Shown: piece after piece, positions 1 through 48,150 of the stretch
Numbering within the stretch: position 1 is the stretch's first letter
Layout: every line of letters begins with the position of its first letter
Origin: Halobacteriales archaeon
GTDB lineage: Archaea; Halobacteriota; Halobacteria; Halobacteriales; Hikarchaeaceae
Assembly (NCBI GenBank): GCA_042219105.1
Contig: JBDGQL010000093.1
Coordinates: forward strand, 1-48,150
Length of the DNA stretch: 48,150 nt
Direction of reading: 5' to 3'
Program-made: the position numbers and the translations under genes
Notes under the pieces: model-generated
What the model saw: the letters and a program-made list of their open reading frames with translations, nothing else
Database searches by the model: none
Told to the model about the DNA's origin: nothing

Positions 1-57
1 CGCGCGCGGATCACTTCTGGAGTCGATTAAGGACGAGAACGGGGCATCCGGATGATC

Positions 58-136
58 TACTGTCGGACAGAGACATTGATAATCGAACCCCCGGGACGGG
101 GCGCCTTCGAATTATCAATACTTCTGTCCGACAGTA
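58..136 (+). mobile_element. MITE-A copy, 79 bp, flanked by TC/TC
   Basis: The termini TACTGTCGGACAGA ... TCTGTCCGACAGTA form a terminal inverted repeat, and the inner arms (CATTGATAATCGAA / TTCGAATTATCAATA) also pair. TC at 56-57 is repeated at 137-138. The same element recurs at 13987, 18704, 19819 and 29653. Confidence 0.85.
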
Positions 137-188
137 TCCCACATAATAGTTAGCCGAGTGGTGTTTTTCGCGGGCCACTCGCCCAGGG

Positions 189-195
189 TATTATA
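189..195 (+). promoter_or_regulatory. TATA-like box for the sulfatase gene at 221
   Basis: TATTATA is centred about 29 nt upstream of ATG 221. The same spacing is seen at more than 15 genes in this window. Confidence 0.4.
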
Positions 196-220
196 CCATC
201 GTGTATTCAATCGAAGCGTG

Positions 221-1732
221 ATGTCGCGAGGAGACGATATTGAGCGCCCGAACGTCCTGTACGTGATGGCCGACGACCACGCTGCGAACGCGATAGGCGC
301 GTACGGCTCACATCTCACGGAGGTCGCACCGACCGAGAACATCGATCGACTGGCTCATGAGGGGGCTCGGCTCGACAACTGCACGTGTACAAACTCGATT
401 TGCACGCCCAGCAGGGCGTCGATTCTCACCGGTCAGCACAGCCATACCAACGGGGTGAGGACGCTGGCCGACGAGATGGATCCCGATCGGAGGCATCTCG
501 CACACCACCTCCAGGATGCGGGCTACCGGACGGGGATCGTCGGGAAATGGCATTTAGAAACCGAGCCACAGGGGTTCGATTACTACAACGTTCTCCCGGG
601 ACAGGGGCGGTACGACGACCCGCTACTGAAACGACGAGGCGAGCCGTGGGATGGTGATGGACAGGTTTACGACGGTTACTCCGCGGACGTGATCACAGAT
701 CAGGCGCTGGGCTGGCTGGAGGGCACAGTGGGTGGAGGAGCCGGGCACGGGGACGACCCCTTCTTTTTGCAGTGTCATTTCAAGGCACCGCACAGAGCAT
801 GGAAGTACCCACACCGCCACGCGGACCTGTTCGAGGGGAGGCGGATCCCCGAACCGGCTAGCCTCTTCGAGGACAAGTCACACCGGTCAAAAGCGGGGCG
901 CGAACACGGATCCAGGATCTCCTCGAAAAACCCCGTACAGCCGATGGTCGAAGAGGTGAAGGCGGGCGACCTGGGACGCGAGGGAGGCATCGACACGACT
1001 GGCATGGACGAGAAAACCCGCACCCGGGCGGCGTATCAGCGCTATCTATCGGACTACCTGCGCACGATAGCGGGCATCGACGATAACGTGGGGCGACTGC
1101 TCGACTACCTCGATGACGCCGGACTCGCCGAGGACACGCTCGTGATCTACACCTCCGATCAGGGGATGTTCCTCGGCGAGCACGATCAGTATGACAAACG
1201 GTGGATGTACGAGGAGTCCCATCGGATGCCGTTCATCGCACGGTATCCGGAGGAGATCCCGGCTGACACGTTCGTCGATGATCTCGTGGCGAACGTGGAT
1301 TTCGCACCCACGATCCTCGACTATGCCGGCGTTGACGTTCCCGACCGGATGCAGGGCCGGAGCGTCCGCGGGAGTCTCGCCGGCGACCCGTCTGCCGATT
1401 CGAGGGAGGCGGTGTACTACCGCTACTGGATGCATCGGGCACACCACGACGTGCCTGCACACTACGGGCTTCGTACCGACCGGTACAAGCTGATTTTCTT
1501 CTACGGACTACCGTTGGATGCGACCAACGCAGGTGATGACCCCTCTCCCCCCGGATGGGAGCTGTACGATCTGGAGCGTGATCCACACGAACTGAACAAC
1601 GTGTATGACGACCCCGCCTACGCCGACGTTCGCGAGGAGTTGAAACGCCGGCTCACCGAGCGCAAGCGAGCCCTCGGCGACGAGGACGATGGGTACCCGG
1701 AACTGGTCGAGTTGAAAGAAAAACACTGGTGA
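221..1732 (+). CDS. Type I sulfatase (Cys-type), no signal peptide
   Basis: ORF 158..1732; the internal ATG at 221 (MSRGDDIERPNVLYVMADDH) has the TATA spacing. It has the DDH metal-site motif, the formylglycine motif CTPSRASILTG (C-x-P-x-R) and GKWHL. Confidence 0.9.
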   Translation: MSRGDDIERPNVLYVMADDHAANAIGAYGSHLTEVAPTENIDRLAHEGARLDNCTCTNSICTPSRASILTGQHSHTNGVRTLADEMDPDRRHLAHHLQDAGYRTGIVGKWHLETEPQGFDYYNVLPGQGRYDDPLLKRRGEPWDGDGQVYDGYSADVITDQALGWLEGTVGGGAGHGDDPFFLQCHFKAPHRAWKYPHRHADLFEGRRIPEPASLFEDKSHRSKAGREHGSRISSKNPVQPMVEEVKAGDLGREGGIDTTGMDEKTRTRAAYQRYLSDYLRTIAGIDDNVGRLLDYLDDAGLAEDTLVIYTSDQGMFLGEHDQYDKRWMYEESHRMPFIARYPEEIPADTFVDDLVANVDFAPTILDYAGVDVPDRMQGRSVRGSLAGDPSADSREAVYYRYWMHRAHHDVPAHYGLRTDRYKLIFFYGLPLDATNAGDDPSPPGWELYDLERDPHELNNVYDDPAYADVREELKRRLTERKRALGDEDDGYPELVELKEKHW

Positions 1733-1800
1733 GGCCGTATCCACGATCCGGTGGCTTCGAAGAAGGCCATTGCGAAGGGAGCATCGACCGGGTCTTTTTA

Positions 1801-1878
1801 TACGGGTCGACAGAACTATTGATAGAATTCGCCACCCCGGGATGACGAATATCTCCATCGAGTCACAGCCGACAGTAT
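1801..1878 (+). mobile_element. Chimeric MITE with a B-type left arm and a C-type right arm, 78 bp, flanked by TA/TA
   Basis: The left end TACGGGTCGACAGAACTATTGATAGAATTCGCC matches MITE-B. The right end CGAATATCTCCATCGAGTCACAGCCGACAGTAT matches MITE-C. The join lies in the shared GAATTCGCC..CCGG core. Confidence 0.75.
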
Positions 1879-1883
1879 TAATT
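1876..1883 (+). promoter_or_regulatory. TATA-like box for the CoA-transferase gene, formed at the MITE end and its TA flank
   Basis: TATTAATT is centred about 27 nt upstream of ATG 1906. Bases 1876-1878 belong to the chimeric MITE and 1879-1880 are its flanking TA. Confidence 0.4.
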
Positions 1884-1905
1884 GATGCGGGTGCGAGCCG
1901 TGGCT

Positions 1906-3120
1906 ATGGAACAGGCGCTATCAGGTGTAACAGTTGCAGACTTCTCCCAGATGATGCAGGGCCCCTGGGCGACACAGAAACTGGCAGAGATGGGAGCAGA
2001 CGTGATCAAGATCGAACGCATCGGCGGCGAGTGGGAGCGAACCCTGGCTCCGGGTGGTGAACTCCAGGAGGGCGTCAGCCCTTTTTTCCTGGCGATGAAT
2101 CGTAACAAACGTAGCATCACTCTTGATCTCAAGGAACCCGAGGGGCACTCTATCGCCCTTGACATCGCCTCGGAAGCCGATATTCTGTTCGAGAACTTCA
2201 GACCTGGCGTCATGGATCGGCTAGATCTGGGCTACGACGACGTCACCGAAGTCAACCCTAATATCGTTTACGTCTCTGGGTACGGGTTCGGGAGTGACGG
2301 TCCATACGTCGACCGACCGGGCCAGGACCTCCTGTTGCAGGCGATGAGCGGCCTAACAAAAACGACGGGCCGGAAGAACGATCCGCCGACGCCGGCGGGG
2401 TCCGCAGTCGTCGACGAGCACTCGAGTATGCTTCTGGTGTTCGCTACGATGGTCGCGCTCTTTCATAAGGAACGTACGGGAGAGGGCCAACACGTCGAGG
2501 GGAATCTCTTCAGTGCCGCAATCGACTTCCAGTGCCAGGAGATCACTGCCGAGCTATCGTTGGAAAAGGAGTTCGAACGGAGTGACGCCGGGATCGCGAG
2601 CCCGTACAACGAACCTCCCTACGGTATCTACGAGACTGCCGATGGACACATCGCCATCGCCATGGCGGAAATTCTGACGTTGACAGACATCCTCGACATC
2701 AATCCGTCCACGTTGCCCCCGTTCGACGCCCCGGCGGAGTCGTTCGAGAACCGAGACGAGATCAAACGGATAATCGAGGAACACACGCGGGAGCAACCCA
2801 CTGAAAAGTTGTTAAACGACCTGCTGGCCGAGGACGTCTGGACCGCGGAGGTGAACGATTTCGAGGATCTCGTGGACGACCCGCAGGTGGAGCACAACGA
2901 GATGCTCGTCGAAATGGACCACGAGGAGTACGGCTCCTTCACGACCACGGGAATTCCGGTTTCGCTGTCGGAGACGCCCGGCGAAATCTCCTCGACGCCT
3001 CCAGTACCGGGAGAGCACACTCACGAGATTCTCACCGACCTCGGATACGACGAGGAGATGATCCAGTCCGCCATCGAAGGCGGGATCACGACGTCGCCAC
3101 ACTCCGATAGTTCGGACTGA
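1906..3120 (+). CDS. Family III CoA-transferase (CaiB/BaiF type)
   Basis: ORF 1882..3120 starts at TTG; ATG 1906 (MEQALSGVTVADF) is preferred. Motifs: GPWATQKLAEMGADVIKIE, NRNKRS, ENFRPGV, GYGFGSDGPY..GQDLLLQAMSG. Confidence 0.88.
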   Translation: MEQALSGVTVADFSQMMQGPWATQKLAEMGADVIKIERIGGEWERTLAPGGELQEGVSPFFLAMNRNKRSITLDLKEPEGHSIALDIASEADILFENFRPGVMDRLDLGYDDVTEVNPNIVYVSGYGFGSDGPYVDRPGQDLLLQAMSGLTKTTGRKNDPPTPAGSAVVDEHSSMLLVFATMVALFHKERTGEGQHVEGNLFSAAIDFQCQEITAELSLEKEFERSDAGIASPYNEPPYGIYETADGHIAIAMAEILTLTDILDINPSTLPPFDAPAESFENRDEIKRIIEEHTREQPTEKLLNDLLAEDVWTAEVNDFEDLVDDPQVEHNEMLVEMDHEEYGSFTTTGIPVSLSETPGEISSTPPVPGEHTHEILTDLGYDEEMIQSAIEGGITTSPHSDSSD

Positions 3121-3257
3121 CACACTACTCGGCTCTGCACGACGCGCCCGGCGGAAACTCTCGCCGGAAAGACCATTTCCTGCATGCCCTCTCGAAACAC
3201 GTCGTCCAGCGGTGTGTCGAGGAAGGTGTCGAGACGATGGCCGTTATCGATGTCGGG

Positions 3258-5222
3258 TTACGCCGGATCGATCCGAACCCGTGCCTCGCGGAAGCGCCGG
3301 AGGGTTCGGTCGTCCCACTGCAGACTGACGGGGACGACGTGGATCCCGGCCTCGGCATTCGCGGGCACGCCCAAGATGAGTTCGATCGATCCGTTCTCGC
3401 CGGGAGCGACTGACGAGGACGGCCATCGTCTGTCGATTTTCCGGACCCCTTCTCTCTCGTGATACGGGTCGACAGAACTGTTGATAGAATTAGCCTCCAC
3501 CGTACCCGGCGAATATCTATCAGGACTTCTGTCGACCCGTAGATTCCATGTCCAGCCCGGCGGTAACTCCGGGCGGGCCGCAAACTCCCGATTCCGGTCC
3601 GCGTAGTTCGTGACACAGACGTCTATCTGTGCGTTCTCGCCCGGTGCGCGCGTCTGGTCGTACGGGACGCACCGCGCCCAGTGGGGATCGAGCCCGAAGT
3701 CGGGGTGCTCCCAGGCAAGGAGCTCGCCGAACAGTTCCTCCCGCTCGCGCAGGTTCTTCCGCATGAAGATCATCTGGTCGTCAGTGAACGTGAAGGGATC
3801 TTCGACGTGACAGTTGAACACGTGCGTCGGATCGAGGTCCTCCACTGTGTCGAGACACTGCCGGTATCCCCGGTTGGCGCCGACGGGGTTCCGGTTGTGG
3901 GCACAGTAGTCATCCATCCCGCTCGGCGTGAACGCGTCCCCCGCAAAGAGGAGCCGCCGGCCACGCCCTTCGGCGAGCAGGGCGGCGTGGTACCGTGTCT
4001 GTCCCGGGAGCCAGTGCGCCGAGAGCGTCCATTCGTGCCAGTTCCACTCCTCGCCGTCCGTGAAGACGCGGTCCACGTCGATCCGATCCGGGATCTGACA
4101 GGGCAGACGGTACACCTCGGGCGCCTCTATGACGTCGGCGACATGGCGCTCCGCCAGGATCGGGGCGTCGAATGACTCTTGGAACTCTGGGACGGCCCCG
4201 ACGTGATCGTGGTGGTAGTGCGTGAGCCAGAGTGCGGATATCTCCCGCGCCTCGCCTTCGGTTATCCACGACCGGAGGCGGTCAAGAACGTCGACCCACC
4301 CACAATCCATGGCGAGGGCGTGACCGTCGGCAGAGAGCAAGGCCCAGGTGGTGCCGACGTGCTTCACTTCCGGCGGGCAGGGCGTCGGGTCTCTGACGGG
4401 CATCGTGTCCTCGGCGAACGGGCTGTCGAACATCTCGGGACCGTAGTGTCTGAGAGCTGACGTGCGCACGTAGGCCCGGTACGCCGCTTCGATCAGTTGG
4501 CTCACCGAATCCACGACTTCGGACGGTCGGTGGATCGGATCCCCACGAGCAGGGACTATTACGTCAGCGTCCGAGATCCGTGCCAGACTACCGAGATACC
4601 GCTTTCGGTCCCCGAGGAAACCGTGGTAGTCGTTCCAGTCGCCGTGATATCGCTGCAAACTGTAGGCGTCCCACAGCGCCCCTGTCCCGTGGAGTAGGTC
4701 GCCGGAGAAGATGTACCGTGCATCCGATCCATCGCGCGCCTGTGCCAAGTCGAACGCATACGAGACGCTGTTCTCGGTGTGTCCTGGCGTGGGGAGAACT
4801 TCGAACCGCAGGTCGCCGAGGACGACGTCTTCGGCCGGTTCGACGATCTCGTCGACCGGAATCGGGCGCGCCGGGAGCAAGGGATGCGGGCGGAAGTCCG
4901 TCAGGTGCCACCGAAACTCCGGGTCGACCCAGAACTCCGCCACCGACTCGAAATACTCGCGCTCTGCGGCGGGGACGACGATGTCGATGCCTCGTCGGGC
5001 GAGAGAGCGCGCACCACCCGCCGTGTCCCGGTGGTAGTGTGTAAAAAGGGCCGCCTTGATATCGAATCTTCGGCTCTCCTCAAGCTCGTCGACGATGGAC
5101 GCGTCGTCGCAGTCGATTAGGACGGCCTCGCCGCCTTCGTGAACGACGCTCACGTTCGTCGAGGACCGGTAGAGACCGACGCCTTCGTCGAGACGGTGCC
5201 ATCCCGTGATCGCCCGGCTCAT
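3258..5222 (-). CDS. Tandem metallo-beta-lactamase-fold hydrolase carrying an in-frame MITE insertion
   Basis: 654-aa ORF with two MBL repeats. The N-terminal repeat has the degenerate motif THYHRDT and the second has the canonical THYHHDHVG (HxHxDH). The residues LRVDRSPDRYSPGTVEANSINSSVDPY near the C-terminus are encoded by MITE-B (3463-3541) plus one flank. Confidence 0.8.
   Translation of the reverse strand: MSRAITGWHRLDEGVGLYRSSTNVSVVHEGGEAVLIDCDDASIVDELEESRRFDIKAALFTHYHRDTAGGARSLARRGIDIVVPAAEREYFESVAEFWVDPEFRWHLTDFRPHPLLPARPIPVDEIVEPAEDVVLGDLRFEVLPTPGHTENSVSYAFDLAQARDGSDARYIFSGDLLHGTGALWDAYSLQRYHGDWNDYHGFLGDRKRYLGSLARISDADVIVPARGDPIHRPSEVVDSVSQLIEAAYRAYVRTSALRHYGPEMFDSPFAEDTMPVRDPTPCPPEVKHVGTTWALLSADGHALAMDCGWVDVLDRLRSWITEGEAREISALWLTHYHHDHVGAVPEFQESFDAPILAERHVADVIEAPEVYRLPCQIPDRIDVDRVFTDGEEWNWHEWTLSAHWLPGQTRYHAALLAEGRGRRLLFAGDAFTPSGMDDYCAHNRNPVGANRGYRQCLDTVEDLDPTHVFNCHVEDPFTFTDDQMIFMRKNLREREELFGELLAWEHPDFGLDPHWARCVPYDQTRAPGENAQIDVCVTNYADRNREFAARPELPPGWTWNLRVDRSPDRYSPGTVEANSINSSVDPYHEREGVRKIDRRWPSSSVAPGENGSIELILGVPANAEAGIHVVPVSLQWDDRTLRRFREARVRIDPA
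3463..3541 (+). mobile_element. MITE-B copy, 79 bp, flanked by GA/GA, inside a CDS
   Basis: TACGGGTCGACAGAACTGTTGATAGAATTAGCCTCCACCGTACCCGGCGAATATCTATCAGGACTTCTGTCGACCCGTA. GA at 3461-3462 is repeated at 3542-3543. The coordinates are anchored on the codons of ORF 3258..5222. Confidence 0.9.
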
Positions 5223-5456
5223 TAGCCCTATCTCGCGCAGCCTTGATCAAGAAACTCCCGGTCGATCTCCTATATTTCGCACCCCTCTACCACGGACGAT
5301 CAATTTCTCCTCTGGCGGTTAGTCTGGAATTGGAGGAACCGCATTTACGGGTCGAGGGAAGTCCTGATAGTGCCATTTTCGCCGTGACCTTTCAGCTGCA
5401 TTCATAATCAACTGCTCAGGATCACACTTCGCCTGGAAGTGCGACGATTCAACAAC

Positions 5457-5462
5457 ATTTAT
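5457..5462 (+). promoter_or_regulatory. TATA-like box for the crotonase gene
   Basis: ATTTAT is centred about 27 nt upstream of ATG 5487. Confidence 0.35.
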
Positions 5463-5486
5463 CATCACCTCAGGACACGTCCACCC

Positions 5487-6263
5487 ATGAGTGATACCGT
5501 ACAGTCTGACGTCACGGGGCGGGTAGCGGAAGTCACGATCGACCGGCCGGACAAACTGAACGCGCTCACTACGGAGACGAACACGGCGCTCCGGGAGCGC
5601 TTCGAGGCACTGGAACACCGGGACATCGACGTCGTAATCCTGAAATCGGCCGGCGACAGGGCCTTCGTCGCCGGGGCCGACATCAACGAGATATCGGACC
5701 TGACGACCCGGGAGTTCATCGATTTTCAGAGGAACGGACGGGAGACCAACGACACCATCGCCTCCCATCCGGCGATAGTGATCGCGGCTGTGAACGGGAT
5801 CGCGTTCGGCGGCGGGTTCGAACTCGCCCTCGCAAGCGACATGATCGTCGCCGGTGAGGGTGCGTCGTTCGCGACGCCGGAGGTACAAATCGGGCTGGTT
5901 CCGGGCGGAGGAGCCACACAACGGCTCCCGGAGGTCGTCGGGCCGAACAAGGCGAAGGAACTGTTGACGACGGGCGACCCGATCACGGCGGCGGAAGGCG
6001 AAGACCTGGGCCTGGTCAACCGCGTCGTCGACGACGACTCGGTTGAGGAGGAAGCTCGTGACCTGGCGGGCGATATCGTCGGCAACGCACCACTGGCCAT
6101 CCGCGAGGCAAAAACACTCGTTGACGAGGGACAAAACATGCCGCTTCCGGAGGGACTCTCCTACGAACAGAGCGTGACGTTCACGCTGTTCGAGAGCGAC
6201 GACGTCACCGAAGGCATCGCATCGTTCGTCGAGGATCGCGATCCGGAGTTCGCCGGACAGTAA
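5487..6263 (+). CDS. Enoyl-CoA hydratase/isomerase (crotonase) family
   Basis: ORF 5439..6263; ATG 5487 (MSDTVQSDVTGRVAEVTIDRPDKLNALT). Motifs: FVAGADI, NGIAFGGGFELALASD. Confidence 0.88.
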   Translation: MSDTVQSDVTGRVAEVTIDRPDKLNALTTETNTALRERFEALEHRDIDVVILKSAGDRAFVAGADINEISDLTTREFIDFQRNGRETNDTIASHPAIVIAAVNGIAFGGGFELALASDMIVAGEGASFATPEVQIGLVPGGGATQRLPEVVGPNKAKELLTTGDPITAAEGEDLGLVNRVVDDDSVEEEARDLAGDIVGNAPLAIREAKTLVDEGQNMPLPEGLSYEQSVTFTLFESDDVTEGIASFVEDRDPEFAGQ

Positions 6264-6286
6264 CGGACATGCCGAGTCCTACACTA

Positions 6287-6475
6287 TACACTCGGACACG
6301 AATAGTTCAACACGCAGGTCGATTATACGGGTCGACAGAAGCCGTGATAGATATTCGCCGGTACGGCAGAGGCGAATTCTATCAACAGTTCTGTCGACCC
6401 GTATATTCCCGGTCAAAACGATGTCTCCCGGTCGATCAGGGGACGATCACGTTGACTGGTTCGTGTCCGGGTGTA
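6287..6475 (-). mobile_element. MITE-D copy carrying a nested MITE-B
   Basis: The termini are TACACTCGGACACGAA ... TTCGTGTCCGGGTGTA. It is the reverse complement of the uninterrupted copy at 8159..8267, apart from the 78-bp element plus TA at 6326-6405. TA is present on both outer flanks (6285-6286, 6476-6477). Confidence 0.85.
6326..6403 (-). mobile_element. MITE-B copy (78 bp) nested in MITE-D, TA target duplication
   Basis: The filled site reads GGTCGAT-TA-[TACGGG...CCCGTA]-TA-TTCCCGG. The empty site in the other D copy (reverse complement of 8221-8240) reads GGTCGAT-TA-TTCCCGG. Confidence 0.9.
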
Positions 6476-6479
6476 TAGA

Positions 6480-8012
6480 TCACGTCGACTCGAGAAGGTC
6501 GGCGTACTGCTCGGCGAGTTGATCCGCGTGGTGTGCGCGGTCGGTGTCGCGCAACCGCTGTAGATACCGCTCGAGCTTTGGAACGTTCTGCGTGGTGTGA
6601 AACGGCCCACCCTCGTTGATGACGGTCCAGAGAGGATCACGCAGTCCGGTCGGTGGGTCTGGATTGCCACCCCGACGGTCCTCGGACGATTCGGCCATCC
6701 GGTCGGCGTGCCAGGCTTCGAGGCGGCGAATGCCCTCCGCAGTGACGCCCGGCCGTTCGTCCGACAGGTCCCTCGTCTGGTGTGGATCGGCGACGAGGTC
6801 GTACAGAGCCACTTCCGGGACGTCCTTGACCCCGTCGTGGTACGTCCTGAGTAACAGCCAGTCGCCCCAGCGGACTCCGCGTTGGCACGTGAGAGCGGCC
6901 TGGCTGAGCACGAGGGTCTCGCGTCCCGCCGAATCCCCGTCAGCGAGCGACGGCTCGAACGACTGGCCGTCCCACCGGTCGGGGGCTGTCGCTCCGATGC
7001 GTTCGACCATCGTTGGAGCGAGGTCGAGGTGATAGTGCAAGTCCCCGTCCACGCCAGGCGTCACGTCCGGACCGTGGACGATCAGCGGGATACGGCCCGT
7101 GGGATAATCGGCCGTGTGGTGGTCGCCGTAGATGTTCAGTTCACCCTGGTTCTCGCCGTGGTCGGCGGAGACGATGACCAGGGTGTCCTCGAAGACCCCC
7201 TTCTCACGGAGGACGTCGAGCACGTATCCGATGTGTTCGTCCATGTATCGTACCCCGACGTCGTAGGCGTCGATCCACTCGACGAAATCCCCCCTGGAGC
7301 CGATTTCCGCGGGTGTCCGTGGGAGTTCCGCGTCCTCACCCCAATCCAGAGCCACCTCCGGCGTTTTACCGACGCCGTGGAGATCCTGAGCGCTGTGTGG
7401 CCCGTAGCTGCGATACTGCTCGTAGATAGTCTCCTCGTCCGGAAACGACGGTGCAGTGCCGGCGTCGAACGGCGTTCCGTACTCCACCGGCGTGTCGTAG
7501 GGTGTGTGTGCGTCCCAGAAGTTGACGTGCAAAAACCAGTCCTCATCCGTTGCGTGGGTTTGCAGCCAGTCGATGGCCGGGTCGCACACCTCTTCAGCGA
7601 GTTCGAACCCACCCTTGCCGGTGTCGCGCCACTCCCGAAACCCATCGAGCACGTGCCACGCGCCGTGACGAGTCGGGAACGGGCTGATCGAGGCCGTGTA
7701 GTGTCCGGCATCACGGAGGACGGCCGTAAGCGTCTCAAAGCCCGGGGCACCCGCGAATCCGCGACGATCTCCGATCGGTCGTGGTTCCGATGCGAGACCG
7801 CCGTGGTTCACGACGCCCGTATGAATGCCGAACCGGCCAGTGAACAGTGCTGTCCGTGACGGTAAACAGGGAAGATCCGAGGCATAGACGTTCGTGAACC
7901 GACGACCGTCGGCAGCGAGTCCGTCGATCGTCGGTGATGTCTCCCGGTCGTACCCATAGCAGCCGAGATGATCCGCACGAAGCGAATCGCAGTCTACGTA
8001 CAGGATGCGCAT
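6480..8012 (-). CDS. Sulfatase (alkaline-phosphatase superfamily, Cys-type), no signal peptide
   Basis: ORF 6480..8036; the second ATG at 8012 (MRILYVDCDSLRADHLGCYG) lies 27 nt from an AT-rich box. The formylglycine motif is CLPSRTALFTG. It is a paralog of 33323..34870. Confidence 0.85.
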   Translation of the reverse strand: MRILYVDCDSLRADHLGCYGYDRETSPTIDGLAADGRRFTNVYASDLPCLPSRTALFTGRFGIHTGVVNHGGLASEPRPIGDRRGFAGAPGFETLTAVLRDAGHYTASISPFPTRHGAWHVLDGFREWRDTGKGGFELAEEVCDPAIDWLQTHATDEDWFLHVNFWDAHTPYDTPVEYGTPFDAGTAPSFPDEETIYEQYRSYGPHSAQDLHGVGKTPEVALDWGEDAELPRTPAEIGSRGDFVEWIDAYDVGVRYMDEHIGYVLDVLREKGVFEDTLVIVSADHGENQGELNIYGDHHTADYPTGRIPLIVHGPDVTPGVDGDLHYHLDLAPTMVERIGATAPDRWDGQSFEPSLADGDSAGRETLVLSQAALTCQRGVRWGDWLLLRTYHDGVKDVPEVALYDLVADPHQTRDLSDERPGVTAEGIRRLEAWHADRMAESSEDRRGGNPDPPTGLRDPLWTVINEGGPFHTTQNVPKLERYLQRLRDTDRAHHADQLAEQYADLLEST

Positions 8013-8034
8013 ACGCCGTTCATCGCCAAGAAAC

Positions 8035-8043
8035 ATAATAATT
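8035..8043 (-). promoter_or_regulatory. TATA-like box for the sulfatase gene at 8012
   Basis: Plus-strand ATAATAATT (minus-strand AATTATTAT) is centred about 27 nt upstream of ATG 8012. Confidence 0.4.
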
Positions 8044-8079
8044 CTACTGGGGCCCCGAACCCCGCTTCATACTGATTTA

Positions 8080-8158
8080 TACTGTCGGCTGTAAGTTCGT
8101 GGAGGAATTCGCCACCCCGGGGTGTCGAATATCTCCATCGAGTCACAGCCGACAGTAT
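8080..8158 (+). mobile_element. MITE-C copy, 79 bp, flanked by TA/TA
   Basis: TACTGTCGGCTGTAAGTTCGTGGAGGAATTCGCCACCCCGGGGTGTCGAATATCTCCATCGAGTCACAGCCGACAGTAT. TA is at 8078-8079 and 8159-8160. Further copies are at 20079 and 31409. Confidence 0.85.
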
Positions 8159-8267
8159 TACACCCGGACACGAACCAGTCAACGTGATCGTCCCCTGATC
8201 GACCGGGGGACATCGTTTTGACCGGGAATAATCGACCTGCGTGTTGAACTATTCGTGTTCGGGTGTA
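8159..8267 (+). mobile_element. MITE-D copy, uninterrupted (about 105 bp plus terminal TA)
   Basis: TACACCCGGACACGAACCAGTCAACGTGAT ... TTCGTGTTCGGGTGTA. It is directly abutted by MITE-C on the left and MITE-B on the right. Confidence 0.85.
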
Positions 8268-8346
8268 TACGGGTCGACAGAAGTCCTGATAGATGTTCGC
8301 CGGGTACGGTGGAGGCTAATTCTATCAACAGTTCTGTCGACCTGTA
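8268..8346 (-). mobile_element. MITE-B copy, 79 bp
   Basis: TACGGGTCGACAGAAGTCCTGATAGATGTTCGCC...GTTCTGTCGACCTGTA. TA lies on both sides (8266-8267, 8347-8348). Confidence 0.88.
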
Positions 8347-8399
8347 TATTGTTCTCACTGTCGGGACGGCCTGCAACCGTCTCTCGTCCCAAGGAAAGG

Positions 8400-8407
8400 T
8401 ATATTTT
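8400..8407 (+). promoter_or_regulatory. TATA-like box for the SDR gene
   Basis: TATATTTT is centred about 26 nt upstream of ATG 8429. Confidence 0.4.
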
Positions 8408-8428
8408 CCAGGGGAGAATCCTCCCCGT

Positions 8429-9214
8429 ATGCAAGCGAATCGTCACGACGGTCGGGTAGTGGTCGTGACTGGCGCATCGAGCGGTATCGGTCGCGCAACG
8501 GCGATCCGATTCGGTCAGGAGGGCGCAAACGTCGTGTGTGCTTCCCGCAACAACGAACCCCACCAGGGCAAACACCACGAAACGGACGTCACCCGGCCCA
8601 CGGAGGAGGTCGTCCGGGATGACACCGCGGGGGACGCGCGTTTCGTGTCCGTCGACGTCACCGATCCGGCCCGCTGTGAGTCACTCCTCGACCGGACGGA
8701 AGCGATTTACGGTCCCGTGGAGGTCCTGATCAACAACGCCGGAATCTACATTCCGGGAGACAGCCAGGAGACGGACATCGACGACTGGGAGAAACAGATC
8801 GGCGTCGACCTCGACGGCGCGTTCCACTGTGCGAAGCACGCCGTCCCCGACCTGAAGGACACGAGCGGCCACCTCGTCAACATCGCCTCGGTCAACGCAA
8901 CGGAAGGTGGCTCCGGCCCTGCATACGCCGCCGCCAACGCGGGACTGGTCAATCTCACCCGCGACCTTGCCGTCGAACTCGGTGAACACGACGTGAACGT
9001 CAACTGTATCTCACCCGGTTACGTGAAAACGCCGATGCAGGACTACCAGGACGAACAGAGCATCCAGGAGAGCCGCGAACACACGCTGTTACCCCGCCTG
9101 GGCGAGTCCGAAGACATCGCCGACGTCGCCGTGTTCCTTGCCAGCGACGAAGCTAGCTTCGTCCACGGTGCCGACGTTCTGGTCGACGGTGGCTGGACCG
9201 CCCACAGGGTGTGA
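8429..9214 (+). CDS. Short-chain dehydrogenase/reductase with an atypical YxxxN active-site motif
   Basis: ORF 8255..9214 begins inside MITE-B; ATG 8429 (MQANRHDGRVVVVTGASSGIGRA) is preferred. It has TGxxxGIG and NNAG, but YAAANAG where YxxxK is expected. Confidence 0.85.
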   Translation: MQANRHDGRVVVVTGASSGIGRATAIRFGQEGANVVCASRNNEPHQGKHHETDVTRPTEEVVRDDTAGDARFVSVDVTDPARCESLLDRTEAIYGPVEVLINNAGIYIPGDSQETDIDDWEKQIGVDLDGAFHCAKHAVPDLKDTSGHLVNIASVNATEGGSGPAYAAANAGLVNLTRDLAVELGEHDVNVNCISPGYVKTPMQDYQDEQSIQESREHTLLPRLGESEDIADVAVFLASDEASFVHGADVLVDGGWTAHRV

Positions 9215-9277
9215 CGACGGGAACACCGCCACCCCCGTCATGGAACCGCCATTGTACAACGCCTCCAGAGTAGACCG

Positions 9278-10180
9278 TCACAGGCGGGCAGTCGGATATC
9301 GACCCGGCGTGTCGAGGTCGACGGCCGTGAGGTGTGGATGTCCCAGTTGCGCGATGTACAGCGTCCGCATCTCCGGGCCACCGAATGCCACGTTGGTCGG
9401 CCGACAGAGATCCCGGCTGATGGGATCGTGGACGACGAGGTCGACCGTCTCACCCGAGATCCGGTAGATGGCGTCGTGGCTCGTCGATGCGACGTAGATT
9501 CTCTCCTCGGCGTCCAGTGCCACGCCGTCGATGACGCCGAGCGAGTCGGCGACGACGGTCGCCGTAACCACCTCGGTGTCGGATAGCGTGAGCGCCCACA
9601 GTCGTTCCTCGTAGGATTCGACGACGTACAGGGTGTTGCAATCCCGGGAAAACGCCAGCCCGTTGGTCCAGCAGGAGACGCGGTCGGTGAGCGTGTGCCA
9701 CGCTCCGTCCACGTCCCGGTACAGGATACGGCCACCGTACTCCGGGCCGGAGGCGCGACGGTCTCCGGAGTCGGACAGAAACAGCCGTCCGGACGTATCG
9801 AACGCACAGAAGTTCGGCTGGATGGGCGACTCGTCCTCGCTCCCCTGGAGTTCGATCTCGGGCTCGTGTTCTTTCGCTCCGTCGAGTGGCAGTTCAAACA
9901 GCGCGTGGCGCTGGAAATCACACGCGTACAGGGACTGTTCGTCCGGCGACAGGGTGACGCCGAGCGTGGAGCCGTTGGTCGACGCGAGCAACTCCACGTC
10001 CGTCTCGTCGGGCCCGATCCGATACAGTTGGCCGTCTTCGCCGCTGGCGTAGATCGTCCCGTCACGGCCGACGGCCACTCCCTCCGGGTGGTCGAGGTAG
10101 GTTTCGAGGTACGTGGTCGCGCCCACGACCCGGGTGGATTCGATGGGGTGGAGCGCCTCGGATGGATCGATGGCTACCAC
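9278..10180 (-). CDS. SMP-30/gluconolactonase/LRE-like beta-propeller (putative sugar lactonase)
   Basis: 300-aa ORF with a GTG start. Repeats typical of the family: TNGLAFSRDCNTLYVVES, PTNVAFGGPEMRTLYI. Confidence 0.75.
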   Translation of the reverse strand: MVAIDPSEALHPIESTRVVGATTYLETYLDHPEGVAVGRDGTIYASGEDGQLYRIGPDETDVELLASTNGSTLGVTLSPDEQSLYACDFQRHALFELPLDGAKEHEPEIELQGSEDESPIQPNFCAFDTSGRLFLSDSGDRRASGPEYGGRILYRDVDGAWHTLTDRVSCWTNGLAFSRDCNTLYVVESYEERLWALTLSDTEVVTATVVADSLGVIDGVALDAEERIYVASTSHDAIYRISGETVDLVVHDPISRDLCRPTNVAFGGPEMRTLYIAQLGHPHLTAVDLDTPGRYPTARL

Positions 10181-10324
10181 GGTCGTCCCTCCCTGGCTCG
10201 GTCCTGTCGTCGCTGCCAGTCGAGCACCATGGATACAGCGTCGTGTCCATCCATAATAACGATACTGGCTGTGCTGGCTCCCCGCAAAATCACTCCCCGG
10301 AGCATCTCCGAGGTACGTCCCGGA

Positions 10325-11359
10325 TCACCCATCACCGGTTATTCGGGACCCGTCGGCACGCTGCCGGGCGATGTGTGCGGCCATCTCGACGGAGTCGACG
10401 AGGCTCGCCTCCGAGGCGATACCCTCCCCGGCGATGTCGAACGCCGTGCCGTGGTCGACGCTCGTGCGAACGATTGGCAGGCCGACGGTCACGTTAACGC
10501 CGGAGATGGACGCCCCGCCAGAAAAGCCGAGCATCTTGATCGGGATGTGTCCCTGGTCGTGGTACATCGCAACGACGCAGTCGTACGCGCCGCTGGCTGC
10601 CTGGTTGAAAACGGTGTCGGGCGATTCGGGACCATATGCCCGGATCCCCCCGGACCGGGCCTGTTCGACCGCGGGTTCGATCTCCTCTATGTCTTTGGAA
10701 CCCAGCAATCCCCCGTCGCTGGCGTGGGGATTGAGCCCCGCGACGGCGATCTCGGGGTCGTCGATGCCCAGTTCCCGGAGCGCCTCGTCGGTCACCCTGA
10801 CGGTGTCCAGCACCGCGTCCGTCGTCACGAGGTCACACGCCTCCCGGAGGGGGACGTGTGTGCTCACGTGGGTGACGCGGAGGTCACCTTCGACGAGCAT
10901 CATCGAGTAGTTCTCCGTATCCGTGGCGTCGGCGAGCATGTCGGTATGTCCGGCGTAGTCGCTACCGGCCAGTCGCGTCGCCTGCTTGTTGATCGGAGCC
11001 GTCGTCATTCCGTCGACCGCTCCGTCGATGGCCAGTTCGATCGCGCGTTCGACGTACTCGAGACTCGCCCCACCGTACGCTTCACGAACGACCCCGTACT
11101 CGACGCCGTCGACGTTGTCGAGGTCCAACACCGGAATTGCCTCCGGCAGGAACGACGCGTCGGCCGGGTCGTCGACGGTGACGACGTCGAGGCCGCGATC
11201 GCGGACGGCGAGGGCGTCACGCATCACGTCGGCATCACCGACGACGAGGGGGCGTGCGTGCTGTAGCAGACCCGGATACGCGGCCGCGATGACTTCACTG
11301 CCGATGCCGGCAGGGTCGCCCATCGTAACTGCGATACGTGGGTTATCTACTGCGGTCAC
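10325..11359 (-). CDS. PdxA-family NAD-dependent 4-phospho-hydroxyacid dehydrogenase
   Basis: GTG start. Motifs: IAVTMGDPAGIGSEV, GLNPHASDGG, AMYHDQGHIPIK, VRTSVDHGTAFDIAG. The start overlaps the upstream kinase gene by 17 nt. Confidence 0.88.
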   Translation of the reverse strand: MTAVDNPRIAVTMGDPAGIGSEVIAAAYPGLLQHARPLVVGDADVMRDALAVRDRGLDVVTVDDPADASFLPEAIPVLDLDNVDGVEYGVVREAYGGASLEYVERAIELAIDGAVDGMTTAPINKQATRLAGSDYAGHTDMLADATDTENYSMMLVEGDLRVTHVSTHVPLREACDLVTTDAVLDTVRVTDEALRELGIDDPEIAVAGLNPHASDGGLLGSKDIEEIEPAVEQARSGGIRAYGPESPDTVFNQAASGAYDCVVAMYHDQGHIPIKMLGFSGGASISGVNVTVGLPIVRTSVDHGTAFDIAGEGIASEASLVDSVEMAAHIARQRADGSRITGDG

Positions 11360-12656
11360 GGGTGGGCTCTAATTCGGCAGTACAATTAACGATGGCCTTT
11401 GGAGACCCGAACCCGCCGGCTTTCGTCACGACACGAGTGCCCGCGGCTGGACCGTCCGCGATCCACCCCTCCGGAATCCCCTCGGCCACGGCCGCTCCCG
11501 TGAGACACACCGAACCCGTACCGATGGCGTCTAGGGTCGTCCGTGCGACGTCGCCCCCGGTGAGAAAGAGTCCGGCGGGGGAACACGCCTCGAACACGGT
11601 GCTTGCAGCGGTCGCGAGCGCCCGAGCCACGCGCTGGCCGGGATCAGCGCTACACGGCTGGTTGGAATCGGACGTTCCGGGATGGCCATCCACGGAAACG
11701 CCGGATTCGCCTCCGTTTGCGGACCCGTTCGCACGGATGACGTCACTGGGGTCGGTCGCTGCGGTGAGGACGGCATGCCTGCCGGATTCGAGTCGGTCCT
11801 GCAGGGCGGCCGTGAGCGTCCTATCGGTGGATTCCGGGTCCAGCACCGCTCGCCGTGGATCGAGTCGGAAGATGTCGGAATCCGGAACGGCCCCGAGTTG
11901 TTCGAGTGTGCGGTCGTTGACGCTTCCGACGACGGCCAGGACGCCGGTGCCTGCACGGTCGGGGGCAGTCGGCAGGTCAGGCGTGCCGGGAAGCATCACG
12001 CACTTGGCGAGACCGCCACTACCCACGTACAGCACGTCGCTGTCGAGCGACGCTGCCCCCTCGGCAACGTCCCGGAGGTGGTCACCGTCAGTCGCGTCGC
12101 AGGTGATGAGCGTCCTCTCGGTCACCGCAGCGAGTTCCTGCTGGACGGCGTCAGCACCTCGACGGATGACTCGGCAGTCGAGGTGTTCAACCGGATGTCG
12201 AGACGTCCCGAAGTACGCCGGCACGGTCGACTCATCGATACCGTAAGCTGCACTCGCTAGTGGCTCGCCGTCGACGTAGTGGACGCCGTCACGCGTGACG
12301 CGTCCGGTCGCGGGAAATGCCGGCGCTATGATACCGAGGTCACACCCGGAAACGGCGAGCGCAGCGTCGACCTCGGGAACGACGTTCCCCCGGAGCGTCG
12401 AGTCGATTTTCTTGTACACGAGCGACGATTCGGACGACTCGATGACGGTTCGAACGGCACCGGCCGCTAGGTCCGAGTCGACACCCCGGGTGTCGGTGTC
12501 GACTGCAAGAACGTCGCCTGCAGACGGTGGGTCGAACGACCCCGGCTGTGTGGGATCGACGAACTGAGCACGAACGCTCCGGTCACGGGCGGCGAACCCG
12601 TACCCGGCGTCTAGCGTTCCGGTAAGGTCGTCGCCGACGAGTACTGCATTCAACAT
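11343..12656 (-). CDS. Four-carbon acid sugar kinase (DUF1537 family)
   Basis: ORF 11343..12686 starts at TTG; ATG 12656 (MLNAVLVGDDLTGTLDAG) is preferred. Hallmark motifs are DDLTG and KKIDSTLRGN. Confidence 0.82.
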   Translation of the reverse strand: MLNAVLVGDDLTGTLDAGYGFAARDRSVRAQFVDPTQPGSFDPPSAGDVLAVDTDTRGVDSDLAAGAVRTVIESSESSLVYKKIDSTLRGNVVPEVDAALAVSGCDLGIIAPAFPATGRVTRDGVHYVDGEPLASAAYGIDESTVPAYFGTSRHPVEHLDCRVIRRGADAVQQELAAVTERTLITCDATDGDHLRDVAEGAASLDSDVLYVGSGGLAKCVMLPGTPDLPTAPDRAGTGVLAVVGSVNDRTLEQLGAVPDSDIFRLDPRRAVLDPESTDRTLTAALQDRLESGRHAVLTAATDPSDVIRANGSANGGESGVSVDGHPGTSDSNQPCSADPGQRVARALATAASTVFEACSPAGLFLTGGDVARTTLDAIGTGSVCLTGAAVAEGIPEGWIADGPAAGTRVVTKAGGFGSPKAIVNCTAELEPTRDRSR

Positions 12657-12729
12657 GAGGGTGGTATCGTCCCGATGTGTATACAACTGCCGGGGTCGCC
12701 CGTGCCACGTCGATGCTGACTCCAGGGTC

Positions 12730-12757
12730 TACACCCGGACAAACCAGTCAACGTGAT
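12730..12757 (+). repeat. MITE-D left-end fragment
   Basis: TACACCCGGACAAACCAGTCAACGTGAT matches the first 29 nt of the D copy at 8159 with a 1-nt gap. No right end is present. Confidence 0.6.
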
Positions 12758-12773
12758 ATGACAGTTCCCGTCT

Positions 12774-13865
12774 TCACCAGGAACGGATCGAAACGTCTTC
12801 GAGCGGTCTTTCCATCGGCAGCGAGAGGTGGCTACCGGTGTAACTCGAGACGAAAATGCCGACTAGCACCTCCATTACGTGGATCGCATCGGTGCCCGAC
12901 GACCGGTTTGTCGCGACTCCGTCGAGTAAGTCCACGACGTGTGCCGCAGCGTTGGTGAAGGAAGCGTCCAGGTCGGGCGTCGGCCCGGCCGCGTAACCGT
13001 CCCAGAGGTCCGTTCTACGGTGGTCGGTCCCGTCGTCGGACCAGTAGCGCCACTCGTCGTCACCCTGGTCGATAATCAGCGTTCCGCCGGTGCCGAGCAG
13101 GCGAAGATAGCCCGACCAGACGTCGCGTGACACCGTACAGTCGACCGTCACGAAGGTCCCATCGCGCATCGTCAGTAACGCCCCGCCGCCCGAGTCGTCG
13201 ATGTCGGAACTGTCTACGATGGAGTCGGTGAGTTCCTCGGTCCCCGTGAGGAATCCGGTGAGTTCCGACACCTCGTCGTCGAGCAAATAAGTCACCGCGT
13301 CGATCATGTGAGCGCCGTTTCTGAGGAGTTCGCGTTTGAACTGGAGGTTGATCGATTTGACGTCTCCGAGCACTCCCTCCTGGAGTAGTTTGTCCCTGAG
13401 CAGGTGGTAATCGGGATCGAATCGCCGTGGGTAACTGATCACCAGTTCGACACCGGCGTCGCGACACTGCCGAACCATCTCCCGACCCGCGCTGACGCTG
13501 GAGGCAATGGGCTTTTCACACCAGATCACCTCGGGCGGATTCGATACATGCAGGGCGTCGAGGGTGTGCTGGCGGTGCAAGAACGTCGGCGTACATATCG
13601 AGAGAGCATCCAGGTTCTCCGATTCTAGCATGTCGCGGTGGTCATCGTACATGTTCTCCGGCGGAACCTCCCACAGGTCACCGAACGTTGCCAGTTGCTC
13701 CTCGTCCGTATCACAGGCGGCGATCAACTCGACGTCGTCCGTGGCGTCGTAGCCACCGGCGTGAGTCGAGCGGACCTGTTCGCGGTCGTTGAAGCTCTCG
13801 TCGACGCCAATAAAACCCATACCGGCGACGCCTCCAGTACCGATTATCCCCGCTGAATACGTCAT
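12774..13865 (-). CDS. Gfo/Idh/MocA family oxidoreductase
   Basis: 363 aa. It has the Rossmann motif GIIGTGGVAGMG and the CEKPIA motif. It is a clear paralog of 25351..26448, aligning by eye along its whole length. Confidence 0.88.
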   Translation of the reverse strand: MTYSAGIIGTGGVAGMGFIGVDESFNDREQVRSTHAGGYDATDDVELIAACDTDEEQLATFGDLWEVPPENMYDDHRDMLESENLDALSICTPTFLHRQHTLDALHVSNPPEVIWCEKPIASSVSAGREMVRQCRDAGVELVISYPRRFDPDYHLLRDKLLQEGVLGDVKSINLQFKRELLRNGAHMIDAVTYLLDDEVSELTGFLTGTEELTDSIVDSSDIDDSGGGALLTMRDGTFVTVDCTVSRDVWSGYLRLLGTGGTLIIDQGDDEWRYWSDDGTDHRRTDLWDGYAAGPTPDLDASFTNAAAHVVDLLDGVATNRSSGTDAIHVMEVLVGIFVSSYTGSHLSLPMERPLEDVSIRSW

Positions 13866-13889
13866 GAACTGCCGTACCGACGGTAGAAC

Positions 13890-13896
13890 AATTAAA
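13890..13896 (-). promoter_or_regulatory. TATA-like box for the Gfo/Idh/MocA gene
   Basis: Plus-strand AATTAAA (minus-strand TTTAATT) is centred about 28 nt upstream of ATG 13865. Confidence 0.4.
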
Positions 13897-13986
13897 CCTT
13901 ATCGTTCGACACCGTCCTTATCAAGAGCGGTCCATCGACTCCGAGGCCGTCATCGACCGGTGGGCGACGCTGGGGGAGGGACCGGA

Positions 13987-14065
13987 TACTGTCGGACAGA
14001 GACATTGATAATCGAACCCCCGGGACGGGGGGCCTTCGAATTATCAATACTTCTGTCCGACAGTA
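13987..14065 (+). mobile_element. MITE-A copy, 79 bp, flanked by GA/GA
   Basis: Full element; GA at 13985-13986 is repeated at 14066-14067. It lies between the stop of the LigM-like gene and the start of the Gfo/Idh/MocA gene. Confidence 0.88.
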
Positions 14066-14143
14066 GAGGTGCTCGAGGCGACCGCCGCCGGCGACCTCCG
14101 CAAGCCCGTCTTCGACCCGTAACTGCCGGCCTTCGCCCCGTCG

Positions 14144-15505
14144 TCACATCTCCTCTCTGCCGCCCCGGACGTAGGGGGCGGGGGCGACCGTGGCGTCGAT
14201 CTCGACAGGGTCGTGGCGCTCAACCTTGCGTTTCCCGCTCGTATCCCCCCAGACGAACGATACCTCGGTGCCGGGATCGCTGTACTCGAGATCGACGGTC
14301 GCTAGCGACAACATTTCCCGGGTGTAGTAGAGGTAGCCGGGGTACTTCGAGAGGCCCACCACCTCGCCGTCATTATAGATCGTGTCGTAGTGACAGACCG
14401 ACCACTGTGTCGCCACGTCAGGCATGTCCATGTACTTGTGGGTCGGCCCCTCCTCAAACAGTGAGCCGTAGATGTCTACGACGTCGTCAGAATCCCACAC
14501 CAGCGTCACGCGCTCACGCTCCTGCTCTCCAACCATCTCCTCCAGCGCCTCCTTGCCAACGAAGTCGTGCTCAAAGTCGATGATTCCCGTCTTGCCCTGC
14601 TCCATCGGGGTCATGTAGTAGTCCGTGATGTCATCCGAATCGAAGCTCCCGCCGACCGAGAGCTGGGCCTCCATGCTGTCGGCGCCGAGCCACTCGCGGT
14701 AGCCCTCGAGGTCAGGGTGCTCGTGGATCGCGGGCACCGCCGCGACGAACCAGCCCGAGCCGATCTTACCCGTCTTGTAGGCCCGCGTTCCCAGCTGGCG
14801 GATGTCGTACTCCTCGCCTGCCGCGAATATGTCCTCCAGTACCTCGTCGTGGTGGTGGTAGGGGCCGAAGATCTCCAAGCCGGGCGTGGCGGCCATGCCG
14901 TGGCCCAGTGCGTAGGTTTCGACGCCGTTGATTTCGACGGTGTCCATCCCGAAAAAGGAGACGTTCGGGACGCCGCCGTCGATCACTTCCTTCATCGTGT
15001 CCATAGCGTTGGGGCCCTGGATCTGGAAGCGGAAGTGTGGCGGGTCGTGGTCATCGAAGGGGTGGTATGGGACGTTCGTATAGACATCGTAGTTCTTAAT
15101 TTCGGCGTTGTACCGCACCCAGTTGTTGATCCACTCCGAGCCCACGGAGAGGAACTCGTTTTTGCCCAGGTAGAAGACGATGACATCGCCGATGACGTAT
15201 CCATCGGGATTGCAGGTGAGGTAGTTGATCGCCCGCGGCGGGTCGTTGTCACGGATCTTGTCGAAGTCGTTCACGCCGAGCGACTCTAGCAGCTTGACCG
15301 CGTCCGGTCCTTCAATCTCAAGGATTTCCATGTGGTAGGACTGGTCGACGACGGCTACCGACTCTCTGACTGCGCGCTGTTCCTCAATCCAGTTGGTGTA
15401 CTCCTCGCGGAAGACATAGGGCTGCCAACCGATGTCGTTGTTCCGGAACATCATTGCGGTGTTGTCGACCGATCGGAGGACATCCGCCAGGCTTTCGGAT
15501 CCCAT
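14144..15505 (-). CDS. Aminomethyltransferase (GcvT) fold family protein, LigM/DesA-like
   Basis: 453 aa. The motifs FRFQIQGP, HGMAATPGLEIFGPY, YREWL and GGSFDSDDITDYY, and the length, match my recollection of the tetrahydrofolate-dependent O-demethylase branch rather than GcvT proper. Confidence 0.7.
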   Translation of the reverse strand: MGSESLADVLRSVDNTAMMFRNNDIGWQPYVFREEYTNWIEEQRAVRESVAVVDQSYHMEILEIEGPDAVKLLESLGVNDFDKIRDNDPPRAINYLTCNPDGYVIGDVIVFYLGKNEFLSVGSEWINNWVRYNAEIKNYDVYTNVPYHPFDDHDPPHFRFQIQGPNAMDTMKEVIDGGVPNVSFFGMDTVEINGVETYALGHGMAATPGLEIFGPYHHHDEVLEDIFAAGEEYDIRQLGTRAYKTGKIGSGWFVAAVPAIHEHPDLEGYREWLGADSMEAQLSVGGSFDSDDITDYYMTPMEQGKTGIIDFEHDFVGKEALEEMVGEQERERVTLVWDSDDVVDIYGSLFEEGPTHKYMDMPDVATQWSVCHYDTIYNDGEVVGLSKYPGYLYYTREMLSLATVDLEYSDPGTEVSFVWGDTSGKRKVERHDPVEIDATVAPAPYVRGGREEM

Positions 15506-15528
15506 GCTCTGTGGGGGTCGGGATCAAG

Positions 15529-15536
15529 TAATAAAT
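15529..15536 (-). promoter_or_regulatory. TATA-like box for the LigM-like gene
   Basis: Plus-strand TAATAAAT (minus-strand ATTTATTA) is centred about 27 nt upstream of ATG 15505. Confidence 0.4.
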
Positions 15537-15602
15537 GCTTCGATGGAAGACCCTGTCCACGTTTCTCGGATCTGGTCGCTCTACAAACGGATTTCGCTGG
15601 TA

Positions 15603-15624
15603 TACGAGTCGACAGAACTATTGA
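15603..15624 (+). repeat. Solo MITE-B terminus
   Basis: TACGAGTCGACAGAACTATTGA, preceded by TA, matches the B left arm. No partner arm is present. Confidence 0.55.
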
Positions 15625-15732
15625 CTGGCAGTTCACCACTGACGATGCTCGGATCAAGCTACGCTAGCTCTATCCCGTTGAACTCGAAGAGGATCTACAG
15701 ATTTAGGGTTAAAGCTACACTAAGAGCCCATG

Positions 15733-15739
15733 ATATATA
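15733..15739 (+). promoter_or_regulatory. TATA-like box for the epimerase/dehydratase-family gene
   Basis: ATATATA is centred about 29 nt upstream of ATG 15765. Confidence 0.4.
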
Positions 15740-15764
15740 GCGCTTGCAAACAAACAAATGCTGC

Positions 15765-16694
15765 ATGGATCGGGTTCTCGTCACCGGAGGGTTCGGCAGA
15801 GTCGGGCCGTGGGTCATAGAACAATTTCTGAACGAAGGATACGAGGTTGCCTGTGTCGACCAGCAGGCACCCGAGACATCCATCCCCGGAGTGTCGTTCT
15901 TCGAGGCTGACCTCACGGAGCAGGGTGCCGCGTGGGAGATATTATTCGAGTATGACCCGGACGCAATCGTCCACCTGGCCTCCGTGGCGCGTGCCGCCAG
16001 CGAACAGCACGGAACCGCCGTGTTCTCTGCGAACGCGCGCATGACATACCATCTGCTGGTCGCAGCCGGACACGCGGACGTGCCAGTCGTCTGGACCTCA
16101 AGCGAAACCGTCTACGGACCGATGCATAGCGACGGCGAGTGGCAGGTAGATCGTCTCCCGGTCGACGAGTCCAGTCCGACTCGGCCGACCGGCGCGTACC
16201 CGACTTCGAAGCTGACGGGCGAGGTGATCGCCGGAGCGGTCGCCAGGGAATTCGACCTGTCAATCGCGTCGGTCCGTCCTTCCTGGGTCGTCCGTCCGAT
16301 CGACGCAGCCGGGATTCCAGGACCGACGTACGCGGAGCTGTCGGATCTCCGAGAGTCGTTCGATCCCGAATCCGTGACATCGACTTGGAACCTCTGGTCG
16401 TACGTGGACGTCCGAGATCTCGGGCGCCTCCTCTTGGCGGTGATCGCCGGGGAATTCGAGGGCCACGAACTCTTTCTCGGGGTCGCCGACGAGAACTATC
16501 TTGACCGCTCGACCGCTGAGGCTGCCCAGGCGATTGGGGAGAGTTTCCCGTCAGAGTGCTCGTTGAGCGGAGACCAGTCCGCGCAGTCGAATGCGAAAGC
16601 CGAGCGCGTGCTCGGCTGGACGCCGAGTCACTCTTGGAAGAGCGCGACCCCCACCGATGTGTCCACGCCGTCCGTGCTGGAGGCGGTCCGGTAG
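15765..16694 (+). CDS. NAD-dependent epimerase/dehydratase (extended SDR) family
   Basis: ORF 15744..16694 starts at TTG; ATG 15765 (MDRVLVTGGFGRVG) is preferred. It has the canonical YPTSK (YxxxK) motif. Confidence 0.85.
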   Translation: MDRVLVTGGFGRVGPWVIEQFLNEGYEVACVDQQAPETSIPGVSFFEADLTEQGAAWEILFEYDPDAIVHLASVARAASEQHGTAVFSANARMTYHLLVAAGHADVPVVWTSSETVYGPMHSDGEWQVDRLPVDESSPTRPTGAYPTSKLTGEVIAGAVAREFDLSIASVRPSWVVRPIDAAGIPGPTYAELSDLRESFDPESVTSTWNLWSYVDVRDLGRLLLAVIAGEFEGHELFLGVADENYLDRSTAEAAQAIGESFPSECSLSGDQSAQSNAKAERVLGWTPSHSWKSATPTDVSTPSVLEAVR

Positions 16695-16884
16695 TCGCGC
16701 GACGGATACAGTTCCGGATCGCACGAAGCCTACAACTGCACTGTCGGATGGGAGAATAATAGCGACCGTTCTCGTCCAACATGTCGTCATAAGGACGGAT
16801 GTAAGTCTTTACCGATGCGCTCGCGTGAGACCGGCGGATTCGGCCGATATCCGCCGGCTCGGCGAGCGCGCGATGAAAACAGTT

Positions 16885-16937
16885 TTCGAAGGCCCCCGTC
16901 CTGGGGGTTCGATTATCAATGTCTCTGTCCGACAGTA
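16885..16937 (-). repeat. Half MITE-A (one arm plus core)
   Basis: TTCGAAGGCCCCCGTCCTGGGGGTTCGATTATCAATGTCTCTGTCCGACAGTA followed by TA. The other arm is missing. Confidence 0.7.
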
Positions 16938-17032
16938 TATCACATACGGCCCACTCTGCAAAAACGCCCCCGTCGCGTACTCGGCCTTCTTCATCCTTCC
17001 CGGAAAGAATTTGCGGTAAGAGACAGCCCTTC

Positions 17033-17114
17033 ATAATGTCTGTTGTAGCTGTTTACCGGTGATCGCCACCCCCGGCGGCGGCGAGCACCGGTAAGAGACT
17101 ACAACAGACATTAT
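17033..17114. mobile_element. MITE-F, 82-bp palindromic element
   Basis: The termini ATAATGTCTGTTGTAG ... CTACAACAGACATTAT are perfect inverted repeats, and the inner arms TTACCGGTGATCGCC / GGCGAGCACCGGTAA pair. If the element is read as 17036..17111, TA flanks both sides. It lies 17 nt downstream of the stop at 17131. Confidence 0.7.
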
Positions 17115-17130
17115 CAGGGCGAAGAGGATG

Positions 17131-17481
17131 TCAATCGTCGTCTTGGGCCTCGTTCAGTGACCAGATTCGTTCCATGGCAGGCATTTCCATGTCGTCGGGG
17201 TCGACCCCGGAGCGTTTGAACCGTCCGACCCGTTCCTCCCAGGCCTGGTTCCGTGGGTCATCCCCGTACACCTCCTCGAACTCCGTCAGGTCTTCCACGT
17301 CCATGATACTGACAGCGACGTCGTCCTGGACGTACAGTTCGTACGTTTCAACCCCACCCTCCTCCATCGCCTCGATGACGGAGTCAGGGACGTCTTCGTG
17401 AGCCTCGACGTAACCTCCGACGGCGTCGGCTTTCAGCTTCTGGATCATCACCACTCGCTGGAAATCATTCGCAGGCGACAT
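17131..17481 (-). CDS. L-rhamnose mutarotase-like (RhaM/DUF718 pattern) protein
   Basis: ORF 17131..17622; ATG 17481 is 27 nt from a TATA-like box, giving 116 aa. The pattern VVMIQKLKADAVGGYVEAHEDVP...YELYVQDDVAVSIMDVED resembles the mutarotase family. This is a call from memory only. Confidence 0.55.
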   Translation of the reverse strand: MSPANDFQRVVMIQKLKADAVGGYVEAHEDVPDSVIEAMEEGGVETYELYVQDDVAVSIMDVEDLTEFEEVYGDDPRNQAWEERVGRFKRSGVDPDDMEMPAMERIWSLNEAQDDD

Positions 17482-17503
17482 GATTCCAGGATTTCCCCCG
17501 GAT

Positions 17504-17511
17504 AGTATAAA
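17504..17511 (-). promoter_or_regulatory. TATA-like box for the mutarotase-like gene
   Basis: Plus-strand AGTATAAA (minus-strand TTTATACT) is centred about 27 nt upstream of ATG 17481. Confidence 0.4.
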
Positions 17512-17668
17512 CGTTGGCTTGTGCACGGTGATATCTGGCGTGTATTCGTATGTCAGAACGCACGTTTCGACGATTGGATCTCGGGAGTACCGGCAGTACG
17601 GAGTCATAATGACCGTTCTCACTGTTTACCAGCCATCATCAATCACACCCAAGCGGTTGCAACCGACG

Positions 17669-18619
17669 CTATACGAACGATTGATACCGTTCTTCTATCG
17701 CATCCGTTGTGGGTGGGTCAACGTCAACCGCGAGTCGATAGCGGAGCGTCGTCGACTCGCCGGTGTTGAGTCCGTAATCCAGACGTTGTGCACCATCAGT
17801 GAAGGCAGCCTGTCCGAGAGGATTCACGGAGAACAAGCCATACCCCCGAGCGTGCCAGAACGCCGGGTGACCGATGTTCTCGGGATGGTCCATGAGGGTT
17901 ACCGCGACCGGGGAGTCCTCGACGTCCCCGGTGAGGCGGATCCACCGCGCCCGGGTTCCCCAAGCGGCTGTTCCCTCGATCCCCTCACTGGTATGATACA
18001 CGCCGCTGCGTCCTTGCCGACCGTCGATTTCGGTCGTGGATCCAGTCGAAGGGTCCTCAACGACCGAAACGTCACCAGCCTCGGGGTGTTCAAGCCCCGA
18101 CCGGACCCGGATCGCACAGAGACCCTCCTTGTCATCCCCGAGGTCGACGTCTCGATCGGCCGAAAGCGTCGTGATCCGGTCGATCACGCGGCGGTCGCCC
18201 GTAGCGTGGAACCGATACGTCGTGTTCTCCCGTAGGTGCCGTCGTTCTTGAGGATCGACCCAGTCGGCCGTCGCGACGAGTTCAGCAGGGTCGCCAGACT
18301 CGATCCGTTCGATCTGATCGTGGCAAATCCGCCCCATTCCCTCCTGATTTCCGCCCGAATTGTTCCAGAAGTCATACCCGTTGACGTTTCCGTACGTCAG
18401 CGAGAATCCGATATGATGGGGATGATCGACCCGCTCACCCCGGCGCGGATCTACCGGGTATCCTCTGGTGATCGCTCGCCCGTCGGCGGCCATCACGGGG
18501 TAGCACACTGGCTTCGTCAGTACGTCCAGATCATCCCAGCGATAGCTCATGAAGTGGTCACCCCCGACGGTGGCGTCCACGCGGCACGCTTCGGGACGGG
18601 GAGTCAACTCTACTTTCAT
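17669..18619 (-). CDS. DUF6807/PmoA-like family protein
   Basis: ORF 17669..18667 starts at GTG; ATG 18619 (MKVELTPRPEA) is preferred. The hallmark VDHPHHIGFSLTYGNVNGYDFWN matches the DHPHH..NG.DFW signature of this family. Confidence 0.75.
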   Translation of the reverse strand: MKVELTPRPEACRVDATVGGDHFMSYRWDDLDVLTKPVCYPVMAADGRAITRGYPVDPRRGERVDHPHHIGFSLTYGNVNGYDFWNNSGGNQEGMGRICHDQIERIESGDPAELVATADWVDPQERRHLRENTTYRFHATGDRRVIDRITTLSADRDVDLGDDKEGLCAIRVRSGLEHPEAGDVSVVEDPSTGSTTEIDGRQGRSGVYHTSEGIEGTAAWGTRARWIRLTGDVEDSPVAVTLMDHPENIGHPAFWHARGYGLFSVNPLGQAAFTDGAQRLDYGLNTGESTTLRYRLAVDVDPPTTDAIEERYQSFV

Positions 18620-18840
18620 CTGTCTACCTCGAAATCCCGGATCTGCCCCTCGAAGCGGGGCCCACACGGCGGGTGCTTTAGATCGGGGTCGACCGTATCA
18701 ATATACTGTCGGACAGAAGTATTGATAATTCGAAGGCCCCCCGTCCTGGGGGTTCGATTACCAATGTCTCTGTCCGACAGTATATGTGCGGTCCCTCGGC
18801 CCGTGAGCCCGATGATAGCGTGTTGTAACACGTCGTCCAT
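18616..18840 (-). CDS. Short upstream ORF (74 aa; 47 aa without the in-frame MITE-A)
   Basis: ATG 18840 lies 28 nt from a TATA-like box. The stop TGA overlaps ATG 18619 of the next gene as ATGA. Residues ILSDRDIGNRTPRTGGLRIINTSVRQY are encoded by the MITE. Confidence 0.35.
   Translation of the reverse strand: MDDVLQHAIIGLTGRGTAHILSDRDIGNRTPRTGGLRIINTSVRQYIDTVDPDLKHPPCGPRFEGQIRDFEVDR
18704..18782 (-). mobile_element. MITE-A copy, 79 bp, TA/TA
   Basis: Full element in reverse orientation. TA is at 18702-18703 and 18783-18784. Confidence 0.88.
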
Positions 18841-18864
18841 GGGGTTGACATACGAATAACGGAA

Positions 18865-18871
18865 CTAATAT
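18865..18871 (-). promoter_or_regulatory. TATA-like box upstream of the short ORF and DUF6807 gene
   Basis: Plus-strand CTAATAT (minus-strand ATATTAG) is centred about 28 nt upstream of ATG 18840. Confidence 0.35.
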
Positions 18872-18923
18872 CCAGCGATCAGAAAAGAAATATCCGGTTC
18901 GTTATCGACGATATCTTCGCCCG

Positions 18924-18955
18924 TACACCCGGACTCGAACCAGTCAACCTGAACG
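18924..18955 (+). repeat. MITE-D left-end fragment
   Basis: TACACCCGGACTCGAACCAGTCAACCTGAACG matches the D left arm. It lies next to MITE-B at 18962. Confidence 0.55.
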
Positions 18956-18961
18956 TTAGTA

Positions 18962-19040
18962 TACGGGTCGACAGAACTGTTGGTAGAATTAGCCTCCGCC
19001 GTACCCGGCGAATATCTATCAGGACTTCTGTCGACCCGTA
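18962..19040 (+). mobile_element. MITE-B copy, 79 bp, TA/TA
   Basis: Full element; TA is at 18960-18961 and 19041-19042. It lies 7 nt downstream of the amidohydrolase stop codon (19048-19050, minus strand). Confidence 0.88.
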
Positions 19041-19047
19041 TATCTCC

Positions 19048-19995
19048 TCACGAGTGCACCGATTCGAAGGTCCGATAGGAGAGGTACGCGAGATCGCGCG
19101 AGGAGAGGAACTCGACCTCCTCGACCCAGGAGAGACATTCCTCGTAGCTTCCCCACCGGTCCATCCAGGGGTAGTCCGACCCCAGCATCAACCGTTCGGG
19201 CCCGAACCACTCGATCAAGTTGCGAACGTACCCGTGTAGATTGGGGTACGGCCACGGCTCCCCGGCCGAACGCGGGAGCGAACTCACCTTGACGTACGTG
19301 TTATCGTGGTCGGCTAGACGGCGAAACGCCGTCCACGGTTCCGCCTCGGGCGTGGTCGTTTCGTCGGGCCACGCCATGTGATCGACGACGATCGTCACCT
19401 CCGGGTGTTCGGCTGCCAGGTCCGCGACCATGGTGAGTTGGTCGGCCTTCGGGAAGACGAACAGTGCATCGTCGGACTGGGCGAGTTCGTCCCACACCGG
19501 CTCGAGTTCGGGCGAGGTGATCCAGTCCCCGGTCCGGTTTAGCTCGGTGGGGTACTCCTCGTAGGCGAGTGCGGCGTGCATCCGGACTCCGAGCATGCGG
19601 TCGTGACCGGTCACGCGGCGGACGTCTCGCCGAACACGGTCCTCGTCACGGAAAAAATCCAGTAACCCGACCCCGTACAGCCGGTCCGGATGGGCCTCGA
19701 TGCTCCGCATCGTGTACTCGTTGGCCCGTCGACCCCGCCCGTACAACGGCGTCGTCACGACCACGCTCCCGTCGATCCCCAGCCGGTCCATGTCCTCACA
19801 CAGGTCACGGTGGGTGTATACTGTCGGACAGAGACATTGATAATCGAACCCCCGAGACGGGGGGCCTTCGAATTATCAATACTTCGGTCCGACAGTATAG
19901 GGTCCCGTCCACTCGGGCGGGAGCAACTCCGCCTGCCACGGTAGTTCCGTCGTGTTTCTGCCCCACGCGTGGGTGTGTGTGTCGATAAAGCGCAT
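19048..19995 (-). pseudogene. Amidohydrolase-2 family (sugar-lactonase-like) gene split by MITE-A
   Basis: The 5' segment from ATG 19995 encodes MRFIDTHTHAWGRNTTELPWQAELLPPEWTGP. The 3' segment is ORF 19048..19791, in the same frame. Removing 19819-19897 plus one TA joins ...WTGPYTHRDLCEDMDRLGIDGS... As it stands, a TGA inside the MITE stops translation after 39 aa. Confidence 0.8.
19819..19897 (+). mobile_element. MITE-A copy, 79 bp, TA/TA, inside the amidohydrolase gene
   Basis: TA is at 19817-19818 and 19898-19899. The coordinates are anchored on the codons of ORFs 19048..19791 and 19690..19944. Confidence 0.9.
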
Positions 19996-20018
19996 ACATA
20001 CTCATACTGACTCCTCTC

Positions 20019-20078
20019 ACTTCTTACCGCCGATCGTCACCCCCGCTGGCGGCGATCGACAATGAGAGACGAGTCATT
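20019..20078. repeat. Diverged partial MITE-F-like element
   Basis: TTACCGCCGATCGTCACCCCCGCTGGCGGCGATCGACAATGAGAGACGAGTCATTA parallels the MITE-F core and right end. The left terminus is absent, and MITE-C abuts its end. Confidence 0.4.
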
Positions 20079-20158
20079 ATACTGTCGGCTGTACGTTCGT
20101 GGAGGAATTCGCCACCCCGGGGTGTCGAATATCTCCATCGAGTCACAGCCGACAGTAT
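20079..20158 (+). mobile_element. MITE-C copy, 80 bp, TA/TA
   Basis: Same sequence as 8080..8158 apart from one substitution (A to C, GTAAG to GTACG) and one extra G. TA is at 20077-20078 and 20159-20160. Confidence 0.85.
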
Positions 20159-20220
20159 TAGTATCAATCCACGCGGGCCTGTACGTTGATATGGAAAGTT
20201 GCAAGTCGGGGGAGGATCGA

Positions 20221-21069
20221 ATGGATGGTATGCGACTTGGACGGTTCCGCGCTGGCGAACGGTCACGGATCGGTCGTTTCGAGGGCGACACTGTTACCGA
20301 CGTAACTGACGAGTTCGATTCGTTTCGCGACGCGCTGTCGAGGCCGGAAGACGCGAGCGGGACCGACGGCGAGACGTTCGCTATCGAGGAGATCACACAC
20401 CTCCCGCCGACGACGGAACGAAACACCGTCTTCTGTGCGGCGCTCAACTACGAGGCCCACGCCGAGGAGGGGGGGCAGGCGGTGCCCAAACGGCCGCTCG
20501 TGTTCATGAAACTCCCGCGGACGCTCGTGGGGCACCGCCAGCCGATCAACTACCACACTCGCGTCACCGAGGAGATCGACTACGAAGCCGAACTGGCTGC
20601 CGTGATCGGGACGCCCGCCCGACACGTCTCCGCGGAGGAGGCCCTCGAACACGTCGCCGGGTACACGCTACTGAACGACACCTCCGCGCGGGACCTCCAG
20701 CTCGGCCTCCAGGTCGGCGACGATGAGAACGTCGACTGGTTCTCCGGAAAGGCGATGGAAGATACCACGCCGGTCGGCCCCTCCGTCGTGATCGACGAGA
20801 TCGACGACCCACAGGACCTGTCGATCGCCTCCCGCGTCAACGGCGAGACGATGCAGGACGACCACACGAGCATGATGATCCGCTCGGTCGCCGATCTCGT
20901 CGCCTTCGTGTCCTCGCGGGTCCAGCTTACCCCCGGCGACGTCATCGCGACCGGAACCCCAGAAGGCGTCGGCACCTTTCAGGACATCCGGCTCCACCCC
21001 GACGACACCGTCGAAGTCGAGGTCGAGGGCGTCGGAACGCTCGTCAACACCGTCCAGGAAGCCGAATAG
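20221..21069 (+). CDS. Fumarylacetoacetate hydrolase (FAH) family protein
   Basis: ORF 20062..21069 begins inside MITE-C. ATG 20221 is preceded by GGAGG at 20211-20215. Motifs: EIDYEAELAAVIG, LLNDTSARDLQ, WFSGKAMEDTTPVGP. Confidence 0.85.
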   Translation: MDGMRLGRFRAGERSRIGRFEGDTVTDVTDEFDSFRDALSRPEDASGTDGETFAIEEITHLPPTTERNTVFCAALNYEAHAEEGGQAVPKRPLVFMKLPRTLVGHRQPINYHTRVTEEIDYEAELAAVIGTPARHVSAEEALEHVAGYTLLNDTSARDLQLGLQVGDDENVDWFSGKAMEDTTPVGPSVVIDEIDDPQDLSIASRVNGETMQDDHTSMMIRSVADLVAFVSSRVQLTPGDVIATGTPEGVGTFQDIRLHPDDTVEVEVEGVGTLVNTVQEAE

Positions 21070-21086
21070 ACGGACGTTTCCGGCCT

Positions 21087-22541
21087 TCACTCCGGAGTAG
21101 CGCGGTCGGGCCAGGGTTCGAACTCCGGGTTTTCGGCCGGAAAGCTCGCCCCGACGTCGTCCTGCCACGCCGCGAGGCGCTCGCGCAACCGGGTCGCTGT
21201 TTCCGGACGGTGTTTCCGGAGGTCGTGCTCCTCGGAGAGATCCTCACCGAGGTGGTACAGTTCCGTGTGTCCGGTCTCGAAGAACTCGATGAGTTTCCAG
21301 TCACCCTGCCGGACCGCGGCGGCGGGCGTACAGCCCTGGTTGCCGTAGTGTGGGTAATGCCAGAAGATCGCGTCCCGGTCCAGTCCTCCATCCGGATCCG
21401 CGAGCACCGGGCGGAGACTCTCGCCGTCGATCGGTTCCTCCGGGAGGGGGACGCCGGCCGCGTCCAGGAGGGTCGGGTACACGTCGGGGCTCGTGACTGG
21501 CGTCTCGATCAGGTCCGGCGCGTCCGGGTCGTCCGTGACGCCGGGCCAGCGTACGATGAAGGGAACGCGGTTGCCACCCTCGTTCATCCAACCTTTGCCT
21601 TCGGCGAGCGGTCGGTTGGTGGTGGGTGACCTCCCGACCGTCGCGAGTCCCCCGTTGTCGGAGGTGAAGGCCACGACGGTCTCTTCGGCGAGACCGGTCC
21701 GTTCGAGCGCGTCGAGTACCCGGCCGACCGCGCGGTCGAGCGCCTCGACCATCGCGGCGTAAGTCGGATCGGACTGTACCAGCCGACGCCTGATCCGCCC
21801 GTTCTTCCCGTCCTCGTATGGGAACCTGTCGCCGAGTTCGAACTCGGTCAGGTCGTCCAGTCCCCGAGAAGCGCGCTTTCGCTCGTAACGCTCGACAGCC
21901 TCGTCGGGGGCCTGGATCGGCGTATGGACGAGATAGGGATCGTAGTTGAGGAAGAACGGCTCTTCCGACCCGACGCTCTCCTCGATCAGGCTGACGGCCT
22001 CCTCCGCAAGCCGGTCGGGCAGGTAGCGACCCTCGTCATCAGGCCCTTCCTCAAGCGTCGGGATACCCCACGGGCCGAAGTAGCCGTTCATCGGCATCCC
22101 CCACTCACAGCCCGCGACGTTCTCGTCGAAGCCGTGGTCCGTCGGGAGGGAATCCTCGGCCGCGCCGCCCAGGTGCCACTTTCCCACGTGGTACGTCGCG
22201 TACCCGCGTTCGCCCAGCGCCTCCGCGAGCGACGTTCCCGAGTGGGGAAGGTGCTGGTCGTTTGGCGCGTCGATGAGTTTTCCCTGCCGCGGGTGGGCGT
22301 CCTCGTTCATCGCGATGAAGTCGGTGATGCCGATCCGGGCCGGATACTGTCCGGACATGACGCTCGCGCGCGTCGGAGAGCAGACGGGACACGAAGCGTA
22401 AGCGTCGGTGAACCGCGTGCCCTCCCGGGCGAGATGGTCCAAGGCCGGCGTCTCGTAGAACGGGCTGCCATAGCAGCCCGGATCCCGCCAGCCCAGGTCG
22501 TCGGCCAGGATACACACTACGTTCGGTGGGGAAGATGGCAT
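21087..22541 (-). CDS. Type I sulfatase (Cys-type), no signal peptide
   Basis: MPSSPPNVVCILADDLGWRD, CSPTRASVMSG, GKWHLGG. Confidence 0.9.
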   Translation of the reverse strand: MPSSPPNVVCILADDLGWRDPGCYGSPFYETPALDHLAREGTRFTDAYASCPVCSPTRASVMSGQYPARIGITDFIAMNEDAHPRQGKLIDAPNDQHLPHSGTSLAEALGERGYATYHVGKWHLGGAAEDSLPTDHGFDENVAGCEWGMPMNGYFGPWGIPTLEEGPDDEGRYLPDRLAEEAVSLIEESVGSEEPFFLNYDPYLVHTPIQAPDEAVERYERKRASRGLDDLTEFELGDRFPYEDGKNGRIRRRLVQSDPTYAAMVEALDRAVGRVLDALERTGLAEETVVAFTSDNGGLATVGRSPTTNRPLAEGKGWMNEGGNRVPFIVRWPGVTDDPDAPDLIETPVTSPDVYPTLLDAAGVPLPEEPIDGESLRPVLADPDGGLDRDAIFWHYPHYGNQGCTPAAAVRQGDWKLIEFFETGHTELYHLGEDLSEEHDLRKHRPETATRLRERLAAWQDDVGASFPAENPEFEPWPDRATPE

Positions 22542-22564
22542 GATCCGTAGTTGATCCGAGGGAG

Positions 22565-22572
22565 ATATATTT
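22565..22572 (-). promoter_or_regulatory. TATA-like box for the sulfatase gene at 22541
   Basis: Plus-strand ATATATTT (minus-strand AAATATAT) is centred about 27 nt upstream of ATG 22541. Confidence 0.4.
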
Positions 22573-23142
22573 GTTTCCTACTGGCACCGGATGACCGCTC
22601 CGGGAGACGGGGTTCACGACCGCCGTCGCCGTGCGACCGGGAACTGCGCCCCGAAGGCGCGCGGTCAGTTACTCGGGTCGCTTCGGCGGATCGTAGACAC
22701 ACTGATTCATTCGAAACCGGACGTTCGTCACGCTGAGTACACCACACCGTTCGCACCGTTTGATCGGGCCGAAAACGCTGACGACGTGATGAGGACCGCT
22801 CCTGTCTATCGCGGAAACCTCGGTGTAATTATCCACTGTGGTCAGCCTCCGTTTCCGTGGTCGTGCGCCGGTTCCTGCTGACGCCAACACCCGAGGATCC
22901 TCCACCTGGATGCGTTAGTATCATTTGATAATTGTATCTTCCCGGGAATTTTGCTTCCGTTCCGACTCGATCGGTGCGCGAAGGTCGTTTTCGTCACCAC
23001 GATATCCGGACGCTGGATGGTACGGCCCGTTGGGAGATGTCTCGGCTCCCGGGGTCGGGACACGACCCATGATCGGTAAACTGTTTTAATTGCAATTATA
23101 TAAATAGTTCGGATCGAGTGACCGACAGCGCACGTGCCGTCA

Positions 23143-23164
23143 TACTGTCGGACGGAGACGTTGA
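23143..23164 (+). repeat. Solo MITE-A-like terminus
   Basis: TACTGTCGGACGGAGACGTTGA matches the A (or E) left arm. No partner arm follows. Confidence 0.5.
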
Positions 23165-23180
23165 GGATCCACCCCTTCTT

Positions 23181-23187
23181 TTTTTAT
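23181..23187 (+). promoter_or_regulatory. T/A-rich box upstream of the gene at 23209
   Basis: TTTTTAT is centred about 25 nt upstream of ATG 23209. Confidence 0.3.
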
Positions 23188-23208
23188 GAGCGTCACGTAG
23201 CGTGGGTC

Positions 23209-24333
23209 ATGGATTCCACGACAGTGTCGATAATCCCGGAGTCAACAGTACTCGACGCGTGCGGCGACCCGGAGGTTCCCGAGATGGGCGTGATCAGGCA
23301 ACTGTGGGAGACTGATCCCATCCCCGACGGAGAAATCCCTGACAGGGCGGCTGCCGCGGTCGACCGGTTGGAGTTCGCTGCCGTTCCGGACGGCGGGGAG
23401 GTTGCCGTCGGTGCAGGCAGCCGGGGGATTGCGAACATCCCGACGATTCTTGCCGGGGTCGTCTCGGAACTGAACGACCGTGGCTACGAACCGTTTGTTT
23501 TTCCGGCAATGGGTAGCCATGGAGGGGCGACGGCCGAGGGACAGCGTGAGATGCTCGCGAGTCTGGGGGTGACGCCGGAAACGATCGGTTGCGAGATTCG
23601 GGCAACGATGGAGACGACCCGGGTTGGGAAAACGTCACAGCGCGGGGTTGAGGTGGTTGCTGACGCGAACGCCGCTGCAGCGGACGCCATCATTCCGGTC
23701 AATCGGGTGAAGCCTCACACCGACTTCAGTGGCGATGTCGAAAGTGGGCTTTCGAAGATGCTGGTAATAGGGATGGGAAAACAGCGTGGCGCGAAGACCG
23801 CTCACGAGTGGGCAGCCGACTGGAGTTTTAGAAACATGATTCCCGAGATTACCGGGATGCTGCTCGAGCGGTTGCCGGTTGTCGGCGGCGTCGCGTTAGT
23901 CGAAGACCAGCACGACGACACGACGATTATCGAGGGCGTACCACCCGCCAGGTTTCTTGACCGCGGGGCCGAGTTACTGGAGACGGCTTACGATCTGTTG
24001 CCGACGATACCGTTTGATGATATCGACGTGCTCATCATCGATCGGATGGGGAAGGACATCTCCGGTGCCGGCATGGACACCAACGTCATCGGTCGAATGG
24101 TGTTCGGTTCCGAACCCGAACCCGACACCCTCGACACCGATCGGATCTACGTCCGCGGGCTTACCGAAGCCTCCCACGGGAATGGCTCCGGCGTCGGGTC
24201 CGCGGATTTCATTCACGCTGATCTCCTATCACACCGTTCGCGTGAGCGCGCGGAGCACGGTCTGACGACACTCCGTGATCCGGTCGAAGACCCGAGTCCC
24301 GTCGGACAGAACGGGGTGCTCCGTCGGGAGTGA
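23209..24333 (+). CDS. Conserved protein of uncertain family (possibly DUF2088/LarA-N-like); the 3' end may be truncated
   Basis: ORF 23134..24333; ATG 23209 (MDSTTVSIIPE) is preferred. The blocks VGAGSRGIANI, PAMGSHGGATAEGQ, NRVKPHTDF and GMGKQRGA look conserved. The family name is a recollection, not a search result. The last 35 codons overlap the convergent gene. Confidence 0.55.
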   Translation: MDSTTVSIIPESTVLDACGDPEVPEMGVIRQLWETDPIPDGEIPDRAAAAVDRLEFAAVPDGGEVAVGAGSRGIANIPTILAGVVSELNDRGYEPFVFPAMGSHGGATAEGQREMLASLGVTPETIGCEIRATMETTRVGKTSQRGVEVVADANAAAADAIIPVNRVKPHTDFSGDVESGLSKMLVIGMGKQRGAKTAHEWAADWSFRNMIPEITGMLLERLPVVGGVALVEDQHDDTTIIEGVPPARFLDRGAELLETAYDLLPTIPFDDIDVLIIDRMGKDISGAGMDTNVIGRMVFGSEPEPDTLDTDRIYVRGLTEASHGNGSGVGSADFIHADLLSHRSRERAEHGLTTLRDPVEDPSPVGQNGVLRRE

Positions 24334-25047
24334 CTGGTACACGTACTCCTGGAACCCGGACCGATTGTGAGGAGCGTTACCGCGTGATTCGGAGTGTTCC
24401 TCGAGGAACTCCCGGCATCTGCTCTCGACGTCGCCGAGCCGAGTCCACCTATCGGACAGTTCCGAGAACGTGTGCTCCTCCTCGAGGTCCGGCATCTCCG
24501 TTTCGAGTTCGGAAACGATGTCGCACAACTCCTCGTCCGCACTCGTCAGTCGGCGTTGCTCGCGCTCGAGCACTGTTAGCAGTTCCTCCCTGCTGTGTCG
24601 CGCTTCGTTGCATTGGGAGACCAATCCACGCTTGATTGGCTGGGTGTATCGCCGCCCGCCGAACACGGCAGCAGCCATTTCATCTCCTAGTTCGGCAGTC
24701 ATGTTTGCCTCGATGGGCTCGTCGTACTCCTCCTCGTAGTGGGGGACCGACATGACCGTCTCACGGTAGGCATCCTTGATTCGTTCGAATCCACTGTCTT
24801 CTAACTCGGACCCGATCGCAACCGCACCCCTTCCCGTCGGGGCCGACCGTACGGCCTCGATTCCGGACACCTTCCGTTGGAACGCGGCGATCGCGTCCCG
24901 TTCTGTGGCTACTCGCTCGTGTTCCTCCTTGAGTTCCGACCGGGCTTCCGGGATGTACGTGAGTACCACGACGAGTCCGAGACCGAGTAGCACGACCCCC
25001 GTGACGACGCTGGCGTACGACCCCGTCTCGACACCGCCACACTCCAT
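24229..25047 (-). CDS. Hypothetical membrane-anchored coiled-coil protein
   Basis: Part of ORF 24229..25581. ATG 25047 (MECGGVETGSYASVVTGVVLLGLGLVVVLTYI) gives one N-terminal TM helix followed by long acidic helical segments. An alternative start is at 25146. Confidence 0.5.
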   Translation of the reverse strand: MECGGVETGSYASVVTGVVLLGLGLVVVLTYIPEARSELKEEHERVATERDAIAAFQRKVSGIEAVRSAPTGRGAVAIGSELEDSGFERIKDAYRETVMSVPHYEEEYDEPIEANMTAELGDEMAAAVFGGRRYTQPIKRGLVSQCNEARHSREELLTVLEREQRRLTSADEELCDIVSELETEMPDLEEEHTFSELSDRWTRLGDVESRCREFLEEHSESRGNAPHNRSGFQEYVYQSLPTEHPVLSDGTRVFDRITECRQTVLRALTRTV

Positions 25048-25350
25048 GAACCGACAGACGACCTCAATCGGATTCGCTTCGTATGCATGGATGGTGCTCC
25101 TCCTCAGGGAAATATGGCTCACAGTGCGTTCATACGGGTGCGTCATTATATAACAATTGTGTTGGTTGTGTGTGCCGGTCTCTCGGGACCGCTCACGACG
25201 AACCCGAGCGCGTGCGACACTCAAACATTTATAAATGACGGGTGTTATGATACACCATCCAAGCACAGTCGTAGCCACCGGGGATACACACGACGGTGAC
25301 CCGCGTGTGGTGTCCGGCGATCGGTGATCAGAGACTTGGATAGGGCACAC

Positions 25351-26448
25351 ATGACATACAATGCAGGCATTATCGGCACCGGTGGTGTCGCGGGTATGGG
25401 CATTCTCGGCATGCACGACGAGGAGGCCATCGGTAACGAAAAGATCAGCGCGAGCCACGCCGGTGGGTACGCTGCCACTGATCAGATCGAACTCACCGCC
25501 ATCGCCGATATCGACGGGGAGCGGCTTGCCACGTTCGGGAGCGCGTGGGAGATCCCCCCGGACAGGCGGTACGTCGGGCACGAAGCGATGCTTGACGCCG
25601 AGGATCTCGACGTCGTCTCGGTCTGTACCCCGTCGTTCTTACACGACCAACACACGATCGACGCCGCTCGGTCCGCCGCCGAACCTGACGTCATCTGGTG
25701 TGAGAAACCGATCGCTTCGCAGGTCAGCGCGGCAGAGGAGATGGTCAACGTCTGCGATGAGACTGACACGGAACTCGTTATCAACCACTCGTTTCGGTTC
25801 ACCGACAAGCTACGGCGACTCCACGATCTGATTCACGACCGGAACCTTCTGGGCGAGATCAAGTCGGTGTCCATGCAGTACCGGATGGAGCTGATGCGAA
25901 ACTCAACACACCTCCTGGACACCGTAGTGTATCTACTGGATGCGCGTGCGAAACAGGTGAGCGGCTACGTCAACGGTGAGAACGAAGCGGTTGATGCGCT
26001 TGATACCTCCGAGGACATAGTCGATGCAGGTGGTGGTGGGCATCTCATCATGGACGAGGACACGTTCGTCACCGTCGACTGCACCATCCCCCGGGAGATG
26101 TCCTCCATGATGCTCAATTTCATCGGAACCGACGGCAAACTCTACATGAACAACGACGATGGTGAGTGGCGTTACTGGTCGCTTGAGGACGGTGAACACG
26201 TCGAACGGTCCTTGCCGGGTATCGAGGACGCGTGGACGTGGGACGACGACTACAAGCGGTCGTTCGCGAACGCCGCCGGGCACGTTCAGAATCTCCTGAA
26301 CGGCGACGCAACGAACCACTCACCCGGCACGGAAGCGATCCGGTCGTTCGAAATCATCGTCGCGTTCTACCTCTCAAACTACACCGGAGCAACGGTGGAC
26401 GTCCCGCTACAACAGCCCCTCCGTGAAGTCTCTATTACGTCCTGGTAG
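25351..26448 (+). CDS. Gfo/Idh/MocA family oxidoreductase
   Basis: ORF 25324..26448; ATG 25351 (MTYNAGIIGTGGVAGMG). It has the CEKPIA motif and is a paralog of 12774..13865. Confidence 0.88.
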   Translation: MTYNAGIIGTGGVAGMGILGMHDEEAIGNEKISASHAGGYAATDQIELTAIADIDGERLATFGSAWEIPPDRRYVGHEAMLDAEDLDVVSVCTPSFLHDQHTIDAARSAAEPDVIWCEKPIASQVSAAEEMVNVCDETDTELVINHSFRFTDKLRRLHDLIHDRNLLGEIKSVSMQYRMELMRNSTHLLDTVVYLLDARAKQVSGYVNGENEAVDALDTSEDIVDAGGGGHLIMDEDTFVTVDCTIPREMSSMMLNFIGTDGKLYMNNDDGEWRYWSLEDGEHVERSLPGIEDAWTWDDDYKRSFANAAGHVQNLLNGDATNHSPGTEAIRSFEIIVAFYLSNYTGATVDVPLQQPLREVSITSW

Positions 26449-26529
26449 CGGTGGCCATCACCGTCGATCTCCCCCGAACGCGACCGGTAATCCGGTAGGA
26501 TTATCACCACTCACACAGTTCTCCCTCGT

Positions 26530-27705
26530 ATGTCGCTCGAAATAACGAGAATCGAGAGCGTCGAGTTCAAGTACGACATCCCGGACGTCGGGACGGACGA
26601 GCATGCGTTCAATCTCGTGTACGATCCCGGCGAGACGACCGCGCGGAAACTGTTCGCGCTGCGCGTCCACACTGACGCCGATATCACCGGCGAGTACGTC
26701 GGCGGCAACTCACCTGGAGCCGCCCAAATCAACACCTTCGCTGACTACCTCGTCGGGAAGAACCCGCTGCGGCGGGAGCGCCACTGGTCGGAGATCAAGC
26801 GCGCGCTCCGCAAGTACGACCGCATGGGCATCGGACCCGTCGACATCGCGCTGTGGGATCTGGCGGGCAAACACTACGACGCCCCGATCCACGAGATGCT
26901 GGGCACCTATCGCGAGCGCATCCCTGCCTACGCCTCGACGTATCACGGGGACGAGAACGGGGGACTGGACTCCCCGGAGGCGTTCGCCGACTTCGCCGAG
27001 TCGTGTCTGGAGATGGGCTACCCCGGGTTCAAGATCCACGGCTGGGGCGGCGGCGACGCCGCCCGTGACATGGATCGCGAGGTGGCAACAGTGCGCGCCG
27101 TCGGCGAGCGCGTCGGTGAGGAGATGGACCTCATGTGTGACCCGGCCTGTGAGTACGAGACGTTCGCCGACGCGCTCGCAGTCGGACGCGCCTGCGATGA
27201 GTACGATTATTTCTGGTACGAGGACCCCTACCGGGACGGCGGGATCTCACAGCACGCCCACGGCAAACTCCGCGAACTGATCGACACGCCGCTACTTCAG
27301 ACCGAGCACGTCCGCGGCCTGGAGCCAAAGACGGACTTCATCGACGCGGCGGCGACGGACTTCGTGCGAACGGATCCGGAGTACGACGGTGGCATCACCG
27401 GCGCGATGAAGACGGCCCGCGTCGCGGAGGGACACGGCCTCGACGTGGAGTTTCACGCCCCCGGGCCCGCCCAGCGCCACTGCATCGCCGCGACGCGGAA
27501 CGCCAACTACTACGAACTCGCCTTAGTCCATCCGGACTGTCCGAACACCCAACCACCCGTCTACCGGGGCGCGTACTCCGACATGATCGACACGATCGAC
27601 GACGACGGCACCGTCGGCGTGCCCGACGGTCCGGGGCTGGGCGTCGATTACGACTGGGAGTTCATTCGCGACAACGAGACCGGCAGCGTCCACGTCTACG
27701 AGTAG
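26530..27705 (+). CDS. Enolase-superfamily (mandelate racemase/muconate lactonizing) enzyme, likely a sugar-acid dehydratase
   Basis: 391 aa. Motifs: GIGPVDIALWDLAGKHYDAPIHEMLG, YFWYEDP, plus acidic metal-ligand blocks. Confidence 0.85.
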   Translation: MSLEITRIESVEFKYDIPDVGTDEHAFNLVYDPGETTARKLFALRVHTDADITGEYVGGNSPGAAQINTFADYLVGKNPLRRERHWSEIKRALRKYDRMGIGPVDIALWDLAGKHYDAPIHEMLGTYRERIPAYASTYHGDENGGLDSPEAFADFAESCLEMGYPGFKIHGWGGGDAARDMDREVATVRAVGERVGEEMDLMCDPACEYETFADALAVGRACDEYDYFWYEDPYRDGGISQHAHGKLRELIDTPLLQTEHVRGLEPKTDFIDAAATDFVRTDPEYDGGITGAMKTARVAEGHGLDVEFHAPGPAQRHCIAATRNANYYELALVHPDCPNTQPPVYRGAYSDMIDTIDDDGTVGVPDGPGLGVDYDWEFIRDNETGSVHVYE

Positions 27706-27737
27706 GCGAGATCTTCTACCGCGCTTCGAGCCGATTA

Positions 27738-27816
27738 TACGGGTCGACAGAACTGTTGATAGAATTAGCCTCCACCGTACCCGGCGAATATCTATCAGGA
27801 CTTCTGTCGACCCGTA
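27738..27816 (+). mobile_element. MITE-B copy, 79 bp, TA/TA, inserted in a stop codon
   Basis: TA is at 27736-27737 and 27817-27818. The pre-insertion sequence reconstructs to ...GAC GTG CGG TAA on the minus strand. Confidence 0.9.
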
Positions 27817-28613
27817 TACCGCACGTCATCGGCCATTTCCACCACGTGTCGGACCGGGTCGTCGCTGTCCCCGCTCGGGAAGAACTCACAGGCGACCACG
27901 CCCTCGTATCCCATCTCGTCGATCGCCGAGAGGATGTTGTGATAGTCGAGTTCGCCCGTTCCGGGTTCGTGACGTCCCGGCACGTCCGCGATGTGGATGT
28001 GACCAACGAGGTCGATATGTTCCCTAAGCGTCTGGATGATATTACCCTCGGTGATCTGTTGATGATAGACGTCATACAGCAGTTTCACGTTCGGGCTGTC
28101 GACCGCTTCGACGATCGAGAACCCCCTGTCGGCCGTCCGCAGAAAATAGCCGGAGTGGTTGACGCGCGTGTTCAGTGGTTCCGGCACGATCGTGACGTCG
28201 TTTGCCTCCGCGGTCGGTGCAACGGACCGAAGTACTCGGACGATCGCGTTCTGCTGTGTGGCCTCCGACAGCGTGTCAATCCGGGGTCCGACGGTGACGA
28301 TGAGCGTATCTCCACCCAACTCCGCCGTGGTCTCTATCGACCGCTCGATGTCGTCGACGCCTTGATCGTACTCTTCGGGATCACATATCGCCCCCGAATC
28401 GGGGTCGCCGACGTTCGAGGCGACTCCGGTTGCTACCGTTCCGCTGATCGCGACGCCGTTGTCGGCGGCCGTCTTCTGGACGTCAGCAACGTCAACGTCG
28501 GTCCAGTCGTAGAACTCGACGGCGTCCGCCCCCGCCCGTGCCGCGCGTTTGACTCCCTGCTGGATGCTACAGTCGTACACCGCAGGAAGGGTCACTCCAA
28601 CGTCAAAGCTCAT
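27795..28613 (-). CDS. Xylose-isomerase-like TIM-barrel protein (hydroxypyruvate-isomerase-like)
   Basis: 272 aa (MSFDVGVTLPAVYD...AGADAVEFYDW...). The last 7 residues YTGRQKS and the stop come from MITE-B. The start overlaps the upstream Gfo/Idh/MocA stop as ATGA. Confidence 0.82.
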   Translation of the reverse strand: MSFDVGVTLPAVYDCSIQQGVKRAARAGADAVEFYDWTDVDVADVQKTAADNGVAISGTVATGVASNVGDPDSGAICDPEEYDQGVDDIERSIETTAELGGDTLIVTVGPRIDTLSEATQQNAIVRVLRSVAPTAEANDVTIVPEPLNTRVNHSGYFLRTADRGFSIVEAVDSPNVKLLYDVYHQQITEGNIIQTLREHIDLVGHIHIADVPGRHEPGTGELDYHNILSAIDEMGYEGVVACEFFPSGDSDDPVRHVVEMADDVRYTGRQKS

Positions 28614-29575
28614 TGATCTACGGGGACGGGGCGGTCTTCGGTCACAGCGTTCGTGACTGCCAGCGTCACTTCGAAGGTTCGGATCGCATCGGAGTACGGC
28701 GACCGACAGCGGCCGGGATCGTTCTCCCGAACCGCGTTCACGAACGCGTCCACCTCGGTGTGATGGCCGTCGTCGTCGGCCTCGAAGTGGACCTCCTCGT
28801 CGTCGACAACACCCTCGCAGGTGTCGGGATCGACGCTGAGGAGGATGCCATCGCCGACAAGCGTAATGCCGTTCTCCCAGGTCGGCGAGGCGGCCGTGGT
28901 CATGACGTGGCTCGGAAGGCCACTCTCGTGGCGCAACGTCGCCGAGACCGCGTCCGGGAAGTCAAGCAGGTCGGTCCTGACGCGGAGATCCCCCTCGGAG
29001 GAAACCTGCTGGACGTCGCCCCCGAAGTACCGGACGAGGTCGAAGATGTGGGTGGATTGCTCGACCACCTGGCCGCCCGAACGGTCCCGGTGACGCCACC
29101 AGAAATCCTCGCCGCCGGGGACGCCGCCGACCCACTTCCCGTAGACGGTAGCGAGGGTGCGGTCGCTCACGTGTTCTCGTGCCCGCTGGACGGTCTCCAG
29201 ATACCGCATGTGGTGGCCGACCTGGGTGATGATTCCCGCATCCTGAACGGCATCGAGAACCTCGGCGGGATACTCCTGATCGAGGCCAAGCGGCTTCTCG
29301 ACGAACAGATGGACGCCCTCTTGGGCTGCTCGGAGCTCCTGGCCCTCGTGGGCGAAGGGGGGGACGCAGACGAAGACGGCGTCAAACCCGCCGTCATCGA
29401 ACAGTAGCTCCCAGTCGGTGTACGCCTCAGCGTCGTGTGCCTGTGCCCACTTTTCGGCCGCATCTGGATTGATGTCACAGACGGCCGTGACGTCCGCATG
29501 CTCGTTCGACTGCAGGTGCTCAAGATGCGTACTAGCGATTCCACCGGCTCCAATGAACGCCAATCGAACACTCAT
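28610..29575 (-). CDS. Gfo/Idh/MocA family oxidoreductase
   Basis: ORF 28610..29596; ATG 29575 (MSVRLAFIGAGGIASTHLEHL). It has the EKPLG motif. Confidence 0.88.
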   Translation of the reverse strand: MSVRLAFIGAGGIASTHLEHLQSNEHADVTAVCDINPDAAEKWAQAHDAEAYTDWELLFDDGGFDAVFVCVPPFAHEGQELRAAQEGVHLFVEKPLGLDQEYPAEVLDAVQDAGIITQVGHHMRYLETVQRAREHVSDRTLATVYGKWVGGVPGGEDFWWRHRDRSGGQVVEQSTHIFDLVRYFGGDVQQVSSEGDLRVRTDLLDFPDAVSATLRHESGLPSHVMTTAASPTWENGITLVGDGILLSVDPDTCEGVVDDEEVHFEADDDGHHTEVDAFVNAVRENDPGRCRSPYSDAIRTFEVTLAVTNAVTEDRPVPVDQ

Positions 29576-29703
29576 GGTACCGTGTGGGTCAATCACGTGT
29601 CCGGTACTTAACTCTGGCGTGAGTCGTCAGTGGTCACGCCGGAAAGCAGGTATACTGTCGGACAGAGACATTGGTAATCGAACCCCCAGGACGGGGGGCC
29701 TTC

Positions 29704-31203
29704 CTGTGTCGTTTCGAGTATTTAAAACCGGCTGGAAGCCGATAGTGACGACCTGATGTCTGGTATTTCATCAGCCAGGTCGCCATCAGAGGTAACGGAC
29801 ACCGAGTATTTCAATCCTGACCGATCCACCCCAAGTGCAGTGTACTCGCTGCTCGACTCCGTCGACAGCGAGTCTATCGCCGACGAATATGACATCGGGA
29901 GGTACAGCTCCACACACGACCTTGAGAACCACGTCAAAGTCGGCATCCGTGAGGGTCTCGATCCATCTGACTCGCTGGAAGAACTCGCCCAAACAACTGA
30001 TACAGCCGAGGGACTGGACTACATGGCTGCCTCAACGTTCTCCCGGTACACGAACGACCGCGACTACAGCGCGGTCGTTCGTCTCCTGTTCGAACTGTTT
30101 CAGACTCGGCGGCTGTATCATCAGCGTGGCGTCCAGCGCAAACGTCTCAAGTGGCTGAGCCGCGGTGTCATTGCGACTGATGCAACCAATCTCACACTCA
30201 CTCGATCAGTCACAATGCAGGAGGAGAGTTCAACAGACGGCGATCCAGCTGAAATTACCCCGAGCGACGGTGGACTCGCACTTCACATGGCCGCGCGCGT
30301 GGATGTGGAGCAGAAACATCCAGTCGGTATCGGTGTGAGCCAGGGCCAGTCCCACGAAAGCCCGTATTTCGACGCACTCAGAGATGATGTCGAGGTCTTC
30401 GCAGACCTCGACTCGGCCATTCTAGTCTTCGATCGTGGTTACACACGCTATGCACGGTTCTGTGAAATCAAACACAGTGACGACGACTTCGTCACACTGT
30501 TACGGTCGGATGCTCGCGTCGACGTCCTGAAGCAGATCCAGGACGTCGAAATCACGGTGCGGCGAGAGCGAGACGGTGATCGTGACGACACCGAATCGTA
30601 CCGTGTCCGCGATGACTGGATAGAACTCAGCGAGACAGGCGAAGAGTTCCGGCGTGTGACCCTGGAAACACCAGACGGCGAGGTGATGGAGTACCTGACG
30701 ACGTTGTCACCAGCTGAGTACGATCCGATTGAGGTAATCCAAATATACACGCTTCGTACTTTGATCGAAATACTATTTCGTGAACTGAAACAGTATCTGA
30801 ATGTTGAGAATTTCCACTCAACAACGCTTAACGGCGTGCTGTTTGAGTTGTTCTGCTCGCTGATTGGATTCGTGTTGATTCACTGGTTACGCCAGCACTA
30901 TCCGCTGAAAGACGGCGTGGCAGATACAATTCAACAGGTCCGATCCAACTGGAACGAGACGCTGAGGTCGTTCGGCTGAGCCCTACTCACGGCGGCGCAC
31001 GCTGCCGCCGTGAGCGACTGCTCCAGTCAATTCGTCCAAAACCAATCAAATAGTTGAATATAGTTGATGACTTGCGCTCGTTTCACTAGTTCAGCGCAGT
31101 AAAATTGGGATTACACCGAACGCTTAGTGTTCGCTCAGTGCATGTATCCCGGCTTGAGCACTCTCTGGCCGCTCGCCGTTTTTAAATACTCGAAACGACA
31201 CAG
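29704..31203 (+). mobile_element. IS4-family insertion sequence, 1500 bp
   Basis: It has a 24-bp perfect terminal inverted repeat, CTGTGTCGTTTCGAGTATTTAAAA, and an 8-bp direct repeat GGGCCTTC (29696-29703 and 31204-31211). It holds a single transposase ORF and an internal perfect 11-bp-stem hairpin at 30986-31014. GC content is visibly lower than in the flanks. Confidence 0.9.
29756..30979 (+). CDS. DDE transposase, IS4 family
   Basis: 407 aa. Candidate DDE blocks are VIATDATN and LVFDRGY, plus the IS4 signature Y-x2-R-x3-E-x6-K in YTLRTLIEILFRELK. Confidence 0.88.
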   Translation: MSGISSARSPSEVTDTEYFNPDRSTPSAVYSLLDSVDSESIADEYDIGRYSSTHDLENHVKVGIREGLDPSDSLEELAQTTDTAEGLDYMAASTFSRYTNDRDYSAVVRLLFELFQTRRLYHQRGVQRKRLKWLSRGVIATDATNLTLTRSVTMQEESSTDGDPAEITPSDGGLALHMAARVDVEQKHPVGIGVSQGQSHESPYFDALRDDVEVFADLDSAILVFDRGYTRYARFCEIKHSDDDFVTLLRSDARVDVLKQIQDVEITVRRERDGDRDDTESYRVRDDWIELSETGEEFRRVTLETPDGEVMEYLTTLSPAEYDPIEVIQIYTLRTLIEILFRELKQYLNVENFHSTTLNGVLFELFCSLIGFVLIHWLRQHYPLKDGVADTIQQVRSNWNETLRSFG

Positions 31204-31408
31204 GGGCCTTCGAATTATCAATACTTCTGTCCGACAGTATAGTAGTTTCCATCTTTCCCAGCGAACTCCGACTCCCTCGGGGAGTCGACGCGCCCGTGTA
31301 TCTGCTCGGCGGTCTGGAACGAACGCAACAGACAACTGGAGTAGATGACCACGATGTTCGGCCGATCGAATGTCTCATTACTGGGCATTCGGACTTTGAT
31401 TTTTCTTA

Positions 31409-31487
31409 TACTGTCGGCTGTAAGTTCGTGGAGGAATTCGCCACCCCGGGGTGGCAGATATCTCCATCGAGTCACAGCCGACAGTAT
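31409..31487 (+). mobile_element. MITE-C copy, 79 bp, TA/TA
   Basis: TA is at 31407-31408 and 31488-31489. It is near-identical to 8080..8158. Confidence 0.85.
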
Positions 31488-31605
31488 TACAACATAAAAT
31501 AATTTATGTCGGGGACGGGCCGGCGGAGGGTCACCGACGAGATGGGGTGGGCGGCTGCAGTTAGCCCCGTCGGCGGGCGGAGTGTATCAGTACCGGAGGA
31601 CTCGC

Positions 31606-33096
31606 TCACGGAGGATGGCTCCGTCCGCTCTCCTTGTACCGTTCCAGCAACGACCGCAGTTCCGCGACCTTGTCGGGGCGCTCCGCGTATAGATTCTCGC
31701 GTTGGGCCCGGTCGGACGACAGATCGTAGAGTTCGCCCGGATGGTCGTGGTCCTCGTAGCCGCGCTCCTCGCGGAACCAGTCGGGTTCTCCGTTGCTGTC
31801 GCCGGTCGGGGCATCGATGAGAACCCAGTCGTCTTTCCGGAGTGCCAGACCCCCGCCCTGGTGAACGGTTGCCTCGCGGAGCGGTGTCTCGTGGGCCTCG
31901 TCCCGCAGCGCCGGGAGGACGTCATAGCTGTCTTCCCCGGCATCGGGCGGCAGGTCAGTGCCCAGCAGCGAGGCGAGCGTTCGCAACAGATCGACCAGAC
32001 AGACGGTCTCCTCACAGTAAGTGTCCGCGGGCACCTCGCCGGGCCAACGGGCAATAAAGGGTACCCGGTGTCCTCCTTCCCAGGTGTCGCGCTTGATTCC
32101 CCGGAGACCGTCCATGCTGTAGTGATCGCGATCCCGGGCGCGGTCGTACGCCCTCGCGTGTTCGAGAGAATCGAGGTGTTCCGGGCCGTTGTCGCTCGTG
32201 AACACGACGAGCGTGTCCTCGGCGACGCCGGCACGGTCGAGTGCAGCCAGCACCTGTCCTACCGCCCAGTCGACCTCACACACCCAGTCGCCGTACAGGC
32301 CGGCGTCGCTCCGGCCGCGAAACCGTTTCGCCGGGACGATCGGCGTATGTGGGGCTGTCAGCGGGAAATAAAGAAAGAACGGGTCGTCCTCCGGGCCCCC
32401 ATGCCCCTCGATGTACTCGACGGCGCGTGAGGTGATCCCGGGCATGACGGCTTCCAGCGTCCACCCGGGCGCCATCGGGCCTTCCGTTCCGGACCCGAAC
32501 CCGAACATTTCGGGAGGCTTGTCCGCGGTCGGCCGAGTGCGCACCCGGTCGTCTTCGATCCACGTGTATGGCGGGAAGTTGGGCACGTCATCGCCGAAGT
32601 AGTGATCGAATCCGCGTTCGATCGGGCCGCCGCCGATCGGCTTCGAGAAGTCGATGTGATCATCCCGTGCTCGACGCGTCTCGCCGGCATGCTCGCCGAC
32701 CGATGCATCGCCGCTGGGCGGGCGGTCGTCATCAGTGGGCCAGTCCCAGCCGAGGTGCCACTTGCCGATGCAGGTGGTGTCGTATCCGTGCTGGCCCAGC
32801 AGTTCGGGGACGGTGAGACGGTCGGCGTCGATCAACGGCGGATCCCAGGGCCAGAGGACGCCCGAATCCAGTTCCGTCCGCCAACAGTACCGCCCCGTGA
32901 GAAGCGAGTACCGTGTCGGCGTGCAGACCGCTGACGGCGCATGCGCGTCGGTGAACGTCCGCCCCTCCGTCGCGAGACGGTCCAGGTTCGGCGTCGGAAT
33001 CTTCGAATCCGCGTTGTACCGGGACACGTCGCCGTAGCCCAGGTCGTCCGCGAGAACGTAGACGACGTTCGGTCGCTGGTCGCTCGTTCGAGCCAT
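31606..33096 (-). CDS. Type I sulfatase (Cys-type), no signal peptide
   Basis: MARTSDQRPNVVYVLADDLGYGD, CTPTRYSLLTG, GKWHLG. Confidence 0.9.
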   Translation of the reverse strand: MARTSDQRPNVVYVLADDLGYGDVSRYNADSKIPTPNLDRLATEGRTFTDAHAPSAVCTPTRYSLLTGRYCWRTELDSGVLWPWDPPLIDADRLTVPELLGQHGYDTTCIGKWHLGWDWPTDDDRPPSGDASVGEHAGETRRARDDHIDFSKPIGGGPIERGFDHYFGDDVPNFPPYTWIEDDRVRTRPTADKPPEMFGFGSGTEGPMAPGWTLEAVMPGITSRAVEYIEGHGGPEDDPFFLYFPLTAPHTPIVPAKRFRGRSDAGLYGDWVCEVDWAVGQVLAALDRAGVAEDTLVVFTSDNGPEHLDSLEHARAYDRARDRDHYSMDGLRGIKRDTWEGGHRVPFIARWPGEVPADTYCEETVCLVDLLRTLASLLGTDLPPDAGEDSYDVLPALRDEAHETPLREATVHQGGGLALRKDDWVLIDAPTGDSNGEPDWFREERGYEDHDHPGELYDLSSDRAQRENLYAERPDKVAELRSLLERYKESGRSHPP

Positions 33097-33290
33097 GTGG
33101 TCGGCACACCGCCGTCACGAATAAGCGTTATCGTCAGGTCCGTTCTTACAGCCGCGAAACCGACTCTAAAGCCAGTTCGCGGACGGTAAACTGTGGCACC
33201 GGAACGCGGCCACTGGTGCATCCGTCTTGCGGTCGATCCCGTGATGACTTCCGATAGACACTGTCTCACACGATCGTTTTTATCAAAATG

Positions 33291-33297
33291 TTTAATA
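33291..33297 (+). promoter_or_regulatory. TATA-like box for the sulfatase gene at 33323
   Basis: TTTAATA is centred about 29 nt upstream of ATG 33323. Confidence 0.4.
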
Positions 33298-33322
33298 CTG
33301 GTGGATCTGTGTGAATCGGACG

Positions 33323-34870
33323 ATGAAAGCCGTCATCATCGACATCGATTCGCTGCGAGCGGACCGTCTCGGCGTGTACGGGTACGACCGCGAGACGTCA
33401 CCGACGATCGATTCAGTGGCGTCAGAAGGGGCGGTGTTCGAACAGTGTTACACGTCCGACTCCCCGTGCCTGCCGAGTCGGACGGCCCTCGCTACGGCGC
33501 GGTTCGGGATCAAGAACGGAGTCGTCTCCCACTGGGGGGACGGGCAGTGGCTCAACTTATATTCGACAGCCGGGAACGGCAACGACTACCCGAGCGACAG
33601 ACCGCTGAGTTTCAAGTGGCTGTCGAATCGGGGAGTCAACACCAGCACCATCACCAGTTTCGGCAAGCGACACGCGGCGTATCACTTCACCGGAAGCTTT
33701 CGTGAGTCCATCCAGCCAACCCCCGGCGGGAGCGACAACGGGGCCGTGGTCACCAACGCCGCGACCCGGTGGATCGAGGACCACGCCAAAGAGGATGACT
33801 GGTTGCTCCACCTCAACTACTGGGACGTCCACCACCCCTACCTCGACATCGACGAATACGTCGATCCCGTGCAGTCCTCCGGGTCGGGTGCCGACTGGGT
33901 CGACGAGGAGGTGCTGGACGAACAGGCCGGGGCGACCGGCGTCCGGTGTCGCACCCTCTGGCCGAGTCCGAGCCAGGACGACATCGGCGATCAGGAGTAC
34001 ATCGAGTACGGTGACTGGCCGATGCCGACGGAGTTCGACACGCCGGAGAAGGTCCAGCATCTGAACGACGGATACGACGCGAGCATCCGAAAGACGGACG
34101 CCGAAGTCAGGACGCTTCTCTCCGTGCTCGAGGAGTCGAGCATCCGTGATGAGACGGCCATCATCATCACCTCCGACCACGGCGAGGCGATGGGCGAACA
34201 CGGCATCTACGCGGAGCACGGTCTCGCGCATCCACCCTGCCAGCAGGTCCCGCTGATAATCCAGGTGCCGGACGGAGCGTACGACGCCGAAACGCGGGTT
34301 CCGGACCCGGTGTACCAGTTCGATCTGGTTCCGACGCTGTGTGACCTGTTCGACATCGATGTCCCACCCGGGTGGGACGGAGAGACGCTCACGCCCGCCA
34401 TGGTAGGCGAGGAGTTCGACGGTCGCGAGTATCTGGTGTGCAGTCACGGAATATACACGTTCAGCCGGGCAGTGTACCGCGGCAAGTGGATGTACGCTCG
34501 GATCAAACATCCGGGCGTGTTCTCGGTACCGGGACTGTACAACGACCCCGAGCTTCCGGGCGACGGGACCGAACTCCTGCACGACCTCGAGTCCGACCCG
34601 CACATGCGGGAAAACCTGATCGGCCAGCGTCCAGACGTCACCGCCGAGATGCGTGGCTGTCTGGACGAGTGGAAAACACGACACACGGATTCAGCCGACG
34701 CTCGTGGCCGCGACCCGCTCGCGGAGATGGCCACAACTGACGGCCCGTACCTGTACGTCGACCCGGCCGAACTCGCAGAGGAGTACCGGAAACCCCGCTA
34801 CTCCGAGCCACAGCGTGCCGTCGTCGAGTCCGCCGCGAGGGAGTTTTTCGCCGACGGACCGGCCGACTGA
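33323..34870 (+). CDS. Sulfatase (alkaline-phosphatase superfamily, Cys-type), no signal peptide
   Basis: The ORF is listed from GTG 33311; ATG 33323 (MKAVIIDIDSLRADRLGVYG) is preferred. The motif is CLPSRTALATARFG. It is a paralog of 6480..8012. Confidence 0.85.
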   Translation: MKAVIIDIDSLRADRLGVYGYDRETSPTIDSVASEGAVFEQCYTSDSPCLPSRTALATARFGIKNGVVSHWGDGQWLNLYSTAGNGNDYPSDRPLSFKWLSNRGVNTSTITSFGKRHAAYHFTGSFRESIQPTPGGSDNGAVVTNAATRWIEDHAKEDDWLLHLNYWDVHHPYLDIDEYVDPVQSSGSGADWVDEEVLDEQAGATGVRCRTLWPSPSQDDIGDQEYIEYGDWPMPTEFDTPEKVQHLNDGYDASIRKTDAEVRTLLSVLEESSIRDETAIIITSDHGEAMGEHGIYAEHGLAHPPCQQVPLIIQVPDGAYDAETRVPDPVYQFDLVPTLCDLFDIDVPPGWDGETLTPAMVGEEFDGREYLVCSHGIYTFSRAVYRGKWMYARIKHPGVFSVPGLYNDPELPGDGTELLHDLESDPHMRENLIGQRPDVTAEMRGCLDEWKTRHTDSADARGRDPLAEMATTDGPYLYVDPAELAEEYRKPRYSEPQRAVVESAAREFFADGPAD

Positions 34871-34929
34871 TACTGACCGTTCTCACAATCGGCGGCCTGG
34901 CGTCCAGCTACGGACGGGTCGTTACCAGC

Positions 34930-34937
34930 AATTATTT
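34930..34937 (+). promoter_or_regulatory. TATA-like box for the alcohol-dehydrogenase gene
   Basis: AATTATTT is centred about 28 nt upstream of ATG 34962. Confidence 0.4.
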
Positions 34938-34961
34938 CAGCGCGCGCGATACGGTTGTCGT

Positions 34962-36041
34962 ATGAGCAATCAAGCAGTGGAAAAGTCGCCGGCAGACGGT
35001 GATATCCCGGACGCGATGGAGGCCCTAGTGAACGTCGCACCCGAGGAGGTCGAGTTACGCGAAGTGCCAGTCCCGGAGATCGGACCGGGAGAAGCACTGC
35101 TCCGGGTCAGCGCGGTCGGGATCTGTGGGAGTGACATCCACCAGTGGCACGGGAGCAATTCCTGGGAGGTGAACCACCCCGTGACGCTCGGTCACGAGTT
35201 CTGCGGAATCATCGAGCGGATACGGACCGACGACGAGGAGTTCCAAGTCGGAGATCAGGTTGTCAGCGAAACGGCAGCCGTCATAAACGAAAAGAGTCCG
35301 CTCACCCGGCGTGGGAAGTACAACCTGGACCCCGACAGGTTGGGCTTCGGGTACGGAACTGACGGCGCCATGGCGACGTACGTCGTCGTGCCCGAGCGAT
35401 GTTTGCACCACGTGCCCGGCGGCGTCCCAGTCGAGCAAGCCGCGCTCACCGAGCCGTGCTGTGTAGCGTACAACGCCGTCGTCGAGAACGGGGACGTCAC
35501 CCCCGGTGACGACGTGCTCATCATCGGCCCGGGTCAGATCGGCCTGCTGTCGACGACCATGGCACGAGAGTCCGGCGGGAGCAACATCGTCGTGAACGGG
35601 CTCCCCGAGGACGAGGATCGCCTGGAGATAGCAAGCCAGATGGGAGCCACCGAGACCGTCGTCGGTGGACTGGACGGGATTGCGGAGGACATCGGCGACG
35701 GACTGGGATTTGACTGTGTGATCGACGCCTCGGGCGTCATGGCAACCTTCGAGACGGCGATGGATTCGGTTCGACCGGACGGCCACATAACCAAGGTCGG
35801 CTGGGGGCCGGAAGATTTGAACGCGACGCTCGATCCGATCGTCGGAAAGGGCGTCACGGTACAGGGGAGTTTCAGCCACACCTGGGCCATGTGGGAGAGC
35901 GTCCTGACGATGATGTCCACGGGCCAGGTCGACGTCGATCCCATTCTCAATCGCGTCGCACCGCTCACGGACTGGCGGGAGTGTTTCGAGGCCATGCAGG
36001 ACCGGGAGCACGTCAAGTGCGTCCTCAAACCGGGTGAGTAG
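34962..36041 (+). CDS. Zinc-dependent medium-chain alcohol/polyol dehydrogenase
   Basis: ORF 34653..36041; ATG 34962 (MSNQAVEKSP). Motifs: GICGSDIHQWHG, GHEFCG, and the Rossmann motif IIGPGQIGLL. Confidence 0.88.
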   Translation: MSNQAVEKSPADGDIPDAMEALVNVAPEEVELREVPVPEIGPGEALLRVSAVGICGSDIHQWHGSNSWEVNHPVTLGHEFCGIIERIRTDDEEFQVGDQVVSETAAVINEKSPLTRRGKYNLDPDRLGFGYGTDGAMATYVVVPERCLHHVPGGVPVEQAALTEPCCVAYNAVVENGDVTPGDDVLIIGPGQIGLLSTTMARESGGSNIVVNGLPEDEDRLEIASQMGATETVVGGLDGIAEDIGDGLGFDCVIDASGVMATFETAMDSVRPDGHITKVGWGPEDLNATLDPIVGKGVTVQGSFSHTWAMWESVLTMMSTGQVDVDPILNRVAPLTDWRECFEAMQDREHVKCVLKPGE

Positions 36042-36043
36042 TC

Positions 36044-36946
36044 GTGCCGCTCGCTGCGTTCCCGAAATGTTATTTAGATGATCTCATGTCGGGGGAGATG
36101 GCCCTGTCGGAGTGGTTCGACGTCGCCGAGCGCCTGGATCTCGACGGCGTCGAGTTCTACTGGGGGATCACGCCTGACCCGGAGGAGAGCCCCGGAGAAC
36201 TCGGCCGGGTACGCGAACAACTGGACGACAGGGGGCTCTCGGCACCCATGATGGTCTACTCCCCGGACTTCACGCACCCGGATCGGCAAACCCGACGGGA
36301 GGAGATCGAACGGGAAAAACGCGCGATTCGGGCCATCGACCGGCTCGGTGGATCGTACTGCCGGGTGCTGTCCGGGCAGCGCCGCCCGGCGGTGGACCGT
36401 GATGAGGGGCTCGGCTGGGCTGCCGAGTGCATAACGGAACTGCTTCCGTTCGCGGCTGACCACGACGTGACCCTCGTCCTGGAGAATCATTACAAGGACG
36501 ACTACTGGGAGTACCCGGAGTTCGCCCAGGAGATGACCGCGTTTCTCGACTTGCTCGATCGGGTCCCGGAGCACCCGAACTTCGGCGTGAACTACGACCC
36601 CTCGAACGCTCTCATCGCGGACGACGACCCGATCGAGCTACTGGAGGCCGTCGGCGAGCGCGTCGAGACGATACACGCGAGCGATCGCTACGTCGAGGGC
36701 GGGGACATCGAGGATCTCCGCAACGTCGAGCGCGAGGGTGAGACGGGGTACGCCGACATGCTCACCCACGGGGTCGTCGGCGAAGGGATGATCGACTACG
36801 ACGAACTGTTCGGCGTGCTGGCGGAGGTCGGCTTCGAGGGGTGGATCTCCATCGAGGACGGATACGACGCGAGCGTCGGGGAGCGACACCTCTCGGAGTC
36901 TGCAGACTTTCTGCGTGGGAAGATGGCGGCCCACGGCGTTCCGTGA
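36044..36946 (+). CDS. Xylose-isomerase-like TIM-barrel (sugar phosphate isomerase/epimerase family)
   Basis: The GTG start lies 2 nt after the ADH stop. 300 aa. Motifs: LDLDGVEFYWG, LVLENHY, GWISIE. Confidence 0.8.
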   Translation: MPLAAFPKCYLDDLMSGEMALSEWFDVAERLDLDGVEFYWGITPDPEESPGELGRVREQLDDRGLSAPMMVYSPDFTHPDRQTRREEIEREKRAIRAIDRLGGSYCRVLSGQRRPAVDRDEGLGWAAECITELLPFAADHDVTLVLENHYKDDYWEYPEFAQEMTAFLDLLDRVPEHPNFGVNYDPSNALIADDDPIELLEAVGERVETIHASDRYVEGGDIEDLRNVEREGETGYADMLTHGVVGEGMIDYDELFGVLAEVGFEGWISIEDGYDASVGERHLSESADFLRGKMAAHGVP

Positions 36947-37010
36947 TCGGCGTCAAATGGGGGGCGCCCCGCATGGGCACTGGAGACGCTCCGCGACGGA
37001 TCGATCCCGG

Positions 37011-38330
37011 TCAGTTCACGTTCGCTGCCTCGGGGGAAGCGTCGTCGGTCGCGTTCTCGTACCACCGCACGAGTTCGTCGGCCAGGTTCGCGACGCGTTC
37101 GGGCTCGGCGTCGGCACGGTTCGTCGACTCGCCGCGGTCACGGGCCATATGTGACAGATGCACTTCCTCCGGATCCGACTCGATGTCACGCCCGTTGATA
37201 GTGAGCTTCCAGTCGCCGTCCCTGATGGCCAGCTGGCACCGCTCCCAGTCGTCGCGTTCCCAGTATAGGGTTCTGTGTGGTTCGGCGTCGGTCCGGATCG
37301 GCGTGAGAAGACTCTCACCATCAAGGCCGTCGGGGATCGTTACGTCACAACAGTCCGCGATGGTCGGGAGCAAGTCGATGTGGCTCGCGAGTCCGTCGTA
37401 CTCGGTCCCACCCTCAAACACGCCCGGATGGCGGATGATAGCCGGCACCCGTATACCACCCTCGAACAGGCTTTTTTTGTGCCCCCTGAACGGCCCGGAT
37501 GAGCCGCCGTAGAACGGTTCCCCGCTCCCGCTGAGGTCGTTCCGGGAGTTCCGGGGTGGCCCGTGGTCGGAGGTGAACACCACCATCGTGTCTTCAGTTT
37601 GTCCTGTCCGATCGAGTGTGTCCATAATCCGACCGACGCCGTCATCCACGGCGGCGATCATCGCCGCTGTGATCTGTCGATCATCATCGAGATGCTCGAA
37701 ACGCTGCTTGTATTCCATCGGGACGTGGCAGGGGTAGTGAGGCGCGTTGTACGGGACGAACGTAAAAAACTGCTCGTCGGCATGGCTCTCTATGAACTCC
37801 GTCGCACGGTCGGTGATGAGTTCGGTCATGTATTCGCCGTCGTGCCACACTTCCTCCGTTCCGTCCCAGAGATCGTGGGTGGGATCGCCCGCGTCAAAAG
37901 CCATGGGATAATAAAACACGTGTGAGTAGTAGTCCACACAGCCCGCGATGTGTCCCAAGAACTCCTCGAATCCGTGTGCGCCGGGGCGGGTGTCGGCCGC
38001 CCCACCGAGGTGCCACTTTCCGAACGCGCCCGTTCGGTAGCCGGCCTCTGCCAGCACCGACGGTATCGTCGCCTGATCGGACGGCAGTCCGGACATGTCA
38101 AGATCGGGGCCGACGTTGTCACGGACACCCGCGTTTGCCGGATACCGCCCGGTCAGCAGCGACGCTCTCGACGGAGAACACACCGGGGCGGTCCCGTGCC
38201 AGTCGGTACATCGGACGCCGTCTGCCGCAAGCGCGTCGATGTTCGGGGTTTCGTACTCCGCGCCGTAACAGCCGAGGTCTCCGTATCCGAGGTCGTCACA
38301 ACAGATGACGATCACGTTCGGGGCTGACAT
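37011..38330 (-). CDS. Type I sulfatase (Cys-type), no signal peptide
   Basis: MSAPNVIVICCDDLGYGDLGCYG, CSPSRASLLTG, GKWHLGG. Confidence 0.9.
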   Translation of the reverse strand: MSAPNVIVICCDDLGYGDLGCYGAEYETPNIDALAADGVRCTDWHGTAPVCSPSRASLLTGRYPANAGVRDNVGPDLDMSGLPSDQATIPSVLAEAGYRTGAFGKWHLGGAADTRPGAHGFEEFLGHIAGCVDYYSHVFYYPMAFDAGDPTHDLWDGTEEVWHDGEYMTELITDRATEFIESHADEQFFTFVPYNAPHYPCHVPMEYKQRFEHLDDDRQITAAMIAAVDDGVGRIMDTLDRTGQTEDTMVVFTSDHGPPRNSRNDLSGSGEPFYGGSSGPFRGHKKSLFEGGIRVPAIIRHPGVFEGGTEYDGLASHIDLLPTIADCCDVTIPDGLDGESLLTPIRTDAEPHRTLYWERDDWERCQLAIRDGDWKLTINGRDIESDPEEVHLSHMARDRGESTNRADAEPERVANLADELVRWYENATDDASPEAANVN

Positions 38331-38355
38331 GGGCCGGTAAAGGAAGATGACCTAC

Positions 38356-38364
38356 TTTAATTTA
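38356..38364 (-). promoter_or_regulatory. TATA-like box in the divergent sulfatase intergenic region
   Basis: TTTAATTTA is centred about 30 nt upstream of ATG 38330 on the minus strand. Confidence 0.4.
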
Positions 38365-38424
38365 CTGGTTCCGGAGGATCAAACGATCACAGAGCACATA
38401 TACACTCGGTCGGACGGTAGAGGT

Positions 38425-40155
38425 ATGAGTTCGAGCGATACGACACAAGGACAGGGGGATCAACGACCGAACGTGATCGTACTCGTGACCGACGACCAGG
38501 GGTATGGGGATCTCGGGTGCCACGGAAACCCGGTTCTGGAGACGCCGAACATGGATCAGTTGCACGAGGAGGCGGCCCGACTCGATCAGTTCCACGTCGG
38601 GACGACGTGCGCGCCGTCTCGTGCCTCCCTGATGACCGGGCGACACAAACTGCGGACCGGGGTCTGGCACACCGTCAACGGGTGGTCGCTGTTAGACCGT
38701 GAGGAGACCACGATAGCGGAGTTCTTCTCGCGTGCCGGATACGAGACGGGACTGTTCGGGAAGTGGCATCTGGGCGATAATTACCCGTACCGCCCACAGG
38801 ACCGGGGATTCGACGAGGTGTTCATTCACCGTGGCGGCGGCGTCTCACAGACGCCCGACTACTGGGGAAACGACTACTTCGACGATACCTACGTTCACAA
38901 CGGCGAGCCGGAAGCCGTCGAGGGATACTGCACGGACGTCTGGTTCAGGGAGGCAACCGAGTTCATCACCCGGTGTGCCGACGCCGACCGGCCGTTCTTC
39001 TGTTATCTCCCGACGAACGCGCCACACGGGCCGACGGAGGTACCCGACTCGTACCGGGAGTCATACGAGGGGAAGGTCCACGAACAACTCGCACGGTTTT
39101 ACGGGATGATCGAGAACATCGACGACAACCTCGGTGAACTCCGGGCACGCCTTCGCGAGATCGGGATCGCGGACGACACCATCCTGATTTTCATGGGCGA
39201 CAACGGGACCATCGGAGCGGCTGCCGAACAGTATAACGCCGGAATGCGGGGGAACAAGGGCTCGGAGTACGACGGTGGACACCGCGTACAGTGTTTCGTC
39301 CACTGGCCCGACCGGATAGAGGACAAGACGATCGAGACGCTGACCAGACACTACGACGTTCTCCCGACGCTTGCCGACTACTGCGGATTGGACTGTTCGT
39401 CGGTTCGTTTGGACGGCCGAAGCCTTCGCCCGCTGTTCGCCGGTGAAACGAACGACTGGCCGGACCGGACTCTCATCGTCGACACACAGCGCGTGGAACA
39501 GCCACGGAAGTGGAAATCGTCGTCCGTCATGACCGACCGCTGGCGGCTGGTGAACCGTGACGAACTGTACGACATCGACGCGGATCCGGGCCAGACCAAC
39601 GACGTTTCCGGGGAGCATCCGGATGTCGTCGAGCGGTTGAGAGAGGAGTACGAATCCTGGTGGGCCGACGCCTCCAGTGAGATCGACGGGTACTGCCGAA
39701 TTCCGGTCGGTGTTGACGCGGCCGATCCCGTGACGCTCACCGCCCACGACTGGCATGAGTGTGGGACGGTTCCGTGGACGCAGACCCAGATTCTTAGCGG
39801 GATAAAAACCAACGGGTTCTGGACCCTTGACGTGCGGAAAGCCGGCACGTACAGGATCGAGCTTCGGCGATGGCCGAGAGAGGCCGAGGCGACCATCGAC
39901 GGTGTACCGGAGGGCTACGAGCGACTCGATTACGGTGCCAGGGACCTCTGGACCGCGGAGGCCGAGAGAGTCGATCCGACGGAGGCGTCGATCGAAATCG
40001 GGGGCATCACGCGGACCAAGCCCGTGCCGGAGGGCGACCGGGCGGTGTCGTTTCGCGTCGAACTCCCGGAGGGCCCGGCGGAACTAGCGACGGAGTTCGA
40101 TCTGCCGGAGCAGGACAATCTGGGATCGTACTACGCGTACGTCCAACGGATCTGA
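38425..40155 (+). CDS. Type I sulfatase (Cys-type) with an extra C-terminal domain, no signal peptide
   Basis: ORF 38347..40155; ATG 38425 (MSSSDTTQGQGDQRPNVIVLVTDDQGYGD) is preferred. Motifs: CAPSRASLMTG, GKWHLG. About 130 extra C-terminal residues. Confidence 0.88.
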   Translation: MSSSDTTQGQGDQRPNVIVLVTDDQGYGDLGCHGNPVLETPNMDQLHEEAARLDQFHVGTTCAPSRASLMTGRHKLRTGVWHTVNGWSLLDREETTIAEFFSRAGYETGLFGKWHLGDNYPYRPQDRGFDEVFIHRGGGVSQTPDYWGNDYFDDTYVHNGEPEAVEGYCTDVWFREATEFITRCADADRPFFCYLPTNAPHGPTEVPDSYRESYEGKVHEQLARFYGMIENIDDNLGELRARLREIGIADDTILIFMGDNGTIGAAAEQYNAGMRGNKGSEYDGGHRVQCFVHWPDRIEDKTIETLTRHYDVLPTLADYCGLDCSSVRLDGRSLRPLFAGETNDWPDRTLIVDTQRVEQPRKWKSSSVMTDRWRLVNRDELYDIDADPGQTNDVSGEHPDVVERLREEYESWWADASSEIDGYCRIPVGVDAADPVTLTAHDWHECGTVPWTQTQILSGIKTNGFWTLDVRKAGTYRIELRRWPREAEATIDGVPEGYERLDYGARDLWTAEAERVDPTEASIEIGGITRTKPVPEGDRAVSFRVELPEGPAELATEFDLPEQDNLGSYYAYVQRI

Positions 40156-40157
40156 TA

Positions 40158-40236
40158 TACGGGTCGACAGAAGTCCTGATAGATATTCGCCGGGTACGGT
40201 GGAGGCTAATTCTATCAACAGTTCTGTCGACCCGTA
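40158..40236 (-). mobile_element. MITE-B copy, 79 bp
   Basis: It starts 2 nt after the sulfatase stop TGA (40153-40155), with TA at 40156-40157. It abuts MITE-E on the right. Confidence 0.88.
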
Positions 40237-40312
40237 TACTGTCGGACGGAACTGTTGATAATTTCGCTCGCCCACCGTGCGAGCAGAATATCATTCGTTC
40301 CGTCCGATAGTA
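40237..40312 (+). mobile_element. MITE-E, a 76-bp variant related to MITE-A
   Basis: The termini TACTGTCGGACGGAAC ... GTTCCGTCCGATAGTA match 15 of 16 as inverted repeats. The inner arms GATAATTTCGCTCGC / GCGAGCAGAATATC pair. TA follows at 40313-40314. Confidence 0.7.
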
Positions 40313-40326
40313 TATTAACCGATCCG

Positions 40327-40354
40327 CATGTTACCCTGTTCGTGTCCGGGTGTA
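40327..40354 (+). repeat. MITE-D right-end fragment
   Basis: CATGTTACCCTGTTCGTGTCCGGGTGTA parallels the last 28 nt of the D copy at 8159..8267. Confidence 0.5.
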
Positions 40355-40368
40355 GAGGAGTTGCCCGA

Positions 40369-41169
40369 TTACTGGAGGTTTCCGCCGCCGCTAACCCGGA
40401 GAATGTGGCCGGTGACGTAATCGGCCCTGTTACTGGCTAAGAACAGAACCCCATCAGCGAGGTCCTGGGGCTGGCCCAACCGGCCCATCGGGCGTTTCTC
40501 GCCCCAGTCCGCAAGCACCTCCTCGGTCGTTCGATCGGAGTCCGCCGCCACCTCCCGGGCTTCCTTACGGAGTTGGTGGGTCTCGGTCACGTCGGTCGAT
40601 ATCGCGTTGACACGAATGCCGTGTTCCGCGAAGTCACACGCCATGCGCCAGGTCAGCCCGTTGACCGCGGTGTTCGAGACCCCGTAAAACCGTCGGGGCC
40701 CCGATCGCCTGTCCCCCGTCTGGCTAGTGACGTTCACGATGGTTCCCTCGGTGCCCTCTTCGACCATGTGTCGGGCGAGCAACTGTGAGAGATAGAACTG
40801 CGACCGCACGTTCACGTCGATCGTATCGTTCCAGTCGTCCAGGCTCGCTTCGAGCATGTGATCCTCCCGCCAGATGGCCGCGTTGTTGACCAACAGGTCG
40901 ATCGGGCCGATCGCCCCGATGGCCTCCCTCGACAGGCGCTCGATGCCCTCCGGCTCGGCGACGTCGGCAGCAACACCGTGAACGCTTCCGGGTCCGAGTG
41001 ATCCGAGTTCGTCGGCCGTTTTCCGGACGTCCTCCGGCGTCCGGGAGTTCACCACGACGTTCGCACCTGCTTCGACCAGTCCCTTCGCGATTCCCCGGCC
41101 GATGCCCTTCGTGGAACCAGTTACCACCGCCGACTCGCCCTCGAAATCAAACGCGGCTTTCCCGACCAT
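40369..41169 (-). CDS. Short-chain dehydrogenase/reductase with an atypical YxxxN motif
   Basis: 266 aa. It has VVTGSTKGIGRG and NNAA, but FYGVSNTAV where YxxxK is expected. Confidence 0.85.
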   Translation of the reverse strand: MVGKAAFDFEGESAVVTGSTKGIGRGIAKGLVEAGANVVVNSRTPEDVRKTADELGSLGPGSVHGVAADVAEPEGIERLSREAIGAIGPIDLLVNNAAIWREDHMLEASLDDWNDTIDVNVRSQFYLSQLLARHMVEEGTEGTIVNVTSQTGDRRSGPRRFYGVSNTAVNGLTWRMACDFAEHGIRVNAISTDVTETHQLRKEAREVAADSDRTTEEVLADWGEKRPMGRLGQPQDLADGVLFLASNRADYVTGHILRVSGGGNLQ

Positions 41170-41317
41170 ATCCGCTCTGGTCAGTCAGGAAACCTAAATG
41201 TTCGGTGTCGTGTGCCCCGGTTTCGACGGCGAGTCGTCAGCGAACTCCTACTCCGTGGCATCCGGCGAGTGGGAACCGGCGTAACTGTTCACTCGACGAG
41301 GTCGCCTCTCTCGGTGG

Positions 41318-41329
41318 TTTTATTAATAT
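41318..41329 (+). promoter_or_regulatory. TATA-like box for the small membrane-protein gene
   Basis: TTTTATTAATAT is centred about 27 nt upstream of ATG 41350. Confidence 0.4.
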
Positions 41330-41349
41330 GAAACGTGTTAACCGCGAAC

Positions 41350-41595
41350 ATGGGTACAATGGAACGAGATCAAAAAGAAAAACTCTCCGAGAACGTTGTT
41401 CTCAACCTAATACTGCGCACGCTCTATGCGATCAGGACGTCGTTCTCGAAGTTTTTCATCGCTCTGGGTACCGTATTCATCATACTTGGGATAATTCAAC
41501 AGGACGGAGTGTTTGCCGGATTATCCGTTATAATCGGTGTCACTATAATTCTGTATGGGGCGATCGCGTACGTCGTGGCACGACTACTGTTGTAG
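41350..41595 (+). CDS. Small (81 aa) two-TM membrane protein, low-GC gene
   Basis: Part of ORF 41335..41595. Its hydrophobic segments are FFIALGTVFIILGII and FAGLSVIIGVTIILYGAIAYVVA. It uses AT-rich codons (AAA, ATA, ATT, TTA) that are rare in neighbouring genes. Confidence 0.55.
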   Translation: MGTMERDQKEKLSENVVLNLILRTLYAIRTSFSKFFIALGTVFIILGIIQQDGVFAGLSVIIGVTIILYGAIAYVVARLLL

Positions 41596-41606
41596 TCGAT
41601 CCACGA

Positions 41607-43124
41607 CTACTCCCTGTGGGCGTCTTCCGGGTCGTCGCGGTCGATCGAATATCCCGGCCCTCCGAGATGGTCGAGCGGCGTGGGGTTCGTGGCGCCCCCG
41701 TGTTCCCACCAGCGCCGGGTCCAGATCGTGTGTGCCTCGGTCTCCCCCTCCCGGGGAGCGGAACGGTCTCCCGGGATCACCGGCTCCTCGGTGGTCGCGT
41801 AGAAGTCGAGCAGCCGTTCGGTCAATCGTAGCCGAACCGATCGGTACTCCTCCTCGTCGTAGAGATCGTCGTGCTCCCAGGGGTCCTCGCTGATGTGGTA
41901 CAGCTCCCCACCCTCACCGTTGACGTAGTGCGTCAGTTTCCACTCGTCGGTCCGTATCGTCCGGTGGGTTGTATCCTCACAGACGGTTACCTCCCGGTCG
42001 ACCGTCCCATCACCGGCGAGGACGCCGGCCAAGCTCTCTCCCTGCACCGGGTCCGGAACCGGGAGATCCAGAAGGTCACACAGCGTCGGAAACACGTCGA
42101 TGCTCTCGACGAGATCGCCGTTGACGGCGTCGGATCGAGCGCCTTCCGGCCACCGCCACACCATCGGGATCCGGTGGACCGCCTCCGAGATGCCGACGTT
42201 CTTCCGCACGAGGCCGTGCTCGCCGGCGAAGTCACCGTGATCCGACCCGAACACCACGACGGTGTTCTCCAACTCGCCGGTCTCCCAGAGGTGTGACAGG
42301 ACGCGGCCGATCTGCTCGTCGATCAGCGTGATCAGCGCGTAGTAGTAAGCGACGACCTGACTGATGTCGGCGTCGCTGCTTTGCTGGAACAGGTCGCGTC
42401 GCGCGGCCGCCTGCCACTCGGGGGGCTTGTCGTCGAACTCGCCGTCATCCCGGGGTGGGAGATCTATCTCCGCCGGATCGTACAGATCGGCGTACTCCGG
42501 GGGTGGGCAGTACGGGGGGTGGGGCCGCTGGAAGGACATCCACGCGAAAAAGGGGTCGTCGCCGTTTCTCTCCCGTAGCCAGCGCAGGGTTTCGTCCGCG
42601 GTCCACCGCTCGACGCTGTGTTCGGCCGGAATGTTCGAGACGAACGCGGTGTGTGGGTACTCGGTCGAGGCCGGGCCGAGGTCGTACTCCTCGGAATACC
42701 CCACCCGTTCGAGATACTGGTAGTAGTCGTTCTCGTGGGGGTGGTCGGCGACGTCTGAGAAGTCACAGGTCCGGCGGACGTCGAACCCGTGTGTCGTCCA
42801 GTCGATCGGGAGGTGGAGTTTGCCGAACCCGCCGGTGTCGTAGCCGTTGTTCCCGAGGTGCCGGGCGAGCGAGAGCGTGTCGTCGGGAACGCCGCCGTAG
42901 TTGCCGTACACCCCGTGGCTGTGTGGGTACCGACCGGTCATGTAGCTCATCCGGGAGGGCATACAGATGGGGTTCTGACAGTAGGCGCGATCGAAGCGAA
43001 CGCCCTCGGCGGCCAGGCGATCGATTGCCGGCGTCTCGACGGTGTCGTTTCCGTAACACCCCAGACACCGGGCGTTGTGCTGGTCGTCCATGATAAAGAG
43101 GACGTTCGGCGAGTCCGATGACAT
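41607..43124 (-). CDS. Type I sulfatase (Cys-type), no signal peptide
   Basis: MSSDSPNVLFIMDDQH, CMPSRMSYMTG. Confidence 0.9.
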   Translation of the reverse strand: MSSDSPNVLFIMDDQHNARCLGCYGNDTVETPAIDRLAAEGVRFDRAYCQNPICMPSRMSYMTGRYPHSHGVYGNYGGVPDDTLSLARHLGNNGYDTGGFGKLHLPIDWTTHGFDVRRTCDFSDVADHPHENDYYQYLERVGYSEEYDLGPASTEYPHTAFVSNIPAEHSVERWTADETLRWLRERNGDDPFFAWMSFQRPHPPYCPPPEYADLYDPAEIDLPPRDDGEFDDKPPEWQAAARRDLFQQSSDADISQVVAYYYALITLIDEQIGRVLSHLWETGELENTVVVFGSDHGDFAGEHGLVRKNVGISEAVHRIPMVWRWPEGARSDAVNGDLVESIDVFPTLCDLLDLPVPDPVQGESLAGVLAGDGTVDREVTVCEDTTHRTIRTDEWKLTHYVNGEGGELYHISEDPWEHDDLYDEEEYRSVRLRLTERLLDFYATTEEPVIPGDRSAPREGETEAHTIWTRRWWEHGGATNPTPLDHLGGPGYSIDRDDPEDAHRE

Positions 43125-43148
43125 CAGGCTACTGGATTAGCCAAACAC

Positions 43149-43156
43149 ATAAATAA
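43149..43156. promoter_or_regulatory. Single AT-rich box shared by divergent sulfatase genes
   Basis: ATAAATAA is the only AT-rich element in the 57-bp spacer. It is centred about 28 nt from ATG 43124 (minus strand) and about 30 nt from ATG 43182 (plus strand). Confidence 0.45.
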
Positions 43157-43181
43157 CTCCCGGGAACACTGTTCTGAGCGT

Positions 43182-44696
43182 ATGCCGTCACGCAACGTTC
43201 TCGTCGTCCTCTGTGACCAGCTCCGCCCGGACTTCCTGTCCGCGTATGGATGTGGGGCGGTTTCCACGCCCAACATCGACCGGCTGGCAGACGCAGGTAT
43301 CGTGTTCGAGAACGCGATCACCCAGTCCACGGTGTGTGCCCCGGCCCGGGCAACGATGATGACGGGCCGGTACGTGTCCGACCACGGGGTCTGGACCAAC
43401 GACGTCCCGTTCCGGGACGGCCTCGAATACCTCCCCGAACGGATGAACGAGGCCGGGTACGCGACCGGGGCGTTCGGGAAACTCCATCACTATCCCTCCC
43501 ACGACGCCAAGGGCTTCCGGGAAACCGACCTGATGGAAGAGGGCCGCCTGGGCGAGTCGGAGCCGTACCTGCAGTGGCTCAGGTCACGACGGCCGGATGT
43601 CGAAGGGATCTGGAACTACGACGACTACACCTTCGCCTTCGACGAGGAGGAGTACCACGAACACTGGATCGCCTCGCGGGCCATCGAGTTCATTGAGCGA
43701 CGCGCCGACGAGGGACCCTTTCTCACGTGGGTCTCCTTCCAGGGGCCACACGCCCCACTCGACCCGCCATCAGCCGTGAAGGGAATGGTCGATGCCGAAC
43801 AGCTTCCGGAGCCCCTCGAACGGCCCGACGACGACCTCGCTCCCGTCGCCCGGTACAGAAAGGCCCGCAGTCCCGGCGCCGAATCTCGCGGGGAGGTGAT
43901 GGCCCGGCGGACCGCGTACGCCGAGATCATCGTCGAAATCGATCGCCAGATCGGCCGGCTCCTCGATCGCCTAGAAGCACTCGACGTCATGGCGGAGACG
44001 ACCGTCATCTTCACCGCCGACCACGGTGACCTGCTGGGGGATTTCGGCCTCGAGGCAAAGGGGCCGTATCCATATCGCGGACAGCTCGACGTCCCGATGA
44101 TCGTCGCCAATCACCCGGAACTACCCTCGGGAGCACGCTCGGATCGGCTCGTCGGCACGATCGACGTTCCGGGAACCTGTCTCGACGTCGCCGGCGTCGA
44201 CGAACGGATCGGCGCCACGCGGTCGGTCATCGAGCAGGTGAACGCGCCGGCCGAACACGCCAGGGACGTCGTCTTCAGCGAGTTCTGTGACTCGATCAAG
44301 ACTGTCTACGACGGGCGGTACCTGTACAGCTACTATCCGTTTTCGGAGCGAAGCGAACTGTACGACCGCAACGAGGATCCCGACGAGACACGGAACCTGG
44401 CAGGGGATCCGGAACACGCACGGACCGAGACGAGGATGCTGAAACACCTGCTCGATTTCGGAACCCTGACCGGCGGCGTCCGCGTCGAGGCACACGACAT
44501 GGTTCCCGACCAGCAGACCGGTCTCCGCGAGAAACACCCCCGGTTCGACCGGGAGTTCGAGGTCGCGTACCCGCTGTCCGCCGCGGACCGGGAGAAACTC
44601 CGGGAGGCCGGGCTCTCGACGGACTACAACGAGTTCTGCCGGGGGGAGGATCCGGTCGCCAACTACGCGGACCCATACTGGGTCGACGACGGGTAG
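43182..44696 (+). CDS. Type I sulfatase (Cys-type), no signal peptide
   Basis: MPSRNVLVVLCDQLRPDF, CAPARATMMTG. Confidence 0.88.
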   Translation: MPSRNVLVVLCDQLRPDFLSAYGCGAVSTPNIDRLADAGIVFENAITQSTVCAPARATMMTGRYVSDHGVWTNDVPFRDGLEYLPERMNEAGYATGAFGKLHHYPSHDAKGFRETDLMEEGRLGESEPYLQWLRSRRPDVEGIWNYDDYTFAFDEEEYHEHWIASRAIEFIERRADEGPFLTWVSFQGPHAPLDPPSAVKGMVDAEQLPEPLERPDDDLAPVARYRKARSPGAESRGEVMARRTAYAEIIVEIDRQIGRLLDRLEALDVMAETTVIFTADHGDLLGDFGLEAKGPYPYRGQLDVPMIVANHPELPSGARSDRLVGTIDVPGTCLDVAGVDERIGATRSVIEQVNAPAEHARDVVFSEFCDSIKTVYDGRYLYSYYPFSERSELYDRNEDPDETRNLAGDPEHARTETRMLKHLLDFGTLTGGVRVEAHDMVPDQQTGLREKHPRFDREFEVAYPLSAADREKLREAGLSTDYNEFCRGEDPVANYADPYWVDDG

Positions 44697-44775
44697 TACG
44701 GGTCGACAGAACTGTTGATAGAATTAGCCCCCACCGTACCCGGCGAATCTCTATCAGGACTTCTGTCGGCCCGTA
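44697..44775 (+). mobile_element. MITE-B copy, 79 bp, first unit of a head-to-tail dimer
   Basis: It begins on the nucleotide after the sulfatase stop TAG (44694-44696). A single TA (44776-44777) separates it from the second unit. Confidence 0.88.
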
Positions 44776-44777
44776 TA

Positions 44778-44856
44778 TACGGGTCGACGGAACTGTTGAT
44801 AGAATTAGCCTCCACCGTACCCGGCGAATATCTATCAGGGCTTCTGTCGACCCGTA
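44778..44856 (+). mobile_element. MITE-B copy, 79 bp, second unit of the dimer
   Basis: It has the same orientation as the first unit and differs from it at a few positions. TA follows at 44857-44858. Confidence 0.88.
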
Positions 44857-44896
44857 TAGCCCCGCGCCACGGACCCGGTCGGTGTCCCGGCCGGAA

Positions 44897-46225
44897 TCAC
44901 ACGTGAACGCGGCCGTGATCGAACTCGAAGGTGAGGACGCTCTCCGCGAAGTCGTAGGACGCCTGCCGTTTGATCGCCCGATCATCGTAGGCGAGGGCGT
45001 TCTCGACGATCGCCTCCTGTAGCTCCCCGATGGGCGCCTCGCCGGGATCCGCCGCCAGATTCTCGCGCTGGTAGGGATCCTCCGCCATGTCGAAGAGATA
45101 CCGGGTTTTGAGGTTCCGCTCGACGGCAAACAGGTACCGTTCGGTTCGCACCGCCCGCCACTCGTTGTCGCCCGCTATACCGCCCTGCAGGTACGTGCTC
45201 GTTGGCCGTGGGCCGTCCTCGCCACGTAACACGCACGAGAGATCCTGACCCTGGGCCGTCTCGGGGATCGGAACGTCACAAAGCGACAGCAACGTCGGCA
45301 GCAGGTCGTTCAGGTTGGCGAACGTCTCGGTTCGTTCTCCGGCGTCGACGGCTCGCGGGTACCGAACCAGCAGCGGGACGTTGCTTGCCTCTTCCAGGGG
45401 AGAGCCCTTGCCGTACTGGCCGTGCGAACCCATGAACTCGCCGTGGTCGGCGGTGAACAGGACGACGGTATCCTCCGTGAGATCGCGGTCGTCGAGCGCG
45501 TCCAAAAGCCGGCCCACCTGATCGTCGAGCGCCGTGATGCACGCGTAGTAGTCGGCAAGGGTTTCTCGGGCTTCGTCGGCGGCCTCGGCGGGCACGTTCG
45601 ACCGGAGATCGAGGTCTTCCGGATCGTACCGGTCGTGGTACTGTTCGGGTGCCTCGAAGGGACTGTGTGGCGGCCCCCAGGAAAGAAACAGAAACCACGG
45701 CAACGAGCGATCTGAATCGAGGAAGTCGAGCGCCAGATCCGTCTGGATCGCCGGCTGATACCCCTCCTCCCACCGTTTTTCCCCGTTCTCGAAGAAGGGG
45801 TGGCCCCTCATGTGGTAGTGCCCGCGATCGAACCCGCGCCAGTACTCGTACCCCCGGCGTCGCTCCGGCGGGACGAACGCCTCGGCCTCGTCGTGGGTCC
45901 CATCGAGGTGCCACTTGCCGATGTACCCCGTCCGGTACCTGGCCTCGTGCATGCACTCCCCGAGCGTGTCGAACTCGGTCGGGAGGGGGATCTGCTTGTA
46001 CGTGTTCCCGATGACGCGGTGTCGGTGCGAGTAACAGCCGGTCTGGATGCTCCCCCGGGCGGGCGAACAGACCGGGTTAGAGGAGTAGGCGTTCTCGAAG
46101 GTCAGTCCCTCGGCCGCGATGCGGTCCAGATTCGGCGTATCGACCTGCGCGTTTCCCATGCATCCGAGCGCCTGGGCGCGATACTGATCCGTCAGCACGA
46201 GCAGGACGTTGGGTCGATCCGACAT
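44897..46225 (-). CDS. Type I sulfatase (Cys-type), no signal peptide
   Basis: MSDRPNVLLVLTDQYRAQALG, CSPARGSIQTG, GKWHL. Confidence 0.9.
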   Translation of the reverse strand: MSDRPNVLLVLTDQYRAQALGCMGNAQVDTPNLDRIAAEGLTFENAYSSNPVCSPARGSIQTGCYSHRHRVIGNTYKQIPLPTEFDTLGECMHEARYRTGYIGKWHLDGTHDEAEAFVPPERRRGYEYWRGFDRGHYHMRGHPFFENGEKRWEEGYQPAIQTDLALDFLDSDRSLPWFLFLSWGPPHSPFEAPEQYHDRYDPEDLDLRSNVPAEAADEARETLADYYACITALDDQVGRLLDALDDRDLTEDTVVLFTADHGEFMGSHGQYGKGSPLEEASNVPLLVRYPRAVDAGERTETFANLNDLLPTLLSLCDVPIPETAQGQDLSCVLRGEDGPRPTSTYLQGGIAGDNEWRAVRTERYLFAVERNLKTRYLFDMAEDPYQRENLAADPGEAPIGELQEAIVENALAYDDRAIKRQASYDFAESVLTFEFDHGRVHV

Positions 46226-46248
46226 GGGGAGCCCTTTTTCACCCGGCG

Positions 46249-46257
46249 AAATAAATT
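46249..46257 (-). promoter_or_regulatory. TATA-like box for the sulfatase gene at 46225
   Basis: Plus-strand AAATAAATT (minus-strand AATTTATTT) is centred about 28 nt upstream of ATG 46225. Confidence 0.45.
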
Positions 46258-46294
46258 CACCGGGCAGGTTCGGGGTCCGACGGCCCCTAGCTGG

Positions 46295-46315
46295 CCGACC
46301 CTATGATAGGGTCGG
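46295..46315. promoter_or_regulatory. Perfect 9-3-9 palindrome, candidate operator
   Basis: CCGACCCTA-TGA-TAGGGTCGG lies about 45 nt upstream of the TATA-like box. The related half-site CCGACCCTATCA repeats at 46378-46389. Confidence 0.35.
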
Positions 46316-46334
46316 TTGTGAGTCATTTTCGGAT

Positions 46335-46358
46335 CGACCGCACGACGGCGTGCGGTCG
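46335..46358. other. Perfect 10-bp-stem hairpin downstream of the sulfatase gene at 46387
   Basis: CGACCGCACG-ACGG-CGTGCGGTCG. No adjacent T-run, so terminator function is unproven. Confidence 0.3.
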
Positions 46359-46386
46359 TCCCGGTACACAGTTCCAGCCGACCCTA

Positions 46387-48030
46387 TCACTCCTCCCCGT
46401 CTTGAACGGTAAAGGAGGCCTCGCTGACGCCGCTGTCCGCAAACCCATACCGGACCGCCTTCGCCCGAACGCGGGTCTCCCCGGTCGGGAGTTCGATCGG
46501 GCCGGTGTAGACGTTCCAGTCGCTCTCGCCCAACCGGTACACGATCGACGCGCCCTCCGTCGTCGAGTGGAGCATGAGTTCGGCCGGCGCCCGGAGCGTC
46601 CCGCCCTCCGGCGAAGGCTCGACGCCGAACTGCGACCGGGTCATCGGAGCGAACAGCGGCTCCCGGGCCGTCGGCTGCTCACCGCTTGGCCAGGACCGTT
46701 CGACCGTCCGGTACTCCGGGTCCAGTCCCCGGTCGTCCGTGCGCTCGAGCCACGCGTCGAGCGCGTCGCGCAACCGGTCGAGCGTCCCGGCGTACTCCGG
46801 ATCGCCGGCGACGTTGTTCACCTCGTGGGGATCGGCGTCCAGGTCGTACAGTTCTTCGGGAGGGCGAGTCTCGCGGAAGAACCACTTCTCGGGACCCTCG
46901 AGATCGCCCTCGAGGTGGAGGCGGTGGAGCTCCTGCCACGCCGGATGGCGGCTCCGGTAGGAGTTCCACCGGAGATACGGCTCCTCGGGGCGGTAGTTGC
47001 GGACGTACTTGTACCGGTCGTCCCTGACCGCCCGGACCGTGTCGTAGAAGTCGTCGTGGCGGTCGCGGGCGGCGTAGACGTACTCGCGTTCCCCATCGCG
47101 GGCGGGTCCGAGAACGGCCCGGCCGTGCATATGCTGGGGCACCGCAAGGCCGGCCAGCGACAGCGTCGTCGGGCCGACATCGACCAGGCTGACGAGTTCG
47201 TCGCTCACCGTCCCGGCGGGCACCTCGCCGGGCAGTCGGACGATCAGGGGGACGCGGATTCCCGAGTCGTAGAGCCAGCGCTTCCCGCGTGGCAACCCCT
47301 CGCCGTGATCGCTGAAAACGAAAACTGCCGTGTCCTCGAGGAGTCCGTCGGCCTCCAGTCGGTCCAAGACGTCGCCGACCTGCTCGTCGGCCCGCTCGAT
47401 GTTGTCGTAGTGGCGGGCCAGCGCACGCCGGGTATCGGGGGCGTCCGGGAGATAGGGCGGCAGATCGACGTCGCCGGGGTCGGTGGCGAGCGACTCCCCA
47501 TCTTCGGGCCACATGCCGCTCTCGTGTGTCTGGGAGGGGTTCACCATCGAGAAGAACGGCTGGCCGGCGTCGCGGCCACGCCAGTCCGCGTCCGGGGTCG
47601 CGTCGTCGAACGCCGATTCCGGGACGCCAAACTGGAAGTCGGCGTGCTGTCCCTCGATGGTGCAGTAATAGCCCGCCCGCCGGAGGTACTCGGCAACGAG
47701 TTTCACGTAGTGGGGTGGCACCGGCGTGTACGGGCCGGGCAGTCCCTCGCTGTCGCGGCTCGTGCGGTGGTGGTGTGATCCGAGCGCGGTCTGGTACATC
47801 CCGGTGTGGAGGGCCGAACGGCTCGGCGAACACACCGGCGACGGGCAAAAGGCGTTCGTGTACCGCCGGCCCTTCGCGGCGATCCGATCGAGGTTCGGAG
47901 AGCGAGCGAGGTCGTCGCCATAACAGCCAAACCGGGGGCTCGCGTCTTCGAGGAGTAGCCAGAGGACGTTCGGACGTCGGGGGGGTGAATCAGTCCGTGA
48001 CACGACCGAGCGACCTCGCGCAGCACACAT
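46387..48030 (-). CDS. Type I sulfatase (Cys-type) with an extra C-terminal domain, no signal peptide
   Basis: 547 aa. Motifs: SPPRRPNVLWLLLED, CSPSRSALHTG. About 90 extra C-terminal residues (APAELMLHSTTEGASIVYRLGESDWNVYTGPIELP...). Confidence 0.88.
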   Translation of the reverse strand: MCAARGRSVVSRTDSPPRRPNVLWLLLEDASPRFGCYGDDLARSPNLDRIAAKGRRYTNAFCPSPVCSPSRSALHTGMYQTALGSHHHRTSRDSEGLPGPYTPVPPHYVKLVAEYLRRAGYYCTIEGQHADFQFGVPESAFDDATPDADWRGRDAGQPFFSMVNPSQTHESGMWPEDGESLATDPGDVDLPPYLPDAPDTRRALARHYDNIERADEQVGDVLDRLEADGLLEDTAVFVFSDHGEGLPRGKRWLYDSGIRVPLIVRLPGEVPAGTVSDELVSLVDVGPTTLSLAGLAVPQHMHGRAVLGPARDGEREYVYAARDRHDDFYDTVRAVRDDRYKYVRNYRPEEPYLRWNSYRSRHPAWQELHRLHLEGDLEGPEKWFFRETRPPEELYDLDADPHEVNNVAGDPEYAGTLDRLRDALDAWLERTDDRGLDPEYRTVERSWPSGEQPTAREPLFAPMTRSQFGVEPSPEGGTLRAPAELMLHSTTEGASIVYRLGESDWNVYTGPIELPTGETRVRAKAVRYGFADSGVSEASFTVQDGEE

Positions 48031-48150
48031 AACTGTTTGCGTGTCGGATGGCGGTACTTACTTATATGATGAATGCATGACTTTATCCGGGGGCCATTCA
48101 CTTGGTTGGCATTAATAGTTTTGGTGAAATGTGATAGTTATCAGATACTT

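Follow-up and report, generated by a model that had tools for sequence, protein, structure and literature searches.

Short hairpin-forming elements crowd a 48,150-bp Halobacteriales MAG contig (the whole contig is our window), and some of them lie in genes. The question is whether they are shaped to be tolerated inside coding sequence, as a sequence-only reading of this DNA proposed, or whether they are ordinary MITEs that sometimes land there. We think it very likely that they are non-autonomous DNA transposons of several related families, moved in trans and mostly intergenic, and that coding read-through is incidental. The host genome probably falls within the Haloarculaceae. They are ordinary MITEs of new families.

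Repeat families in the window

The window holds about 22 full and 6–7 partial palindromic copies, close to the earlier count of about 21 and 7. Every element starts with TAC and finishes with GTA, and the families are related. The elements are non-coding and multicopy, range from 77 to 109 bp, and have dozens of related copies in further genomes among the matches listed. The ends of families A, B and C match 13, 18 and 7 times in the window, against 0.01–0.05 expected, and family counts stand well above chance. They occupy about 4% of the 48-kb contig, or about one element per 2 kb, which documents a very high local MITE load in an archaeon. Copies within a family are 94–100% identical, pointing to recent spread.

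Families A and B are 79 bp long and duplicate 2 bp of target, usually TA, and therefore add 81 bp. Family C measures 78 bp from TAC to GTA in all three window copies and carries a 3-bp TNA duplication, again adding 81 bp. The claim that an insertion adds 81 bp thus holds for all three; the 2-bp flanking repeat claimed with it holds for A and B but not for C. A 78-bp B copy had been noted correctly (at 6326), but the 80-bp C copy was not recovered. The B/C chimera at 1801–1877 was rightly set apart, although it is 77 bp rather than 78; its left end is B and its right end C, and it is intergenic with TTA/TTA flanks.

Full A copies lie at 58–136 (79 bp, tc/tc, about 80 bp upstream of a sulfatase start at ~218), 13987–14065 (79 bp, ga/ga, intergenic), 18704–18782 (79 bp, TA/TA) and 19819–19897. 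Full 79-bp B copies start at 3463, 8268, 18962, 27738, 40158, 44697 and 44778. The C copies, each 78 bp with TTA/TTA flanks, are at 8080–8157, 20080–20157 (upstream of an FAA-hydrolase start at ~20230) and 31409–31486. Remnants include a B fragment at 5346–5370 (25 bp, 92% identity), a solitary B-like terminus with one mismatch at 15603–15625, an A copy truncated to positions 1–54 at 16885–16937 and a solitary A/E-like terminus at 23143–23170, all intergenic. Family F is a single 82-bp palindromic element with ATAATGTCTGTTGTAG ends at 17033–17114.

Several elements sit against one another. An intact 109-bp D (8159–8267) is adjoined by a 79-bp B (8268–8346) about 55 bp upstream of an SDR gene start. 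A truncated D left end (18924–18959) is followed by TA and then by a 79-bp B (18962–19040) directly 3' of the amidohydrolase stop. Two bp past a sulfatase TGA stop, a 79-bp B (40158–40236) is abutted without a gap by the 78-bp E (40237–40314), and a truncated D right end lies at 40317–40354. A tandem B-TA-B array (44697–44856, comprising 44697–44775 and 44778–44856) comes right after a sulfatase TAG stop; TAG stands on either side of the pair and the stop is kept.

A further family, G, lies beyond the stretch from 58 to 44856 covered by the sequence-only reading. It is an 86-bp palindromic element with TGATAGGGTCGG ends at 46304–46389, and G-related ends also occur in Haloarculaceae genomes.

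Terminal repeats, target duplications and empty sites

All elements form long, near-perfect hairpins; for A, B, C and E the fold z-scores lie between -7 and -9.6. The outer inverted repeat is 14–16 bp, its 14-bp form being TAC-N6-AC(A/G)GA, and a second, inner inverted box, TGATA, lies inside it. Between the two, a 5-nt spacer at element positions 15–19 is conserved and unpaired and differs between the two ends. The TGATA(A/G) box at positions 20–25 is conserved and is the source of the stops in A, B and C. The centre is variable and pairs weakly in register. The same architecture was found in at least nine Haloarculaceae and further Halobacteriales MAGs.

In the window, the 2-bp flanking pairs are tc/tc, ga/ga and ga/ga, and the rest are ta/ta. 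Copies from further genomes were drawn from fragmented MAGs, so the counts that follow apply among the matches listed. There, 74 of 79 A/B copies have a 2-bp duplication. It is TA/TA in 66 of the 79, the duplication typical of IS630/Tc1-mariner elements, and 8 of the remaining 13 are identical non-TA pairs (GA/GA five times, TC/TC twice, AA/AA once), all one-base variants of TA. C copies have TCA/TCA, TGA/TGA or TTA/TTA in 10 of 14 cases among the matches listed, and this 3-bp TNA form is confined to C. A and C have the terminal 9 bp TACTGTCGG in common, yet their duplications differ in length, which would be unusual for a single transposase.

Two empty sites were found. The nearest homologue of the MBL-fold protein described below (P0001, contig L001) is encoded by a gene without B, and the intact D at 8159–8267 is the empty-site reference for a second D (6287–6475) that holds a 78-bp B (6326–6403) at an internal TA, with the TA duplicated. 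These sites show that the elements are mobile. Together with the inverted terminal repeats and target duplications, they agree with the earlier assignment of the elements as MITEs.

Hairpins of this kind could instead be host-functional repeats (REP-like sequences, transcript-end or mRNA-stabilizing hairpins, or small RNAs) and not selfish mobile DNA. The very stable folds, the hairpin architecture kept across genomes and the many copies right after stops or in convergent or divergent intergenic regions would fit such a role. We regard it as very unlikely, because target duplications, empty sites, nesting, gene disruption and insertion in both orientations point to transposition, the spacer is conserved yet unpaired, the centre pairs weakly, and the elements had no match in Rfam. 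REP/RAYT palindromes are 20–40 bp long, carry a GTAG/CGTC tag and make no target duplication, whereas these elements are 77–109 bp, run from TAC to GTA and are flanked by duplications. The hairpins may have a secondary, co-opted role in the host.

Insertions in and around genes

Insertions in the window affect four genes, and the effects are easy to read: they include a 27-residue loop, one killed gene and a stop replaced by a 7-residue tail. The first is in an MBL-fold hydrolase gene (3258–5222, minus strand), where B at 3463–3541 (79 bp plus a GA duplication) is in frame, encodes RVDRSPDRYSPGTVEANSINSSVDPY and adds 27 residues, placed at protein residues 562–587. The addition sits in a hypervariable, predicted-disordered loop; the rest of the fold is confidently predicted, and in the model it is left intact by the insertion. 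The P0001 homologue, 84% identical in amino acid sequence, is without the B-encoded residues, and taking the 81 bp out of the gene restores ...WTWN-HERE....

The second insertion, A at 19819–19897 (79 bp plus TA), is in an amidohydrolase gene (19048–19994, minus strand) in the stop-containing frame, TGA TAA. It parts the N-terminal MRFIDTHTHAWG... from the remaining protein, and the gene is probably a pseudogene. This is the single premature stop described earlier. The single stop-codon replacement was likewise borne out: a 79-bp B at 27738–27816 lies in the TA of the native TAA of a xylose-isomerase-like gene on the minus strand, and the ORF now extends 7 codons (YTGRQKS) to a TGA inside the element. 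Such cases bear on how MITEs shape gene ends.

Two read-throughs had been proposed. B at 3463 is one, and we found no other genuine one. Apparent read-through at 8268, 20080 and 58 was rejected, since these ORF extensions are spurious and the genes actually start downstream of the element. This is of use in annotating haloarchaeal MAGs, where such repeats break contigs and falsely lengthen ORFs.

Open frames, length and intragenic frequency

The idea that the elements were shaped as frame-neutral (27-codon), stop-poor units for tolerance in genes, like Rickettsia palindromic elements (RPEs), draws on the 81 bp added by A, B and C (79 + 2 or 78 + 3), on the four of six frames open in each of these families, and on the one MBL-gene copy read through in a disordered loop. 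We judge it very unlikely. Four open frames of six, claimed for the elements earlier, is correct for A, B and C, but D and F have one and E and G three. Nor is there an excess over chance: palindrome-preserving shuffles reach four of six with P = 0.10–0.25, and random 79-mers drawn from the window do so in 62% of cases, or in 28% at matched GC.

Length gives a similar picture. Elements with divergent centres have a modal length of 79 bp in at least seven genomes, which would favour selection for a fixed unit. In Haloarculaceae genomes, however, lengths run from 64 to 81 bp among the matches listed, with 80 bp (18 copies) nearly as common as 79 bp (25 copies) and no period of three. A constraint to 79 bp, or to 3n+1 lengths generally, is thus not what related genomes have. 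Some length constraint does exist, and this counts against the ordinary-MITE reading.

Location also speaks against tolerance in coding regions. Among the matches listed, two of the 91 full copies lie inside genes, one a read-through and the other a disrupting insertion in the stop frame. In the window, coding sequence takes up 90% of the non-mobile bases and holds 80% of the TA target sites, but 2–4 of 17–24 insertion events touch coding sequence (depletion P < 1e-6 against TA sites). A published census likewise places 88.9% of archaeal MITEs in intergenic DNA and ranks Haloarculaceae MAGs as the archaea richest in MITEs (PMC11602168), consistent with the bias seen here.

RPEs are also palindromic selfish repeats, and they often lie inside ORFs (PMC10969869). 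The MBL-gene copy resembles them in being translated in frame as a loop insertion, with the modeled fold intact. Unlike RPEs, the elements here do not frequently reside in frame in intact genes; 2 of the 91 copies among the matches listed are intragenic and one of these kills its gene. The two groups have no sequence relationship, and RPEs are without a clear inverted-repeat or duplication signature. The proposal that these MITEs are suited to coding regions therefore fails on chance open frames, unfixed length, rarity within genes and coding depletion. No new principle emerges: in-frame MITE fusions have precedents, and adaptive design is unsupported.

In our reading, insertions build up in intergenic DNA, at stop codons and beside older copies. 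Stop codons and the ends of older copies are suitable sites because both supply TA, and insertion beside or in older copies gives rise to arrays and nested copies. Intragenic insertions are rare survivors, with purifying selection (or target avoidance) the probable cause of the intergenic bias. With a unit that by chance measures 81 bp, and with stops in just one of three frames, a copy in a loop can occasionally be read through; this is incidental and not a design feature.

The IS4-family element and the search for a partner transposase

The window encodes a single transposase, an IS4-family enzyme that has no relationship to the MITEs. Its gene lies at 29756–30979 in a 1500-bp insertion sequence (29704–31203, plus strand) that has its own 24-bp inverted repeats, CTGTGTCGTTTCGAGTATTTAAAA, within a perfect 8-bp direct repeat, GGGCCTTC. 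A-type termini stand at both ends of the surrounding 1.59 kb (29653–31239), and since this DNA encodes a DDE transposase, the MITEs, or at least A, might be its deletion derivatives, mobilized by that enzyme. We find this extremely improbable. Removal of the IS with one GGGCCTTC copy leaves a 79-bp A copy with two mismatches against A at 13987, the inverted repeats of the IS differ from those of the MITEs, and the 2-bp duplications flanking A cannot be squared with one of 8 bp. We accordingly read the A sequences at 29653 and 31204 not as two separate partials but as a single A copy (29653–29703 plus 31204/31212–31239) split by the IS4-family element.

Ordinary MITEs would instead be moved by a trans-acting transposase coded elsewhere in the genome, probably of the DDE type; none was found in our searches. 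It would cut the target with a 2-nt stagger for A and B, mostly at TA, as the TA flanks of the few D and E copies may also suggest for those families, and with a 3-nt stagger at TNA for C. Neither the window nor 67 genome loci and 120 metagenome loci yielded an autonomous IS whose inverted repeats and duplication length match, and the IS630/Tc1 partner suggested earlier was not recovered there. Where a solitary end occurs in the 67 genome loci, ordinary genes follow, no long repeats common to these loci were found, and the metagenome scan gave chance 15-mer matches only.

A novel haloarchaeal transposase lineage, tied to a certain length or geometry or able to vary its cleavage stagger, or else a hairpin that is itself the transposition substrate, is an unlikely but conceivable addition. 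The grounds for it are the shared TAC ends, bipartite repeat, asymmetric spacer and modal 79 bp in elements with unrelated centres, together with the 2-bp (A/B) and 3-bp (C) duplications, the B/C hybrid and the failure to find a partner IS.

Comparison with known mobile elements

TA-duplicating prokaryotic MITEs (IS630/Tc1-mariner, 'Stowaway-like', e.g., MITEEc1) are likewise short (~80 bp), non-coding and multicopy. Full-length hairpins with inverted terminal repeats, intergenic position, adjacent insertion and a 2-bp duplication are common to MITEEc1-type elements and ours, with TA at the 66 of 79 copies counted above among the matches listed. Unlike IS630/Tc1 MITEs, eight copies here have GA, TC or AA duplications, the termini contain their own TA (TAC...GTA), and our searches recovered neither an IS630-family partner nor a matching inverted repeat.

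A 3-bp TNA duplication is the hallmark of the IS5 (IS1031/IS427) and PIF/Harbinger groups, and in this C resembles their 'Tourist-like' MITEs. IS5 ends start with GG or GA, and the inverted repeats here are probably unlike them. C also differs from these groups in having the same terminal 9 bp as the 2-bp-duplicating A, and an IS5-type partner did not turn up in our searches.

The MITEs and small mobile repeats of Haloquadratum walsbyi (HqIRS families) are likewise haloarchaeal, short and transposase-free; there, as here, they far outnumber transposons, and mobile elements tend to insert into or next to one another (PMC3119063). The A-type small mobile repeats of H. walsbyi are ~110 bp long and without a duplication, and the window termini are absent from the supplementary tables of that study (PMC3119063). 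A Haloquadratum MAG contains one related copy of 79 bp.

Hairpin MITE Families in the Window

By exact protein look-ups, the window amounts to a complete contig (48,150 bp) of an NCBI MAG catalogued as "Halobacteriales archaeon", whose proteins include MFB6227727 to MFB6227736. It has a GC content of 60–66%, and its encoded proteins are strongly acidic; among its genes, five or more code for sulfatases and many for sugar-acid enzymes and oxidoreductases. Searching for the MITE termini gave 13, 18 and 7 matches to the A, B and C ends, against 0.01–0.05 expected. The ends of D, E and F were likewise found, and the terminus families A–F proposed in the sequence-only reading are real.

Full 79-bp copies of family A start at 58, 13987, 18704 and 19819, and those of family B at 3463, 8268, 18962, 27738, 40158, 44697 and 44778, with a 78-bp B copy at 6326. 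Full copies of family C, 78 bp from TAC to GTA, start at 8080, 20080 and 31409, and a B/C chimera occupies 1801–1877. Family D is represented by an intact 109-bp copy (8159–8267) and by one carrying a nested B (6287–6475), E by 40237–40314, and F by 17033–17114. The family G copy (46304–46389) lies beyond the range that had been reported. Fragments occur at 5346, 15603, 16885, 18924, 23143 and 40317. Copies of one family are 94–100% identical; A, B, C and E form long hairpins (folding z-scores of −7 to −9.6), and 4.2% of the window consists of MITE sequence. Scanning it for Rfam families and tRNAs returned no matches.

Two pieces that had been counted as separate A partials (29653–29703 and 31204–31239) belong to one A copy, interrupted by a 1500-bp IS4-family element (29704–31203) with its own 24-bp inverted repeats and a perfect 8-bp direct repeat (GGGCCTTC). 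The IS looks intact. Its 407-aa transposase matches NCBIfam IS4_1 (E = 8e-60) and is a single-member cluster in a collection of 15 billion proteins. Removing the IS and one copy of the 8-bp repeat in silico restored a 79-bp A with 2 mismatches relative to the A at 13987. We therefore rejected the 1.59-kb element at 29653 as the parent of family A: the IS is unrelated to the MITEs and inserted itself into a family A copy.

Between 15603 and 16937, a solitary B-like end (plus strand) and a truncated A end (minus strand), both TA-flanked, bracket an NAD-dependent epimerase gene (15741–16694). The layout resembles a composite element, although two decayed MITEs have probably come to lie there by chance. 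Family G ends (TGATA(G/C)GGTCGGTTGT) were also seen in other Haloarculaceae (loci L005, L008, L009, L043, L045 and L069). Some directly abut A/B-type MITEs (e.g., L069 2018–2035), and a G-end remnant (CCGACCCTA) lies directly upstream of the window copy at 46304–46389. Logan contig L002 (SRR28304479), assembled independently from this organism, is 100% identical to window 40218–44725; both of its ends fall within MITE copies, which shows that short-read assemblies break at these repeats.

Target-Site Duplications and Empty Sites

The 2-bp direct repeats described for these elements were confirmed for A/B, where the window flanks are tc/tc once, ga/ga twice and ta/ta at the rest. Among the listed A/B-type full copies (n = 79; 13 from the window and 66 from other genomes), the flanks were TA/TA at 66, GA/GA at 5, TC/TC at 2, AA/AA at 1 and unequal at 5. 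The description does not extend to family C, whose duplication is a 3-bp TNA: TTA at all four window copies with a C right end, and TCA, TGA or TTA in other genomes among the matches listed. Since A/B insertions add 79 + 2 bp and C insertions 78 + 3 bp, the insertion unit in the window is 81 bp either way.

Family D itself supplies an empty site: the intact copy at 8159–8267 reads ...GATTATTCC..., and the copy at 6287 reads ...GATTA[B]TATTCC.... The second is a related organism's MBL-fold hydrolase gene, which lacks the B copy. The two empty sites prove that insertion took place. Together with the duplications, they bear out the MITE label.

Mobilisation and the Search for an Autonomous Partner

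In the best-supported picture, the elements would be mobilised in trans by a DDE-type transposase making 2-nt staggered cuts, mostly at TA, for A/B and 3-nt cuts at TNA for family C. Cuts of 2 nt at TA would resemble those of the IS630/Tc1 type, and 3-nt cuts at TNA those of the IS5/Harbinger types. A and C have their terminal 9 bp in common and differ in duplication length, which would be unusual for a single transposase, and the B/C hybrid carries TTA flanks.

An autonomous partner, suggested to be of the IS630/Tc1 type, was not found in the listed loci, and searches of metagenome, viral and plasmid sequences were uninformative on this point. Next to every solitary terminus in the 67 genome loci listed, the ORFs encode ordinary enzymes such as levansucrase, photolyase and phosphoglucomutase, and all-against-all megablast of the listed loci revealed no repeated long element. 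A 2.65-kb terminus pair on L059, a locus of Haloarcula sp. LUM.49, was rejected as an autonomous element, being one full MITE and one truncated end. All that the metagenome scan for B termini without the TGATA box brought up were 15-mers matching by chance in unrelated environments, none with an inverted partner; the viral-contig scan gave four low-GC chance matches and no MITEs, and the PLSDB plasmid collection no match. Nothing relevant came from searching for the termini in full-text literature and the supplements of the Haloquadratum paper.

Copy Length in Other Genomes

We scanned GTDB with each species represented by a single genome, which yielded at least 67 loci. Three of those listed are chance matches in bacteria; the others come from Haloarculaceae and other Halobacteriales MAGs, with hosts that include Haloarcula sp. 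LUM.49, Halovenus, QS_5_68_33, Halorientalis, a Haloquadratum MAG and others. The idea of a unit of exactly 27 codons agrees with the 81-bp unit in the window and breaks down elsewhere. Among the matches listed, the 66 full copies in other genomes measured 64 bp (2 copies), 70 bp (3), 72 bp (2), 73 bp (6), 75 bp (1), 77 bp (3), 78 bp (5), 79 bp (25), 80 bp (18) and 81 bp (1), with no period of three. Within that set, the distribution has one peak at 79–80 bp and a tail of deletion variants; 80 bp is more frequent than 79 in LUM.49, and only 80 and 81 bp occur in QS_5_68_33. Also among these matches, 79 bp is the modal length in several genomes with unrelated central sequences, and its recurrence suggests an architectural rather than a codon constraint.

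The outer repeat (positions 1–14) and the TGATA box (positions 20–26) are paired in all of nine lineages whose pairwise identity is below 85%. The spacer at positions 16–19 is essentially never complementary between ends, yet it is conserved. Together with the outer repeat, positions 15–26 of A/B/E-type elements (e.g., window 72–83) form a bipartite, left/right-differentiated end that looks like two adjacent putative protein-binding sites.

Open Frames and Genic Placement

It had been claimed that the elements are stop-free in four of six frames. For A, B and C this count holds, and their stops stem from a conserved TGATA(A/G) box; since the element is palindromic, it really amounts to two of three frames. 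It is unexceptional against palindrome-preserving shuffles, which reached at least four open frames with P = 0.25 (A), 0.10 (B) and 0.25 (C). Random 79-mers from the window did so in 62% of cases (28% at matched GC). Families D and F have one open frame of six, and E and G three.

Nor did we find the tolerance inside coding regions that was likened to Rickettsia palindromic elements (RPEs). When each of the 91 full A/B/C copies among the matches listed was excised in silico, a continuous coding-like ORF was restored at only two, those at 3463 and 19819. Coding sequence makes up 90% of the non-mobile bases and 80% of the TA dinucleotides in the window, but only 2–4 of the 17–24 independent insertion events there touch it (P < 1e-6). 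Most copies sit just 3′ of a stop codon, in a divergent promoter region or up against another MITE. This mostly intergenic pattern is the opposite of that in Rickettsia. It matches an archaeal MITE census (PMC11602168) in which 88.9% were intergenic and no archaea were richer in MITEs than Haloarculaceae MAGs. For prokaryotes, in-frame fusions from intragenic MITEs have been termed "not unusual" (PMC10969869). The sequence-only observation is borne out for the most part; its adaptive, RPE-like interpretation is not supported. These are ordinary MITEs that make up new families, with one neat in-frame example.

Effects on Individual Genes

That example is B at 3463–3541, which lies within the MBL-fold hydrolase gene (3258–5222, minus strand) and is translated through as RVDRSPDRYSPGTVEANSINSSVDPY. 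In the closest homologue, P0001 on JGI contig L001 (84% identity), ...WTWNSH joins REWSSSS... directly. In the DNA, the window allele is longer than that of L001 by the 79-bp element and the dinucleotide that it duplicated. The segment between conserved prolines P554 and P620 has 66 residues here versus 28–44 in 42 homologues. An AlphaFold2 model of the protein, with high confidence overall (mean pLDDT 89, pTM 0.88), places residues 564–597, the sole internal segment with pLDDT below 50, in a loop that joins two C-terminal beta-sandwich strands. No record matched the protein exactly. B at 3463 is a genuine in-frame insertion of a MITE, and a structurally plausible one. A second read-through had been proposed and is not real: at the candidate ORFs (58, 8268 and 20080), the true gene starts downstream of the element, and the apparent ORFs are upstream extensions.

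The premature stop and the stop-codon replacement both held up. The A copy at 19819–19897 entered an amidohydrolase gene in the frame bearing TGA TAA, severing the N-terminal MRFIDTHTHAWG... (metal-binding HxH motif) from the remaining protein; in silico excision gives a single amidohydrolase ORF. In a xylose-isomerase-like gene, the B copy at 27738 went into the TA of the original TAA stop. This gene's ORF has thereby gained 7 codons (YTGRQKS) and ends at the MITE's TGA; excision gives back ...DDVR-stop.

A B-TA-B pair (44697–44856) lies immediately 3′ of a sulfatase TAG stop, which is kept. TAG, not TA, stands on both sides of the pair (44694–44859). A plain TA insertion at this stop would give TAT and a 7-codon extension; possible origins of the TAG/TAG flanks are a mutation that restored the stop, a duplication of 3 bp, or a dimer transposed as a unit. 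L001, a related metagenomic contig with 82–89% nucleotide identity to the window, has the same TAG and then a spacer of about 22 bp to the next gene (L001 8829–8852). Relative to L001, window 44697–46388 is 1.69 kb extra, comprising the two B MITEs, an additional whole sulfatase gene (44897–46300, minus strand) and the G element. Gene order also differs, in that the MBL gene adjoins this sulfatase pair in L001. On L059, a gene at 2051–2860 (minus strand) terminates inside an 80-bp MITE (1993–2072), so gene 3′ ends entering these elements are not unique to the window.

Follow-up and report, generated by a model that had tools for sequence, protein, structure and literature searches.

Eleven signal-less sulfatases and sugar-acid catabolic genes in a probable haloarchaeal island for the use of sulfated glycans

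Related systems in bacteria and haloarchaea

A 2026 study proposed that haloarchaea take up disaccharides of chondroitin-4-sulfate and desulfate them in the cytoplasm; the haloarchaeal isolates tested in it did not grow on fucoidan (PMC13260240). A minimal module of Mesobacillus foraminis, comprising a ROK kinase, an S1_8-like sulfatase, an MFS transporter, a TetR protein and a formylglycine-generating enzyme (FGE), follows the same logic as the one we propose here for a 48,150-nucleotide stretch of DNA from a Halobacteriales archaeon (the window), which carries eleven sulfatase genes (S01 to S11, Table 1).

Judging by other public haloarchaeal genomes, this arrangement is not unique. Plasmid 2 of Halomontanus rarus encodes 24 signal-less sulfatases, an FGE (PF03781, 6e-81), an ABC importer whose binding protein is a Tat lipoprotein, and two signal-less GH97 proteins; plasmid 1 carries genes for IclR, MR_MLE, two sulfatases of which one is an S11 ortholog, two TIM-barrel proteins and two GFO proteins, an ABC importer and GH2. 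The original prediction knew of no characterised sulfatase set of this kind in Archaea; the 24 sulfatases of H. rarus plasmid 2 are a further, likewise uncharacterised example, and the chondroitin proposal already puts forward the same principle. Metagenome contig L014 contains GH29, ABC permease, GH78, S01 ortholog, GH29, MR_MLE, RhaM and LarA-like genes; a Halobacteriales metagenome-assembled genome (MAG) contains IclR, ECH, CoA-transferase, S07-like, S11-like, GH29 and another sulfatase gene; and a Halocatena marina plasmid combines sulfatases with GH78, rhcD, rhcF, FGE and GntP. The GH29 fucosidases beside the S01 and S11 orthologs in these relatives are signal-less, and a GH78 rhamnosidase also lies beside the S01 ortholog.

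FGE orthologs of the same length and without a signal (63-79% identity) are spread over many haloarchaeal genera, with Haloferax volcanii as one example. Cys-type sulfatases need a maturase, which the window does not encode, and the cytoplasmic FGEs of the related islands and of these many genera would largely answer this puzzle.

Origin of the window and its eleven sulfatases

Three lines of evidence identify the DNA as haloarchaeal. The proteins contain 17-19% D+E, an acidity typical of resident haloarchaeal proteins, the nucleotide matches are to Halobacteria plasmids only (71-81% identity), and the IS4 transposase gene has 71% DNA identity to an ISHth3-family IS4 of Halococcus dombrowskii. 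Sulfatases account for 11 of about 35 genes, a share that is no chance pattern. We propose, with a probability of roughly 65%, that the window belongs to an accessory island of haloarchaea that serves the use of sulfated glycans and probably lies on a megaplasmid.

Table 1. Features of the window, with family assignments, model matches and nearest relatives. Percentages are identities to orthologs unless another protein of the window is named.
Feature	Coordinates	Strand	Motif	Cys codon	Assignment and model matches	PDB matches and haloarchaeal relatives
S01	221-1732	+	CTPSR	401-403	Cys-type S1 sulfatase; PF00884 2e-51, SGSH_C	best: 7LHA exo-L-galactose-6-sulfatase (2e-131), 5G2V GlcNAc-6-sulfatase; L014, 67%, flanked by GH78 and GH29 genes
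S02	6480-8036	-	CLPSR	7866-7868	divergent Cys-type S1 sulfatase; PF00884 2e-38	weak; no subfamily assignable
S03	21087-22541	-	CSPTR	22380-22382	Cys-type S1 sulfatase, S1_16-like; PF00884 1e-53	6UST (6e-158), 9FO1 kappa-carrageenan sulfatase S1_16 (8e-123); H. rarus, 67%
S04	31606-33096	-	CTPTR	32923-32925	Cys-type S1 sulfatase, S1_15-like Gal/GalNAc-6-O-sulfatase; PF00884 1e-49	6S20 GalNAc-6-O-sulfatase (8e-71), 9BAS S1_15A (2e-67)
S05	33323-34870	+	CLPSR	33467-33469	divergent Cys-type S1 sulfatase; PF00884 2e-31	35% identity to S02; H. rarus, 68%
S06	37011-38330	-	CSPSR	38178-38180	Cys-type S1 sulfatase, S1_19-like; PF00884 5e-67	9HH3 S1-19 (7e-65), 6PRM exo-4S-kappa-carrageenan sulfatase (7e-63); H. 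rarus, 56%
S07	38425-40155	+	CAPSR	38608-38610	Cys-type S1 sulfatase; PF00884 3e-58; C-terminal extension of ~150 aa; alternative start at 38347	iota-/kappa-carrageenan sulfatases (E ~1e-53); MAG, 61%, adjoining S11 ortholog
S08	41607-43124	-	CMPSR	42963-42965	Cys-type S1 sulfatase; PF00884 3e-51; below arylsulfatase and choline-sulfatase equivalog cut-offs	7OZ8 (2e-51), 6HHM (4e-41)
S09	43182-44696	+	CAPAR	43335-43337	Cys-type S1 sulfatase; PF00884 4e-47	sole match at E<=1e-40: 4UPI (2e-42)
S10	44897-46225	-	CSPAR	46067-46069	Cys-type S1 sulfatase; PF00884 1e-58	2QZU (6e-67), 6J66 chondroitin/dermatan 4-O-endosulfatase, 9IHK S1_30A; H. rarus, 56%
S11	46387-48030	-	CSPSR	47830-47832	Cys-type S1 sulfatase, S1_8-like; PF00884, SGSH_C, C-terminal CHB_HEX_C_1 domain	best: 9BB9 S1_8A (2e-95); MAG, 84%, adjoining GH29 gene
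CoA-transferase III	1882-3120	+			Pfam/NCBIfam scans
Protein with two MBL-fold domains	3258-5222	-			Pfam/NCBIfam scans
Enoyl-CoA hydratase	5439-6263	+			Pfam/NCBIfam scans
SDR oxidoreductase	8255-9214	+			adh_short_C2 5e-57, domain from residue 67
SMP-30/gluconolactonase-family (SGL) lactonase	9278-10180	-			PF08450 5e-29
PdxA-family dehydrogenase	10325-11359	-			TIGR00557 353 bits
Four-carbon acid-sugar kinase	11343-12686	-			D-threonate kinase model 188 bits
Gfo/Idh/MocA oxidoreductase 1	12774-13865	-			PF01408
GcvT-family protein	14144-15505	-			NF047633 433 bits, NF047885 387 bits (both below cut-off)
NAD-dependent epimerase/dehydratase	15744-16694	+			PF01370 6e-29
L-rhamnose-mutarotase-family protein (RhaM)	17131-17622	-			PF05336 9e-14	60%, linked with S01 ortholog on L014
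DUF6807 protein	17669-18667	-			PF14100 4e-68
Amidohydro_2 protein, candidate sugar lactonase	19048-19791	-			PF04909 2e-26; weak match to L-fucono-1,5-lactonase
Fumarylacetoacetate-hydrolase-family (FAH) protein	20062-21069	+			PF01557 8e-66; NF053535 2,4-didehydro-3-deoxy-L-rhamnonate hydrolase, 154 bits (below cut-off of 500)
LarA-like nickel-pincer-cofactor isomerase	23134-24333	+			NF052515 424 bits (cut-off 400)
DUF7260 protein	24229-24960	-			PF23921 8e-60; no NCBIfam match
Gfo/Idh/MocA oxidoreductase 2	25324-26448	+			PF01408
Enolase-superfamily (MR_MLE) acid-sugar dehydratase	26530-27705	+			PF13378, PF02746	79%, adjoining S01 ortholog on L014
Xylose-isomerase-like TIM-barrel protein	27795-28613	-			PF01261 1e-41
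Gfo/Idh/MocA oxidoreductase 3	28610-29596	-			PF01408 1e-23
IS4-family insertion sequence	29652-31243	+			transposase gene 29756-30979; NF033592 203 bits
Zn-dependent alcohol/polyol dehydrogenase	from 34653, probable start near 35016	+			ADH_N, ADH_zinc_N
Second xylose-isomerase-like TIM-barrel protein	36044-36946	+			PF01261 1e-41
SDR oxidoreductase, glucose-1-dehydrogenase/KduD-like	40369-41169	-			adh_short_C2 1e-52; NCBIfam

Each of the eleven ORFs encodes a type I (formylglycine-dependent) sulfatase and has a C-x-P-x-R site. The motifs are exactly those of the original prediction, and the matches to PF00884 (Sulfatase) all exceed the gathering cut-off by a wide margin (E 1e-31 to 5e-67); the predicted positions proved to be ORF boundaries rather than motif positions, and the Cys codons were located separately. 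The three predicted divergent pairs are present, with spacers of 226, 94 and 57 bp. The C-x-P-x-R, metal-binding and His residues are conserved, and two conserved Lys residues are missing in S02 and S05. Because pairwise identity among the copies is only 22-37%, they are not recent duplicates, and this divergence suggests that they differ in specificity. Family membership, motifs and copy diversity are direct observations, as is the lack of export signals.

In 10 of the 11 proteins the PF00884 model starts 4-15 residues from the Met. With S01 as the sole exception, an in-frame stop lies only 10-57 residues ahead of the first beta-strand, and the stretch between them has no 12-residue window above a Kyte-Doolittle value of 0.8 and no twin-arginine motif. 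The upstream extension of S01 is a non-coding repeat element. There is thus no room for a signal peptide, as had been predicted. As controls, 70 of 80 metagenomic S01 homologs have a hydrophobic or twin-arginine N-terminal extension of 18-60 residues, and the ABC binding proteins of related haloarchaeal islands have classical Tat-lipobox signals. Apparently, then, the sulfatases are all kept inside the cell, and, if so, their substrates must be imported and desulfated intracellularly.

Predicted cytoplasmic proteins of the sulfatase fold have a precedent in haloarchaea. The sulfatase-family proteins VNG1056C and VNG1057C of Halobacterium salinarum are needed for the sulfate on N-glycan sugars, their deletion affects N-glycan sulfation, and nearly all prediction algorithms used placed VNG1057C in the cytoplasm (PMC11980604). 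That the sulfatase-fold proteins of the window are likewise biosynthetic rather than catabolic is nevertheless very improbable, since gene scans of the window found no glycosyltransferase, oligosaccharyltransferase, flippase or nucleotide-sugar gene, the neighbours in the window are catabolic, and the orthologs in relatives are linked to glycosidases, ABC importers and IclR regulators. Moreover, the needs of one glycan hardly explain eleven divergent copies.

Among solved structures, the nearest are carbohydrate exo-sulfatases, namely galactose 2-, 4- and 6-sulfatases, some of them monosaccharide-specific. S01 resembles S1_11 hexose-6-O-sulfatases, and S1_19, the nearest structure type of S06, is a Gal-4S sulfatase. 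Free sulfated galactose is a substrate of S1_8A and S1_15A, the latter acting on free galactose-6-sulfate (PMC12549532). These substrate calls are made at roughly 35-60% homology, and no characterised near relative was found for S02, S05 or S09. On the other hand, the top NCBIfam matches of all copies are arylsulfatase and choline-sulfatase models, and osmolytes were among the substrates first suggested, so that the genes could serve sulfur scavenging or the degradation of non-carbohydrate esters (choline-O-sulfate, aryl sulfates, alkyl sulfates). We regard this as improbable. None of the eleven reached an NCBIfam equivalog cut-off, the best scores being 293 bits against 481 for arylsulfatase and 224 against 433 for choline sulfatase; the nearest structures are carbohydrate sulfatases; and the gene scans found no betaine/choline oxidation genes in the window. 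Hypersaline brines are sulfate-rich, which makes sulfur scavenging unlikely. Import followed by intracellular desulfation, as originally predicted, is best supported for sugars and oligosaccharides, and the choline-sulfatase scores speak against osmolytes.

Catabolic neighbours and the proposed pathway

The other 24 genes, overlooked in the original prediction, are mostly for sugar or sugar-acid catabolism and include a set for a rhamnose/fucose-type oxidative pathway; they are the strongest evidence within the window for a carbohydrate role. The FAH-family protein is a candidate 2,4-diketo-3-deoxy-6-deoxyhexonate hydrolase, and its true start is probably downstream of a repeat at 20078-20159. 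Likewise, the 5' part of the SDR ORF at 8255-9214 is a repeat element (8266-8348), so its real start is later. Several haloarchaea have sugar-acid clusters with genes about 80% identical to the MR_MLE gene at the DNA level, and the ortholog of Gfo/Idh/MocA oxidoreductase 2 on Haloferax volcanii pHV3 (77% DNA identity) is flanked by a GH88 gene and the L-rhamnose catabolic cluster. The GcvT-family protein is a full-length homolog of tetrahydrofolate-dependent O-demethylases (DesA/LigM), and the CoA-transferase and hydratase pair also lies beside the S07 and S11 orthologs in the Halobacteriales MAG. The sugar cues diverge: structural neighbours point to sulfated galactans and gene neighbours to 6-deoxyhexoses.

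All non-sulfatase ORFs of at least 150 aa were scanned with Pfam and NCBIfam. In agreement with the original prediction, no glycoside hydrolase, lyase, transporter, recognisable transcription factor, FGE or anSME was found among them, and tblastn of the window with a haloarchaeal FGE gave no match. The absence of transporter, glycoside hydrolase, lyase and maturase genes from these 48 kb counts against import and desulfation, a scheme in which these components are supplied by analogy with relatives. So does the lack of growth on fucoidan of the haloarchaeal isolates tested in PMC13260240.

The catabolic neighbours and the linkage in relatives are observed, whereas substrate identity, transport, maturation and enzyme activity are what we infer. 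We propose that the probable fate of sulfated fucose-, rhamnose- or galactose-containing oligosaccharides is import, loss of sulfate in the cytoplasm and subsequent oxidation. The cell would take up oligo- or monosaccharides that are sulfated and rich in fucose, rhamnose and/or galactose, likely through an ABC importer that depends on a binding protein and is encoded elsewhere than in the window. A cytoplasmic, oxygen-dependent FGE, encoded elsewhere in the genome, would activate the sulfatases, and the eleven non-redundant, exo-acting S1 enzymes would each desulfate a given sugar at a given ring position. Signal-less glycosidases from outside the window, of the GH29 and GH78 types seen in relatives, would cleave the glycosidic bonds, perhaps aided by the Gfo/Idh/MocA oxidoreductases and xylose-isomerase-like TIM-barrel enzymes of the window. 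The free sugars would then enter non-phosphorylative oxidation through mutarotase, dehydrogenase, lactonase, enolase-type dehydratase, SDR and diketo-hydrolase, with pyruvate and lactate as end products.

The same mechanism could instead act on sulfated glycoconjugates of the brine community itself, such as haloarchaeal S-layer N-glycans, sulfated glycolipids or sulfated exopolysaccharides of haloarchaea or Dunaliella, and the island would then recycle necromass. Haloarchaeal glycolipids carry 6-sulfo-mannose and 3-sulfo-galactose. Relatives of the island are known both from inland salt-lake sediment and from intertidal sites, and the specificity of several nearest structures for sulfated monosaccharides suits the scavenging of small fragments. 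Sulfated exopolysaccharides and N-glycans of haloarchaea are documented (PMC5066984; PMC11980604; PMC9091367). Still, we consider this source rather unlikely, since the GH29 fucosidases and GH78 rhamnosidases found alongside in relatives fit fucose- and rhamnose-rich algal or plant-type glycans better than they fit the glycans known from haloarchaea, and neither a mannosidase nor a glucuronidase was seen in the window.

Repeats and the integrity of the island

The window contains sixteen complete repeat elements of about 82 nt and several partial ones, and the IS4 element sits inside a family-B palindromic repeat, splitting it into halves (29652-29703 and 31195-31243). The LarA-like isomerase matches NF052515 only over profile positions 2-319 of 392, and the last ~100 aa of its 470-aa ortholog on L014 have no counterpart in the window; it is probably truncated at the C-terminus. 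Gene order is not kept even in a 94%-identical relative. With many repeats, one insertion sequence and one probably truncated gene, some decay of the island is possible, and it could be a decaying relic of horizontally acquired genes with little present function, as the lack of a transporter and a maturase within 48 kb might also suggest. However, such a relic is most unlikely, because the eleven sulfatase ORFs are without exception intact and, compared with homologs, of full length, keep their catalytic residues, encode proteins as acidic as resident haloarchaeal ones, and have orthologs conserved at 56-94% identity in other haloarchaea.

The island that we propose for the import and desulfation of sulfated sugars can be likened to a bacterial-type polysaccharide-utilisation locus, but one moved into the cytoplasm. 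It would represent a lifestyle, the import and internal desulfation of sulfated sugars, that has barely been described in archaea.

Sulfatase genes and their predicted substrates

All eleven ORFs that the original prediction named as Cys-type sulfatases are present in the window, each with the reported C-x-P-x-R pentapeptide. The positions attached to the motifs turned out to be ORF boundaries; the motif itself sits at residue 49-82 from the chosen start in every copy. The Pfam model PF00884 matched all eleven proteins with E values from 1e-31 to 5e-67 (110-227 bits, against a gathering cut-off of 25), and in ten of them model position 1-4 aligned no more than 15 (4-15) residues from the start codon. 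Alignment of the 11 copies showed that the Cys, Pro and Arg of the formylglycine motif, one His, and the Asp of the D-H/N/Q-G metal site are invariant. The T/S-G after the formylglycine motif (pattern x-x-x-[LM]-T-G) is kept in ten copies and is T-A in S05, the N-terminal metal-binding acidic residue is Asp in all copies except S11, where it is Glu, and both conserved Lys positions are kept in eight copies and neither of them in S02 and S05, the first-Lys region of S11 not being alignable. Thus, by family and motif the 11 copies are formylglycine-dependent S1 sulfatases, with their catalysis and Cys conversion predicted. That the locus is a decaying relic appears highly improbable. Since pairwise identity among the sulfatases is only 22-37%, they form a collection of different enzymes and not the product of a recent tandem amplification.

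Coordinates of features in the window, with the closest PDB structures of the sulfatases (S01-S11)
Feature	Position (strand)	Closest structures or content
S01	221-1732 (+)	exo-L-galactose-6-sulfatase 7LHA (2e-131); GlcNAc-6-sulfatase 5G2V
S02	6480-8036 (-)	weak matches only
S03	21087-22541 (-)	6UST (6e-158); S1_16 kappa-carrageenan sulfatase 9FO1
S04	31606-33096 (-)	GalNAc-6-O-sulfatase 6S20; S1_15A 9BAS
S05	33323-34870 (+)	
S06	37011-38330 (-)	S1_19 kappa/iota-carrageenan 4-sulfatases
S07	38425-40155 (+)	S1_19 kappa/iota-carrageenan 4-sulfatases
S08	41607-43124 (-)	intermediate: 7OZ8, 6HHM
S09	43182-44696 (+)	weak matches only
S10	44897-46225 (-)	2QZU; chondroitin 4-O-endosulfatase 6J66; S1_30A
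S11	46387-48030 (-)	S1_8A 9BB9 (2e-95); C-terminal CHB_HEX_C_1 domain too
CoA-transferase III and enoyl-CoA hydratase	1882-6263	
Gfo/Idh/MocA oxidoreductase GFO1	12774-13865	
DesA/LigM-like protein	14144-15505 (-)	GcvT family
DUF6807 protein	17669-18667	
LarA-like isomerase	23134-24333	NCBIfam group 22
Gfo/Idh/MocA oxidoreductase GFO2	25324-26448	
Xylose-isomerase-like TIM barrel	27795-28613	
Gfo/Idh/MocA oxidoreductase GFO3	28610-29596	
IS4-family element	29652-31243	transposase 29756-30979
Halves of interrupted repeat	29652-29703, 31195-31243	family B
Xylose-isomerase-like TIM barrel	36044-36946	
Long antisense ORF	46303-47778 (+)	no family match
Complete repeats 1-8	57-137, 3461-3543, 6324-6405, 8078-8159, 8266-8348, 13986-14066, 18703-18783, 18960-19042	
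Complete repeats 9-16	19818-19898, 20078-20159, 27736-27818, 31407-31488, 40156-40238, 40236-40313, 44695-44777, 44776-44858	
Partial repeats	1797-1880, 5343, 15601, 16893-16938, 23142	

Subfamily likeness was judged from the closest PDB structures (Table). For S01, S03, S04, S06, S07 and S11 the closest entries were named S1-subfamily carbohydrate sulfatase structures, with E values of about 1e-55 to 1e-158; S08 and S10 were intermediate for carbohydrate S1 subfamilies, and S02, S05 and S09 were left unassigned. The closest structures are carbohydrate exo-sulfatases, so that most copies do not belong to phosphonate or phosphodiesterase clades. It appears that at least six of the 11 sulfatases, and probably eight, are carbohydrate sulfatases. 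S1_8A and S1_15A are the last enzymes of the lambda-carrageenan cascade, with free galactose-2-sulfate and galactose-6-sulfate as substrates (PMC12549532). None of the 11 sulfatases reached the NCBIfam equivalog cut-offs for arylsulfatase, choline sulfatase or PehA. The osmolyte substrate considered earlier, choline-O-sulfate, was not borne out, the best score for the BetC model TIGR03417 being 224 bits (S08) against a cut-off of 433, and we regard sulfur scavenging, or the breakdown of osmolyte or aryl sulfate esters, as a very unlikely role for these genes. S02 and S05 form a divergent sulfatase clade, with a D-x-D-S-L-R first metal site and the C-L-P-S-R motif kept, which is conserved on Halomontanus rarus plasmid 2 (L006 28050-29600 and L011 28744-30267). 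A PDB search with S02 found no characterised or structurally solved close relative of this clade.

The absence of an export signal, as originally proposed, held for every copy: in all 11 genes no more than 10-57 residues separate an upstream in-frame stop from the first conserved beta-strand. Ten of the 11 upstream intervals contain no 12-residue window above a Kyte-Doolittle value of 0.8 and no twin-arginine motif, and the sole mildly hydrophobic stretch, upstream of S01, lies within a non-coding repeat element. Two controls make this absence meaningful. First, 70 of 80 metagenomic S01 homologs (44-67% identity) carry an N-terminal extension of 18-60 residues with a hydrophobic core, several of them with an RRDFL-type Tat motif, and the homologs that lack the extension include the closest, high-G+C relatives. 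Second, the ABC substrate-binding proteins of related haloarchaeal islands begin with Tat-lipobox signals, e.g. RRKWLGMLGAASAAAMAGC, and the sulfatases and glycosidases of those islands have no such signals. The three divergent gene pairs with short spacers were also recovered, at 226, 94 and 57 bp. About 25 nt before the start codons, these spacers hold AT-rich elements resembling TATA boxes, an arrangement compatible with leaderless haloarchaeal transcripts.

Catabolic gene neighbours, repeats and host signature

Searches with Pfam and NCBIfam identified 24 non-sulfatase genes that had been passed over in the original prediction. They include a 6-deoxyhexose-type set: a RhaM-family rhamnose mutarotase-like protein, a lactonase of the SMP-30 family and a candidate one of the Amidohydro_2 family, an acid-sugar dehydratase of the enolase superfamily, two SDRs, and a member of the fumarylacetoacetate-hydrolase (FAH) family that most resembles 2,4-diketo-3-deoxy-L-rhamnonate hydrolase. 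Also present are a PdxA-family dehydrogenase accompanied by a four-carbon acid-sugar kinase, a Zn-dependent dehydrogenase, an NAD-dependent epimerase, a CoA-transferase and an enoyl-CoA hydratase, as well as a double-MBL protein, a DUF7260 protein and an IS4 transposase. A non-phosphorylative diketo-hydrolase route for 6-deoxyhexoses is known from Haloferax volcanii. The mutarotase, dehydrogenase, lactonase, dehydratase, 2-keto-3-deoxy dehydrogenase and hydrolase families of this L-rhamnose/L-fucose pathway are all represented in the window, and the equivalog scores are below cut-off (hydrolase 154 of 500 bits, rhamnonate dehydratase 75 of 393, fuconolactonase 32 of 400). The window enzymes therefore match the route at the level of family, below that of equivalog.

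As originally stated, no transporter, glycoside hydrolase, lyase, recognisable DNA-binding regulator, formylglycine-generating enzyme (FGE) or radical-SAM maturase was found in the window with Pfam and NCBIfam, and a tblastn search of the window with a haloarchaeal FGE gave a best E value of 0.27. The window has no tRNA genes, and no SusC/SusD pair or exported enzymes of the kind that mark a Bacteroidota-type PUL. Nor does it contain a glycosyltransferase or AglB-type gene that would place it in an N-glycosylation (agl) cluster. The catabolic gene context speaks against a biosynthetic role in sulfation like that of VNG1056C/VNG1057C in Halobacterium salinarum (PMC11980604), and we give such a role little chance.

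Several other genes deserve mention. Three Gfo/Idh/MocA oxidoreductases, two xylose-isomerase-like TIM barrels and a DUF6807 protein occur in the window without a glycoside hydrolase, and the oxidoreductase and TIM-barrel families also accompany the sulfatases of H. rarus plasmid 1. Pairs of such oxidoreductases and TIM-barrel enzymes can cut glycosides via 3-keto formation and elimination. One gene in a stretch of sugar-acid genes encodes a GcvT-family protein homologous over its full length to DesA/LigM, the THF-dependent aromatic O-demethylases (433 and 387 bits, below cut-offs); this protein could act in the demethylation of O-methyl sugars, or on unrelated methoxy-aromatics. Of the 392 positions in its profile, the LarA-like nickel-pincer isomerase (424 bits) matches 2-319 only. 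The final ~100 residues of the 470-aa ortholog on a metagenome contig (L014) have no counterpart in it, and the 3' end of its gene runs into the convergent DUF7260 gene; the LarA-like gene may therefore be truncated. The cofactor genes LarB, LarC and LarE are absent from the window. L014 keeps the LarA-like gene linked to the enolase-superfamily (MR_MLE) dehydratase and the mutarotase, a hint that the isomerase may act on lactate or an acid sugar. The CoA-transferase III and enoyl-CoA hydratase genes adjoin sulfatases here and likewise on a Halobacteriales MAG contig (5865-7974; 77% and 69%). The 654-aa MBL protein was considered as an alkyl sulfatase and rejected, having two MBL domains without the alkyl-sulfatase dimerisation or SCP2 domains.

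The assignment to a haloarchaeal-type genome was supported by nucleotide matches, which in the plasmid collection were to plasmids of Halobacteria only (71-81% identity, none above 81% for any window gene; genera include Halocatena, Halomontanus, Natronococcus, Haloarcula, Halomicrobium and Haloferax), and by the transposase gene, which is 71% DNA-identical to an ISHth3-family IS4 of Halococcus dombrowskii. Exact matches to the S01 and S11 proteins came only from 1.7-kb Logan contigs of run SRR28304479, and a scan of genome contigs retrieved just a Latescibacterota MAG at 52% identity. The G+C content of the window is 60-68%, and the real coding frames encode strongly acidic proteins (D+E 17-19% versus K+R 7-11%). 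Long antisense ORFs, e.g. the one in the Table, matched no family and were dismissed as GC-rich shadow frames.

The window also contains 16 complete and several partial palindromic repeats of ~82 nt, or about one per 3 kb. They fall into three families with related terminal inverted repeats of ~15-17 nt (TATACGGGTCGACAGAA, ATACTGTCGGACAGA and TATACTGTCGGCTGT), and look like MITEs. Nearly all lie between genes or at gene ends. Some of them inflate the longest-ORF starts of an SDR gene (8255) and the FAH gene (20062); another contributes to the MBL ORF at its 3' end, and a family-B repeat is interrupted by the IS4-family element. No match to the repeats was found in the plasmid collection or Rfam. 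They are probably the reason that short-read contigs here break into gene-sized pieces.

Related islands and known systems

The related island richest in sulfatases is on plasmid unnamed2 of H. rarus TS33 (NZ_CP119798.1, 176 kb), with 24 sulfatase genes in 73 kb (13.4-86.3 kb), 23 of them Cys-type and one STPSR. Because the motif lies at residue 49-58 in all 24, none has a signal peptide. The Ser-type STPSR copy (66581-68215) adjoins a near-identical Cys-type paralog. This plasmid shares with the window the signal-less sulfatases, orthologs of S03 (67%), S05 (68%), S06 (56%) and S10 (56%), and neighbouring Gfo/Idh/MocA oxidoreductase and lactonase genes. It differs in that its sulfatase stretch also encodes an FGE-family protein of 335 aa (PF03781, 6e-81) and two GH97 enzymes, all three without a signal, an ABC importer whose binding protein is a Tat-lipoprotein, and a beta-galactosidase-like protein; the two islands are not syntenic. 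The H. rarus genome is automatically annotated, and our literature search found no functional study of plasmid unnamed2.

Other haloarchaeal contigs carry further combinations of these families. On H. rarus plasmid 1, an S11 ortholog (54%) is flanked by IclR, an MBL-fold protein, MR_MLE, a second sulfatase, two TIM-barrel proteins, two Gfo/Idh/MocA oxidoreductases, DUF2264, an ABC importer and GH2. The Halobacteriales MAG contig has IclR and orthologs of S07 (61%) and S11 (84%) beside its enoyl-CoA hydratase and CoA-transferase, together with a signal-less GH29 fucosidase and a further sulfatase. L014 (61% G+C) combines an S01 ortholog (67%) with two GH29 genes, a GH78 rhamnosidase and a fused ABC permease, and also has MR_MLE (79%), RhaM (60%), a LarA-like gene (64%) and an AGE epimerase. 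A Halocatena marina plasmid has sulfatases among GH78, BNR proteins, the rhamnose genes rhcD and rhcF, a mutarotase, FGE and a GntP permease. In a 5-kb contig (ENA ERZ24792160), an S11 ortholog (94%) is directly followed by S09-like (78%) and S08-like (93%) genes; in the window its neighbour is S10, and gene order thus shuffles even between close relatives.

At least nine haloarchaeal species have plasmids with FGE orthologs of equal length, 63-79% identical, and the protein database has such orthologs in Haloferax volcanii, Haloarcula, Halorubrum, Haladaptatus, Halorhabdus, Salinarchaeum, Natronoarchaeum and others. In the plasmid collection, the closest bacterial homologs of both the haloarchaeal FGE (55%) and S11 (51%) lie ~3 kb apart on Mesobacillus foraminis plasmid NZ_CP033045.1, whose 220-228 kb region encodes a ROK kinase, an S1_8-like sulfatase, an MFS transporter, TetR and FGE. 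The occurrence of the two homologs together suggests an exchange of sulfatase-plus-maturase modules between Bacillota and haloarchaea. Like the window, the M. foraminis module has a signal-less sulfatase and a predicted uptake-then-desulfate logic, in a bacterium without a periplasm; unlike the window, it has one sulfatase and a phosphorylative route via the ROK kinase, and no multi-enzyme battery with oxidative pathways.

Bacterial sulfatase-rich systems (Bacteroidota PULs and Pseudoalteromonas carrageenan loci; PMC12549532) likewise cluster many S1 subfamilies with sugar catabolism, and S1_8, S1_11, S1_15, S1_16 and S1_19 are common to them and the window. The Lentimonas sp. CC4 fucoidan megaplasmid, as cited in PMC11685898, is likewise a sulfatase-rich system for polysaccharide utilisation. 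However, most of the bacterial sulfatases are exported, either into the periplasm or to the cell surface, as in the 70 extended S01 homologs, and these systems use SusC/D or TonB-dependent uptake and many glycoside hydrolases, whereas in the haloarchaeal islands all but the binding protein are apparently cytoplasmic. The rhc cluster on H. volcanii pHV3 shares with the window the mutarotase, lactonase, enolase-type dehydratase, dehydrogenase and FAH-type hydrolase families, and an ortholog of GFO2 (77% DNA identity) adjoins GH88 and the rhc cluster on pHV3. The rhc region has an ABC transporter and no sulfatases, and the window proteins score below the Rhc equivalogs.

The closest archaeal precedent is the growth of haloarchaea on chondroitin sulfate A, for which import of a sulfated disaccharide and its cytoplasmic desulfation were proposed from genomes (PMC13260240, May 2026). 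The Natronoarchaeum and Haloarcula H-hyl isolates of that study have PUL-like plasmid islands for glycosaminoglycans and did not grow on fucoidan, heparin or keratan sulfate. Both those islands and the window are haloarchaeal accessory islands with proposed oligosaccharide import followed by cytoplasmic desulfation and cleavage, and ABC transport occurs in that system and in relatives of the window. In contrast, the published system has a single exosulfatase, a secreted PL8 lyase, GH88 and GH154, and targets hyaluronan and chondroitin-4-sulfate, whereas the window has 11 divergent sulfatases, no lyase and no GH88, and 6-deoxyhexose and sugar-acid gene neighbours. Among the parts of such an island (secreted depolymerase, importer, cytoplasmic exo-enzymes), the window holds the cytoplasmic exo-enzymes only, and no secreted depolymerase was identified in the window or the related islands examined. 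Both ends of the window lie at or in sulfatase genes, and therefore the island probably continues beyond.

S1 sulfatases in Halobacteria were already noted in SulfAtlas in 2016 (PMC5066984). Our search for functional literature on haloarchaeal sulfatases with sulfated polysaccharides, carrageenan, fucoidan or ulvan found only PMC13260240 and PMC11980604. The original prediction that such a battery is not known as characterised in Archaea thus stands for multi-sulfatase islands, for which no study was found; the principle, import and desulfation with a single exosulfatase, had already been proposed. Taken together, gene content and comparison indicate that the window is an archaeal glycan-utilisation island, rich in sulfatases and all-cytoplasmic in layout, ordinary in principle and of a kind unremarked in public genomes.

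A proposed import and desulfation pathway

We propose, with a probability of about 0.65, that the island serves the import, cytoplasmic desulfation and oxidation of sulfated oligo- and monosaccharides. A binding-protein-dependent importer, encoded outside the window, would take up the sulfated sugars. An O2-dependent cytoplasmic FGE would convert the Cys of C-x-P-x-R to formylglycine; its gene, absent from the window, is common in the class and embedded in sister islands. The 11 sulfatases, assigned by family and motif, would then act as exo-sulfatases, each on a particular sulfate ester as homology predicts. Finally, signal-less glycosidases, perhaps with the oxidoreductase and TIM-barrel enzymes, would free monosaccharides, which the enzyme families observed in the window would oxidise.

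As to the sugar, the structural neighbours of the sulfatases favour sulfated galactose, and the gene neighbours favour fucose and rhamnose. Since L-fucose is 6-deoxy-L-galactose, these two lines are not incompatible. The same import and desulfation mechanism may instead act on sulfated glycoconjugates derived from haloarchaea or the brine, a source we consider unlikely. We offer a fuller reading tentatively, as possible and rather doubtful: some haloarchaea would be specialists on highly sulfated Fuc/Rha/Gal glycans, importing intact oligosaccharides and running the whole cascade in the cytoplasm with only the lipoprotein binding protein facing the brine. Their salt-adapted sulfatases would be matured by FGE, oxidoreductase and TIM-barrel elimination would partly replace hydrolases, and the THF-dependent demethylase would act on sugar O-methyl groups. 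If this holds, it would be the first pathway for algal-type sulfated polysaccharides in Archaea and would supply carbohydrate sulfatases for high salt.

If the import and desulfation pathway is confirmed, the island would provide salt-adapted regiospecific carbohydrate sulfatases for glycan analysis and tailoring. H. volcanii, which is genetically tractable and has an FGE ortholog, is a possible host for expressing and assaying them. Few marine carbon pools are as recalcitrant as the sulfated polysaccharides, and to our knowledge the breakdown of these polysaccharides has so far been ascribed to a few bacterial phyla that export their sulfatases. Confirmation would imply a functioning cytoplasmic formylglycine-generating system in archaea and would extend the breakdown of sulfated polysaccharides to Archaea and hypersaline systems, with an alternative cell layout in which, because there is no periplasm, sulfated sugars are imported before they are desulfated.

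Follow-up and report, generated by a model that had tools for sequence, protein, structure and literature searches.

The window, i.e. the whole stretch of 48,150 nucleotides analysed here, comes from a Halobacteriales archaeon. On its minus strand, the ORF list contains a gene for a protein in which two metallo-beta-lactamase-fold (MBL) domains precede a C-terminal beta-sandwich (residues ~516-651), and this gene hosts one copy of a short repeat, MITE-B. The PF00753 domain is found twice in the protein (Pfam, E 4.3e-27) and a Foldseek comparison with known structures retrieves MBL structures at E ~1e-10. The HxHxDH metal-binding motif is present, its residues H335, H337, D339 and H340 being invariant in 90 sequences, and the HYHRD of the first MBL domain is a conserved feature of the family. 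Homologs of 606-695 aa align with the whole protein, which retains all 36 of the family-invariant columns in the alignment of 90 sequences. Judged by these sequence features, the gene is intact apart from the insertion, with no other lesion and no signs of decay. Its neighbourhood is a cluster with several sulfatase genes. The features of the locus are as follows.

3258..5222, minus strand: host gene, 654 aa, ATG start
3261..3461, minus strand: the 67 codons that follow the insert, i.e. the native loop part HEREGVRKIDRRW and the last four beta-strands; 85.9% nucleotide identity to contig L040
3461..3462: left copy of the target-site duplication, GA, matching the GA on the other flank
3463..3541, minus strand: MITE-B copy of 79 bp, coding for most of residues 561-587; absent from the ortholog in L040
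3463..3488, plus strand: left arm of the terminal inverted repeat, TACGGGTCGACAGAACTGTTGATAGA; pairs with 3516-3541 at 23 of 26 positions, the outer 15 bases perfectly
3516..3541, minus strand: right arm of the terminal inverted repeat, pairing with 3463-3488
3542..3543: right copy of the target-site duplication, GA; the BLAST alignment to the ortholog stops at 3544

The insertion in the host gene

Around the insertion, the protein encoded by the minus-strand ORF 3258..5222 reads ...PELPPGWTWN-LRVDRSPDRYSPGTVEANSINSSVDPY-HEREGVRKIDRRW..., the insertion point lying between the Asn560 codon and a His codon. The 27 extra codons occupy 3462-3542 and specify residues 561-587; they consist of the 79-bp MITE-B and one 2-bp flank, together 81 nt. 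The target-site duplication, GA on the plus strand, is TC in mRNA sense. When the 81 nt are removed in silico, TGG ACA TGG AAT CAC GAG is left and the frame is kept. The host frame stays open because 79+2 is 81, a multiple of three, and because MITE-B has no stop codon in this orientation and phase. Since four of the six MITE-B frames are free of stops, an open frame is not improbable in itself; the one used in the host gene is the most hydrophilic among the open frames. In the peptide that it encodes, Ser, Pro, Asp, Asn and Gly abound, GRAVY is -0.90 and the net charge -1; tryptic peptides crossing the junctions in the predicted protein would be ...PELPPGWTWNLR and YSPGTVEANSINSSVDPYHER. An earlier sequence-only reading had attributed the 27 in-frame residues to MITE-B plus one GA flank and had noted that their deletion restores the six codons above in frame; ORF, coordinates and repeat copies agree with the attribution, and the deletion gives exactly these codons.

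The closest ortholog, P0001 on contig L040 (84% amino acid and ~88% nucleotide identity), lacks MITE-B. Its alignment with the window breaks at the edge of the element (position 3544) and both flanks are collinear, so that the empty site, which had been proposed as a check, is found in the closest ortholog at the DNA level. The native loop of P0001 is shorter than that of the host protein. For an empty site in the same species, metagenome contigs were searched with the insertion flank in its window and L040 versions, and no match was obtained; a protein-guided scan of the same metagenome collection gave no relative either. The 27-residue segment is absent from all 89 homologs, i.e. it is not an ordinary conserved piece of protein in distant taxa. 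All 17 aligned homologs run on through the C-terminal strands (...VPxxxxxGxxVxPVxxxxxxRxLxxFREA...), and none of them ends near WTWN. Because they continue past this point, the 67 residues downstream of the insert are real protein, as the sequence-only reading had suggested.

AlphaFold models were compared with and without the 27 residues. With the insert, mean pLDDT is 91.2 and pTM 0.91; residues 565-596 fall below 50 and belong to a loop bounded by strands 558-561 and 602-605. The strands after the insert (602-605, 610-618, 626-636 and 639-651) are predicted with pLDDT of ~95. Without the insert, pLDDT is 93.1, the flanking strands are 558-560 and 575-578, and the predicted fold is unchanged. 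The models thus bear out the expectation that the additional residues fall in a loop, here one of low confidence. The corresponding segment, P554-P620, varies between 27 and 64 aa in the 89 homologs (median 29) and measures 65 aa in the host protein, or 38 aa when MITE-B is left out. By these predictions, the insertion position is compatible with the protein fold.

MITE-B as a mobile repeat

The MITE-B termini are TACGGGTCGACAGAA, and the element would fold as RNA into a hairpin of -44.7 kcal/mol. Its 26-nt terminus occurs at 14 sites of the window with at most three mismatches, versus none expected from 100 shuffles, and eight full copies of 78-79 bp are present. MITE-B is therefore a repeat rather than a chance match. 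Besides the copy in the host gene, the window contains:

6326..6403: MITE-B copy, 78-bp variant
8268..8346: MITE-B copy upstream of an SDR gene
18962..19040: MITE-B copy
27738..27816: intergenic MITE-B copy with TA duplication, identical to the in-gene copy at 79 of 79 positions
40158..40236: MITE-B copy directly past the stop codon of ORF 38347-40155, identical to the in-gene copy at 79 of 79 positions
44697..44856: two MITE-B copies in tandem (44697-44775 and 44778-44856)

Four of the other copies differ from the in-gene one by 2-3 mismatches. Because it shows no differences from the copies at 27738 and 40158, the in-gene copy is young, and the previous suspicion of a very recent event holds. 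In total, the window harbors ~20 MITE copies of several families, and only that in the host gene is intragenic. A sister family, A, is also 79 bp long and has open frames. With its terminal inverted repeats, target-site duplication, small size, multiple copies devoid of a transposase gene and an empty site, MITE-B is a MITE. Rfam and ARAGORN found no RNA families and no tRNAs in the window.

A genome scan of other Halobacteria revealed at least 40 further MITE-B copies in 39 loci; among the matches listed, nearly all are in a Haloarcula MAG, where most of the copies listed lie upstream of genes. Twenty of the 40 listed copies are 79 bp long, 12 are 80 bp, three 78 bp and three 70 bp. Because copies of 80, 78 and 70 bp occur among them, a length of 3n is not maintained. 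With copies located mainly between genes and many 80-bp variants among them, the family shows no apparent specialisation for coding regions.

The left and right flanks of the copies vary together. Most of the ~46 copies (window and matches listed) are flanked by TA/TA; GA/GA is found in the host gene and at locus L015, AA/AA at L002. A 2-bp, mainly TA target duplication is a hallmark of the IS630/Tc1-mariner superfamily. MITE-B resembles the MITEs derived from this superfamily (Stowaway-like) in its 2-bp, predominantly TA duplication, but differs from them by the additional use of GA and AA, with GA at the host gene itself. Matching-terminus pairs 150-3000 bp apart, searched in the window and 40 loci for an autonomous partner, enclose ordinary genes and no transposases. 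Because GA and AA duplications occur and the searched DNA yielded no transposase with such ends, we regard the assignment to IS630/Tc1-mariner-derived MITEs as only a lead. A comparison of MITE-B with plasmids gave no match, and megablast of window positions 1-12000 against plasmids gave a single 77% match, to one gene of a Natronococcus plasmid. A literature search for the 12-nt MITE-B termini returned unrelated primer sequences only.

Intragenic copies are at most three among ~65 examined, the window and the matches listed included. One of them is P0121 of a Halobacteriales MAG, a TIGR03618 PPOX-class protein with an in-frame MITE peptide. The match covers profile positions 48-104 (E 3.6e-8) when the peptide is kept and 50-126 (E 7.6e-10) when it is removed, reaching across the junction in the latter case; P0121 is thus confirmed as an independent in-frame insertion in a real gene. 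A subtilase at L008 is a tentative further case, and is kept as such because a weak PDB subtilisin match (E 4e-5) is the sole support for the part downstream of the element; this protein has no homologs at E <= 1e-5 and no Pfam match. Long ORFs running through MITE copies at L001, L010, L017, L018, L027, L028, L034, L038 and window position 27738 were rejected as in-frame cases, their upstream halves being spurious high-GC ORFs; the copies there lie 5´ of real genes. When all four MITE-encoded peptides were compared with 5.8 billion proteins, just four short proteins were returned.

Origin and consequences of the insertion

The data above show that MITE-B inserted recently and in frame into a variable loop encoded by the double-MBL hydrolase gene, the predicted fold remaining intact; the account that we hold to be very probable is the following. 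MITE-B is a non-autonomous DNA transposon (79 bp, 26-bp terminal inverted repeats) that was presumably mobilised, in recent time, by a transposase acting in trans. Upon insertion it duplicates 2 bp of its target, usually TA and, in the host gene, GA. The target is a loop that connects two strands of the C-terminal beta-sandwich and is already variable in length. Given the hydrophilic frame and this variability, the 27 residues are predicted to add a disordered excursion by which neither the MBL domains nor the sandwich are disturbed. We infer that the insert-bearing protein is made and functional. Presumably, few insertions into genes are so mild that they are not purged, and the in-gene copy persisted as one of these, not through any adaptation to coding regions. 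On the other hand, selection may not yet have had time to act on it, and its tolerance is hence a prediction.

The same youth, i.e. no substitutions relative to two other copies, also suits a different outcome, in which the insertion is real but has newly disabled or impaired the gene, either through the mRNA hairpin or because the C-terminal domain is destabilised; the copy would then have had no time to be purged or to be joined by further lesions. We consider this possible, though clearly the less probable course. With four of six frames open, an insertion is expected to leave the frame open; the hairpin of -44.7 kcal/mol is strong and could impair transcription or translation; and in a cluster with several sulfatase genes, the cost of losing one accessory gene may be low. 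Nevertheless, the loop that took up the element already spans 27-64 residues among homologs, the predicted fold does not change, it is the most hydrophilic open frame that is in use, and the host gene has no second lesion. Another alternative, that a repeat-induced misjoin during assembly placed a MITE copy in the gene, draws on the high repetitiveness of the element and its identity to other copies. We find it scarcely credible, as 79 bp is shorter than a sequencing read, the 2-bp duplication is perfect and the ortholog is collinear with the sequence on either flank; a misjoin would not leave a clean duplication between two undamaged parts of the gene.

The remaining alternative concerns the family rather than the single copy. 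Rickettsia palindromic elements (RPEs; Ogata et al. 2000, 2002) are, according to a review (PMC10969869), ~150 bp long, and nearly half of the R. conorii copies are located in ORFs. MITE-B is like them a short palindromic mobile repeat that is found in frame in an unrelated metabolic gene and adds a peptide where the fold is predicted to be compatible. MITE-B and family A might accordingly be imagined as an archaeal counterpart of RPEs, a selfish one whose 81-nt footprint and stop-free frames allow it to settle in genes repeatedly and to donate disordered loops. We hold this to be improbable; if true, proteins of Halobacteria would repeatedly gain new peptide sequence from these elements. Equally improbable in our view is that the 3n length and the open frames were selected in a MITE family adapted to coding regions, as in RPEs, and seeding new peptide segments. 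The sum of 79+2 = 81 with four of six open frames, the same 79-bp length and open frames in family A, the further in-frame case of P0121 and, tentatively, the L008 subtilase speak for such adaptation. However, intragenic copies amount to one of ~20 in the window and at most three of ~65 examined, and copies of 80, 78 and 70 bp among the matches listed in the Haloarcula MAG show that 3n is not kept. Because MITE-B is an inverted repeat, its plus- and minus-strand readings are correlated; two of three effectively independent frames are thus open, for which we estimate a chance of ~0.2. The return of only four short proteins from 5.8 billion in the comparison with the four MITE peptides also argues against adaptation to coding regions. 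Among RPE-like traits, MITE-B shows the fold-compatible position and neither the high in-ORF fraction nor the 3n length. It differs from RPEs also in its size of 79 bp, its archaeal host, the single intragenic copy among ~20 in the window and the common frame-breaking 80-bp variants, and we expect no sequence relationship.

In-frame MITE insertion as such is a known kind of event, encountered here in an archaeon. Intragenic in-frame copies have been described for the bacterial MITEs ERIC, Coxiella QMITE1 and Anabaena MITEb and MITEe (PMC10969869, PMC5896051), and translational fusions of MITEs to host ORFs were called "not unusual" in a review (PMC10969869). MITE-B is similar to these in being an open-frame MITE occasionally fused in translation to a host ORF; it differs in the host domain and element family, and in that an empty-site ortholog and a structure model assign the additional residues to a variable loop. 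Haloarchaeal MITEs include the MITEHsal families of Halobacterium salinarum and HqIRS MITEs of Haloquadratum walsbyi, and the 411-bp MITEHsal2 is known as an insert that altered the bop N-terminus (PMC7002104, PMC3119063). Like MITE-B, they are non-autonomous elements of Halobacteria with terminal inverted repeats, mobilised in trans and often strain-specific; unlike MITE-B, they are longer and generate duplications of 5-7 bp. An internal in-frame insertion keeping both sides of a protein is reported in neither PMC7002104 nor PMC3119063.

With its empty site, very young insertion and structural rationale, the host gene offers a clean natural archaeal example of a transposable element that adds protein sequence without destroying the gene, and a testable case of the capacity of a surface loop for added sequence. 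The gene also illustrates how selfish DNA can turn into coding sequence beyond those bacteria from which this was described. During annotation, such genes may be called as intact with a repeat-derived segment included, or wrongly flagged as pseudogenes.

MITE-B and its copy in the host gene

The minus-strand ORF 3258..5222 encodes a product of 654 aa, which near residue 560 reads ...PELPPGWTWN LRVDRSPDRYSPGTVEANSINSSVDPY HEREGVRKIDRRWPSSSV... The extra 27 codons (3462-3542) consist of the 79-bp mobile element MITE-B (3463-3541) and a single copy of its 2-bp flank. On the plus strand the element is bordered by GA at either end (3461-3462 and 3542-3543), and deletion of the 81 nt restores TGG ACA TGG AAT CAC GAG. 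The sequence-only reading had described an in-frame MITE-B insertion of 27 residues at this position, and re-reading of the sequence gives the same coordinates and frame.

Judged by its homologs, the host gene is genuine and, apart from the insertion, intact. Its product contains two metallo-beta-lactamase (MBL) domains (Pfam PF00753, E 4.3e-27), and Foldseek leads to MBL structures. With a cutoff of E <= 1e-10, 129 homologs came up in a protein search; nearly all of the best 120 of these 129 have 600-760 aa and the same architecture. The host protein retains 36/36 columns invariant across 90 sequences, including H335, H337, D339 and H340. Its start agrees with that of the closest homolog, P0001 (MSRAITGWHRLDEGVGLYRSS versus MSRPITGWHRLDDGVGLYRSS), to which it is 84% identical over aligned columns.

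At <=3 mismatches the window contains 14 matches to the 26-nt terminus of MITE-B, where shuffles predict 0. The ends are inverted repeats (23/26 positions complementary, the outer 15 bases perfectly so), and there are eight full copies in the window, at 3463, 6326, 8268, 18962, 27738, 40158, 44697 and 44778. Most copies are flanked by TA/TA, one by AA/AA, and the host-gene copy together with one copy in a Halorientalis MAG by GA/GA. Because the two flanks vary jointly, they behave as a target-site duplication. We take the TA duplication as a hint, and a lead only, of a link to IS630/Tc1-mariner elements; no transposase gene with MITE-B ends was found in the window and the retrieved loci.

A scan of species-representative genomes yielded at least 39 further loci. 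Among the matches listed, nearly all come from the Haloarcula MAG LUM.49, with single matches in the Halorientalis MAG and a Halobacteriales MAG. Copy length in the Haloarcula MAG, among 40 copies listed, is 79 bp in 20, 80 bp in 12, 78 bp in 3 and 70 bp in 3. No Rfam family and no plasmid record matched MITE-B, and in the papers searched its termini occur only as unrelated primers.

Empty site, loop and reading frame

The 27-residue insert is absent from all aligned homologs of the host protein. At the insertion site P0001 reads WTWN-SH-REWSSSSV, and two further homologs read WTWS-RGEGRPGGSDGEGEQRW-VPSSV (P0002) and WEWS-AGGDAGERDGERW-ASTGV (P0003). L040, the contig of P0001 from a JGI metagenome, shows 87.8% identity to window positions 5270-3544 and 85.9% to 3425-3263. 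The former block stops at 3544, one base beyond the target-site duplication. The empty site which the sequence-only reading proposed to seek in orthologs is therefore present at both protein and DNA level, and carriage of the insert as ordinary protein, which would have spoken against that reading, is seen in no homolog. The 67 residues downstream are conserved across the family in the protein alignment, so the downstream frame is not fortuitous, and their earlier description as real protein holds.

The host-gene copy and those at 27738 and 40158 agree in 79/79 bases; four other full-length copies are 2-3 bases off. By this comparison the host-gene copy is among the youngest, or undiverged from the master sequence. 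Families A, B and C of the window have no copy in the 10 kb of L040, versus ~20 MITE copies in the 48-kb window; the MITE expansion is specific to the window's lineage.

Structure was predicted with and without the 27 residues, as had also been suggested.

Predicted models of the host protein
With insert: 654 aa, 90-sequence alignment; mean pLDDT 91.2, pTM 0.91; flanking strands E558-561 and E602-605; loop pLDDT below 50 at residues 565-586 and 588-596
Without insert: 627 aa; mean pLDDT 93.1, pTM 0.92; flanking strands E558-560 and E575-578; loop pLDDT averaging 54 over residues 561-570

The list of secondary-structure elements is essentially common to both models; the insert is placed in a loop and the fold is predicted to be unchanged. 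The native loop is poorly ordered already in the insert-free model. Between the near-invariant P554 and P620, 89 homologs have 27-64 residues (median 29), and the host protein has 65 with the MITE and 38 without it. By this measure the insert, which lies outside both MBL domains in sequence, sits where the C-terminal beta-sandwich is most tolerant of changes in length.

The footprint of the insertion is 79+2 = 81 = 27 x 3, and 4/6 frames of MITE-B are free of stops, hence a coding insertion of the 79-bp variant leaves the ORF open in about 2/3 of cases. The open frame is no evidence of design. The inverted-repeat structure makes readings of the two strands correlated; we estimate the chance that two of three effectively independent frames are open at ~0.2. 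No open frame is more hydrophilic than the one read in the host gene (GRAVY -0.90, net charge -1; alternatives +0.11 and +0.34).

Recurrence, precedents and fate of the host gene

The ~20 MITE copies of the window belong to at least five families with common TAC...GTA ends and 2-bp duplications, and only the host-gene copy lies within a homology-supported gene. When all four MITE-encoded peptides were compared with 5.8 billion proteins, just four short proteins were found, all in one Halobacteriales MAG. One of them, P0121 (ABEH88_08270), carries MITE-B in-frame in opposite orientation (IRVDRTVDRISLHRTRRISIRTSVDPY). A match to TIGR03618, an F420-dependent PPOX-class family, runs up to the element (profile 48-104, E 3.6e-8); with the MITE peptide deleted, it crosses the junction to the profile end (50-126 of 127, E 7.6e-10). 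By these profile matches P0121 is a genuine second case. Since the first 35 residues of P0121 find no match in the family, its gene may have suffered 5´ damage as well.

A third case is tentative. In Haloarcula sp. LUM.49 (L008, 1893-1971), a copy is read in the host-gene frame (IRVDRSPDRYSPGSAEANSINRSVDPY), preceded by a twin-arginine-like signal peptide and followed by a subtilase propeptide with the catalytic start; the contig ends within the gene. A weak PDB match of the product (E 4e-5) is its sole support, and a homolog search with the product found none. Several long ORFs through other Haloarcula MAG copies were rejected as in-frame cases, their upstream halves being spurious; these copies lie 5´ of real genes, including those of PAN, MoxR-like and FAD-dependent enzymes. 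In-frame insertion is thus recurrent but rare, a pattern that random insertion followed by purifying selection explains better than specialisation of the element for genes does.

In bacteria, in-frame MITE insertions are documented, and a 2024 review calls such fusions 'not unusual' (PMC10969869). The review draws particular attention to the Rickettsia palindromic elements (RPEs), of which nearly half the copies fall within ORFs, at sites deemed fold-compatible; for archaea it names MITEs of Sulfolobus, Halobacterium and Haloquadratum and gives no in-frame cases (PMC10969869). ERIC, Coxiella QMITE1 and Anabaena MITEs are other bacterial examples. A Halobacterium comparison reports that the 411-bp MITEHsal2 replaced the N-terminus of bop (PMC7002104). 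The host-gene insertion works as an RPE insertion does, but as a family MITE-B departs from an RPE-like coding-adapted element in how few of its copies lie in ORFs and in a length that is not kept at 3n. Literature searches gave us no report of an archaeal MITE in-frame inside a gene, and this is possibly the first documented internal case in archaea. The event is of a known kind; here an ortholog with an empty site and a structural explanation accompany it.

MITE-B recently transposed into the host gene with a 2-bp duplication, keeping the reading frame without a stop codon. We propose that the insert-bearing protein would be made and active, the copy persisting because it is nearly neutral. 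A rival reading, with the host gene impaired and the copy not yet purged, keeps some weight from the youth of the copy and from the main risk, the -44.7 kcal/mol hairpin that MITE-B introduces into the host mRNA; the predicted fold, with its insert in a variable, disordered loop, agrees with the nearly neutral insertion. The sequence-only reading had offered tolerance in a surface loop or a very recent event: the models place the insert in a loop, and the 79/79 identity marks it as recent. Its observation is real, and was correctly described and interpreted.

The MITE-rich neighbourhood

MITEs are unusually dense in the window (76-109 bp long, with 79 bp for each of families A and B; duplications TA, GA or TC). 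Further copies lie at 58-136, 8080-8157, 8159-8267, 13987-14065, 17034-17113, 18704-18782, 19819-19897, 20080-20157, 31409-31486 and 40237-40312. A 1.5-kb IS (~29704-31203) with its own inverted repeats CCTGTGTCGTTTCGAGTATTTAAAA and an apparent 8-bp duplication (GGGCCTTC) sits within a MITE-A copy (29652-31243); its ORF 29756-30979 encodes a 407-aa DDE_Tnp_1 transposase (PF01609, E 1.1e-17). A chimeric element at 1797-1880, between a sulfatase gene and a CoA-transferase gene, fuses a MITE-B left end (TACGGGTCGACAGAACTATTGATAGA) with a family C right half (…CGAGTCACAGCCGACAGTA). Solitary MITE-B-like termini at 5346-5370 and 15603-15624, with no partner arm nearby, are probably remnants of degraded copies.

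The tandem MITE-B pair 44697-44856, whose copies share a single TA, directly follows the TAG of ORF 43182-44696. Collinearity with L040 stops exactly at 44696 and restarts at 46389, so the window holds ~1.7 kb extra, including ORF 44897-46225. In L040 the MBL gene has two sulfatase genes and one other gene beside it; the counterparts of these three lie at 41.6-47.9 kb in the window (41626-47868); insertion or rearrangement has thus separated them from the MBL gene by ~36 kb of MITE-filled DNA.

The double-MBL plus beta-sandwich gene is embedded in a sulfatase-rich cluster (158-1732, 6480-8036, 41626-44696), in which no fewer than four PF00884 genes are recognised, either directly or via L040. 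Beyond the closest relatives, homologs of named source among the matches listed are mostly from Planctomycetota, Poribacteria, Lentisphaeria and Sumerlaeia. These surroundings and homologs hint at a role in breakdown of sulfated substrates and, possibly, at gene transfer between the domains of life.

Several MITE copies lie directly at gene boundaries, possibly taking the place of promoters or working as terminator-like hairpins. The copy at 8268-8346 falls within a spurious 5´ extension of an SDR ORF (8255-9214; Pfam match from residue 67), and that at 40158-40236 (region 40153-40236) begins 2 bp past the TGA of ORF 38347-40155.
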